From positions 24,616,001 through 24,680,000 of the forward strand of contig CM119371.1 of assembly GCA_051294905.1 (NCBI GenBank): a stretch of 64,000 nucleotides of DNA. The letters run 5' to 3'. Each line of letters starts with the position of its first letter. Position 1 is the stretch's first letter. The stretch is from Botryllus schlosseri (lineage: Eukaryota). Shown one piece after another: positions 1-64,000 of this stretch. Made by a program: the position numbers and the translations under genes. The notes under the pieces are model-generated. The model searched no databases. It saw only the letters and a program-made list of their open reading frames with translations, and was not told the origin of the DNA.

Positions 1-421
1 TTTTGGAGGACTCAAGTATAGGTTTGGCCTGCTTGCGCTATACTTAATGAATCATTCCTGTGTCATAAACACTTGAGTAGTTGGTGCGTGTAGACAAAAA
101 CCTACTTGAGTACATAATTTTTATTTTTCAATAAAATTAGTATTCATTTTACAAAAACGTCGTGTAAAGGTTAAGTACTTGTACATTTCGGAGTACTCAA
201 GTATAGGTTTTGTCAGCTTATTATATGCTCATTATAATATATGTCAAGAATTGTGGAGCATTTATGTATGTCTCCAGGGTGCTCTTCATTGAGTGTCCGT
301 GTTGGGCGATAACTTTAATTCGCAAAATTAGTGTGTTCAAATCAGGCCTGTCGCCACATAGTGATGTCGAATTAGCCCTAAATACACAAAATAGAATATC
401 AAGGAAAAGTATCATCTAACG

Positions 422-3050
422 CAGTGCTTTTCAACCTTTTTGAGCTTCATTCGCACTTTTTTTGTAAAATAAATTTCATTCGCACAAACTAACCGAATAT
501 TGATATACAAAAAGAAGTTTAAAATACAACATTTATTTGCTCAGATGTGCAACAAATTGGCTACTATGTATCTTTAGCTTTCAAGTGTCTCATGAAAAAT
601 TATACTTTTTTCGCTTGTTTTGATTTCAGCTATTTCACTTCAACCCTTATATACTAGTTAACTAGTGCTTGGATGGTCAGGTATTAAAGCAGGGGTCACC
701 AACACTCGGCCCGCGGGTCGCATGAGGCCCGCGATGTCATATTTCGCGGCCCGGGATCTGTTTTCAGAAGAACGCCCAGTACTGAAATTCATGTCTGTTT
801 AAAAATATTGTCGACGTTGTTCAAAATGTGCTATTCTCCCTTTAGAAACGCGAAACCCCCTTCTTAAACTTGAAACCCCCTCCTTTTGAAATGGCCCTTC
901 AGGCCCTAATACTCGGTTGCAATTCACCAGGGCCGTAACAGCACCTCGTCAGGCCCTTAAAAAACTTTGGTCTTGGGCCCCCATAGGGTTATAGACCGAA
1001 CTTCTGCGAGGCTTCGCCCCCCAGACCCCCCTCCGGCGATACACTGTTTACCGCTATTTATCATATCCATTGGGAGTTTGTTTAGTGAATCAGCTCTTGT
1101 CGCCTAAGCGCGCGAAGCGCGGGAAATTTTTAGAATTCATGATTGAATCGGTCAGTATGATCGGGAATTGCATATATTGTTATCGGTTTTTATCTTCTCT
1201 CTGCTCACGTAATCAGATTTGCCGGTAGAGCTGAGTGAAGTGTCTTGAAAACGGGAGGGCCCGTAAATAATAATTAAACATCTTCGGGCGGGCGGACCCG
1301 TTGATATGACTTCGTTACATGATGTTATTTCGTGACTTCCAGTCTGCTATATCAACAAATATAGAATCGCCCAAACGTAGGCTTCTAAACTAAGAGACGC
1401 ACAATCGCATCTGCAATAGGCCTAGTATACGAAAGATATCGCTAGCCTAACTATACCGCGTCTTGGGCCTACCATACTTTGGCCGGGCTACGTAAGACGC
1501 ATTGGTCAGCGCGCGTATTTTATTGTTCGATGCCTTGATAAGCGCAGGTATTCAATTGTTCACGACAGATCAGGGAGTCGCTAATTAACAGCTCTTTCGG
1601 ACTCGTCGACAAGCTTATCATACGCGTATAATCGTCAACACGAGGATGTTGTATAATCGTTATTTACGTATCTACTTAACCCTAATGAATTGATGCTATA
1701 TTACCAGGGCCGTAACTGCCGCACCCCAAACCCAATTTATGCAATATTTTCAAAAATATTTCGCGCTAGGCGCAGTTTCAAGTCGCCAAATATCTTGATT
1801 ATTGGGTGCTCTTCCTCAAAGAAAAAATACGCAAGATTTATAGAAATGGGTATATCGGCGTTGGCCATTACCGCGGCACGAAGCACAAAGACATATAACG
1901 TTTTAGGCCATGAAACATGCGACTCCAAGAGGAAAAAATATATGCCAGTGAAGAAATACCAATCCGAAACCATGTGATCTTTCAGTCTAGTACGTTTGAG
2001 CGATTCTATATTTTTGATATAGCAGACAGGAGGTCACCAAATAACACCATGTAACGAAGTCATACCAACGGGTCCGCCCGCCCGAAGATGTTCAATCATT
2101 ATTTACGGACTGTACAGTTTCAAAGACACCTCACTCAGCTCTACCGGTAAAACTCATTACGTGAGCAGAGAGGACAAGACATTGATAGCAATATATATGC
2201 AATTCCCGATCTTATTGACCGATTTTATCATGAATCATCGAAAATTTTCGCGCTTGCTCACTAAAGTTCTGTTTATCACCATATGGGGGCCCAGGACCAA
2301 CGTTTTGGGGGCCGACGAAGTGCTGTTACGGCCCAGTATATTACTAAACTAGGTAAAAATCGAACCCGTCATTTTATTTCAACCACCCTCCCCTTTTTTC
2401 GACTGGCTACGCCGAACAGACGGATAGTCCTGGCACCCCTGGCACCGTGTCGACCCAAAATTATACCCTTTGCGGTCTATACTTTAATAACCCCTAAAAG
2501 GGTAAAATTTGCGTTACTGTAACTTGCAAATGGCAGTCTGTAATGATAGTATTTACTACTGTCCTCGTGCCTAGCACTAATCGAACAGGTATTACGGAAG
2601 TATTGATGATTGTTTATCGAAAGTAAGCAGAAAGTGAATTTAACGTCATTTTCCCATCCTCTGACGAACTGCTATGCGTGTCACTACACCAGCTTCCAAA
2701 CCAGGGTTTTGGTTACGTAATAACTATAGTGCGAAAATATCGATTCACCACGGCTTGTGAGAGCTACGACTAGTGGTGCGTCGTAAGTTAAACAAGTTTT
2801 TACAATTGCGTCGCAACAACTAAAGTTACACTGCCCTTGAATTTCGTATTATGTTTATTTAAAAACCAATTATTATTCACGATTTTCATTCGCTCTCATC
2901 CAGGATTTTCATTCGCACCGTTCGCACCACCTTCGTCATTCGCACACATCCGGGATTTTCATTCGCACCGTTCGCACCATGTTCGTCATTCGCACTGTAA
3001 TTTTTTTCATTCGCACAAGTGCGAACCGTCACACAGGTTGAAAAGCACTG
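422..3050. mobile_element. Non-autonomous hAT-type element (MITE) with nested repeats
   Basis: TIRs CAGTGCTTTTCAACCT / AGGTTGAAAAGCACTG. Perfect 8-bp TSD ATCTAACG at 414-421 and 3051-3058. Subterminal arrays of CATTCGCAC at both ends. Confidence 0.9.
928..2336. repeat. Inverted pair (~400-450 bp arms) of an abundant interspersed repeat module, foldback-like
   Basis: Ends CAGGGCCGTAACAGCAC / GTGCTGTTACGGCCCAG. About 928-1400 is the reverse complement of about 1975-2336. The core CTGCTCACGTAATCAGATTTACCGGTAGAGCTGAGTGAGG recurs near 5335, 7245, 7560, 28090, 44115, 49800 and 53270. No clear TSD. Confidence 0.7.
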
Positions 3051-3683
3051 ATCTAACGTATAATGAATGTTATTTATTTCTCGGAAGCAAGTTATCATCA
3101 AAACATAGTGGTCAAAATTAACAAAATTTTCGGAGTACCGACTTATTTAGGTGAAATCTGTTATGCGCTTTGTTACTTACTCTGAAAGCAAGCAAAGTTT
3201 GTGGTATTTGATCAACATGGAAATTTTGGAACTTTGCGTTTAGGTGATATTGTAAACATGAGTTACTTAAGAACATTTCGACTCATAGGTGTGGGTAATT
3301 AAAAATACAGAGTATTAAAATCATTAATGTATCGATCACAATTCTGCTCCAATACAAGTACACTTCTACGTAACGATTTTTCAGTAAGTAGTTATGTTTC
3401 TAGACTACTTTCACTTCTATGTAGCGTGCTTTCATACAAATCTGCTTACTTTTATAACCTTATATGTTATGAAGTAAAGATTAGTTTAAGGTTATGTTTG
3501 TATAACCTTGACGAGTGCTATTGTCTCACTCGATTACCATCTTTAAATCGTGGCTATCTCAATGAAGTTGAATAAATTTATGGCTTCAGAATGCGCTAAT
3601 TAGACCATGTCGTTATAACGCTAGGGTTCGCGTACAGGCAGAGATAGTGTTTGTATAATTAGAGCCCGGCGAATCTCGCGCCT

Positions 3684-3805
3684 GCGGCTATACTTCGTTC
3701 GATTATTTTCGCCTTGGGATTTGCGTATATGCTACTGAAGCTTCGCACGGCGGCGGCTATAGTTCGTTTGATTATTTTTGCCTTGGGATTCGCGGATATG
3801 CTACT
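3684..3805. repeat. Imperfect tandem duplication, 69-bp period, 2 copies
   Basis: GCGGCTATA(C/G)TTCGTT(C/T)GATTATTTT..CCTTGGGATT..CG.ATATGCTACT at 3684 and 3753. Confidence 0.75.
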
Positions 3806-5435
3806 AAGCTGTTACGACTTTAGAAAATTCTACAAGACTATTCGGGCACCCGGCGCAGCTTACATTATTACGTTATAAGACGCGGGCGGCGTTTCATACT
3901 GCCGGTTTAATCACCCTTATTCTAGTGACACGAAAAGGACTGAATCGTATGAAATGTGGTCACTACAAGAATCGAGCGAAAGCGCTGTTTCAATCCGTCT
4001 TGCATCGGTCACGATTAGTTTTACTTTTCAACTAACTTGGTGTCTGCCGTTATATTCATTAGACTCGCTTTCATGCGGCTAATTTGGTCCTATCATTATA
4101 ACGTCGGGGATCGCGTACCTGCGGCGAAGGTGTTCGTTTAATTATAGCGACGAGAACCGGACCCCTGCGGCTAGTCCGTTGGCATTTTAGTGCTGAGTTA
4201 AATACCCTTATACTCGACATGCAAACATCATACGGGTAGCGGTTGTACTGCGAGCTGATAATAAGGCTTAAAATGTGGAGACCTCGGAAATCGAAACCGC
4301 GATCTGCCTGCACTCAAAATCGCATTTTATATTATTCTAGGGATTATTATTATCAAGTCGCATTTAAGTAATTAATTTACACATAATAGAAAATCTGTCG
4401 ATTCTAGCCAAGGTAAGTTTTGACGCGGCAATCATGAGTCGTAAGATGTGGAAACTGCAGAAACCGTAACTTATACACATAAAATCAAGTTTAAAAAATA
4501 TGGACGGATGATATTAGTCCTAAATACACATAATACAATATCTGAGAAAAGTATCAAGATGCGGCAATCAATGCAGCGATGATATAGCAATGGATGGATG
4601 ATGTGGCACTATAGCGTGGCGCTTGATGATGTGGCACAGATGACGTAGCAGATGAATGTACCCTTAGGGTATGAAAATGGGCGTGGCAATTAGGATGACG
4701 TGGCGCTCTCTGATTGGCCTGCGTATAATCCAGGTACCCTCACTACTTGCCTCCGCTTTGGTTGCCTATTATCACCTGGTCGTAACCAGAGATGGCCACA
4801 GTCCGGTTCAGGAGCCGGAGCAGGATTTCAATGTTTTTTTACCTGGCCGGACTGGATCCGGATTTCGAATTTGGGGTGACGGTCGGATTTTAGGGTCTAT
4901 CGATTTGCGTAATCTATAACTCTACCATGAAATCAAAACGCATGCTACTAAGGATGACCTGATACTTGATTCGTGGCATAGGGACGATTCTTAGTTCACG
5001 TACATTTTGTAAAATAATCCTTTGATTAAAAATAAATGAATAAAACATTTGTTACCACACTTCAAGTCACGGCTCACCGGCAAACCTCTCGCGGCACCTA
5101 CGTTAAAATCACTGTTGTCGGGAAATTCATGTGACCATCATAAAGTTACTTTTTTACGTTGGAAAACGCCATTGTGACGTCATGTTGATAAAAGTCGCTC
5201 GCAGCCCTTGCCCCACCACCCGATATTGTCACGAGCCGCCACTGGTCGCCCTAGGTAACAAAATTTTCTATAATGCATGAATGAATAGGTGGTAATTACA
5301 TATATAAGTCGCTATAAACTTTTTATCCTCTCAGCCCACGTAATCAGATTTACCAGTAGCGCTGATTGAACTGTTGTATGGGAAGATGGAGGGCACGTAA
5401 TTAATAATTAAACATATTCGGGCGTGCCCGCAGGT

Positions 5436-6954
5436 CAGGGCTGTGAAGTCGGTAAATTTTACCTCCGACTCCGACTCCACACATTTTCAATATGCCGACT
5501 CCGACTCCTGAGTCTTAAAACGTACCGACTCCGACTCCGACTCCAGAGTCTTTAAATGTACCGACTCCGACTCCCGACTCCGACTCCAACAGTATTAAGA
5601 ATTTACTTCGAAAATTATATGCCACATTGTCGGTTGAATGACTATCATAGAACCATTAAACATATGCAAACATATGATTAACGGTGGCATGCTAAATTGT
5701 TTCATTGTGGAACAGCTCGAATTATCCACTGTGCAATTAACATGAAAGAAAGATTTGCTAAATATCCTTCCTTTTTCAAGATTTTATAACATGGACTCTC
5801 TAATATCCTGAAATGTATTAATCATTCAAATATGACAGATATCCAATCCTGTATAATAAAAATGTAGTTAAAAATTCCAAGTGTAGCTCTTGTGTATGAG
5901 TCAGCAACTAATAAAGAGATTGAACTTACTAATTTCGTCATTGCACACTATCCTGATTACAAGCACACACACTGTTACTACTATAATAGACATTGGTGAT
6001 AAATGGAATTTAGTTAAGTAGTCGAAGACCATAGCCTATGTCTAGTTTACATGTGCTTAATAAAGTATTCAAGGATTGGGACTTGCAGTCTTTCTTAATC
6101 ATTTGTTTGACCCAAGCAGCTCAGCTACACTACAAATATTTTTAATTTTGTCAAGTGGGAAGCATCGTTTGGTCATATTTACGTCATTTTTACAATTTTA
6201 CAAAACCAGCCGATGCATTTGCTCTGTCACAGTATCATGGTATAATTCCAAAAATTGCATCAATTTTGACTGCATCGCCAAAGGGACACATGAGATTTAC
6301 GAACCATTGCGCGGGCAACTGGAATGTTGATAACCTTTTTACAGTCGTCCGATAGGAGTGAACTGAATTAGGTAACATTGCAAACAAGACTTATATTAAT
6401 ACGCTCTAAAATTTGAAGTCAAATAAATCTGCTATGAAATATTCTACTCTATGGTCATATACGAAGATCTGGGATAAATGTGGCTGGCCCATGGATACGT
6501 CAATGCGTCAGAATTGTTGTTTTAGTCATCATCAAATTTCGTGTTCATGCTAATCAAATTTTGGTTGGCCTTGCAATTGTACCTGATGTCATAAAAAATT
6601 TCGAGAATTACCTCGCAGGCCACACCTAACCTTCTCGTGTGTCAAATTTGGCCTGCGTGCCACGGGCTGGCCGCACCTGATCTGTATGGTTATTAATAAC
6701 AGTGATTGGTGGTACATAAAAATTCTATGGAAAATTCTTTGAAAGTAAATGTTTACATGATAGACAACTTGGAGTCGGAGTCGAAGTCAGGGTCATTCTC
6801 ACAAACTCCGACTCCGACTCCAGTCAGTATTTTCCCACCGAATCCGACTCCGACTCCAGCAACTATAGTTTTCACGACTCTGACTCCGACTCCATCAAGC
6901 GAAAATTACCCAGACTCCGACTCCGACCCCTCCGACTCCGACTCCACAGCCCTG
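5436..6954. mobile_element. hAT-type MITE with CCGACT subterminal arrays
   Basis: TIRs CAGGGCTGTGAAGTCGG / CCGACTCCACAGCCCTG. Degenerate 8-bp TSD CCGCAGGT / ACGTAGGT. (CCGACT)n arrays at both ends. Confidence 0.8.
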
Positions 6955-7601
6955 ACGTAGGTACAATTAATTCGTTTCCAGGGCCGTAACAGCACTTCGT
7001 AAGCCCCCCCCAAAAAAACGTTGGTCTTAGCCCCCCCCATCGGGTGATAAACCAAACTTCCGGGGGGATTCGCCCCCGGACCCCCTTTCGGCTATACACT
7101 ATTTGCTGATTACTAGTCATCTACATTGGGTGTCCATTTACTGAGCCAGGTATTCCCGCCTAGAAAATTTTCAAATATTAATGCTTGAATTGGTAAATAT
7201 GATCGGGAATTGCATGTATATTTATATCAAATTTTATCCTCTCTCTGCTCACGTAAACAGATTTACCGGTAGAGCTGAGTGATGTGTGATTGAAAATTAA
7301 TAATAATTATACATCTTCGGGCGTATACCCGTTGGCAGGAACGAAACGGCACTTCATCAGGCCCCCCGAAAAAACTTGGGTCCTGGGCTCCCATAGGGTG
7401 ATAAACCGACCGCCCCCATCACGTTGTTCGTTTTGCCACGAAATCAGCTGTACTGTTTAGCGAGCCTGTGCGAAGTGCGAAAACTTTCGATAATTCATGA
7501 TAAAATCGGTCAGTAAGATCGGGAATTGCATATATATTGCTATTAATTTCTTGTCCTCTCTGCTCACGTTACCAGATTTACCGGTAGAGCTGAGTGAGGT
7601 G

Positions 7602-7786
7602 CAATGTTCCGTCTAAGCTGCTCACGTGCGCAGTGCTGACATGGTATCTGTGCACAAAAAATCTACGATGCGCACAACTAATCCGAAGTTTTGACCCATT
7701 TTTAGTCGTTACGCACTGTTGTCCAAGGGTCTGCGCAGTGAGTTTATGTTGTGTGCGCAGACTCATCAAAACGTGGAGCGAACAAT
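7602..7786. mobile_element. Short MITE inserted into the common repeat module
   Basis: 8-bp TSD GTGAGGTG at 7594-7601 and 7787-7794. The interrupted module resumes GTCTTGGAAAC. A related copy at ~12150-13190 is split by another MITE. Confidence 0.7.
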
Positions 7787-10590
7787 GTGAGGTGTCTTGG
7801 AAACTGTAGGGCCCGTAACTAATAGTTAAACATTGCATGATGCACGTTGCATGATGTTATTTCGTGACCTCCTGTCTGCTATATCAACAAATATAGAATC
7901 GCCCAACAGGGATATCGCCCAACAAGAATATCTAGTTTTAGATATCCCTGTCGCCCAATCGTACTGAACTAAAAGACGAACACGATTTCAAATTGGTATT
8001 TCTTCACTGGCATATAATTTTTCCCTGCCGGATGGAATTCGTCTTCTGGGTTTCAGATTGCCAACACAGGAATATTCGGTGCCAGTCATTTAGGCGCCCA
8101 TGGACAATTAAACCTATATGTATTTTGTAGGCTATATATAACGAAGTTTTCGGTGTTCATTTTCTCTGAATACTCATTAAGGATATGTCCTGCCACCATA
8201 TCATCTACTGCGAAGCCATTTTTCTCCAGCGCCCCCATACTGCCCTCCTGAGCCCAGCGCCCCCCATATCGCCCACTGAGCGTTTCCGCCCCCTTTCAAA
8301 ATCGCCAGCGCCCCCTGGGGGCGCTGGAGGGAAGGTTAAGAACCACTGCCCTAATACAACGAATGCTTATTGGTCATTGAAGCTATATGCGTAGGCGAAT
8401 TTACTTGATCAAACCGGGTTAGATACACAAAAACTGAACAATGCAACAATTTAAATAGCCTAAGCCTACCCAAGAAGCCCTCAAGACGCGGGCAACAATA
8501 AAGTGGGCGAAAGCAAGCATTTCGGTGTTTAATTCAACCCCAAAGAGAATATGTCCTACACGACCTACAGTTAGACACAGCATAGAAGTTCTCCACTGCC
8601 CATACAGTCATTAGTACAGTGATTCGACTTGATTTTTTTTTAACAAAGATGGAGACTTGTTTGAATGTGCTGATTCGGCACAACTCCAATCCTTTTGAGA
8701 AATCCTTTTAACGTGATCTCTTGATTCGAACGTAACCTGAATATTACTGACACCAACTTTCAAACACCTCGCATCGTTCACACATTCCGCGCCGCTGTTT
8801 TCACACCTATAGAATCAATACCAACTAGCCCTTCAAGAATCAAGAATCACAAGTATGCACATTATACAGTTATTGTATTTATCAACTTGAAATCAAACTC
8901 TTAACAAAAACACGCATCTTATCACTTGCCAACTCTATCATGAAAATCCTCGAATCCATATTATTAGGAATGTTATAGTACGGCGTCGGAATCCACCCAA
9001 GAGATGTTCTGTAGGTAAAATGAGATCACCCAAAATGAAATATTTTGACTATGGTGTAGTGTGAATTGAAATAGGATTGACAAACATGACTACCAACTTT
9101 CACCCAGTCCCATTTCGATATTATACGCACATTGATTTGAAACAAGTAATGAAACATCGCAACTCTATTCGTGAATTGGCTTTACGTTTGCCAAAGAGAG
9201 TTTCGGAAATACTATCACTATGACATCAAAACATTTTAACATCTTGCCATACGCAAAAGAGTAAAATACAAAAACCTTGTCAAGTCAATCCGTTTGAAAC
9301 TTATTCAACCAACTCAATCAGTATACGTATGAAAAGTAGACAAGATTACGAGAGTACATGCAGCCACAACAACCTAAAATCCATAACAAGTTCGGTTTTA
9401 GTCATATACCGCCAACTCGTCTTTTTTATTCCACTGTAAAAGTCGTTACTATTCTGTAAGATAAAAGAATTACTACGCGGTATCTTCCTCAAAACAAAGT
9501 AATTACTACTAGATATATTTTTTAACCCAAAAGTACTTACTAATCGGTGCAGGCGACTTGAGATTAACATAATATGTTGGAGTAAACGAGATTTGAAAGT
9601 ATGACCAACGTAGTTGAGGATTTGTTTTTTTACAACCGAACGCTGGCGTTATATTGAAAGTTATCATGCTGTAAACACAAGGATTGAAACATTGATTTGA
9701 CGTATGAGATTTTGTAATGGTCGATCATGACTTGATTAATAAATTATTCACGTTAATTAGACCCGGTTTTGTGGTAAAGGTTATTATGACAGCAACAAAC
9801 TTTTCACTACCATGGCCATTAACATATTGAGTCGTAAAACTAGATTAGCGTGTCTGAAATGTTCTTGATTGGAAAATTACTCCACGTTGGTACAAATGAC
9901 TCTGCGTATCGCGGATATCAGAAAATATTTTACAAATGTAATTGTTTGCGGTAAACAAGACTAAAGATGAAACAACAATTTCGTTTGTTGATCAACAACC
10001 GGCGCAGTACTTTATTGTCAGAATCTGTGACAGCGAATTGAAACATGGACAAAGTACGAAAATATCACTTTGGAATTCGAGGGCATCATTTCAACCGTGT
10101 TAAACTATTGTTACACTCTCTGTCGAACGCGTGAAATGTAAAACATTACGAGGTCACACTCTAAGGGTGGGTTTCAAAAAGTTGTCTTAATTTAGACCTG
10201 GCTTAAGGCCAGTGAATGACTTGCCCAGGACGCCAGGCGTCGGCGGTCTTACTTCGGTTTCAAATGTCAATTTGGCGCCGCGCTCGGCCAAGTCCGTTAG
10301 TTGCGAGTAATTACTGTCTACTTCGTCGCTGTAGCGAGTTCAACACGGAACCGAGGCCAGATTTTTATTGTTTTGAGTTGCTCGCTGATGTCGTAAAGTA
10401 TGGTAGCGATGCAGTGAAGGAATATGGAATTGCTTGAGTTGTTGAAATTTACGGACGGATGATCAGAACGGAACCCCGAGGGAGTATCTGGCAAATGTTC
10501 AGCACGTTATCGCAAAGTATATGAAGAAATAGTGCGGGTGTTATTCCCATTTTTGAAGACACAACTTTCCAGCATTTTGGCATGTTAAAT

Positions 10591-10830
10591 GATGAAGATC
10601 ATGCTCTTGGAGATGCTGAATATCCACTGAGGACTTATTACTCACGCCACTATTATGCCCAAGAACTTTGACCGAAAAAAGTCACTATTGTTTTCGTACA
10701 TACTGTTACCCTCTGGCAGAGCGCAGTGCTTTGTGTTGAAGAAAATATCTCTCGCATTGGCTATATTCAAGGAAGAACCTCAGAATATCGATATGACAAT
10801 AGCCTGCCTCTGCGTTTACAATCATAGCAA
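10591..10830 (+). pseudogene. Harbinger (HARBI1-like) DDE nuclease C-terminal remnant
   Basis: Reads LGDAEYPLRTY then frameshifts to LTPL (family motif LGDSGYPL..LLTP), later IACLCVYN (family motif ACxxLHN). Frameshifted and internally deleted. Confidence 0.7.
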
Positions 10831-12283
10831 TGCTGACAAGGCAGATGGAGCTGAATTTGATCACATACTGCAACTGGAAGCGTTGACCGCACTCCCACAG
10901 TATCGACTCCTACATAGAAATCTGCACGACAACGCATGATCTAGAGATTTTTTCTAGCTAGCATTCTTGTTTGCAATACATTTGATTACATTCCAAAACA
11001 TACTCGTGCTTTATTTCTTGTGACACGTTAAATGAGGTAAAGTGTGCAATATGGCTTAAAGTAAGTTCAAGTTCATAAATTTGGACACAAGATAGCGAAG
11101 TTATGGCAAGGGGCTTGGAAAACCGGAGCAGGCGAACATGAACGGCTGAACAAAATTGAATCAAATGTACAAAAGACATGTTTTGACTCTAGATTCGGCT
11201 AGCGTCAAATTAATGTTGTCCAGCATCTTCTATAATTATTACGTCGAGACCCTGCTCAACTTGTTTCATTCTCTTCTGCTTTAGCACTGATTTTCAAATC
11301 TTCGCTGCTTCGTAGTTGACTTCGGGCCTGGACTTCGGTGAGCTGTTGGTAGAGATATAACTGATGAATTTCGGACGAATTTTTTAATTTTGATACTGTT
11401 GCTATCTATACAAAACTCAATAGTCTATTGTAATACATAGCATCAGCAAACTATACGAATGTTAATAGCAATAATAATGAGATAATAATTAATAGCAATA
11501 ATAATGAGATAACAAACAGATAATTGATGACCTGGTGATGAATGCAAATTTACCTTGATTTGGTTGGAAATGTTGTTGCCAAAACAACTAGCAGATGCAG
11601 CTCCCAACTGCTACTCCATAAGCTGGTAGATCAGATGGGTCAGCATCTATCACAAAACAACTTATCAAGCATGATATAAATATGAATGGAAATGACATAC
11701 TTACAGCCAGGTGTTGGTATCACGGTGTGAAGAACTGGATAAAGTTCGAGCAAAGTGCTTTCAGAAAAACCATGATATAAAAGGAACTGGATATTGGTAT
11801 GCGTAATTGCGCATTCACACTCACATATACAGATAGATAGATAGATAAATACCTATTTGATGGCTTGGCACATCACTGTTTGTTTGATTTTCTCTGTGTT
11901 CCAAAATAATGGTGCTATCGTTTGTTTCACAGCCTGCAACTCACTCTGGTGGCACATTGCACAGCTATATAATAATTTTTTACATTGACTTATTATGCTA
12001 CTATGTCGATACTATGACTGAATAGCAAATCTGTGAAAATCAATGTGGAATTGACATTTATCTCAAAAAAATTTGGATTACTGAAGCGTTAGCATGTACT
12101 GCACTTTGAATATTATTGGCATATATCACTTCACATCAATGGCCTTTTTAAGCTGCATACGTGCGCAAATGCGCAGTGCTGACACGGTCTATGCACACAG
12201 AAAATCTGAAGTAATGACCCTTTTTTTTAGGGGGTCTGGGGGCCGAGGGTATGCGTAGTGAGTTCTTGAGTGTACGCACAGAC

Positions 12284-13160
12284 TAGCGTTGGGACCCCGG
12301 GAAATCCCGATCCCGGGATCCCGGGATTTGAAGCAATCCCGATCCCGGGATTGGTCCCGATGAAATCCCGGGATTTGGGAACAGCATCTACCAAGGCTTA
12401 TGTAGCGCCATATCTCTTATTTTGGTAATAAAGCAGTGTCACAAACTCGGCTGATTGTCTAGAACAGTGGCCTCAAACACGCGCCCCGCTAGAACTGTTT
12501 TTGCGGCCCACGTCGGCGTTTTGACTTTTCAAGCATTCGACAATATTAAACTCGAAAATTTCAGATTTCGCATTTGAGACCTTGAAATTTCATTCTGAAA
12601 CCACTCCAAAAACCTGAATCGCTATCACACATCAAACGTCCACTAGCTGCTAAATTATAATGCGACAGCTTTTACGATGACACGATGCATTTGTCGTCTC
12701 GCATGGTTTCTAATTGTCTATATAACTTCTTATGTCGCCAAATTATGCCAAGCACAACAATATTTTTTTTAAATATTGAAAAATATTACTTTTTCGTGGC
12801 AACCGTGAATATTACAATAGTGTATTACATTTTCACAATGTGTATGGAATGCCAATCTGCAAGGTCCGACAAAAAAGGCGTACTGGGAAATACATATTAT
12901 ACCCCTTTCTGATGCTGCTGCTCGCCGCGTCATCAAAAACTACGAAATTGGCCCGCGAGCAAATTGGAGATTGGGACCCCTGATCTAAACGATGATACTC
13001 TTGATGCTCATATGTTTTGCGTCAATTCAATATCACAAGGACTAAATGTTATTTGTGTAACTTGAATGTGTATTTTACTACTTTTCTAATCACGGGGAAT
13101 CGCGGGATTGAGGAGCGAAAATCCCGGGATTTCAAATTTGATCCCGAAGTCCCAACCCTA
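12284..13160. mobile_element. hAT-type MITE with ATCCCG/CGGGAT arrays, nested in the Harbinger element
   Basis: TIRs TAGCGTTGGGAC / GTCCCAACCCTA. Perfect 8-bp TSD GCACAGAC at 12276-12283 and 13161-13168. Confidence 0.88.
12465..12982. mobile_element. Charlie/Buster-like hAT MITE nested in 12284-13160
   Basis: Ends CAGTGGCCTCAAAC..GCCCCGC / GCCCGCGAG..TTGGGACCCCTG. Degenerate TSD GTCTAGAA / ATCTAAAC. Confidence 0.6.
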
Positions 13161-14544
13161 GCACAGACTCGTCAAAAATTAGAGGGAACAGTGCTTCACA
13201 TCTATAGCGTCAAAAATAAGAGGGGACATTGCTTCACATCTATAGCAATTCCTTAACAAATTCATGCCTAGTCATGTAATTTTTCTTTCTGAAACTTCTG
13301 GATCTTTATCCACTATGCTGGAATTCGGTGCGCGTGCAGTGAACAGAATATCAATACAATGCTGGTTGAAAAACACATATTGATCGAAGTTCCATGTAGT
13401 CGGCACTATTCTAGAAAGTAGCGGTTAAACATATTCATGACAATGCTCATGGGGGTTGAGCAAAAATGGATATTTAGGGGAACCCTGAAATCAATCACAG
13501 TTGCGTGCAAGTGGTGCAACATTGATTAGGCTCAACGAAATGAGCATGATACATATTTTCCATGTTCTGGTGACGCGTCGTGTGTTCACTTTTTGGCCAT
13601 AACCACAGCAAAGGCAAACTGTCAAAACATCAACGTGCCTAAGTTAAAAGACGTAACCAGTCGAGAAAACTATAATGATGAGTTGACGTAGCACGTAGGC
13701 TATCAATAAAGGACCTGTTGATCTGCCGCAACCTAAAATCTCATCTTGGGGCTTCTTCGATACAAGCACAATATTACCTGATGTTCCCCATGACCATTGA
13801 TCAGCATCATTAGCCGTAGCGGATTCTTATCGCTGACCTTTCTTTGCCAAAATGGGCGGGATTCGCAAGTCCAACGCTGGGCACACCTTTACGCCTTACC
13901 CCAATTAGCACTTCCCGTGTCTCGTAACCATAGTCATATCATATTCGTAACCAAATTGAATGGAGTCAGAGGACGAGGGTTACGGGGGTCATGGGGAACA
14001 TTACTTGATACCATATGGTGCGGTTATGGGAGAAGTCCTGAGGTGTCCAGTGCTCAGGGCTCTGGCTATTCATTTTAAATGAGATCCGCTAAGTTATGAA
14101 GACCCCTGCAGAATTTCACTGTAAATCCCATCACGTAACGGTATATCATATCAGATTGTCACGTTCATGACAAGATGGATCATGTTATGTGATAAAATAT
14201 TGCTCCAAACTGACTGCCTGACAGCACTAAACAATAATATCATCTGATTTGACAAGCTGTTCATCAGAAAAATGGCCTACCTCCTCTAAAAAACAGCACA
14301 ACAGTTACCAGCACAGGACACTTCAGCCTACCCCCTACCAGGCTTGGATATCTGTCTTAACAAAGACCAAGCTGGGGAGGAAATCCCCGTAAGTCACAGT
14401 TTTGAAATTGACTTAGGGCTGAGGGGTGTAGCTTAAGCCCGACGACGGGATTAAGTTGACTATTTGAAACCCACCCTAAGACTTTCATCAGCACAAGAGC
14501 AATTTGGAATATCTTTACTGGATGCATCCTATTCAACAGTTCTT

Positions 14545-14728
14545 TGTATGGTTATGGCTCATACCGTCACGCATAACTTGTGTTCATGCTGACAAAGGAC
14601 TTTTGTGTCAACTCACTGGAGTTGAAGGTAGTGACAAGTGCAAGTTTCGGTTTAGTCTTTCCTTGCTTTATTTACAGCTTAATCATTTATTTGAGTATAA
14701 AACTCACTAATAAATGCATAATTGTACA
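14545..14728 (+). repeat. 5' LTR
   Basis: TGTATGGTTATGG...ATAATTGTACA, identical by eye to 19498-19681. Contains TATAAAA and AATAAA. Confidence 0.95.
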
Positions 14729-14759
14729 TGATTAAACTTCATACACCTGGATAACGGAT

Positions 14760-17700
14760 ATGCCTGTCGGTCAGTGCCCTCTTCCGAATTGCGGATTCCA
14801 GACTGCTGATACTGAAGCTGCCATCGCTGCTGCAGAGTTGAACATTCATGCTATGGTACACCAGACTGCCACACAACATAATGACAGTGTCGCACGTCAA
14901 AAACTTCCCAGCATGGAACGCCCTGTAGTCTCTCGAGATACGACTGCTGAGGATTGGCATGTATTCCTTCGCAAATGGGAATTATTTAAGGGGGGCACTA
15001 ATATGCCGGCAGATCAAATCATTAATCAGCTCTGGCAATGCTGCGAATCTGCGTTACAAACAGACCTTTTCAAACAAGTTGATGATGTGTCTCAGATAAG
15101 TGAGGACGAACTTCTGGCTACCATCAAGGCCTTGGCTGTTATGAATATAGCAGCAAGTGTTCGCAAGGCCAATCTATTCTGTTGTCGCCAGGATTGTGAT
15201 CAACCTATTCGGTCGTTTGCTGCTCAGGTCCACGGAATAGCTCGTACCTGCACATTTGCTATGAAGTGCACGCGACAAGACTGTGATCAGATAGTCAACT
15301 ATTCTGATGACATAGTCAAACATGTTGTGATATCAGGCATAGCAGATGAAGATATTCGGCGAGATATCCTCAGTTTACCTGACCTGGACGACAGGACTCT
15401 GCCAGAGACTATTAAAGTGATTGAAACCAAAGAAATGGCATCTCGTGCTATCTCTGTTAGTAGCCAGAGTTTCGGATCATTCGATAACACCGGAACTGTC
15501 GCGTCTAATGTGCCAAAAGCCCAAGATGCACCTCCATCGGCCAACCTTGATGTTATGATACCATGCCGTTCTTGTGGCAAGAAAATTAAAAAATTCAAGT
15601 ACATTAAGGGACGATTCGGGAAGAAATTCTTGAAAGAATTCGTGCAATGCTCAGAATGCTGGAAAACAGAGAGAAAAGTATCATCTGCATCTAGCCCGTC
15701 TGGACATATGGCATCTCTTTCAACACTTGACCGCCATAATGACCATGCATCGACAACGCGTAATGCTACTCCGCGTGGACATCAGTCGTCGTTCAAGCAC
15801 TACATCTTCGACGGAACAAAGGGGTGGTTAGCAAAGGAATCGAAACCGCAACCGACTGTGGAATTGCAGGTATGGACTGATACTCGTGATTATGATCAAT
15901 TCAATATCCCATGTCCACAAATGTCGTCTACGGCAGTAAAAGGTGTTGCTGACAGTGGTGCCCAATCGTCTTTGATGGGCCTAACAATGTTCTTAGCATG
16001 TGGGCTTACTAAGAACTGTCTATTACCCGTAACTAAACGTATGCTTGCTGCTAACGAAGAGGGCATAAATATTCTGGGTGCAGTATTCCTTCGAATGTCT
16101 GGTAAAATGCGCAACGGAGATCGCATAGCAACAGCCGAGATGGTTTATGTAACAGACTCGACTGATCTGTTCTACATGAGCAGAGGTGCGATGGAGCAAT
16201 TGCATATTATTGGGCCGGATTTCCCTACAGTTGGCGCTGCCGCAATTACTGCTCCGGTCTCTACGAAGGAATATTCAAACACCAATAGTAATCAACGCTC
16301 GTGTGAATGCCTTAAACGGTCGCTGCCTCCTAGTTCGCCCACTGAGCTCCCATTCACGCCATATGTGGAAAATAACGAAAAGATGAAACAATGGCTTCTA
16401 CTACGATTTAGTTCGTCAACATTCAACAAGTGCAAACATCAAACGTTGCCTTCCATCTCTGGAACACCCATATCCATTCATGTTGATCCAGATGCAAAGC
16501 CAGCAGCTGTCCACACACCTTCTCAAGTGCCTATTCACTGGCGTGATGCAGTTAAGAAACAATTGGATGATGATGTGCGTCTTGGTGTCATTGAAAAAGT
16601 TGAACCCAACACGCCGACAAAGTGGTGTCATCGAGCAATATGGGTTCGTAAAAGCGATGGAAGTCCTCGCAGGGTAATCGACTTCCAATCCCTCAATCGC
16701 CATTGCTCCCGGGACACGCACCACATCGTTCCACCATTTCATGAGGCCCGTTCCATCCCACCCGATACTTTCAGATCGGTTACTGACGCCTGGAATGGCT
16801 ACCATTCAGTACCCGTCAGAGAAGATGATCGCCACTTACTCACGTTCATCACTGAATTTGGCAGATACAGATATCGAGTGGCCCCACAAGGTTTCATAGC
16901 AAGCGGGGATGGATACACTCATCGGTATGATCGGATAATCGCTGATGTGCCTAGAAAGACAAAGTGCGTCGACGACACAGTGTTATGGGATGACAGTCTG
17001 TCTGAACATTGGTGGAGAATGATTCATCATCTCGAACTGATGGGACGAAATGGCATCATTCTTAATTCTTCGAAATTTCAGTTTGCATGTAAGCATATTG
17101 AGTTTGCAGGATTCGAGATTACGGCAGACGACGTACGTCCACTTCCAAAATATTTGGAATCCATCGCCTGTTTCCCAAGGCCACAGAAGCTGTCAGACAT
17201 ACGGTCGTGGTTTGGACTTGTGAACCAAGTCTCCCATTATGGCAAACTTACCGACATGATGGCACCATTCAGGAGCTTACTTAGCCCGAAATCTTCTTTC
17301 ACGTGGACCAATGAACTCGATGAGGCGTTTGCAGAGTCAAAAGCTGAGATTATTCGAGCAATCCAGAATGGGGTGCGCATTTTTGACCCGAAGCGAAAAA
17401 CTTGCTTGAATCCCGACTGGTCGAAATCGGGCATTGGGTACTGGCTGCGTCAAAAATACTGCGAGTGCGAATCTACGACGCCTGATTGCTGTCCCAATGG
17501 CTGGAAAATCACTCTGGCAGGTTCCCGATTCTTACGTGATTCTGAAAGACGATACGCTCCGATTGAAGGCGAAGACCTTGCTGTGGCATGGTCCCTGGAG
17601 GATACCAAGTTCTTTACCCTTGGCTGTGATGACCTTGTTATCGCTACCGATCACAAACTGCTGATCAAAATCTTCGGGGACAAATCGTTGGACGATATTA

Positions 17701-19427
17701 CAAACACTAGAATATTCCGCCTGAAGCAGCGTACAATGTCCTGGCGCTTTCGTATTTTTCATGTTCCAGGTTAATCCATACCGGCATCGGATGCGTTCTC
17801 GAGGCACCCCGCATCACTGGACACGACTCACTGGTCCTCCCTGGACCCAGTCGATTGTGTGGCGGCAGGTCACGATGAAAACAACCAACTAGAGACGTCT
17901 ATTATTGCAGCTACAAGGGCATCCCTGAACGCCATTAAAGTCATTTCATGGGAGGATGTGCGAACAGCTACCCTATGCGATGATACTCTCAGTAAGCTAA
18001 AGGAATACATCGTCTCAGGATTCTCACGTGGATCGGATCAGTTGCCGTTTAAGGTCCAAGCATATTGGCGCTATCGTGGTAAGCTTTCTATTGTTGATGA
18101 TGTTGTCATGTATGATGATCGAGTTGTTATACCTTCAATTCTGAGGAAAACAATATGTGACACCCTTCATTCTGCTCACCAAGGTATCAATACCATGTCA
18201 CAGAGAGCTCAAGCTACTGTTTTCTGGCCCGGTATGTCGGCTTGCATTGCAAGAACGCGGGCACAATGTGATGCGTGTAGCAGGTCCGCACCGAGCCAGC
18301 CGCATTTGCCCCCTTGTGATCCTTACGTACCAACATACCCCTTTCAGGCTATTGCCGCAGATTACTGCACTGTTGCAGGTCACCAGTATCTCGTAGCCAT
18401 CGATCGTTTCAGCAATTGGCCTGAAATCTTTCATATCAAGCCTGGCACTCAAACGTCTGGTGCACTTGGACTGCAAGATGCTTTACGGAACTACTTCATG
18501 ACATTCGGCGTTGTAGAGGAACTGAGCAGCGATGGCGGACCTGAATTCACCGCTCATAGTACGCAAGATTTCCTGCGTCGATGGGGTGTTCGGCACAGAC
18601 TGTCTTCAGCATACAATGCTCGGTCGAATGGCCGGGCTGAAATTGCGGTCAAGTCAATTAAACGACTTATCACTGGAAATATATCACAGGATGGTGAGCT
18701 CCGAACCGACTCATTTGTACGAGCCGTGTTACAGTTCAGAAACTGTCCTGATCCAGACAATGGCCTGTCTCCAGCTCAAATCGTTTTTGGAAGACCTTTG
18801 AAAGACGCTCTGCCATTCAAGAAAGTTGGTTCAGTCTTCAACGGACATATCGTAAGGCCGATGTGGACAAAGCTATGGCAAACAAGAGAACGTACATTAC
18901 GTACCAGGTTCGCTAAGCAGCTCGAATCTTTGCGACCACGCACTCATAATCTGGCACCCCTTGAAGTGGGGGACATATGTCGTGTACAAAATCAACATGG
19001 ACGTTTCCCTCTTCGATGGGACAAGACTGGTATGATTGTTCAGTGTAACGGCAATGACCAGTATCTTGTTAAGATTGATGGGTCCGGGAGATTGTCTTTG
19101 CGAAACAGAAAGTACCTTCGTAAAGTACAGCCATTCTGTCGATATACGGAAAAGCAGCATGGTACGGAAACTTTATCACCCGTGCCGACAACTGAGTCAC
19201 CGCATGTTGATGGTGCGAATCCCGAGCAGAGGATTCTTAATGACACACACGAGGAAAAACATTGCAACAACCAGCCTGTGGATGATGTTGACAATGCGTA
19301 CATGGATGATGACTCTCCTGGTACTTCACCATCAACCAGTGCTGATGGTGGCCGCAAGTCAAACCGTGTCAAAAATCCTCCACTTTGGCACAAAGACTAT
19401 GTCCTTGGCGCGTTGTATTCATATTGA
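14760..19427 (+). pseudogene. gag-pol polyprotein interrupted by one in-frame TAA at 17772-17774
   Basis: ORFs 14760-17774 and 17859-19427 share a frame. Protease ADSGAQ; RT DAWNGYH...PQG...CVDD; RNase H PDWS...RYAPIEGE...TDHK...HVPG*SIPASDAFSR; integrase LHSAH..CDAC, AADY, SDGGPEF, SNGRAE. Confidence 0.95.
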
Positions 19428-19482
19428 TGCATGTTTATTGTTGCGCCTTTTTCTTTTCAACTCCTCAAATTGTGCCTTTATC

Positions 19483-19497
19483 GGAGTTGTGGGGGGA
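19483..19497 (+). promoter_or_regulatory. Polypurine tract (plus-strand primer)
   Basis: GGAGTTGTGGGGGGA immediately upstream of the 3' LTR. Confidence 0.75.
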
Positions 19498-19681
19498 TGT
19501 ATGGTTATGGCTCATACCGTCACGCATAACTTGTGTTCATGCTGACAAAGGACTTTTGTGTCAACTCACTGGAGTTGAAGGTAGTGACAAGTGCAAGTTT
19601 CGGTTTAGTCTTTCCTTGCTTTATTTACAGCTTAATCATTTATTTGAGTATAAAACTCACTAATAAATGCATAATTGTACA
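19498..19681 (+). repeat. 3' LTR
   Basis: Identical by eye to 14545-14728. The ORF track gives the same peptide from both copies. Confidence 0.95.
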
Positions 19682-21675
19682 GTATTGGTTATTACCAAAC
19701 TCATAACATTAATAAAATCGAATTATGCGCTACACTGAAATCTACAAAAATATGTTCGTATTGTTGTTCATAGTAGTCATCATACATTATCCTTTTAATC
19801 TTCTAAAGTAATTTTATTCATGAAAACCAAACTACCGAAAGTCATTACCATCACAAAAACAATTTGTATGATATTCGTTAAGCGCATCCTAACTCAGTAT
19901 GCAGAAAATATTTGTAGAGTGCATAACGGCAAATAAATCAGGAACACAGCCAACAACGAAAATTATAAATCCGTTTCGTGTTACTATTGATACAAGTTCA
20001 TTTCTATCGGGCGAAATGAATGCCATCACAAAACTCAGAGCATGCAAAGGTCTTGATTGAAATGAATTTCGATTAGGGTCTTATGATACCAGCAAACATT
20101 TTAGAAATATTACGATTTGTCCGATTAATAGTTGATTGGAAACTTGTTCACGTACCTCAACCATTACATAAGAGTATAACACCACTACAATATCACACAC
20201 AGTACAAATGATGCTTATGTGTTATATGCTATTGATTTGAATCACACCAACCCGGAAGAGGATTTACTCACTCTTTACATAATTGATGTTAACCAACATC
20301 AAGTCATCGGTGTGCACTGTGCATCGTGTTTTCTAGATACGAATTATGTTGGTGTAGCAGAAAACAATTTAGTGTAATAGAAAACAATTTTCCCTCGGTC
20401 CGATTATGAAACTCTGTGTGAATTTTCAGTTAATAGATCGTTTTGCCAGAACATAATACATTTCGAAACCCATCCTACTGGAATGGCCGAGCTTGCCATA
20501 TCAAACTTTCATCTGTAAATCAAGAGTACGAACAGTCTTATCTGTTGCTATATATTTACCAATTCGAGTTGTAATCGAAATTCGATATCGTAAACATTTA
20601 CCGATTGGGGAACGTGGCGATTAATACACATCCATTACCGAAAAATCGTGTCGATTTCTACCATTACGATAATCGAAACACATTGAATCGAATTAGTCAC
20701 AAACTCTTTTCGTACGCTACATATCGCTGATACCGATGTTGGTACTATATTGAGGAATATTATGTTAGCCATCTTCGATTTTCAACCTAATAAAACTAGT
20801 TACTTTGTAGGGAAACGAATGAATATCCCTACAAACAAACACCAAGGTAAGGAAGATGTTTACACAACACCAAACATTCGACTTCATTCGATACTTTCAT
20901 ACTACGAAACTGTAGAATGATGGTGTAGACTTTCAAACTAAAGAGTGTTTGGGTATAGTCTACAATCCGATTTGATATCACAAGAGTAGTTTTACGCGAA
21001 TGGTGACGTAACCAGATATTCAAATAATCCAACACAGAACTATAGTACTTACATAAATACCAAAGTTCTTGTAATAAAGTTGTATGTGCACAATGTTTAT
21101 CATAAGTCCTACATATTAATATCCGTCCGAGTTTGGCTTTCAGAAAACATATAACAGGCGTCGCGAAATCTTTCAAAAACAAAAACACGGTCACCTATCA
21201 ATGTCATCACAGTAATCGAGTTACTTCCACAAAAGAGAGATGTGATTTCTAGTCACGACTCTCAAATCTTAAAAACAAAACAATTTACTTTGTAAACGAA
21301 AAGTGCTGAGTCATCATATGGTTGTCCTCTAAACAAAGAGTAGATGAAGCCGTATCAAAATGTTCCAAACCCTTTGCACGCCGGTGAAAAATTATACAAT
21401 GGATATGTTTTGTGAATCGAATTGTTGTTCAGCGTCAGGTATCCACATTGCTACATACATTAAAATAGTGCAATTCAATTAAAACCACGAATCTATTTTC
21501 ATTTTGTCACACACTGTCGCGACAAATCAACTCAACACACAACAACCTTCTTGCAGTCGTAATAACATTTTCATTCTCTCCTCTTCGTAATAGTATACTC
21601 ACGACAAGTATATCGTGCAACACGACAACAACGTTTTACAAGACCAATGTCACTGGTAACACTGAACACACGCCG

Positions 21676-21900
21676 CTTACCCTAGTAACAATATCGTGAG
21701 CAACAATACATTTTCACGTGGCGGTCCGCCGTTTACCTGAGTAAAAATATCATTTTCCTTTGGAGATCTGGCGTTTACCCAGAGTAACAATACATTTTCC
21801 CTTGGAAATCTGTCATTTACCTGAGTAACAACACCATTTTCGCTTGGAGATGCGGTGTTTACCTGATAAAAATACCATTTTCGTTTTGAAATCTGACAAC
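21676..21900. repeat. ~41-42 bp degenerate tandem array in the left arm (about 5 units)
   Basis: Unit resembles TTTACCTGAGTAACAATACATTTTCCCTTGGAAATCTGTCA. The minus strand translates as 14-aa repeats QVNTASPSENGVVT / QVNDRFPRENVLLL / WVNARSPKENDIFT. Confidence 0.75.
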
Positions 21901-24459
21901 CACACCCAGCAATTTGGTAATTGTTGTATTGATGACCGTTGGAGATTACTTGCAACGGACAGTGACAAATTATACACCAACAACGACTCCGATACATTTC
22001 TGTAATAACATATTCACTTGGTCTGGGGCATCCCATCAAAATCAGCGGCTACCCACATGCAATAACAGTGTCCTGATGTACATCGACATGTATGTTTTCG
22101 GAATTGGTGAATAAAGTGGTTTTCGATATGTCTGTGATATCTGGGCTCGTGCTTTGGATTTTACAGAGTCAAAATGTCTGAATAAAACACCCCCTCGACT
22201 TGGGCACCTGGTTGGTTCGTGGATAACGGTGTTCGGAAAATGGCTGAATTTATGTTCCCCATCGCGCTAACATTTCCGGGTTGAGTTTTCTCACGCATGT
22301 TTACTATATTATGTCTTTATTGGTCAATGTATGTCGCTTCATTCAGTGTGAAATCGGAAATCCTGAGAAAGTATGTAACCGGATCTGGATATTCATTCAT
22401 GACCCAACGACCAATATTCAAGTAAACATGTTACACCCTGTGTTTCCACGAAAAAATACCAATGCACCATCCACATATACGTCGCGATTGTTTGCCCACA
22501 CAAGTAGTCGCGTAAATGGGGGGTCTATCACATTGCATGCATTGTGTTGGTATAGAAACATCGGGGAATAAGCTTTCGATGCGCAGACATTATCATAGCC
22601 GGTAATTTTGATGCAGATCGAATGTCATCAAGCACACCCGACAACAGTGTCATACCAATAAGACACATTACAATGACTCTGAGTATACGCTATTACATCG
22701 ATATTTCGACACCGTTCACTGATTTATTCGACGGTTTTATCGCGTTGTAACATCACAGGATAGTCATGACCCTATCTCCGGATAGACCACCCAGACAGTG
22801 TGTAGTAAATTGGATACATCGGTCAATATCTATCGTGTTGTCGACACCCTGCACAGTTCTCTGCTGAGACTACAGCGTTTGACAAAAGTGAACTATCGAA
22901 GTACGGGTGCTCGAAATGATTGCGAAAACGATGAGTCTTTCACTACGTCACGATGAATGGATGTCGCAACTCCAACATAACGACTCCAGATAAATATCGC
23001 GAAAAATGATTCTGCAAATCTCGGACTGATACTGTGATCCAATAAGGTGTGTTTCTGTGGAATGAAGACTGCAATCGTACACCACAATAGAACACAACCT
23101 CGTGTTTTCATATGCAATCATAAAACGCATCTTCGTATGGGTTTGTCCAGTTCGTCCGGTGACATTTCGAAACGAAAATCGCCACAAGAGATCGCGGTTG
23201 CTCTCAGTTTGTCATATTGGTAGCATTTTGAAACGGTCATCACCACAAGGTTATTGATCGAAGTCGGTTTCAGTGGGTCTTGTCAATCCGTTTCACAATC
23301 CACCGTTTTTCAATTCCCTTCACCATAGTGTTACGACACAGAAAAGATGCGACGGTGGCACACGGAATGCACACTTTGGTGTTATTTGACATGGATTTTA
23401 TACCCGATGAACCTTACATTCGAGCGATCCTTTGGAATGACGCTTGTATTATTGACGTCGAAGGGAAAGAAATGTATCGATTTATCGGTTTCGTACATAT
23501 CCAACAAAAAACTAGGTTTATGATTGTGCACGGTTCACATATTTGACTGTGAACGCTCTATTGGTATATGCTGTACAGTTCGCTTTCCCCATCGATGGTA
23601 GTCGTGTGAATAACCATGTTACGGTTCTATGTTTGTGTGTCTGTATGTCCGTTACATGCTTCTTATTGAATTTACTCAATCGAGAGATGCAATGTGTCTT
23701 ATTGGTATGACATTGTTATCGGATGTGCTTGATGACATTCGATCTGCATCAAAATTTCTGGCTATGATAATGTCTGCGGATCAAAAACTTATTCCCCGAT
23801 GTTTCTATACCGATACAATGCATGCAATGTCATACACCCCCCATTTACGCGACTACTTGTGTGGGCAAACAATCGCGACGTATGTGTGGATGGTGCATTG
23901 GTATTTTTTCGTGGAAACACAGGGTGTAACATGTTTACTTGAATATTCGTCGTTGGGTCATGAATGAATATGCGGATCCGGTTACATACTTTATCAGGAT
24001 TTCAGATTTCAAACTGAATGTAGTGACATACATTGACCCATAAAGACACAATATGGTAAACCTGCGTGAAAAAACTCAACCCGGAATTGTTAGCGCGATG
24101 GGGAACATAAACTCAGCCATTTCTTGAACGCCGTTATCCACGAATCAACCAGGTGCCAAAGTCGAGGGGATGTTTTATTCAGACATTTTGACTCTGAAAA
24201 ATCCAAAGCACGAGCCCAGACATCACAGACATATCGAAAACCACTTTTTTCACCAATTCCGAAAACATACATGTCGATGTACAACAGCAGATTGTTATTG
24301 CATGTGGGTAGCCGATGAATTTGATGAGATGCGCCAGAACAAGTGAATATGTGATTACACAAATGTATCGGAGTCGTTGTTGGCGTATACTTTGTCACTG
24401 TCCGTTGCAATCAATCTCCAACTGTCATCAATACTACAATTACCAAATTGCTGGGTGTG

Positions 24460-24755
24460 GTTGTCAGATTTCAAAACGAAAATGGTATTTTTATCAGGCA
24501 AACACCGCATCTCCAAGTGAAAATGGTGTTGTTACACAGGTAAATGACAGATTTCCAAAGGAAAATGTATTGTTACCCAGGTAAACGCCAGATCTCCAAA
24601 GGAAAATGATATTTTTACTCAGTTAAACGGCGGACCGCCACGTGAATATATATTGTTGCTCGGGGAAAAGATAAATTTCCTAGTGAAAACGGTATTGTTA
24701 CTCTAGGAAAAAAATGTATTTCAAAACGAAAACGGTATTGTTACTAGGGTAATCG
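24460..24755. repeat. Mirror copy of the 42-bp array in the right arm, about 2 units longer
   Basis: Reverse complement of 21676-21900 plus ~80 extra bp at ~24661-24740 containing GAAAACGGTATTGTTACT twice. Confidence 0.75.
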
Positions 24756-27337
24756 GCGTGTGTTCAGTGTTATCAGTGACATTGGTCTTGTAAAACGTGG
24801 TTGTCGTGTTGCACAATATACTTGTCGTATACTATTACGAAGAGGAGAGAATGAAAATGTTATTACGACTGCAAGAAGGTTGTTTTATGTTGAGTTGATT
24901 TGTCGCGGCAGTGTGTGACTAAATGAAAATAGATTCGTGGTTTTAATTGAATTGCACTATTTTAATGTATGTATCAATGTGGATACTTGACGCTGAACAA
25001 CAATTCGATTCACAAAACATATTCATTGTACAATTTCTCACCGGCGTGCAAAGGGTTAGGAACATTTTGATGCGGCTTCATCTACTCTTTGTTTAGAGGA
25101 CAACCATATGATGACTCAGCACTTTTCGTTTACAAAGTAGATTGTTTTGTTTGTAAGATTTGAGAGTCGTGACTAGAAATCACATCTCTCTTTTGTGGAA
25201 GTAACTCGATAACTGTGATGACATTGATAGGTGACCGTGTTTTAGTTTTTGAAAGATTTCGCGACGCCTGTATAATGTTTTCTAAAAGTCAAACTCGGAC
25301 GGATATGAATGTGTGGGACTTACGATAAACATTGTGCACCTAGAAGTTTAATACAAGAACTATGGTATTTCTGTAAGTACTATAATTTTGTGTTGGATTA
25401 TTTGAATATCTGGTTACGTCACCATTCGTGTAAAAATACTCTTGTGATTTCAAATCGGTTTGTAGACTATAACCAAACACTCTTTAGTTTGAAAGTCCAC
25501 ACCATCATTCTACAGTTTCGTAGTATTGGAATATCGAATGAAGTCGAATGTTTCGCGTTGTGTAAACATCTTTCGTACCTTGGTGTTTGTTTGTAGGGAT
25601 ATTCATTCGTTTTCTAAAAAGTAACTAGTTTTGATAATTTGAAAATCGAAGATGGTTAACATAATTTTCCTCAATACAGTACCAACATCGGTATCACCGA
25701 TGTGTAGCGTACGAAAAGAGTTTGTGACTAATTTGATTCAATGTGTTTCGATTATCGTAATGGTAGAAATTGACACGATGTTTCGGTAATGGATGTGTAT
25801 TATTCGCCACGTTGCCCAATCGGTGAATGGTTACGATATTGAATTTTGGTTTCAACTCGAATTGGCTAATATACAGCAACAGATAAGACTGTTCGTACTC
25901 TTGATATACAGATGAAAGTTTGATATGGCAAGCTCGACCATTCCAGTAGGATGGGTTTCGAAATATAATATGTTCTGGCAAAACGATCTATTAACTGAAA
26001 ATTCACACAGAGTTTCATAATCGGACCGAGGGAAAATTGTTTTCTATTACATTAAATTATTTTCTGCTACACTAACATAATTCGTATCTAGAAAACACCA
26101 TACACACCAATGACGTGATGCTTGTTAACATCAATTATGTAAAGAGTGAGTAAATCCTGTTCCAGGTTGGTGTGATTCAAATCAATAACATGTAACACAT
26201 AAGCATCATTTGTACTGTTTGTGATATTGTGGTGGTGTTAAACTCTTATGTAATGGGTGAGGTACGTGAACAAGTTTCCAATCAACTATTAATCGGAGGT
26301 ACGACTTCGGATTTACAAATCGTCGTATTTCTAAAATGCTTGCTGGTATCATAAGACCCAAATCGAAATTCATTTCAATCGATACCTTTGCATGCAATGA
26401 GTTTTGTGGTGGCATTTATTTCACCCGATAGAAATGAACTGGTATCAATTATAACGGGAAACGCATTTATCATTTTCGGTGTTGGTTGTGTTCCTGATTT
26501 CTTTGCCGGTATGCACTCTAGAAATATTTTCTTCCTTCTGAGTTAGGATGCGCTTAACGAATATCATACAAATTTTTTTGTGATGGTAATGACTTTCAGT
26601 AGTTTGGTTTTTATGATTACAATTACTTTAGAAGATTCAAATGATAATGTATGATCACTACTATGAACAACAATACAAACATATTTTTGTAGATTTCAGT
26701 GTAGCGCATAATTCGATTTTGTTGATGTTATGAGTTTTGTATTAACCAAGACCGGTTGAATAGGATGCATCCAGTAAAGACATTCCAAATTGCTCGTGTG
26801 CTGATCAAAGTGTTGGAGTGTGACCTCGTAATGTTTCACATTTCACGCGTTCGGCAAAGGGTGTAAAAATAGTTCAACACGGTTGAAATGATGCCCCCGA
26901 ATTCCAAAGTGATATTTTCGTACTGTGCCAATGTTTCAATTCGCAGTCACAGATTCTGACAATAAAGTACTGCGCCGGTTGTTAATCAACAAACGAAATT
27001 GTTTTTCTATCTTTAGTCTTGGTTACCGGAAACAATTACATTTGTAAAATATTTTCTGATATCCACGATACGTAGAGTGATTTGTACCAACGTGGAGTAA
27101 TTTTCCAATCAAGAACCTTTCAGACACGCTTGTCTAGTTTTAAAAATCAATATGTTAATAACCATGGTAGTGAAAAGTTTGTTGCTCTCATAATAACCTT
27201 TACCACAACCCCGGGTCTAATTAACGTGAAAAATATAATAATCAAGTCATGACTCATGATCGACCATTACAAAATCTCATATGTCAAATCAATGTGTCAA
27301 TCCTTGTGTTTACAGCATTATACCTTTCAATATAAAG

Positions 27338-28894
27338 TAGGGTTGCCATACGTCCAGAATTTCCCGGACATGTCCGGAATTTCACTGTTCGAACTAGCGT
27401 CCGGGAGGAATTTCTAAAATATGCCAAATGTCCGGAATTTTGAAGACTTGACGTAGGCTCATATTTTTTTCGTAAATTAACATAAAAACATTAATTTGGG
27501 GAATATTTATGCCGATGCATGATGTTTTTTTCGCGCTGCGCGCGATTTATCATCTCATTTATTGATTTTAATTTGGGGACTACCAACTTCGCAGGAAGTG
27601 CTGTAAAATATCAATAAAAACAACCTTCATTTACTGGAATTAGTCTAATTGTAATCGCAATTATAGGAGAACGGTATATTCCTAGAGATCGTTAAGGCCG
27701 TTTAAATGCTTAATTCAATGATATATAGTGATCCAAACGTGGCGGTCGTTTGCCTTTATTCTGGGGTTCGCGAATATGTTGAACGTAATCAGCTTCCAAA
27801 ATAGCCCGTGAGTAAGTCCGGCAACGGTGCTGACTTCTTTTAGTAATCAGCTCGTCAAATTTTGATCCAGGCCACGGAACATTTTCAAATTGGAGATGGA
27901 GTCGTGACCATAAAAGGTTGAAAACCACTGGATGTGGGGTGTTTATAACGCTCAATGGTGCGCACCGGCATAAAGTTGATAAACAATCTTATCGGTGGGA
28001 CATGAACATGACTTAACGATGTACAATTACGCTCCCTGTATTTTCGAACGCATTATCCTTCACCAGCTCGGTACCGCTAACTCTGATCATGTGGGCGGAG
28101 AGTAGTAACTATAGTAACTATATAGTAATATATCGAACAAACATGAGTGAATTCATTCAAAAAATTTAACGACCAGATGCATATAGACACCACATTCATA
28201 TAGCAGCCCCCCCCCCCCCCCCATTGATTACTCTATGGTAGGGATACCAAACGTCCTCTTTGACGAGGATTTGTCCTCTTTTTGACTTTTTTGAAAACGT
28301 CCTCCGAGGACGCCCTTTTTTCTTCTTTTTTTGAGATTTTGTTTTCTTTTTTGAGAATTTTGGTAAAATTTACGGCGAAAATGGACTGAGATGTCGTAAA
28401 TCAGCACTGAAGTTACGCTCAAGCGGGTATTTCGGGAGCTGAGTGGGAGATGACCTTTTTTCTTTTCTTTTTTAGTCAATCACCCGACAATGTGAATGGA
28501 AAAACTGTATTCTGGTCGCCAAACGAGAAAGTTGGACTTTTTTCTAGTCAACCGACCACGAAGTGTAAAAAATTTACCGTTAATTCAGGATTTTCAACCG
28601 GTTTTGCATGTCTGAAAATTCTGAAAAAGTGTCTTATTTCACATTTCCCAAATATGGTAACCCTACCTATGGTGGGCTCAAAATCATTGCTTATTTGGGT
28701 GGGAAGGGGCTGAAAATGTGGTTTCTATCCCGGTTACACAACACACAGCCACATACATACTCCTGAACCGGATCGTGACCACCTCTGGTCTATGAGCAAA
28801 GCTTTGCTAGTGTGACGTCATAACTCATTTTGAAATCCTCTAGTGGGCGCCAAAGAGTGTCCGGAATTTGTGTCACAGAAATATGGTAACCCTA
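27338..28894. mobile_element. hAT-type non-autonomous element inserted in the right arm
   Basis: TIRs TAGGGTTGCCATA / TATGGTAACCCTA. Perfect 8-bp TSD ATATAAAG at 27330-27337 and 28895-28902. Absent from the left arm near 9650. Confidence 0.92.
28239..28665. mobile_element. MITE nested in 27338-28894, same family as 29688-30120
   Basis: TIRs TAGGGATACCAAA / TATGGTAACCCTA with GTCCTCTTTT arrays. CTATGG is duplicated at the flanks. Absent from the sibling copy at 43754-44592. Confidence 0.85.
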
Positions 28895-29687
28895 ATATAA
28901 AGCCATCGTTCGGTTGTAAGAAACGAATTCTTAACTACGTTAGTCATACTTTCAAATATCGTATACTCAAACATATTATGTTAATATCAAGTCGCCTGCA
29001 CCGAGTAGTAAGCGCTTTTGTCTTAAAAAATACATCTAGTAGTAATTACTTTGTCTTGCAGAATATACCGCGTAGTAATTCCTTTCTCTTACAGAATAGT
29101 AACGACTTTTACAGTGGAATAAAAAAGACGAGTTGGCGGTATATGACTACAACCAAACTTATTATGAATTTTAGGTTGTAGTGGTTGCATGTTCTCGCAA
29201 TCTTGTCTACTTTTCACACGGATACTGTTTGAGTTGGTTGGGTAAGTTGCAAACGGATTGACTTGACAAGGTTTTTGTATTTTACTGTTTTGCGTATGGC
29301 AAGATATTAAAATGTTGAGATGTCATAGTGATAGTACTTCTGAAACTCTCTTTGACAAACGTAAAGCCAATTCACGAATAGACTTTGCGATGTTTCATTA
29401 CTTGTTTCAAATCAATGTGCGTATAATATCGAAATGTGACTGGGTGAAAGTTGGTAGTCATGTTTGTCAATCCTATTTCAATTCACACTACACCAAAGTC
29501 AAACTATTTCATTTTGGTTGATCTCAATTTACCTATAGAACATCTCGCGAGTGGATTCCGACGCCGTACTATAACATTCCTAATAATATGGATTCGAGGA
29601 TTTTCATGATAGAGTTGGCGAGTGATAAGATGCGTGTTTTTGTTAAGAGTTTGATTTCAAGTTGATATATGCAATCACCGTATAATG

Positions 29688-30120
29688 TAGGGTTACCATA
29701 CGTCCTCTTTTCAGAGGATTTGTCCTCTTTTTTGACTTATTTGAAAGTGTCCTAGGAGGACGCCCTTTTGTCCTCTTTTTTGAGATTTTGTCCTCTTTTT
29801 GAAAATTTAGTTCAGATTTAGACGAAATTGCGACTGATAAATTAAATTAGCACAGAAGTGACGCTCCGGCGGGTATTTTGGAGTGAAAAACGAAGAATTT
29901 AGCTATGAGCGAACAATTACCTTTTTTTTAGTCATCCACCTAGCAATACGGAAAGAAAAACGGTATTTTGAGCTCTGAGCGGACAGATGACTTTTTTATT
30001 TTTAGTCAACCGGTCGCAAAGACGGAAAAATTCACCGGTTTTTGAGAATACTATTCCGGTTTTGCAAGGCTCGAATTTCTGAGTGTGCTCTTTTTAGATT
30101 TCCAAAATATGGTAAGCCTA
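29688..30120. mobile_element. hAT-type MITE in the right arm
   Basis: TIRs TAGGGTTACCATA / TATGGTAAGCCTA. Perfect 8-bp TSD GTATAATG at 29680-29687 and 30121-30128. The empty site is in the left arm near 8860. Confidence 0.93.
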
Positions 30121-31109
30121 GTATAATGTGCATACTTGTGATTCTTGATTCTTGCATAGCTAGTTGATATTGATTCTATAGGTGTGAAAACAGCGGCGCG
30201 GAATGTGTGAGTGATCCGACGTGTTTGAAAGATGGTGTCAGTAATATTCAGGTTACGTTCGAATCAAGAGATCGCGTTAAAAGGATTAGAGTTGTGTCGA
30301 ATCAACACATTCAAATACGAATAAACTTGATTTGTGTTGTAAGTTTCATTTCAAGTTGACAAATTGACACATTGCTTGAATATTCTCATGATTCGTATCA
30401 CGCAACTAAAGTCAACCCCTATTCCGGAGGCGTGGAAACATATAGCGATCGCCGGAAAGTGTCAAATTGTTGGTTTTCGAACCACGGTCTGCGACGGTTC
30501 TGTGACAAACTAATTACCAAAATATTACCTTGAGAATGGTTCCTACCTCTGTAACACGAAACCACAGAAGATAGCTATGTCTGAGGTGTTATCCTGTGAG
30601 CGATGGTAGGATTTTACAAATATTTCACACATTTTTGAAGTGTTAGTTTGTGAGCGCGGCTATGGTTAGTATTCGAATCGCCATCTACGCCGGCTCTGTG
30701 GTAAACTAATTACCAAATATTACCTTGCAAGTGATTCCTAGATTTAGCAAACTATTTCACACCTTTTTGCTGAAATTACTACATCCCGCCGCAGCCTATA
30801 CCCGAAAGGGTGGCATCACCAGACATCTCATATACATGACAGGCGAATCAACGGAGCACCCATAAGAATAACGATATATTGATTTCTCACTCACCCTAAA
30901 CATTGGGATTAATTCGAATCGGTCACTTATAATAATTTGGAATATACACATTAAGAAACGATCAATCACGTGACTACTTACCAGAGGTGGTCAGTGACGA
31001 ATTACTTCTAATTTTTGAAGTACTTGAAGTAGATTTTCCCTACTCAAACTACTTTTTAAGTAGGTATGATTTTAGACTACTTCTACGTTTTATTTACTAC
31101 ATCCTAGAA

Positions 31110-31460
31110 TGGATTCCATGCTGTGAGCACCTTTCTTAATATGAAATTGTAATCCATATTCATATCTGAGATCCATCAAAGATTCCAGATTCAACCTTTT
31201 CGTATGATGTGGATACTAGGTATACCCACTTTGGTAGCGCAGCGGAAAATTGTCCATTTACAAGTAAAAAGAGATGAGGCGGATATCAGTATTTTAGTTA
31301 AACTTTCCAGGGATGAACTTGATAGCTTTATACTCTTCTTTTGTCTTGGTAGATGGACCAATTGGTGCCGAGAGAATAAATTCCCTTTGTGCAAAAGTAC
31401 AATTTTTAGGCTTGACAAACTGCTTTTTTGACGAACAAAGTTCTCGCATCAGGTCATGTT
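31110..31460 (-). pseudogene. Decayed DNA transposase fragment, Chapaev3 (CMC)-like
   Basis: Frameshifted minus-strand peptides SSLSSLKIVLLHKGNLF / APIGPSTKTKEEYKAIKFI / SGYT*YP / EKVESGIFDGSQI resemble recalled family motifs (SSKRSLKCVLLHNGN..PIGHS..KEEY; QSGYTKYP; KAGIFDGPQI). The family name is from memory and unverified. Confidence 0.55.
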
Positions 31461-32435
31461 AATATTGATGGAATAACTGAAAATGATATGAGTGTTCACC
31501 ATAGTAAAATATCTATTTATGCGCAGTAATAAAGTGGAAAAATCCAAGATATACGTTCGACCAAATGAAATATTCCAGTGTAAATACAGTGATTTTAGGC
31601 TTTTTTAGGGGTAGAAATATCTTCTCTTCTACGGCCAATCTGGAAAAACTAATCTTTAATTCGTAATCAGCAACCTCGAAAACCCCAGAAACGGCTCTCA
31701 GATGTTCTGCCTAAATTTTTTTTTTCATTTTGTTGACCAGTGTAATCGATGCTAAAAATGCCAGCTGAAACTTTTCGTGAAATCGCAATCACACTCAAGA
31801 CCAGATGTTGCAAAGAGATACAGTTCCAAAACTGCGAATTGACGACAGGGAAGCTCTTTGAATTCTTCATGGGATATAAAGATAACCATCTGTCTGTATG
31901 TTGAAAGAATGCTCCTGAAATGCGAATTGTTTAGATTGGGTGTGAACATCAGGGTGATCGTGATCTGTCGGTAGACTGCAAGATTCAATTGAGAGCCACA
32001 CACTACTAATCACAGTACATATTGGGTGAAAGGGCAATATTGACATGAATTTGTCATTACTCGTGGCATTGCTAGACCACGGAGACTTTTGAATCTGTTC
32101 AGTAGAAAGCCACTTACTAGTAATCACCCCCTGGTCTGAATCGGAATAAAAGAATCAAAGCCACTTCAGTACATCACATATGTAGTTGAAATTTGGCTTT
32201 GATTCATTCTGAATATGCATCAGTCCATGATCCAGTTTGAACACTACATAATATATATGATTTCCTATATAATCGTAATTTGATGTAAGTTGACTTTCGG
32301 GGTATGAGAACACAAATCCACAAATTATAATTACCGGACATGACGATTTCTAGAGTTCGCCATTTCGTCGATATATTTGATGCTACATTAGGCATCATGC
32401 GACTTGGTTATCTTCATCTAGCCTACGCCATATGC

Positions 32436-32695
32436 CAGGGGTGGGCAATTATTTACTCAGCTGGCCAAATTAAAAGCAGGCAATACCACTGCGTGGTAAC
32501 TTTTGAAATTGATGTAATAGTGAAGTTTCATGACTAGTCTCAGGCTTCCGGACTAGTTTTGGAGCGAATTTCCAGTCTTCAAATTAAAAAAAAGATACTT
32601 GGCAGTAAACACTGTCGAATATTCGAAATCCAAAATACTATTGCGGGCCGCAAAAGATGGTCTCGCGGGCACCGTGTTTGAGATTGAGACCTCTG
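32436..32695. mobile_element. Short hAT MITE
   Basis: CAGGGGTGGGCAA / TTGAGACCTCTG ends. Degenerate TSD CCATATGC / CTATATGT. GCGGGCCGC subterminal motif. Confidence 0.65.
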
Positions 32696-34294
32696 CTATA
32701 TGTATTGATATTAGGACATGGGAAAGTGACGGCTTATAAGCATCATAATTCAGAACAACGGTAACATCATAATTTTAAACTATATTTTATTGCACAGGCA
32801 CGTTTTTCTAGTAAGACATTAAAAAGTGAATTTTGGATACTACAATTCCTGTCTTGGTCGCCGCCTTCCATGTAGTGTGCAGTTTGGTGAAACAGCCTTG
32901 TTGTTGCTGGAAACTAACAGTGTTTCCCAAATTCGCCCTTCCCTAGCCGAGTGTCTATCTTCGTGTTTTTGTCATCAAACAGACTTAAAATATACTCCAC
33001 TGCGACCTGCTTGCAACAGACTAAGATGATGGTTTCACCTCTGACTCCATCATACAAATATTTAGTAGTACGAATCTATTCTGGAATTTCGGCATTCGGC
33101 ACGCACCTTCCATTTTTGACATGCCCGGACGTTCATCGCTTATGGCCTGTGATGACTGATCAAGCACAGACACTGGACACTGATTGACTTGTTTTACCAA
33201 TTTGGTATTTGCAAATCTTCCACGTAACAATTAGGGCGGGCTGGGTGCTTGAGACCGCTGCCATATAGGGATATAAGAAGGATTATATCGTAATTCTGTG
33301 TGGTACACGTGTCTCTGCGCACGTGAAAAAATAGACAAGTTCGAAATAATTATAATCGCCAGCGAATACATTTGTTAAGAAAAAAAACATGAAATGGCTA
33401 ATTCTGTTGCTAGCCCGGGTAAGCTTCGATCATTTTCTACGTTTGTCACATGCTGGAAATTTCTGATGTAAACTATGTAACAAAGTATGCAGTGTACGGC
33501 AAACAGTTTCCAGAATTGGACTTGATTGTTAACGAATAAAAACGGCGTTCGTTACCTTGGCTTTGATGACCGCAATGATCAGATAGTCTCTAGAGTCATT
33601 ATTTACGGACCATGATTGTATTCGTATTGCTAATTCTACTGTTCCTTATAAACCGGAACTCGGATTTGATTATTTCACAACGTTCAATCATTAATATTCT
33701 AACTGTAGAATTCTATAAGCGATCATTATATTCTACCCATCATATCATTAATATTATTTCTTTTATTGAAAGTTTATGGAAACATGTGGTAATACATATA
33801 TGTGTGTAATGTCGGCAATGAAGATAAAAAAAATATAAAATTTATTGAGTCGATTGATATCGATAACGGTAACAACAGCAACTATATTTGAAAGAATGCT
33901 AACTAACTTTTATTACTTTGACGCTTTGTTATCTAGAATGCCTCATTAATTATATACCTGACTGTCAATTGGATTGGGTATCTCAAAATTGATTTGAAAA
34001 ACTAACGGTTGGTTCTAATTCACATCCATATGTCGTGCATGTTAAATGTATCTTATTGGGCTGTGTGGTGTCTTTGGATGGTCGTGCAAATTTTCAATAT
34101 AATTTAGAAATGTATGTCTTATTTTTCATTGTGGTCTACATTTATACGAATTCATCGATGCTTAGTTATCATACAATTCACCATATCATTGGATATGTCG
34201 AAACTATATTATATCGATGCGAGTTAGAATGATATAATATAACCAAGTACAAAATCATTTTTGAGTATAATTCACACATATTTGTTTCATACAG

Positions 34295-34462
34295 CTTTCG
34301 AGACTGAACATCTTGGATAGTACAATGCTTCCAGACGCTTATTACGACGTGGCAAATATCGTCAAAATCACCAAATGTACTATTCTGCATTTCCAATCTT
34401 GCGATTTGTCAATACAGAAGTTGGAAAGCTTGGGTAAGGGTTGCAAGGAAAGTCACAGCTTG
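34295..34462 (+). CDS. Candidate internal exon (168 nt, phase 0-0) of a host LRR-type gene
   Basis: tttgtttcatacag acceptor and GTAAGC donor. Open frame LSRLNILDSTMLPDAYYDVANIVKITKCTILHFQSCDLSIQKLESLGKGCKESHSL (56 aa = 2x28) with leucine spacing like ribonuclease-inhibitor-type LRR exons. Confidence 0.55.
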
Positions 34463-35008
34463 GTAAGCTGATCAATTTTCTTTTTCATTTAAACTTTTCT
34501 AAGAAGAAATCGCATCCGAAAACCACAAATACCAAAAAAATATTTGAAGGCATTTCATTTTTGGTCCAGATGTCCGTCATAGTCCATGGTTATTGTTGTT
34601 GATGTTGTTCGTGATATTTATGGCTTATTCGACTACCATGGTCATTCACACCAAACCGATTAGCTTTATTTTGATTCCGTATCCATGACGACAACACTTG
34701 TGCGGATTAAATGGCGTGGAGGAGCCTAGATAAACCTGCAACACCTGGTAAAGGATTCTGGAGTCGATCTCGGTCGTACTCGAACCCGCAACCTACTGTT
34801 GTTGCAACTGTGGACCATACCACTACGCTATATCGGCACCCACGTCAGAATTCCTCGTATTTACATTCGGTATTGTGGCATTTACATCACGTGACGTCGG
34901 ACACGGTGAGATTACTCGGGATGGCAGGCTTCTTCACATAATAATGACTCCATAGTTCATATGAGCAGTGCCAGCACTCTCAAAGTTAGGAGTCAGCAAA
35001 CGTTTTAG

Positions 35009-35584
35009 CAGGGTAACCAAGTCACAAGGCTACCAGTCAAAAGTCAATCTCAGTTTTATAGTTTTGACTCGAGTCAAGTCGAGTCATTTTCAATTCACCA
35101 CCGAGTCAAGCCCTAGTCCAAGTCACCGAGCAGCGGGTCTAGTCCGAGTCATGGTATTATGACTTGAGTCGAGTCCAAGTCATTGTGTTGACTGCCCAGT
35201 TTCCAGATAAAGGCTTGTTAAATCCACTTTATATAATTCTGTTTGGTGATATCGAATGGTGCGCTTTTATAATAATCGAATTTTCGTCATTCTTAGCAGT
35301 TTCCGGACGTATTTTCAAGTACCAGTACCAATAGACGAAATCCCAATAGTGTGATTACTTAACTATTCCTCGAAATTACAATGAAACGTCGGTCTTGGCC
35401 TTCTGAGTCTCGAGTCATATGACTTGGTTCGACTCATGCGCAATGACTCGATTCCAAGTCGAGTCAATACTCAAATTGACTCGAGATGAGTGGAGCCATT
35501 TCCGTATTTTGAGAAAATGACTCGAGTCAAGTCGAGTCATCTGTTAAACGTGACTCGAGTCGGACTCGAGTCATTACAACCCTG
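35009..35584 (+). mobile_element. hAT-type MITE with GACTCGAGTC arrays
   Basis: CAGGG..CCCTG ends. TSD CGTTTTAG / CGTTTTGG. A sibling in the opposite orientation lies at 62972-63498. Confidence 0.85.
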
Positions 35585-37821
35585 CGTTTTGGCTGTTGTT
35601 ATGTATTCGTAATGGACATCTATTTGCGTTACACACAATAGTGTAATTAGTAGGGAGATTACATTTTGCATTAAAAATGAAAATATTGACAATTGTTGAT
35701 ATTAAGAAACCTAATTTTGATAAAATTTTGCGTTCAAGCTTAAGAAACAAGAATTTAAATCGAAGTGGCGTAGAACGTGGAGTTTATGGTCGCAAAGTGA
35801 CTTATGTCCAGTTTTCAGATTTTGAAGGACCATTTTAAAACTTGAAAAAACGCAAGTTTTTGAAAAAATTTCAATTTTTTTTGGCCATATCTTGATCATG
35901 GTTATGTATATTTCATTAATTCAAAGTCAATCAGGGCCAATATATGGCTGAAAAAAAAACTCTACGTAAAGTGAATTTTCTCAAAATGTGTAAAATGAAC
36001 ATAAGTCGCGTTGATTCCACTCCCACAATATAGTCACTCAAAGTATATACAATTGGGACACAATTTATAGAATGTCATTTTAGATTTTATAGCAGTCCAA
36101 AGGTAATCAATTGGATTGGATTGTTCTCTTGTCGAACACCTTCGACCCGACAATAAAAACTGTTTGTCTCGCGAAGAACTGCAAGGTTTGAATGGTGTGC
36201 CTTCCGTGCCATTGGTTTTTGATTTAGATTAGGGCAGGCGTTGCCAATCAAAACGGGTAGAAGACCACTTTTCAAATTTGATTCGGGCCGTGGGCCGCAA
36301 GAATGCAATATCGAGACAAAATAGACCACACTTTTAGTAACCATAACTTATTTACGTCAGAACAACGATGTGTTCTCTAACTTTGGCGACGGGCATAGTT
36401 CCAACAAAAAAGGTACAATTTTAATAAAGAAATACAAATATCATGATCATCAATTGAATATTATTTTGAAATATGAGCTGCACACGATACCCGACTAAGA
36501 TTTTAAGCGAATAAGGAATCAATATTGGATCTTGCGAGACACTGTACTAACTGAAAGACTATAACTCCCCCGTAAAGCTTCATCTTATGGGGACCAATAG
36601 GCTCTTTTATAAGCGCATCAGTCTTTGCAGTGTCTCAACAATTGCACGTCATGGCATTATGCCGAATTGTCGATTCATATCAGCTGATTCTTACTAGATG
36701 GAATGCTGTAGCCATTTCAGCTAGCGAGGAATAATGATGTGAGGCACAAGAAAATAGCTTATTTTCAAACAGCAGCAACAATATTTCGAAACTGAAATCA
36801 ATTTCAGCATTTCAAAATGCTTTACTTTGCGTTCTTCCAAAATCTGAAATCAATCGGCGGGCCGCAGAATATGACCGAGGGCCAAGCCCAAGTCAGGAAA
36901 TAGAAGGGATTAGGCAATTAGCTAAGATTCGGCACAAATTATTGACTCATTGATTTCATAAACTTCGTTTCGCTCGAGCGACATCGCCCCCTTTCAGATT
37001 ATTTCATTCCCCCAGTTTGAGAAACACTGGCATAGAACCCAACAAAAAGGTTCGCGTTCCGACGAACCAGAACATTTCAAAGGTTCCAACCTTATCTTCT
37101 TTTCTACGTTTCTGATTGGAACTGTCTGTCCATACGAAGGAGGTTAGCAAGAACAGAAAACAAACGTTCAAGAGCAGCACTTGTTTGCTGGCAGTATTGT
37201 AGTTCAGCGTATAGTGCTGGAGTTGTAATAAAAAAACCGTTGCTTCATACTGGTGATGTTGTCTACATCGAAATATTTAGACCCCAAAATATCGCGATCC
37301 ACCTTTACGTTAAGAACCACTATGCTACGGTAACTAATGTAGACCACGCAGTCAAGATTCAGATTCGAGATATCGGCGTGAACTTGTAAAAACGTCAGAC
37401 CTACTGAAATTTCACTCCGTTATAGATGGGATTTTCATCGCGGCAAGTCAAACTATTTGTTTCATTCGGTCCTTTATCATTCAATATGACTAGTCAATTG
37501 GTCATCTACAACAGCAGGCCTATAAACTGCTACAATGTGTAAAATGTCATATTATAAGTTCTCCGACCGGCAAAAAAACTTTCCAATTTTTAAACTTCGT
37601 TAAGTAACGACAGTTCCAAACAGATAATTGCTTCACATCAAACATTTTGTGAAGAAATGCCTAATTAAATAGTTGAGGTCAAAAGTTTAATATATTTTTT
37701 AATGTCAGAAAATGCCAAAATTCTAATTTTGATAGGTCAAAAATTAATCACCCGACTTATAAGAAAGGTATATTTCATTACGTGATATGAATATAACAAG
37801 ATCTATGCATGTTGATTTTAG

Positions 37822-37992
37822 ATTCCTACACTTGCGATTGATTGGTCAAATGTCACTGCAACTGATGATCATATATCAATTCTGTGCGACTTGATGACGG
37901 TTGTTGGGGAGAGGCTGGCTCTATTTAATTTGGAAATTGATGATAAAAGAAAACAAGGACTAAAAGATACACTTCACCTCGAAAACTCTAAG
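37822..37992 (+). CDS. Candidate internal exon (171 nt, phase 0-0) of the same LRR-type gene
   Basis: gttgattttag acceptor and GTCAGA donor. Open frame IPTLAIDWSNVTATDDHISILCDLMTVVGERLALFNLEIDDKRKQGLKDTLHLENSK, flanked by ~50-nt intron-like segments. Confidence 0.5.
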
Positions 37993-38041
37993 GTCAGATT
38001 CTGATTCTGTACCAAGTGTTTATTATTTTATTCACTGCTAG

Positions 38042-38188
38042 CTTACATTGGTAATCCCTCCACTTCTCGAATCGGCAGGCAGTACTCTCGTTACGCTCGC
38101 CGACGGAATTCTTTTGATTTACAAGCTGGAATCTATCGAGATTGCCCGCCTTGTCGCGCGTGTACCTGTACAAGTCGTTAGAACGTAG
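38042..38188 (+). CDS. Candidate terminal exon following 37822-37992
   Basis: 49-nt GT..AG intron (37993-38041), then phase-0 frame LTLVIPPLLESAG...VVRT ending in TAG. Confidence 0.3.
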   Translation, partial: LTLVIPPLLESAGSTLVTLADGILLIYKLESIEIARLVARVPVQVVRT

Positions 38189-38299
38189 TTTCGAAAATCT
38201 CTTCACCGCAGCTGTACTATCGTCGGTTTTCATCATTTAGTACTGATGAAATCATGGCAACGTTGTCCCAAACATAAAAGATATACGGAAACTATAAAT

Positions 38300-38680
38300 T
38301 GCTTAGTTTATGTATTTGTATCAGTTCTACTGTGGTTACTGCCCAGAAAAGTTCAATGACTGTCTTTACCTCGGTATCAAAAATGCATGAATACTACACA
38401 CGCGCGTCCTCGTCGTCCAAGCATCATATGATCGACGCGAAAGATGATAGCTCTATCAAATATGCCGGACTTAAGGTATGCAAGAGTAAGTCTCGCCGGC
38501 TATCCGTCAGTCGACAAGCATGTCAACATTCAAGTCGACACACAAGCAACTTCGGCTGAATGAATACTTGTCAACCCTCTACTTAACCGGTCCACGACCT
38601 GACATATCGATCTCGCCTACCGTCACCTGCCACCAAATTTTGTCGCCTGTCATTTATGTTAATTTGTTCACTTTTCATTC
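38300..38680 (+). mobile_element. Old 3' fragment of the CR1/L2-type LINE seen at 48297-49266
   Basis: Peptide YTRASSSSKHHMIDAKDDSSIKYAG matches YNTRASTSSKYHMIDRKDHRSIKYAG. Frameshifted. Confidence 0.8.
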
Positions 38681-41631
38681 AGTATGCATTATAGGGCTCT
38701 TCAAAAATGATTTTTTCTCAAATCGTACTGGCTATTTGATAAAATTGTTAGGTTACCTAATTTAAGCCTACACATCAAATTTGGTTCAATTCCAACCAGT
38801 AACCGCATTGATACGGGAGAAGAAAGTTTATATTTATTATATAAAAATAACTACCAAAAAATTTGAAAATTTTCTGTTCACCCCATGAAAGTGGTACGTT
38901 GTCTATAGAAACGATGTTCACAAAATTTGGTTCAATTCCAATCAGTAGAAGCGGAGTTATTGCCGTCGAAAAATTTGGATTTGAATAATATAGTATTTAC
39001 GGTGGTCAGCACTATATTAAATAATCAAAGAATTGGTCACCGTAAATACTATTTAATTCATAATCCAAGTTCCGTCTTTTAGAGGTAGATTTCCTTTACC
39101 AGCGTCGACACAACCAATTTGCACGCCTGATTGCGCTCGATCATAAATCCCTCTCCATTATTTTCACCAAAGGGAATTCGTGCAAATATTTGGGCTGGCT
39201 TGCCAAACGCGAAATTTGATAAAAACTGGGTCAATAAAAAGATACTGCGGTTCATATTGCGTAAATGAATACTGTCCATTGCTCATAAACCTCTGAACCT
39301 TCAAAATCATTGTGACGGATGTGACATTGTAACGAAATAATAACATGGGCTTTTTGCCTGCCTGGGGAAAAGCGATGCGGCCGCTTCGAATTGTAATCAC
39401 GCCTCGGAGAAACATTGCACCATTGATTACGACTGTTTATACATTATATCGCTTCTATATAGGCGTTAAGTCCAGAGGCGATGCTGATTTCGTAGCTCGA
39501 GTGGAAAAATTACTTCCCTTGACTAACAAGGATTGCACTTGGTCCGCGATAGGAATTACCGCGAATTCTTCAGCTTTCCCGGCAATTTATTGTGATCGTT
39601 CATTCTAGATATTTATAACATTCTTAGGTTATTATGTCGATTGACTTGGCTTCGAAATAAAGCAGGAATTACTGATGATTAATGACGAATATGAGATGTA
39701 CCGGTAGCGCATTGCTCATTGCCGTGACACCGATAAAACCATTATCTCTTGCAGGAGACGCAGTAATTCTGTCACAATACAAAATTAGAAAATTTCTTTT
39801 CCTGAACGACGTGCACAATAAAATTTATAATTCTGTAATTAGTAACGCATTAGCTTCTGATTCGTAAGGGTTTTTATCAAATTTCGCGGTCGTGAAGCCG
39901 AATAAAATTTTGTGATGAATTGTCTTCGGTCAAAGAGAGAAAGTATTGTGAGCCTGGTGATTGGCTGGTGTCTCCTGTCTACGCCGGTGTATGACACCAT
40001 GGTAAGGTCCTTTCTATAACTCCACTTAATTTAGCAGTGTTTTAACGCTTCGTTTCGGCCCATAAGTGATATTAGGATTAGATGTTGAGAATCATACCGT
40101 TTCGTGATAATTTCAAGATCGGAGATCTCCGAGAAGCTAGTATGTTCCACGGAACACTGAGGGATACGCGAGCAATTTTCGGAAGTTCCGTAGAGATCAA
40201 GAGTCAGACTCAAATAATACATATAATTTGTGATGATCATTGGTTGCTGGTAATTAGGCCGATCAGTAGTCGAATTGCGAATGTTGTGGTTTTCGGATAC
40301 GTCGTGTGAAGTGGTGTACGCAAATAAGGTTGGGGGTCAAAATCGATTCCTCGTCCTAATGAAAAGTCAATTCTCTCCCAAATATTGACAATCTCACTTG
40401 CAATTAGGAAATTGGTGTCAAGCCATGGCGTTTCGACTGAACATGACACCTTTCAAGATTATCGTTTTGTGTGAAAATTATATCTTAACCAGATACACAC
40501 CGAACTCGCCATATCTTTCGACTACCGGGCACCGTGGAGTACCGTCCCATTTAAGCAGAATCAGTTGCTCGGACTATCCGATTTGCGACGAATGCAGCGT
40601 ATAATCGACACAGATAAGCGCTTAGTTGAAAAGTCGCATTAAATATGACTTCCATTGATATTTCTGAATCAAATTTATTGGAATGAGCTACCTGTCCCTT
40701 AAACCCTACGCGGCTTATACTTCCGTTATAGGAAATGTCCACCGCAGTTGCTCAGATCGAAATAAGTTCATTTATTTACCGATTGATTTAAAATACGTCA
40801 ATTCCGTGGGGCAAAATGGCATAAATGACGATAAGCACCAGTTCAGTTTCCAATAATATTATTACCTATAATATTTATTGGATTTCTTCTCTTAACACTC
40901 TTGCGATGTTCGTGCTATTTGTGCAGCATTAATATATAGTAATATAGGCCAATTCGATGAGTTGTTTTGCATGTGTATTGTGATAGATTTTTGTATTTAT
41001 GACTCAGCAAAATATGGGAGTGCGCGGGGGCTTGAAGTGTAGGTATTCCGCGGGAAAGTAAGGGTTCAGATCCACTGAGCTAGAAATATATCGTAATCCA
41101 TCAATAATATTGTGCAAATTCATCGCTTCCATGCTCAAATTCGATGAGTGAAAACTAGTTTACTATCCACGCTGTTGATATAATTAATTTGATGTCATAT
41201 CGATTCTACAGAATCACCAATATTACTGCCATTTGTATATGAACAATCTGCATTTATCTTCACGTGCAGCAGCAGCATGTATACAATTTGCTATTACCCG
41301 CGTCAATGCTGTTGCTTGGCGGAATGGTCTGATGCTGTTGTATGTGACAGCAATTTCACCACAGTACGCTTTCGATTCGGCCAATACCATTGCTGAAATG
41401 TTTAGTTTAGGAATGGTGATTGCATATCCCGTGTCAATGTTCCGACATTACGTACTTTTTGATCAGCGTTCTTCACTGTACTCAATCGTGTCCTTTTGAT
41501 ATTACAGGCACAAAATTATGTATGATCACTGATAACTCCATGTATCCGCCAAAGCCTCGAGAACACATTCCGGAATTGCTTTTCTGTGCATTATATATTC
41601 CTTGATGGGAGCTTTTTTCGTGTGTTTCTAC

Positions 41632-42482
41632 TAGGGATGTAGTGAACCTCTGAAAGGTTCTGGTTCGTGTGAACGCGAACCTTTTTGAAAGGTTCTGTGT
41701 GAACACGAACGTGAACCTCATGACGTCACATGACGTCATAATGCTAATTCAAACCCTATCTTTCAATGAAGTGATAGCCTATATTAATGTACGCGATACC
41801 TAGCGACAACTCGGGCCACATAATGCCACCATGCCGAAATACATATTGGCGTCTTAAACGTCGCTAAATGTATCAACTGAGCCAAAAAGGACATAATACT
41901 CCCTTTAAAATCAATATCTTTCGTCGCTTTGCCAACAATTTCGACCCCATTAACGAGTTATATAGCAGTAGCCAACACCTCAATCGCACGGATTAGGTTA
42001 TAATGATCCAGTAAAGATTGACCCCGTACGCCTGCTAGACGTTTTGCATCAGAAAACGATATCAATCTCATTGGTTGGTTGAACATTGAACAAGAATCAT
42101 TCGCTGACTACGTATTTCGCTCGCGATGTTGGGTGATTGCGGGTCAAACTCACAGCAGAGAGTCACTAAATATTTACAAATGGAAAGCTGGATATTCCGA
42201 GCAAACTTTTGTAACAAAGTAAGTAAAACTTTTGAGATTGTCAAGGTGCATGCTCGTTTAGTGTTGATTTATAATGCTGCCAGCGCCATGCAGAGAGTGG
42301 CTCACAATTGAAATGCAATAAATTTGAACCAAAGAAAGATGTTATATGAAGTGAAAATTGTAATATATGAAAAAGGTTCACAGTGCAGAACCTACCAAGG
42401 TTCTGTTGTGAACGCGAACCTCTAAATTTCCGAGGTTCACACACAGAACGCGAACGTGAACCTCACGTTCACACCATCCCTA
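41632..42482. mobile_element. hAT-type MITE with GTGAAC/GAACC arrays
   Basis: TIRs TAGGGATGTAGTGAAC / GTTCACACCATCCCTA. Perfect 8-bp TSD GTTTCTAC at 41624-41631 and 42483-42490. Confidence 0.9.
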
Positions 42483-43753
42483 GTTTCTACAGATACGAGA
42501 TATACAATTTCCGGACGGAAGTATCCATGACAAACGTGTGTCAGCGAGGAGATGAATTCGCGAATCTTGTGATATCAAGAGGAAAGGAAACACGAACTAC
42601 AAATAATCCATGGAAGCTACGAAGCCAAATGAACATATTCGACGGAATTTTCAAAATTAGCATACTTACAAATTGCGAGAAACGAAATGCAGCGAAGTCA
42701 TTTCTAATATCGAGAACGGCAGATGTATTGCTGTTTGCAGTAGTTTACGTTTACCTTCAACATTCCGTAAATTAAAATTAATCAATGTTCATCAATACTA
42801 TTTTCGAAAATGTTACTTCAGATGAAATCTAACTTACTTCCCACATACTTATTTGCTGGTGACGAATCGTTCAGAAACAACATACGAGAATGCAGATGTA
42901 AGAAGTTACCATAGGAGATGAAGAATGAAATTATGATCAACACAACTTTAACGTTACAGATTAATTAATTCAATTCATAACGTGACAAGCGTATAATTTC
43001 TTTGAGGAAACTTACGTGTCTGACATTGCTCCAGGATTTCCTTTCGCATCGTAAATTACTAATCTCTATAATCACGGTCATCGCCAGTGTAGTCAAAAAT
43101 GAGCGTTTGTGTGGCTTTTATCCGTATGTTGGAGTACTATTTTAAAAATTATTTCGGTATTTAATCTATATTCTGGAATCGCTATCTCAATCTTTTAGTT
43201 TATATACATGTAAATTTGGAAAAATGCATCTGTCATCGCCACATATAATAATATTTTATAATGTTTGAATATAATCACGTGTGTTGTAAGCAAAACTATA
43301 TCGCAAATTGGTGAAATCCTTTATTTGATGAACGATAAATACTAAAAACGGAAATAAAAAATATGCGTTTACGTAGTGAGTTTGAAAATCTGTATATAGA
43401 TGTGCAGTACAACCGTTTTATTAATCGGCGTGTATTAATCAATAAATCTTTAATCACCATCGCACTGAATCTTACAATTAGATCTAATGGATCTGGGTTA
43501 GGCATACAACTATAAGGCGTATATTTACTTCGATGTGGAAGTACAGGAAAACCAGAAATATCAACAAGTATCTCCGAAATGTTATAAGTAGAAACCTCAA
43601 TGTGGGTTTGCCGGGTTTTTACTTTCAAACATATTAAACAGTTAAATAAAGGCGACAGTAGCGTTCCAGTCACATATCATATATCAATGGGGTGGCCGAA
43701 CTGCAGCTCCCGAAATTGACGCGGCTGATTGGAGCCTTTCATTGCGAGTATTG

Positions 43754-44592
43754 TTGGGTTACCATATTTCTGTGACCCAGATTACGGACACTCTTTAGCG
43801 CCCACTAGTGGATTTCAAAATGATCACATTGTTTGTCAATATGACGTCACAATAGCAAAGCTTTACTTTTAGACCAAAGATGTCACGATCCGGTTCAGGA
43901 GTATATGACTGTGTGTTGTGTAACCGGGACCGAAACCATATTGTTTCAAACCATTCTTGCCAAAATAAACAATAATTTTTGGCCCACCATAGGATAATTG
44001 ATTCAATTTCTGGGGGGCTTGCTATATGCCTCTGGTAATTAAATTTTTTAAAAGAATTCTGTCAATAATACTGGTTATTTCATATATTACTATATAGTTT
44101 GATCATCTCTCTCTGCCCACGTGATCATAGTTAGCAGTAGAGCTGGTGAAGGATGACGACTTCGGAAATACATTGAGCGTAATTGTACATGTACAATATA
44201 CGTGTCTGTTCATGTCACAACGATAAGATTGTTTATCAGCCTTATGCCAATGCGCACCACGGAGCTTTATTAACACCCATATCCAGTGGTTTCAAACCTT
44301 TTATGGTCGCGACTCCATGTCCAATTTGAAAATGTTCAGTGGCGAGGATCAAAATTTGACAAGCTCATCAGTAAAATAAGTCAGAATCTTTGCCCAGACT
44401 TTTTCACGGCCTATTTTGGAAGCTGATTACGTTCAACATATTCGCGAACACCAGAATAAAGGCAAACAACCTCCGCGTTTTGAACCACTGTCTTTTATTA
44501 AAGCATTTAAACGGCCTGAAACATTTCTAGGAATATACCGTACTCCTATAATTGCGATTACAATTAGGCTTATTTCAGTAAATGAAGGTTGT
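43754..44592 (-). mobile_element. Truncated inverted sibling of the 27338-28894 element
   Basis: Begins TTGGGTTACCATATTTCTGTGAC and is collinear in reverse with ~27620-28894, lacking the nested 28239-28665 MITE. Confidence 0.85.
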
Positions 44593-47500
44593 GAACTGCA
44601 ACCAAAACTTATTTCCCATCCATGCGTGACTATAAGACGAGTGAGTAACTTATAATGATCTCATCGCTACAACCTATACTGCATTAAAATTGTCATTATT
44701 ACTGAATATAACTGTCTGTCTCATCGTGTAACCGAGCCTTTAGACTGCAACCGATATCGTGTTGTCAACCCATACGGCGCTAGGCGATGATATAGCACCC
44801 CGAGTAGCGAAGCTTTTCGTTGTCTCTACTGTTGCAGGATTTTAGTCACTAGAGGGCAGCAATTTCCGAAGCGTCAATATGCAACTGTATATAGCAGTGG
44901 TTCTTAACCTTTTGTTCCTCCAGCGCCTGTCTGGCTCTAGCGCCCCCCCCCCCATATTGCAAGGGTTGTAATAAAGACAATGGGTAATAGGAAGGGCCGT
45001 AACAGCACGCCATCAGTCCCCCTAAAACCGATTGTCTTGTGCCCATAGCGTGATAAACCAAACTTCTAGGGGCTTCGCGGCCAAGAACCCCGTCGCGTTA
45101 TTTCGATGATCAGAAAAGTTTGTGTGGCCTGGTTGCCTTAGGCGGAAAATTAGGGAATTATTCCCGTATTGCGTAATTTTCTTGCTGTGTGCCGGAAAAT
45201 ATGGAATTTTGGGCGGTTTCGTCAGGCCGTTAAATGGCGAAGTAACAAATTTGACAGCTCTGCAGGAACTAGGTTATTCAACAGACCCTTTGTAGTATCT
45301 CATACCCTAATAATTCAACAAAAATTATAAATGCCACTTTTTGACCGGACGTGACTATTGATTTTAAGTCAAAATATAAAATCGACATTTCGACAACCAA
45401 AGCGGACAGTGACAAGACTGGTACCGCTCCAACGTTGGTCTGTCCATGGTCGAAGCCAATATAAATAATATACATATGTAACGGCTACGCCCTATATCTT
45501 AGCTCAACTTTGCAATTGTGATGCTTCGGAAAATGCATTCTATTCGGATTTTCCGGATTCAGGACGAGATTGTTCGGATTCGGACGGATAGCTCCTCAAA
45601 GACTCGAGCTGTCTGATGGATTCGGATTCTCAGGAATCGATATCCGCTCATCACTGCTATATAAGCGATAGTATTTTCCGGAATATTAGTGTATTTTACT
45701 TTGGCAAAACGTGATACCAGTGCGGTAATAGTCGGACTCAGACTGCTTCTTGATGGTATCCATTATTGGAGATTGTTTGTGAACGCCTTCCCCTCTACAT
45801 TACGCTGACAAGATCATTGGGTCTACGGGTTTATGGCTGACTTGGTGCTAAGTGCAAAAGTTATTCGATTCAACTCATTTGACAATCCCAACACTTCAAC
45901 ATACCACAAGTGTGCGATACAATGAAAGATAAGCCGGTGTCGAACCGACTAGGGGTAGTCTTCGAAATCAGACACCGACCTGTCATAGGCGATGTGAAAG
46001 GGAGGCATGTACACAATTGAATAATATAATATGAATATACTATTAATTGTATATTGTAGCTCTGTACCTCCGAGAGTCTTTCCAAATAGTAATCTTAAAA
46101 GTGTAGTTCTTAATTGTAAGAGGTTATATGATAGGCAGTGGCTACTCGTCCGGTACCGGACGAATAATTTCCTCAGGCTATTCGTCCGGCACCATGTGAC
46201 GTAGGCCCGTTACTATGGAGACTGTATGCGTTTTTGACAGGCTTCGGTTTTGTACATTATTTATTCGCATTTCTGGTTACTGTTACGTATGCTCATAATT
46301 ATAGCTCCGAGGGAAAGTTTACGCCATACTAATAATTGCAAATTGCTGTCGTGAAAGTACCAGAACTTGACGCCCACCTTTACCTTTACAAGATATGTTC
46401 ACCTACGCTTAATATAGTAAGAACAAGTAGGATACTGATTTGTATGCTCATAATTGGAGCTCCGAGGGAATGTTTGCGCCATACGAAGAGTTCCAAAGTG
46501 CTATCGATAAATAACCGGATGCTGTCAGAACACGAACGATTCGCTGAAATTCTTGCTGCCTCCACCTATTTCTGAACTCATGCAAGTGTCGTTGACCTAA
46601 CCAATTGTACGTGAACTTGTACAGCTAAGACGGAATTGTCACCTCTGCTGTACTACGAGTACTCATACTTGGAGACGGACTCTCAGCATTCCCGTGGCCA
46701 CTTACTGGCCACGGATAATTTCGTGACCGGCCACAGATATTCCGTGGCCGGCCATGAAAAGTGCTATTCTGTGGCCGGCCATGGTGATTTTCATGGCCGG
46801 CCATGAAATTTCGGTATGGCCGGCCATAAAATTTCCATGGCCGGCCATGTCAAACTCATTCTCATGGCCGGCCATGACTAAATTTCATGGCCGGCCATAG
46901 CCAAATTTCATGGCCGGCTGCAATATATCAAGTTAGTATCCATGATAAGTATTGTATGTGGCCGAATCGTGGTCAAATCCGTGATCAATTATGTTATATT
47001 ATGGGCGTACAGTAAATAGAACTAGGTGAGAGCGAGAGTTTAGCTCGGTTTATATGCATTTTCGCCCGAAATACCGGAAGAATAGCGATACAATGAAACG
47101 ATAGAAAGAAGATGAAACGATCTGGAATAGTCTCAATATATCAATTAAAAACACAAAAAATGATGTAAAGAATGCATTAAAAAGGGGGATATCCGCTAAA
47201 TGAAACAGGAAATAATGGTATAGAAAGCTAGAAGCGATGAAGACACCAAAACTGGTAACTGGTAAGTGTTGATTTGTATCTTTTTTATAGAAATAGACCT
47301 AAATATTCGGCTGACACTCGTCGCAGCTAATCGTATGCAACTGCATAGAATCGGAAAAACAATGTATACCAGATATCTGTCAGAAAATCTCTATAAGTTC
47401 CCCAAAAGCTGTGAGATCCACATGACATTCTGTGGCCGGCCACAGAACAGATCAGAGCTCGCTGTGGCCGGTGCTTCCCCCGTCCTGATATTGATTTTCA

Positions 47501-48037
47501 ACCTGTGCAATGTGCCTTGTGCAGTTGCAATCGATTGTATAGTTAGTTTTATTTTGTAAATATGCAAACCTACGGATAAACAATATGATGATGATAATCT
47601 CCTTCATTTTTCAACCATGTTTATCGTTTATGATGAATCTGCGATGCGAATAAATAATACATATATATTTGATCATGTAGTTTAAGGATGTAGGGGCAGT
47701 TTAAAATCTTTCATGGATTGTCCAGATGAAGTTATCAATAATACAATACTGTACTGGAAATTTGTCTTTAATCCACTGCAGATTTTTTTCGATTTACGCT
47801 TAAGTAGACTCGACTATATACCTCCTTGAATGCATAATCTGTTTCATCGAGATACGGGATCGGTCAATATGCGGCAATTTTACCTGTTTTCTTGTTTTCA
47901 ATACTAAATACCGTAATCAAAGTACCCGAACGAAACAATTAGGGAATCAAAGAACCAAGAATATGTGGAAAATACTCTTTCAAGTTCTAGTAAAGCTGTG
48001 AAATTCACATAACATTCTGTGGCCGGCCACAGAGCAG

Positions 48038-49413
48038 CAGAGATGAGCGGATTTGAAATTTCTATGTCCTAATCCAATCCAAATCCGAACCTTCAAATCC
48101 AAATCCAAATCCTAATCCATAACTTTTTCATATTCAAGTCCATGTCCAATCCTAATCCGATTCCAACTGGAAATTCAGAAAAAAAACTAATTTATGCAAT
48201 GGAGGGATTCGAAAATTTTCTTTTACAACCAACGATTCACTTGATTCAGGATAACCTAGTAACCATAAGTACATTAATAACCGATTTGAATAAAGTTTGT
48301 CGCCATTCGCCACCCGACATAACCTAACCGTTAATATCGCTGGTCAGCCCGTTTCCAACACAGATAATGCCAAATATCTCGGAGTTTTACTGGACTCGAA
48401 CATGTCCTGGAAGAGTCATATTCAGTCCCTAGAAACTAAATTATCACCGAAGTGCGGCCTGTTCTACAGCCTTGGGCGCTTCATGCCAGCATGGGTTCTC
48501 CTGATACTCTTTAAATCCTTAATCCAATCGAAGTTACATTATGGCATCCTCTGTTGGGGGGCTGCCAGTAAAACTGCACTCAAGCCACTGCAGAAACTAC
48601 AGCATAAAGTGCTCCGAATCATAGCTAGGGCCCCAAAGGGGCCTGGCTGCCAATCCAATAAGTCGCTGCTGAAGAGATTCGGCGTCCTAAACATAGAAGA
48701 TATGCGGAAACTAGAAATCGCCAAGTTTATGTATCAGTTTCACTGCGGTCGTTGCCCCGAATATTTCAATGACTTCTTTACCTCTGAATCAAAAGCGCAC
48801 AAGTACAACACACGCGCGTCCACGTCGTCCAAATATCATATGATCGACCGAAAAGATCATCGCTCCATCAAATATGCCGGACCTGATGTGTGGAACAGTA
48901 TCCCGCCGGCCATCCGACAGTCGACGAGCATGTCCACATTCAAGTCGAAATACAAGCAATTAGGCCTACTACTAAATAAATACAGTCCATCCTCAAGATT
49001 ACCGGACCACGACTGACCTATCGATCTCGCTTCCCATGACATGCCGCCCTATTTCTTGTCGCTTTCTTTTTCTATACTGTATTCTTTACTTTCATTCAGT
49101 GTGCATGCCTCCTCTTTACTACGCCTAGGCCAAGGTGGGTGTCCGATTCCATTGACAAATCCAAGTCGCTTCGACATCTTCCTGTCTATTCATTGTATCG
49201 CATTTTTTGTGGTGTATTGAACTGATAAAATTGCTAATAAACCAATGATGATGATGATGATGATGACATTTCAATCTCCCAGAAAATAGATAAATCCAAT
49301 CCAAATCCTAATCCGTTCTGAAAAAAATTTCTAATCCAAATCCAATCCAAATCCGACAAAATTTCACAAATCCTGTTTTTTCAAAACCTAATCCTAATCC
49401 ATGCTCATCTCTG
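48038..49413. mobile_element. hAT-type MITE with AATCC arrays, carrying a LINE insertion
   Basis: TIRs CAGAGATGAGC / GCTCATCTCTG. Perfect 8-bp TSD CAGAGCAG at 48030-48037 and 49414-49421. An uninterrupted paralogous site lies at ~47405-47490. Confidence 0.9.
48297..49266 (+). mobile_element. 5'-truncated CR1/L2-group LINE (ORF2 C-terminus, 3' UTR, microsatellite tail)
   Basis: ORF 48297-49016 with KYLGVLLDSNMSWKSHI..LFKSLIQSKLHYGILCWG..LQKLQHKVLRII..WNSIP. AATAAA at 49236, then (ATG)7 at 49245-49265. Confidence 0.9.
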
Positions 49414-52340
49414 CAGAGCAGCTCGCAGCTCGCTGTGGCCGGTGCTTCCCCCGATCTGATATGTCTTTCCAACGGTATAGGACAGTGGTTCCCAACCTTT
49501 TTGTCTTCATTCCCCACTTCGGATTTATTCCGAGCCTTCATTCCCCACCAGGACCGTAACGGCAATTTGTTAGTCCCGTCAAAAAAACGTTGGTCTTGGG
49601 CCCCAGAACCATCTCAACCCCGCTGAGCCTGTACGCTTTTTCCCTGCAACTTATATCAACTACATTGGGTCTACTGTTTAGCGCGTCGCCTTATTTCGAC
49701 CAAACGTGCGAAGCGCGAAAAATTTTCATAATTCGTGTTTGAATCGGCCAATATGATCGGGAATTGCATATATTTTGGTATCAATATTTTATCCCCTCTC
49801 TGCTCACGTAATCAGATTTATCGGTAGAGCTGAGTGAGGTGTGCTGGAAAAGGTAGGACCACTCAATAAGAATTGAACATCTTCGGGCGGACCCGTTTGC
49901 ATATTGAATTCGCTACAGTATGCTATTTCGTGACCTCCTATATCTGCTATGTCAAAAGATATGGAAATCGCCAAAACTAAAAGGCACACACGATTTCAAA
50001 TTGGTATTGCCTTACTGGCAAATAATTTTTGGAAAAGTGGCATAAATTTAAAAAATATCTCAATTTATGTTAATTCACGAAATAATTTTGGGCCAATTCG
50101 AGCTCGCCCCCCCCCCCCCCAATTGGGGAGGTTCAGGGTGCGGCAGTTACGGTCCTGTTCCCCACTACCCAGCGCTCTTGTCGTCATAGAGCAGCTGTTT
50201 GCTGGTTTGAGTAGACAAGACACACGACCACACAAGTACGCAAAATCGCCTGTAACTGCAATATAAAGCGTATTGTGAACCAATACCAGTAATGCTCAAA
50301 TTTTCGCGAAAGCGTTATTTCACGTCAAACTAGTCATGCTGGATGCGTTTGTGACGCCATGATTGGCCATCCGGAGTTGAAAATGAGGTTTTGTGAACAA
50401 CACGCAATATAATTTTCGATGCAAACATTCCAGAGCAGTTAACTATAACGGTAATTGCGCATGTGTCTCCGTGAATATGTGGACTGTCCTGTATATAATT
50501 TTGGACAAATGCGTCTATTCCCCACCAGAAACCATTGAATTCCCCACCAGTGGGGAATTCCCCACCGTTTGGGAACCACTGGTATAGGACATGTAGTTGC
50601 AAATAATTCCATAGTTTGTTATCTTTCGTATAGCTGAATAGCTGTGAATTGGATAATCCCAGGCTGATACAATCCTTCCTTTCTGTATCAGGTCTATGAT
50701 GAGTCCGCGACATACGGTTATATACATATTTGATTATCGTACTGCTAAACAATACATACGACGTTCGAGATCCTCAACATCAATGGAGCTTGCACTCATT
50801 TGCACGATGAAAATTGTGTCGATGAATCTATAAATATTTCAATGCTGTAGCAGCACGTCAACTTGTCACACTGCAGATGGGCTGTGTATGTAGAATAAAG
50901 GCAACGTTGTAGCCTAACCTACCGGTAATATTGGTAAAATGTGGGGCTTTGTTCCCAGAAATTTGATTTTGGTCACGTTTCCGATCCGATCCGATCTAGA
51001 TTCTAGGAAGTTCAAGGAAAGTATGTTTCGGTGTTAGTTTACAACGCACCGTCCCAGAGTACTTTTTCAATAGTCAGTGGGAATTAAATTCATTTCTACA
51101 GCGAACACAGAAGGTAACACGTGTAAAGCCGTGCAAATTTTGAACCCATCCCTAAACTACTCAATAAAGTGGTAATATAACTTAGGTAGCCTACGTGCGA
51201 TAATATAGTGGAAGTCGTCTATACAAACCTTGCCACCAGCAAGTTCGTATTGCAAATGAAGAAGATCTACTTGAATATTGTCAAATTGGATGCAAAGGGC
51301 GGATTTTGATCCAACTAGATGCGCCAAAATCACGAACTGGCCATGAACTCGTGGCCGGCCACGATGAACTGTTATGGCCGGCCTTATGACAACGCATTTT
51401 CATGGCCGGCCACGAGATATTCGTGGCCGGCCACAAAAAAATCTGAGGCCAGTAAGTGGCCACGGGAAAGCTGAGACCCCTACTGCATACTTGATGTTGC
51501 TGCGCAGTAATGATTGGAATACCAACTGAGAGAGACTGTGCGTCTTCATTTTCATACAACAGAAATACAGAACAAATGGACAGCAGCAATGATCAGATCA
51601 TACAGAAAACATGTGCATGCACAGTATTTGGTGTCGGATAGGAGAGATCTATACAACCTTGGAAGTCAAGTGGTCTGATAAAACCCGCATGAAACAAGTA
51701 TATGCCTACATTGTCTCTGCATCATCCGTCTGTAACGAATTGTAGTTGAAAAGATGAAGAAAAATTAAATGATAGCAAATGAATGAATGAAGCAATGTCT
51801 GGGCGAAGTAGGGCAACAGTGTTAATACGACTATCAGAGGTAATCAGGTATGGCAAGAGTGTTATTACGGCGACAAGAGGTAATGAGGTATTTTTTTTTA
51901 TAATCTGCCATACAGCAATTCACAGATGGTAATCCATTCAAATGATAGGTCAGTCGATAGATCTCTTGGTTAGGTAGCTATTAAATGGTCCCAAGTAGAT
52001 ATTTCCCTTCGACGAGGGTCTTGTATTAAGGGAGTGAACAACTTAAGCAGGTATGAAAAAGTCATCGAACACATACGACAAACTGTTCGAAAAATATTTG
52101 CGTATAACTTTCAATGTATATATGATCATTGGGTGTTAATCTGGTATGCATGCTGGCATTTCCGCACATTCCATATTGCAAGTGACAGTAAATGCTGTGC
52201 ATACAATTTGCTGCTTCCAAGATAGTTAAGCATTGATAGCGTGTTTTCACTGGGAACATCAATCATGAAAACTAACATTGAAGTAGGCCTACTTTCAATG
52301 TCAAAGTTGCTGCTACATATTTTTCTAACAGAGGCATCTA

Positions 52341-53075
52341 TTATTTTTTGCAGCGGCCACAGAACCATTTGTTTTGTTTCGGGGAAGTGTTTAGTCCAGC
52401 ACATAGGAGATGATCCCGGTTGAGACAGGAGTCACAACGAATTGAATTGCTCTTTGTAAGTTGAAGGTCGCATACTCCACAGTACCAGTCCTTCTGACTA
52501 TATTTACTTTGGAATGCCTTCATCACAGCAGCCCATCCATCATATGCGAAGTAATTCTTGATGGGGAGTATATTCACAGTCTCATCAAGGCAGCTGTTGG
52601 GGATGAGGCGAGTGTCAGACGTGACAGACTTACTGCCCAATTTCTTCCCATACACTGCTTCATTAGTGTCCGATGGTGATACAAACCATGACAGCATCAC
52701 TGTGAATGAGGCAGAAGTGAAATTTGCTGAGGTTCTGCATGAAATAAACTTACATCGGTCTCTGTCTTTAGGATGTCTTTTTTTAAATGGAACTGGAGCG
52801 TCACATTTCTTCTTCTTCGAAAGGCCAACCACAGTTTGTTCCAAGCCTTTTGGGCGTCCTCTTTTTTTCAGTTTTGATGGCAGATGAATGTTGGAAAGAT
52901 CTGAAACAGCAAGATCAGTTTTATTATAGTGTAGCAAGATAAAGTTTGGATTAATTTGACACCAACCCGTGAACTTGTCTGGTGTCATGGTGATTTTGCT
53001 ACAGACTACGGACACTGCTGGGGTGCTATTTTCTGCATCACAGACTTCAGACACTGCTATAGCGCAATTGACCAA
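52341..53075 (-). pseudogene. C-terminal exons of the MULE transposase gene: AT-hook/NLS plus PHD finger
   Basis: KKRGRPKG motif and a C4HC3 PHD (CGVC..CDSC..HLLC..WFCGRC) then stop. Two short in-frame phase-1 GT-AG introns predicted at 52966-52901 (66 nt) and 52753-52700 (54 nt). Confidence 0.8.
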
Positions 53076-53453
53076 CCAATTTGAAATCGTGTGCGTCTTC
53101 TAGTTTAGTACGTATGGGCGATTTGAATATCTTTTGACATAGCAGGCAGGCCACGAAATGTCATTACGTAAATAAGTCATTATACCCACGGGTCCGCCCG
53201 AATATGTTCAATTATTATTTACGGGCCCTACATTTTCCAAGACACCTCACTCAGCTTTACCGGTAAATCTGAATACATGAGCAGAGAGAGGATAAAAAAT
53301 TGACAGCAATATTTATGCAATTCTCAATCATATTGACCGATTCAATCATGAATAGTAGAAATTCGAAGGCGACCTGCAATAAATTCAAATAATATAACGG
53401 TGATTATGCATTAGTTGTCATTTATTGATTCAATAGTGATAATCGCATATTAC

Positions 53454-53562
53454 CTTGCTCAACCCGTGGTTATGCCGTTCATTCATACTCTTCACTAGGA
53501 GATACTGACCATCCTCTGATGTACCAAACATGATATGAGCTTGGCACTCTTTACGGAAAGTG
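53454..53562 (-). pseudogene. Exon 2 of the MULE transposase gene (second half of a WRKY/FAR1-like CCHH domain)
   Basis: ttgcag acceptor and GTAATA donor. Peptide TFRKECQAHIMFGTSEDGQYLLVKSMNERHNHGLSK. The phase matches exon 1. Confidence 0.8.
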
Positions 53563-54853
53563 CTGCAATGAAATCGTGATACGTTACCCTGTGTTTCAAT
53601 CAAGCGTAATGCACAGCATGTGTGGCAGTGCCGCTGCTCGTAGTCCAGTAGCGAGCTAAAAAGGGGGCACTTCTTCGTTACTCTCCACACACCGAGAAGT
53701 GATCCCCATGAAACCAATGCTTCCCATGAACATGTTAAAATTTATAAACGTTAAAATACATTGTTTTTCGCGTTGGGGTGGGGGATATTAGGGTCGGGTG
53801 AGTTAGGATTGGGGTGGCGGGGTTGCGGTTGCATGTGTGGGGTTAGGATTGGGGTGGCGGTTGCATGTGTGGGGTTAGGATTGGGGTGTCAGCACGCGTG
53901 GGGTTAGGATTAGGGTGTCGTAAGATGAGGTGGTGGGGTTGCAGTTGCATGTGTGGGGTTGCGTATGCGTAAGATGAGGTGGTGGGGTTGCGTATGCGTA
54001 AGATGAGGTAGTCGGGTTGCAGTTGCATGTGTGGGGTTGCGTGTGCGTAAGATGAGGTGGTGGGGTTGCAGTTGCATGTGCGGGGTTAGGATAAGGGTGG
54101 CAGGGTTGCGGTTGCATGTGTGGGGTTAGAGCAGGGGTGGGCAAACTACGGCCCGCGGGCCGCATGCGGCCCGCCACGCCGTTCTGTGCGTCCCGTGAGA
54201 GTCCAAAGAAACTTTTTAAAAATTTTGATAAAATGCGTACTAAAAATCGTATTAATGCAGGGACTTGATTAACTTTTTCTTAGTATATTTCCCCATGATA
54301 ATTCTAAGACAGTGGTTTTCAAACTGGTGGGCGCGCCCCCTTGGGTGCGTTAAAGCATCTGAAGAGTGGCGCGAAGCTGAACTCAACTGAAATTTTTTTC
54401 GCGCCTCGCGCGATTTTCATACAATTCATAGTTATTGCTATGTATTTAGTCTGAATTACATATTTAAAAATCTCTCATCCACAGTCGTAACCTTCCATGC
54501 CATCAAACTACCCGTTAGGTTTGCTAGCATCCTGGTTGCGTTTTGTGATATGACGATAAGACAGTGTTTCCCAAACTTTTTTCACTCACGTACCATTTCG
54601 AGGTTTTATGCAGTGCTCGCGTACCACCAAACATAAGTTTCCGCCATTTATGACGTCATAATCACGTATTTGACCTATGCGAAGCGTAATAGCCAATGCT
54701 ATTAAACTAGGCATTATCAGCCTGGGTTGATGGGATGCATGTAATCGTTTTTTCACCCCCAGTAACAAGAAGAACAGCATATTTAAATACCAGCAAACAA
54801 CAAACGTCAATTTATTTATTGCGATGGCTGCAGTTGTTTATTTCCAACTAGCT

Positions 54854-55426
54854 CAGCGGTTCTCGAACTTTTTTAAACACGCCCTCCGTTATGATAGTGA
54901 AAAGTTTCGCGCCCCCCTAATCGTCATATTACAAAATGCAACCAGAATGCTAGCAATCCCAGCGAATAATTTGATGGCATGGAAGGTTGACAGTTGTTGT
55001 TGGTATGGAATTTTTGGTGTACGGCAGCAATGACCTTGTGCACCAGGTCAATTAGTTATATATGCATTATTCCATTAAATCTCTCTTCCGGACAACAAAA
55101 CCAATTCTATTGCCGAGGAAATCGTGGCGGGATGGGTCAGTATGTTATCTATGAAGAAAGGCACGCCGTGTTCCCGAGCTCCGCTTTTCTCTCGTACTCG
55201 TACTCCCGTTCGCATGAATATTTTGGGCAATGAATGTCAGTTGATAAGAGAATTCTAAAATATGCAATTAGGACTATACACAAAGCAAAAACAATGAAAC
55301 GGAGATAAATGGCGCGGAGCGCGAAAAAAAATTTCAGTTGGCTGCAGCTTCTCGCCCCCCTTCAGATGTTTTCACGCCCATCAGGCATCAAGGGGGGAGG
55401 GGTGCCCCTCAGTTTGAGAACCACTG
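54854..55426. mobile_element. hAT MITE, nesting level 4
   Basis: CAGCGGTTCTCGAAC / GTTTGAGAACCACTG ends. No clear TSD. Confidence 0.65.
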
Positions 55427-55456
55427 GCAGCGCATCAAAAGTCGCATGGGCACAAC

Positions 55457-55513
55457 AAGTCGGATTCGTTTCTTCGACTTGATAGTCATCAGGGATGAAA
55501 ATCCTTGCTCGCA
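55457..55513 (-). pseudogene. hAT transposase C-terminal dimerisation motif remnant
   Basis: CEQGFSSLMTIKSKKRIRL matches the Buster/Charlie CExGFS..KxKxRxRL motif. Confidence 0.8.
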
Positions 55514-57304
55514 CTCCCACCTAGAAGGGAAAATTGACAGCTGGGGAATAGCGTGAGAAGCTAGAGTCGAGTACGAGGAGGCCGTGCTAAGCCTGAAGTT
55601 TATCGGAGAACAATCTTTGTGTTCAACACCACCTGAACTAATAACTCCCTTCGGTCGAAAAAAACAAAATCTACTCGCGTACCACCTGGAAGACCTTCGC
55701 GTACCACTTGTGGTACGCGTACCACAGGTTGGGAACCACTGCGATAAGAGGACGCGAAATCTTTGACCATCATAAGGGGGCGGGGCGTGTCTTAAAAAGT
55801 TGATCACTGATCTAAGGCAAATATTTAATATCACAGCGGGAAAGCTGCAACGAGATTGGCATAATTTGGATCACCAGTGGGATTTCATATTGGCCACTTC
55901 ATTTTCAATTATTTCAGTGATATGCTTATAAAAAACGATTCGGGCGTGTCTTAGGTAGATTCGTTGTCTGTATGCGTAGAATGGGGGGTATTTATATTTT
56001 ATCTACACATAGTAGAAGCGTGTTCGAAGCTAACATTGTTATGATGCTGTCAGTATTGTGTGTCCTGGAACTGAGCCAAAAGTGGAATTCGTAAATCTAT
56101 GAACAGATCGCTGCTCACAGATTTATGTTTCAATCCTGCTGTAAGAATCGGGCCAACCGACTTTCAACTCTATAGTTTTGACAAATTGGTTATTGAGGTC
56201 CGCCAGCCTATGAAATCTCGCCACTATACGTTTCTAACGCATGTACGATATCATCAAAGCAATATTTGTCTAGTTCTAAATAAGCACATATATTGTCTCC
56301 ATGTCCTCACTATATTATCAAATATCAATATCGCGTTTTGGTTTATAATCCATATTTTATATAGTGCGGCCCGCGAATGAATTCAGATGTTGAATGCGGC
56401 CCGCGAGCTCAAAAGTTTGCCCACCCCTGGGTTAGAGGATAGGGGTGACAGGGTTGCGGTTGCATGTGTGGGGTTAGAATTGGGGTGTCGGCACGCGTGG
56501 GGTTAGGATTAGGGTGTCGTAAGATGAGGTTGCATGTGTGGGTTAGGATTGGGGTGTCGGCACGATTGGGGTTAGGATTAGGGTGTCGTAAGATGAGGTG
56601 GTGGGGTTGCAGTTGCATGTGTGGGGTGAGGTGGTGGGGTTGCAGCTGCATGTGCGGGGTTAGGATAGGGGTGGCAGGGTTGCGGTTGCATGTGCGGGGT
56701 TAGGATTGGGTGTCGGCACGCGTGGGGTTAGGATTAGGGTGTCGTAAGATGAGGTTGCATGTGTGGGGTTAGGATTGGGGTGTCGGCACGCGTGGGTTAG
56801 GATTAGGGTGTCGTAAGATGAGGTGGTGGGGTTGCAGTTGCATGTGTGGGGTGAGGTGGTGGGGTTGCAGTTGCATGTGCGGGGTTAGGATAGGGGTGGC
56901 AGGGTTGCGGTTGCATGTGCGGGGTTAGGATTGGGTGTCGGCACACGTGGGGTGAGGTGGTGGGGTTGCAGTTGCATGTGTGTGGTTAGGATTGGGGTGT
57001 CGGCACACGTGGGGTGAGGTGGTGGGGTTGCAGTTGCATGTGCGGGGTTAGGATTGGGTGTCGGCACACGTGGGGTGAGGTGGTGGGGTTGCAGTTGCAT
57101 GTGTGGGGTTAGGATTGGGTGTCGGCACACGTGGGGTGAGGTGGTGGGGTGTCATAGGAATGGGTTGAGGTTTAGGCTGAGGCTAATCCAACCCTAATTT
57201 CACGACACCAAGACTACAAAATGCTCATGGGAAACATTGCTTCTTGATGTTCATGTGGTTGTGGACCCCGTGGAAATTCCGTATCATACGTAAAGCTTAC
57301 TTAC

Positions 57305-57543
57305 CGTTGGTTAGGTCGAAGACCCTTAGATAAGCTCTGAAATCTGCGGCCGCCGTGGATGCAGTGAAAAGATATCTGGCCATACTTGAGGGCATCATTG
57401 AAATTTCGCCGAGTGATTCGCTTTCTTACTGCATCGAGCGTACGTGAATCTCTCTTGTAGAGCTGGACGTAATTTTCTTTCTGGTATTTCTCCAAAGCAC
57501 TTTTTAAGTCTTCGTAAGAGGCGAACTTACTCTCGGAATCCAT
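57305..57543 (-). pseudogene. Exon 1 of the MULE transposase gene (ZSWIM3/FAR1-like N-terminus)
   Basis: MDSESKFASYEDLKSALEKYQKENYVQLYKRDSRT...LKYGQISFHCIHGG...GLRPNQR followed by a GTAAGT donor at 57304. Starts ~120 bp inside the element end. Confidence 0.82.
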
Positions 57544-59452
57544 GCCGCAGTTACGGCCCACAGTTCCGGAAATCCCGGTACCCATTCTGCAGTTGCGGCA
57601 TGCTTACGCCGGACGAATAGCCTGATGAACTTAATTCGTCCGGTACCGGACGAGTAGACACTTTCTATATGATATTCTCCCTGTAAGTTGTATTGCTCAT
57701 TTGAGGTTTCAGTCACCATTTCTCGGTACTTAATCAACTTACTTCACACGCTTCCGTGAATTGTTCCTCAGTCTGCATCAGTTTCAAGACAACATACCCA
57801 TGCATCGATTGAAACACCGAAGTACATGATGGCAAAGTGACAAATACTGAAAATATGTCAATACAACTGTGAATGTAACCATAGTTGACATGTAAATTTA
57901 GTAATTAATCTAGTTACGGCTAGCAACGTAGAGCATATCAAGTATCACATCACCCAAAACATGCAACACATTCCTATCCGTACTCCATGGTTTATATATT
58001 ACTGCGACATACATCTGATATACACATTCATTGTTGAGTATAGTCACCGCGAAGCAGCTATGTCATTCGCAGACGTGAAATCGACCCCAGCTTGGCTCGA
58101 ACATTCAAGATGATATTGCAGCCAGTTTCCAAATAGAGAACTAGTCCAAATGTTAAACCATTCGTTTCCATCTAAAGTGTTATTAATTTTTGTTTGGCGG
58201 TAAATGTTTCTCATGCTACGGTTCAAAAATTGGAGGGGGGGAAATATTAAACGGGGTGCGATCTATGGCTATTGATTAGGTAACGCATATTGACAAAGCG
58301 TTGTTCTTATTGATTAGTTCACTGTCTTGAGTTGAATGTACGCCGTGCGAGATGCACGTGCTGTGCATACTGGTTCTGTATATGGTAGCTTGAATAATAT
58401 TAAACTTACACGAACACCTGTTACACGAGCCCCTGAGAGGTGAATAGATCAAATACCGCAAATATGCCCAACAATACACCTGTGGTGCTCAAATATGATC
58501 CGTTATCCAAAAATGGGTGGCGAAGAATGCACACTAAGGCGATTGCGTAAGGTATGTAATATTTGCAGAATTGCATGCTGCGTATTAATTCTCGGTCTTA
58601 AGCGCGTAATACGTACATGTCCAAGCCCAGTGGTGTAAGCCTAATTCAGCACTACGGTACTGTGGACTACTCTCTTTCAGGGGGCGTTATATGACAAATC
58701 AGATCAAGGTAAGATGAGTCAAAAAATTTGGCGCACCTCTGATCCATTGCATTCGAGATCTCAGGCATACCATTAATATAATGTTGGTTAACAGGAGATC
58801 GTAAGATGCCAAGTGAATAAAACTATTGGAAGTCTATTGTGCTGTCAAATCGTACATCATGAGATCCGGATTAATAGGACCCGTTTACGCTGAACCACTG
58901 CGATAATATCCACAGTTTAATCTGATACTGATGATTTTGGAGTAAACAGCATGTATCTTTGGGTATTTGAATCGATATTATTCAGTTACCGACTCTCTCC
59001 TCTCAATCACCGTTAGTGACGCATAAATCAATAATTGGAAGTGTCAATAAAGTTTGAGTCCATTATTATTTGAAATGTACTATTCATTCGATAGTCAGTG
59101 TGTAAATACTGTTATATTTGTAGTTCGTGAACAGCTGAAAGTCTAGAGCAGTTTTTTTTTTAACTAACGTGTCCTCCTAATATATGCTAATGGTGAATGA
59201 CTTCTCAGGCAATCAATTTACGGAGAATTGTATTTATAAAAGTTTAGACGGAGAATACGTACTAAAGATATATGGTATAGATAAAAGTATGCTAGATCTA
59301 GGTATAGCGATAACGTATATAGGATTGCAGAGGTACGAAGAGATGATATGAATCACTATCGTAAAAATTCCAGAAAATTATTATGCAGTACTTCTAATTT
59401 CTAGATAAACCCTCTATTTAATCAACATTGAGATTTGCATGTTCTCATAAGT

Positions 59453-60197
59453 CAGGGGCTTCCAAACGAGGGGTCGCGCTCACAATGGCGTCGTTCGTCT
59501 ATTCTCGGGATCACGGAGACAAATAGAAAATATCAAAGTCTATTACAAGAACGCCAATTACACGGATGCTATCGGCGGCTCATTTTAGAATATTTTAGTT
59601 CATTTTTTCAAAATAGAAGAAAGCAAGACATCTGAGGAATGCGAGCCCGGTAAACAAGGTATCAGATCAGTCGAAGCATCACCATAAGTCGTCGCCTACT
59701 ATAACTTAAGGTTGTGGTCTGGCCATTACTATGTATGTCGGGGGCATAAGAAAAATCACTAAGACAGTAATTTTGTCATCGAGGCGAATGACAAGTGACA
59801 GTAGTGCTATGTGGTAACAACTGTATAATACATACGCACACGCTCGGCGCGGCCGCAAACCATATAGATCGATATCTGTGTTCACGTGACACAGTGTTTA
59901 AAGTAGCAGTACTTGACCATATACTGCGATTGAATATAGACAGATATCGTTCCAAAAGACCTATTTACGTTGCTATAGTCTTGATTGAGTTTCCTAATCT
60001 AAGGACGTAGGTAGACGACTTAATACTTGTTATTACTGCGCACATAGTCAGCAGTTTCACAAATAGGCCGTGAGTAGGTATAGGCGGAGGTGCTGACCCT
60101 TTTTTTGTGACAAGCCCGCAAAAGTGATAGGAGGGGTCGCGCAATATTTTCTAATCGAAATTTTGGGGCGAGACCATATAAATTTTGAGAACTGCAG
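59453..60197. mobile_element. Degenerate hAT MITE
   Basis: CAGGGGCTTCCAAAC start with GGGGTCGCG motifs at both ends. TSD TCATAAGT / TTATAAGT. Confidence 0.65.
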
Positions 60198-62971
60198 TTA
60201 TAAGTGCTCTACAACGAATAAGCAATCTAACTGTAATTTGGTTGGACATAAATGCCATTGCAAAATTAAACTATCAACACTTGTGATAATATTTTCAGAA
60301 ATGATCTTATTTTAACCTTGCTTTGTGGCCATTTAGTATATTCATCATTTCAGATTAGGCCTACCATTTAAATTCATATTTATACTTGATTTAGCTGTGT
60401 CTACACTTATTGCTCTAATTCTGTCTTTTTTCACTATGCATTTCAGTCTAGGATATTTCCTGCAATGCAGGAATATATCAGCTGGCAGTTGTCTACCCAT
60501 CAAAGCACACGACACATTTTTATGTAGACCTGCGTTGCGAAAATTAACGACTGGAGTCAACATGAGAAATATCCTAGTGATCACGGAGACTCGCGATTCT
60601 GGTCTTTCCCATGGTTGAATCGCGGAGTCCCAATTTGAACCATGTGCGTCGTTTGATGTAAATTTACAAAAACTGAGATAAAGCTTATTTCGCTACTATG
60701 TCCTTAACTGATAGTCGTTAGATCACTATTTAGTTGCCATGTGATGAAATAATGAACGTATGGGGTGATGGATGATAATGAACATCAGCAATGATGATTT
60801 CAGTTAGTTCACCCAGGAACCGTGGCTATGTAAACAGCGAAACTGTCGAAGTCAGATTTTCATTAGCATGTTTACATAACGCTTTTGATATCTGCATGAC
60901 ACTCCGAAATTTTGCCAACGCATACATGGGCGCGATATTAGTCATTTGTGATTCGTATAGATTGCGAAAGCTCTTTGAGCAAATAGCTATTAAAGCAATC
61001 GAAGGATATACCCTTCAAACAATCAAACCGTATTCGCAGTGCGTACATAAACTTAATATTACTCACTGAAGCCAAGTATAGGCGCAGCGTAACGATTTCT
61101 CGGAGCCGTTACTATGAAGCAGTGAATGAATTGTTCTCATAGTTCTTTCAACTGCAACACATAAATATGTGGGTCTCATTTGGGCTGCCATACCATTTAT
61201 AAGCTTAGGCAAAATGTGCTAACTATTTATGTTCGATTCCGATTCTAGTATTAAGCTTTGAATCGAGTTGAGTTTTCGAGTCTCGCCCATTATGACATCA
61301 TTGAAATAGGAGAGATTTGACAAAGTAAATTTTATCCTTACAGTTGACCACAACTAAGATATGTTCAGTTCGACCTAATCAGAAATAACTTTGTTTATTT
61401 CTTCCAGCCCAAATGATGTATAGTTTTGTTTAGAACTCGACTTATGTAATCGACTCAGTCCGAACATTATTAGCGTATTTGTAAAATGTCTTTTCATGCA
61501 TCTCTGTTTATGATATTCGGTTCTGGTGTCGGGGGTGGTGAAGTTAATGAACTGTACATAATTGACTGTCATTCGACATTTCAGCATCGCTAAATTATGA
61601 TGAACAATGAACATGGGTTCGTCTTTTCATTCATATTTTCTGTTATGACAGGTCGGATAATGCCTGCATCAATATATACATAAATCTGGAAACATTCTAA
61701 CCATCTCCAAGATTTCATCATTTGTTACACGACACACATACCACAGGACGTGTAATTTAAGGTTAAGAATTCAAATGACAATAATTATCATCAACTAGTC
61801 ACACAAACGGAAGAGAGTGTCGAAACGACTTGTTTAGTATTCTTTCAAGAAGGCACCACCATTCGCTCAGAATATGCAAATGATAGTCGTGTTCACTTAC
61901 TGAGAATAAGATAACTGAAAAAGGATCAACAGGAGGCGATGAAAATGTTGTGGCGTGTGACCGCCGGCGAAGTCAAAATGTCAGATAAGGCCCCGTGATC
62001 TCGAACACTGGCTTATTGGAGGCACGTTGTTATGCAGAATCTGACAAATCATAACAAAGAAAAACATCCATCACGATACATCAACCGTGAAAGCTTCAGA
62101 ATTCCTATACTCAAGTGTAGGAGGTTTATCTAGGCTCCTCCTCTCCATATCATCGATGTATACGGTGTCTCATAAAAGTCAGCTATTAAATCCATAGCGG
62201 CACACTTTCTATTGCGCTCTCACGACAGGCACCGGAAATTCCTCTGGACTTACTTTCCGTACGGAAGCAAAATAGCGGTGAAATAGCCATAGCGGCAGAC
62301 TTCGCGAACAGTAAGCCGCTGTCTGAAAATAAACTCAGTAAACTAAGCGAGAAACAGTACCGTGTAAAACTGCGCGGCAACAATCGTGGCCGGGAAACAT
62401 GCATCAGTGAATCCGCCTTTTGAGAAAATACGTAATGTATGTATGTATATTGGGGTTATGGTGCTTAGCAGCTACGGCCTTGTGCACCAGACCAAAGTTT
62501 TGTAGGCATGTGTACTAAATTCTACTGCTACATAATAGTTGCCTCTCGGTGAGGAAAACATAGTCCAGTGGTTCCCAACCTTTTTCATCTCGTGCCTCCC
62601 TTGGCCGAAATTTGAGCCAAAATTCCCCCCTTAGGAGAAATCTGCCCGATGATTAAAAAAGGTCAATTTTTACTGCGCAATCACCTGTTGACTGAAGAAT
62701 AAGACGGGAGTTACGTAGTGTCTGTTTCTAGCAGGGCTGTAACAACACTTTGTAGACCTCCAAAAACAATGGTCTTGCTCCCAATCAAACAAATTCTGGA
62801 AGGCTTGACTCAACAGACCCCCATACTTCCATTTGTGTTTTCGACTTATCATGCACCAATCGCTAATATAACTGCTGTGAAAAATCAGTATGCATAAATT
62901 TGCTGGTCTCGCGATTTTTTCTCAAGTGTGCGTATGCATTTGGCTAATAATATTGGTATATTCATATATAT

Positions 62972-63498
62972 CAGGATGGACCACACTCGAGTCGGACAGA
63001 AAATGCCGACTCGACTCGACTAACACAATCTGTGTATTGACTCGACTTGGAGTCATTGTACATGACTCGAACCAAACCATATGACTCGTGACTATAAGAC
63101 GGCCAAGACCAACATTTCATTGTAATTTTGAAGAACAGTAAAGTGGCCTTCCTATTGGAATTTCGTCTATTGGTCCTGGTACTTGAGAATGCGACAATAA
63201 ACTGCTCAAAGTGAGGAAAATTAGTATATTATAAATCAAAATCATTCAATATCACCAAACAGGGTTATAAAAAGTGAGTTTAACAAGACTTTAACTGGAA
63301 ACTGAGCAGTCAACACAAGGAATTGGACTCGGACTCGAGTCATAATACCATAACTTGGACTCGACCCTATGCTCGGTGACTTGGACCGTCGGTCTTGACT
63401 CAATGGTGAATTGTAAATGAATAGACTTGACTAGAGTCAAAACTATGAAAGTGAAATTGACTTGTCACTCGGAGCCTCGTGACTTGGTTACAGCCCTG
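62972..63498 (-). mobile_element. Sibling of the 35009-35584 MITE
   Basis: Reverse-complement similarity along the length, GACTCGAGTC arrays, TSD ATATATAT / ATATATAC. Confidence 0.82.
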
Positions 63499-64000
63499 AT
63501 ATATACCCTGATATATAACATACACGTGATCAGATTTCCTGCTTGAGCTCATTGAAATTTAGGACACTCATTCGGTTTCGGCAACATTGCACCAAGTTTA
63601 ACATGCATTTTTTCGATCGAGTTGCTGTTCAGTGTTCACTAAAAATAAAGCAAGGCTAGCGATCTCTTTGACTTGAATCGATGACGTTGGAATATTTTGT
63701 CACTTTATGAAAATGTTGACATGAAAATATAAGATAAATACTTTCGTTAGAGGCCTTGTTGTGATAGATTCGGCACGACATTTGCTCGCTTAGAATATAT
63801 TTGATTGAGAGGCCGTCGCTGGCCTACAAAATTGTCTTGCGAACTGCAGCACATCTGAACTAGTTCCAAAAAAAGGGGCGAACTTGTATGGGAGAAAGAG
63901 ATTTCAAATAGCATTTGAACATACTTTCAGCAAAAAACAGCTATAAGGAGCATACGCTCTGATGTAACTGGTTGCCAACATAACATTTCGGACATGAACG

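Follow-up and report, generated by a model that had tools for sequence, protein, structure and literature searches.

A dispersed family of non-coding, giant-palindrome elements with Maverick/Polinton-like ends in Botryllus schlosseri

Organization of the palindromic locus

The window analysed here is a 64,000-nucleotide stretch of the Botryllus schlosseri genome (GenBank assembly GCA_051294905.1, contig CM119371.1, positions 24,616,001 to 24,680,000 of the forward strand), and positions are numbered from its first letter. An earlier note on this DNA, made from the sequence alone, had proposed a hidden giant palindrome disguised by later insertions, and this is borne out: a repeat search of the window identifies 11 colinear inverted pairs (167–894 nt, 90–95% identity), which blastn joins into five inverted blocks, 8701–8867 with 30287–30121 (94.0%), 8859–9655 with 29688–28894 (92.2%), 9649–10164 with 27335–26813 (91.4%), 19685–21697 with 26749–24732 (92.0%), and 21698–22672 with 24661–23688 (93.2%). 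A repeat this long and this similar cannot have arisen by chance. When the four nested insertions are taken out, the arms are 91–94% identical around a 1,015 bp spacer; the measured arm identity is about 92%, compared with the earlier estimate of about 90%, and the boundaries given for all four insertions are correct to the base.

The left arm survives as three pieces on the plus strand: an outer part (8660–10164) that pairs with 30287–26813, a 68 bp piece between two of the insertions (14477–14544) that aligns to its right-arm mirror at 26750–26812, and an inner part (19682–22672) carrying a 42/84 bp tandem array at 21698–21895. The central spacer (22673–23687, plus strand) is a conserved, non-palindromic family core with no coding frame. 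The right arm lies on the minus strand and includes an inner and middle part (23688–27337) with the mirror tandem array at 24465–24752, a further middle part (28895–29687) corresponding to the 8859–9655 block, and an outer part (30121–30990), of which 30121–30287 pairs with the left arm, and 30288 to ~30990 is family subterminal sequence without a surviving left counterpart. The right arm had previously been ended at 30315, but family homology runs on to ~30,985–30,990. The left end of this copy is truncated, because its left arm starts ~890 bp inside the family terminus; the cut is at 8657–8660, where position 8657 corresponds, in the alignment, to the 891st base inward from the end of another family member. 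The right arm stops ~200–490 bp short of the family terminus, and the missing terminal parts of both arms were not found elsewhere in the window.

Of the four insertions, the first (10165–14476) is a non-autonomous PIF/Harbinger-type insertion with GGGTGGGTTTCAAA-type terminal inverted repeats (TIRs) and a TAA target site duplication (TSD) at 10162–10164 and 14477–14479; it has no transposase frame, and none of its eight frames of at least 70 aa matches a Pfam family. The second (14545–19681, plus strand) is an LTR retrotransposon whose 184 bp LTRs (14545–14728 and 19498–19681) are 100% identical to each other and whose Pfam domains occur in the Gypsy order RVT_1, RT_RNaseH, Integrase_H2C2, rve; sequences resembling its polyprotein point, though only weakly, to an animal host. 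Two hAT-type insertions of a single family interrupt the right arm, both with TAGGGTT ends and perfect 8 bp TSDs: 27338–28894, which is non-autonomous and flanked by ATATAAAG, and 29688–30120, flanked by GTATAATG. With ~8% arm divergence, both termini lost and four nested insertions, the region from 8660 to ~30990 is an old, immobile fossil copy of an abundant non-coding family. It is ordinary and dead in itself, and the finding is the family behind it.

A dispersed, non-coding family

Segments of the arms and spacer have matches at numerous loci spread over many contigs, almost always arranged as inverted pairs, and the window copy aligns colinearly, including the spacer, with 20 retrieved stretches. 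The spacer, earlier taken to be unique sequence, is itself conserved within the family: it has 41 scored matches at 81–86% identity (among 862 first-look candidates), and at all 11 loci examined it sits between arms in inverted orientation. Across the 495 Mb genome, 1,463 sites match a terminal 18-mer pattern, compared with 108 for the reversed control, corresponding to ~1,350 family termini, or roughly 680 element-equivalents.

Intact members are mostly 13.2–13.9 kb long, the arms measuring ~6.3 kb each and the conserved spacer ~1 kb; 12 of the 21 mapped elements fall at 13.2–13.85 kb (mode ~13.6 kb), and four elements with family termini are 18–23 kb. The size given earlier, ~10.2 kb with 4.6 kb arms, describes a truncated copy. 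The inverted arms constitute ~93% of the element and are mostly complex unique sequence, with local tandem arrays (42/84 bp) and subterminal motifs within them. Coding capacity is lacking: the longest stop-to-stop frame in the 6.5 kb arm of one young copy is 95 aa, none of 51 frames of at least 50 aa and none of 14 frames of at least 140 aa reaches a Pfam family, and an Rfam search gave no matches.

The palindrome itself is the transposing unit, since spacer and arms are colinear in every copy examined and a TSD flanks the whole palindrome. The same asymmetric spacer in every copy examined also leaves unsupported one of the origins offered in the earlier note, a head-to-head dimer of a ~5 kb unit formed at the locus. 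That note had proposed a genome search for other copies with the same termini and TSDs, and the multi-copy family that was found supports a mobile family; it likewise supports the suggestion of an unclassified very-long-TIR mobile element, foldback-type or virus-derived, in that members share termini, 6 bp TSDs and Maverick/Polinton-like ends.

Termini and target sites

AGTAGT termini are present at both ends of all mapped elements, and the arms are inverted repeats that reach these termini. About 30 inverted terminus pairs on C1 have the same variant at both ends, and the flanking DNA outside the termini is unrelated from copy to copy. Each of the 21 paired elements is flanked by a 6 bp direct repeat. 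Seven inverted pairs have CACGTG at both ends, and 14 of 34 unpaired xACGTG ends are partnered among 27 CACGTx' ends at a spacing of 9.5–23 kb; the free base is the exact complement in all 14 such pairs, with no non-complementary pairs seen, and as the search patterns fixed five of the six bases, this is a test of one position per pair. The TSD pairs fit a 6-base register only. Two inverted pairs (C2:18908046/18921772 and C4:12050113/12078323) have the same outside 5-mer at both ends and are a misfit to a simple 6 bp TSD. The target site is CACGTG-like, with TCGTG present within one mismatch at 227 ends, compared with one for the control.

Relationships between the arms

Sixteen copies were compared, and for all 32 arms the nearest relative is the partner arm; the two arms are mutual closest relatives in every copy, so they have been made identical at or after each insertion. 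Arm-against-arm self-alignments are 98.5–99.9% identical in most copies, and identities between copies are 77–93%. In three copies some stretches of the arms have diverged more than others (P about 1e-7, 9e-5 and 1e-7): the copy at C7:17.67 Mb has one difference in 2,102 bp versus 18 in 1,179 bp, and the contrasts are similar in those at C7:11.41 Mb and C10:12.44 Mb. Such a pattern is better explained by patchy conversion after insertion than by a pure clock that starts from arms identical at birth.

Gene conversion between the arms of inserted copies, of the kind seen in chromosomal palindromes, could by itself keep the arms nearly identical, independently of how the element is copied, a possibility that we take seriously while thinking it somewhat doubtful. 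It would account for the uneven divergence, and for three identical-arm copies that have no equally close sibling genome-wide, although this missing-parent argument is weakened in that the sibling-search identities count tandem-array gaps and that parents of young insertions may sit on haplotypes outside the assembly. It is less consistent with the graded arm identities, which range from 100% down to 92%, and with a young cluster of siblings at 99.1–99.4%. The window copy, which is the most diverged and has the most nested insertions, has a uniform 91–94% identity over its five blocks, as expected for decay since birth.

Proposed relationship to Mavericks/Polintons

A 6 bp TSD together with an AG..CT end motif, commonly (AGT)2//(ACT)2, is the published signature of Mavericks/Polintons (PMC8097293). 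Because its AGTAGT end motif and 6 bp TSD match this signature, we read the family as Maverick-type, and the interpretation that we favor, with moderate confidence, is of a non-autonomous, giant-TIR Maverick/Polinton-type derivative that would be helped in trans and whose arms would be homogenized at copying or after insertion. The 5'-(AGT)2...(ACT)2-3' ends are accompanied by long TIRs, as in Mavericks, and the modal size of ~13.6 kb lies within the 12.7–24.6 kb of intact vertebrate elements.

By definition, Polintons carry genes for DNA polymerase B of the protein-primed type and for an rve integrase (PMC5499653), whereas genes for polymerase, integrase, capsid, protease and ATPase are all absent from the family. 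As it encodes nothing, cis features (a six-nucleotide motif and the TSD length) are the whole basis for assigning it to the Mavericks/Polintons, and having no coding frame, it is at most a non-autonomous derivative of them. Its TIRs, at ~6.3 kb, have four times the length of the longest known from intact vertebrate Mavericks (46–1,447 bp) and three times that of butterfly polintons (~2 kb); these values bear out the earlier note in placing Polinton TIRs far below 4.6 kb, but are no bar to a Maverick-type derivative. The family also contrasts with Mavericks/Polintons in being present at ~680 copies with no autonomous partner detected in the genome. A genome search for polymerase B (PF03175) gave no matches among nine candidates scored, a weak negative because the control genomes were also silent, and the A32-type ATPase (PF04665) gave a single weak match (30.5 bits, C11:4516071–4516424) located outside every mapped element.

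The lack of a Maverick polymerase match and the lone weak ATPase match would also be consistent with a non-autonomous foldback-type element of some other, possibly undescribed, DNA transposon superfamily with 6 bp TSDs, the AGTAGT ends being coincidental. Integrase-like cut-and-paste families target short palindromes (CCGG for Ginger1, RTATAY for Ginger2), IS3EU/GingerRoot elements produce 6 bp TSDs, and ~680 copies are more typical of cut-and-paste non-autonomous elements. We nonetheless consider this origin unlikely, as none of the groups checked (IS3EU/GingerRoot with TA..TA, Ginger with TGTNR, LTR elements with TG..CA) joins a 6 bp TSD with AG...CT ends, the first six bases of the family are exactly the commonest Maverick end motif (PMC8097293), and the modal size is inside the Maverick range. 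The weakest alternative, a single inversion-duplication event affecting host DNA at this locus (including the chromosomal foldback inversion raised earlier) or an assembly artefact, has the palindromic shape in its favor and nothing further, and is wholly implausible: a single-locus palindrome of host DNA is ruled out by hundreds of copies scattered over the genome that share its architecture, termini and TSDs, and against an artefact the window arms differ by ~8%, each has its own insertions with intact TSDs (not expected from artefactual duplication), and two DNA runs (as ~130–350 nt contigs) cover all 30 bins of 19600–27400.

If the family is a Maverick-type derivative, it would keep only the cis signals of such an element, with an rve-type integrase acting in trans to make the 6 bp staggered cut. 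In protein-primed replication, the jumping-back step uses origins of the same kind as the (AGT)2 end repeat. Strand-displacement copying would then release a strand able to fold into a hairpin with a 6.3 kb stem and 1 kb loop, in which one arm may template or correct the other, such that each new copy would start with identical arms that diverge afterwards; arm-to-arm gene conversion after insertion probably contributes. What the data show directly is the family itself, with its termini, TSD length, target preference, absence of genes and mutually closest arms; the helper enzymes, the mode of replication and the way in which the arms are homogenized are inferred. A more specific and distinctly speculative proposal, which we regard as improbable, is that the family is a genome-resident satellite of a Maverick-type virus: a gene-less, capsid-sized palindrome with (AGT)2 replication and integration ends, dependent on a helper that is rare or absent in the host genome for protein priming, integration and perhaps packaging, and with matched 6.3 kb arms remade in each replication cycle via a hairpin or panhandle. 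Such a satellite, if real, would explain why the size mode is narrow, why the arms start out identical and why an autonomous partner is missing.

Significance

Discussions of Mavericks/Polintons usually treat them as large virus-like elements that are rich in genes and low in copy number, and a wholly non-coding derivative would be an unusual mode of persistence for the lineage. The family has amplified to several hundred copies that together make up roughly 2% of the genome, is 93% inverted repeat, and has no evident autonomous partner. It offers a natural experiment on the upkeep of long inverted-repeat identity, because a single genome holds hundreds of independent 6 kb arm pairs that span a gradation of ages, each dated by its own arm divergence in the manner of LTR pairs. 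Near-perfect 13.6 kb palindromes are also hazards for assembly and annotation, and are candidate sources of hairpin RNA and candidate fragile sites.

Comparison with other known systems

FB-type foldback transposons, such as Drosophila FB and Tetris, are made up almost wholly of two long inverted arms and are non-coding; in Drosophila FB the arms are built of tandem short sub-repeats and the TSD is 9 bp. The family resembles them in consisting almost wholly of two long inverted arms with a short middle, in being non-coding, and in having sub-repeats in the arms, but differs in that the arms are mostly complex unique sequence with only the local 42/84 bp arrays, and in its 6 bp TSD and AGTAGT ends.

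Among elements with integrase-like transposases, IS3EU/GingerRoot share the 6 bp TSD and Ginger elements share a preference for short palindromic targets, and the TIRs of both are tens to hundreds of bp. IS3EU/GingerRoot membership is rejected because those elements have TA..TA termini and the family AG..CT; Ginger1 and Ginger2 have TGTNR termini and TSDs of 4–5 bp or a 6 bp AT-rich RTATAY, and the AGTAGT termini and CACGTG-like target of the family exclude it from both. An LTR retrotransposon, or a large non-autonomous derivative of one, is excluded because the repeats are inverted with AG..CT ends, not direct with TG..CA. Tyrosine-recombinase elements (DIRS, Crypton) are not known to make target site duplications and are excluded by the 6 bp TSD.

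Palindromic defective and symmetric-recombinant genomes of protein-primed viruses such as adenovirus are linear, helper-dependent DNAs in which only the terminal inverted origins are kept. Transpovirons have inverted-repeat ends and are without capsid genes, as described in PMC5499653. The family resembles both in its putative terminal inverted origins and in helper dependence, its own helper being putative; they are episomal or particle-borne and mostly coding, whereas the family, of which no free form was observed, is non-coding and integrated with TSDs. Were it a satellite of a Maverick-type virus, it would be the integrated counterpart of palindromic defective adenovirus-like genomes.

The window copy and its nested insertions

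The inverted repeat that the earlier note saw hidden in this region is present, as 11 colinear inverted pairs from 8701 to 30287 in a repeat search of the window; these merge by blastn into five blocks of 91.4–94.0% identity, arranged around a spacer at 22673–23687. The four interruptions are genuine transposon insertions, and the coordinates proposed for them were exact: a non-coding PIF/Harbinger-type element (10165–14476) with matching TIRs and a TAA duplication, an LTR element (14545–19681) whose two 184-bp LTRs are identical and whose RT, RNase H, and integrase domains follow the Gypsy order, and two related hAT-type elements (27338–28894 and 29688–30120), each with TAGGGTT ends and a perfect 8-bp duplication. 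The right arm had been ended at 30,315, but family sequence reaches approximately 30,990, and the spacer described as unique matches many loci on many contigs.

Relative to the family terminus, the window copy lacks ~890 bp on the left and ~200–490 bp on the right. The missing end pieces are absent from the window, and a genome-wide 18-mer pattern search for the family terminus gives no match within the span of the window, in agreement with the truncation of the copy. With both ends lost this copy cannot move, and the locus is a fossil. Public DNA runs containing the locus consist of contigs of ~130–350 nt, which cover all 30 bins of 19600–27400 but are too short to span the structure; an assembly artefact, previously judged unlikely, is nonetheless excluded, since the arms differ by 8% and each has insertions of its own. 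An index search for the sequence lists no RNA data set, and in two RNA-seq runs the arms and spacer have almost no reads, with coverage only at the edges of the nested LTR and hAT elements.

Several other features of the window were recorded. The 5-mers flanking the nested Gypsy element differ (TTCTT, 14540–14544; GTATT, 19682–19686) despite its 100% identical LTRs, and each is one base away from GTCTT, the mirror sequence of the other arm. Such a mismatch is odd in so young an insertion, and may have arisen by local mutation or by two elements recombining. A 252-aa open frame at 52341–53099 (minus strand) matches a PHD finger weakly (E 1.7e-4, short of the Pfam cutoff) and may be a host exon, and at 56–58 kb the GC content is raised (0.48) and the GC skew strong (0.27). 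Positions 6063–6413 match, at 95–96%, the DNA flanking another family copy (3910–4359 of the fetched stretch L010), and are an unrelated young repeat lying near both copies.

A dispersed family

The genome-wide check for other copies that the earlier note had proposed finds a family with common termini and TSDs. In the 495.5-Mb assembly containing the window, arm segments and the spacer have matches at numerous loci spread over many contigs, and these are almost always inverted pairs separated by a few kb; the spacer lies between inverted arms at all 11 spacer loci, and in 20 fetched stretches around family loci both arms and the spacer are colinear with those of the window copy. The terminal 18-mer pattern has 1,463 matches genome-wide against 108 for the control, which gives ~1,350 ends, or ~680 element-equivalents, on the order of 9 Mb. 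The family is dispersed, has precise ends, and is recently amplified. Among the three readings offered earlier (a very-long-TIR mobile element, a head-to-head dimer, and a chromosomal foldback inversion), the mobile element is the right one, as the dispersed copies, precise ends, and 6-bp TSD indicate.

Some loci have compound structures. At G000:C6:19123001–19138500 (stretches L042/L043; G000 is the genome and C6 one of its contigs) two truncated palindromes stand in tandem with a period of 7,409 bp and show 100% identity along 3,755 bp, indicating that a family copy was duplicated locally very recently. At G000:C2:29455001–29475000 (L033/L034) two elements adjoin, with subterminal sequence of the second directly next to the first one's right terminus, so that one has apparently inserted into the other. 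We note also one unrelated repeat, 94.6% identical at L048 599–1976 and L015 1–370, which is inserted in the left arm of one copy (C10:12.44 Mb) and, at another (C6:18.79 Mb), lies 26 bp beyond the terminus.

Termini, target site, and size

Alignment of the outward flanks of several copies reveals a common end starting AGTAGT, with unrelated DNA beyond it. The target site was studied by genome pattern searches returning coordinates and matched letters. TCGTG before the terminal motif, with at most one mismatch, has 227 matches, against one for the reversed control. Fixing ACGTG yields 48 ends, including seven inverted pairs, all seven of which have CACGTG at both ends; the corresponding C is present in only 5 of the 34 unpaired ends. 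This C bias of paired ends is predicted by a 6-bp duplication of a CACGTG-like target, which also predicts that an xACGTG end should pair with a CACGTx' end. Fourteen of the 34 unpaired ends are partnered in this way among 27 CACGTx' ends, inverted and 9.5–23 kb apart; the varying base is the exact complement in all 14, and there are no non-complementary pairs. Reverse complementarity is absent from the adjacent 4-, 5-, 7-, and 8-mers, which fixes the length of the duplication; the family thus has a 6-bp TSD at CACGTG-like targets. The flanks of the L050 copy (GTCCTG/ATCCTG) agree with such a TSD at five of six positions. Two inverted pairs, G000:C2:18908046/18921772 and G000:C4:12050113/12078323, have an identical outside 5-mer at both ends (TCGTG and TCGTA); these do not fit a simple 6-bp direct duplication, and the inverted repeat may extend into their flanks.

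The 21 mapped elements are 9.5–22.9 kb long, and 12 of them fall between 13.2 and 13.85 kb, which with a spacer of ~1 kb gives arms of ~6.3 kb. Four long elements of 18–23 kb with the same termini are located at C3:21977423–22000338, C8:22158842–22177984, C9:18233425–18251579, and C10:9266571–9285477.

Coding capacity and the search for a helper

The family is non-coding. In the 6.5-kb arm of a copy with 99.93% identical arms, stop-to-stop frames reach 95 aa at most; of 51 frames of at least 50 aa across arm, spacer, and terminus, none matches a Pfam family (best E 0.013), nor does any of 14 frames drawn from the 22 of at least 140 aa across all fetched loci, and Rfam has no matches in family sequence. 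The C7:16.05 Mb copy carries a 10.6-kb segment inside its spacer, but with no frame longer than 147 aa it is ruled out as an autonomous version.

As to a helper, an autonomous partner supplying enzymes in trans, polymerase B (PF03175) has no match in the genome, a weak negative, as the control genomes are silent as well. The sole genome match to the A32-type packaging ATPase (PF04665) is weak (C11:4516071–4516424, 30.5 bits, in a 188-aa open frame); it lies outside the mapped elements, ~17 kb from the family copy at C11:4486185–4499380, and may be what is left of a Maverick or polinton-like virus. Viral contigs contain neither of the two commonest terminal 18-mers; nine metagenome contigs contain the one that was scanned there, and these share nothing further with the family, so the matches are due to chance.

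Arm identity and a possible mechanism

The arms within most copies are 98.5–99.9% identical over 1.5–6.2 kb, and different copies are 77–93% alike along their length. Comparison of a 770-bp stretch of the inner arm across the 16 copies having both arms gives the partner arm as nearest neighbour for all 32 arms; arm-to-arm identity is 92.8–100%, compared with 87.3–99.4% to the closest arm belonging to another copy. The two arms of a copy are each other's closest relatives, and their identity therefore arose with each insertion or after it. Decay since birth is supported by the graded series of arm identities, by a young sibling cluster at 99.1–99.4%, and by the window copy, which is the most diverged, evenly over its five blocks, and has the most nested insertions. 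Conversion after insertion is supported by divergence that is significantly uneven along the arms of three copies, and by three identical-arm copies lacking an equally close sibling genome-wide, a missing-parent test that is suggestive only, since the identities count gaps in tandem arrays; the parents may lie on unassembled haplotypes. We think that both decay and conversion act.

A mechanism can be proposed in which an rve-type integrase supplied in trans would integrate the element, and the helper's protein-primed polymerase would replicate it from its (AGT)2 ends. The displaced strand would fold back as a hairpin, its stem 6.3 kb and its loop 1 kb long, allowing one arm to correct the other, and arm-to-arm conversion could follow later in the chromosome.

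Comparison with Mavericks and other elements

Vertebrate Mavericks, as described in excerpts of PMC8097293, have a conserved 5'-AG..CT-3' end motif, commonly (AGT)2//(ACT)2, perfect 6-bp TSDs, intact lengths of 12.7–24.6 kb, and TIRs of 46–1,447 bp, and their end repeats are thought to aid jumping-back in protein-primed replication. The ends and TSD of the family match theirs exactly, and its size is within their range. Termini were compared with those 6-bp-TSD superfamilies whose descriptions could be checked, and among these IS3EU/GingerRoot (6-bp TSDs but TA..TA termini), Ginger (TGTNR), and LTR elements (TG..CA) are unlike the family. HODOR of apple and pear, a 9.2–9.7-kb LTR-type element in the excerpts of PMC6901071, PMC13334179, PMC8558331, PMC10984392, and PMC6445120, was dropped as a match, the look-alikes of the nested Gypsy polyprotein being animal clusters, which suggests an animal host. 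Searches of the literature, one of them on non-autonomous or defective Polintons and Mavericks, turned up no non-coding giant-TIR family.

Polymerase and integrase genes are part of the definition of a Polinton (PMC5499653); since the family has no coding capacity, it can at most be a non-autonomous derivative, Maverick-like at its ends. The mobile-element reading can be narrowed to a high-copy family, non-coding and with giant TIRs, that bears the cis hallmarks of Mavericks/Polintons and whose helper is not visible. It is an unusual form of element, beside which the window locus is unremarkable.
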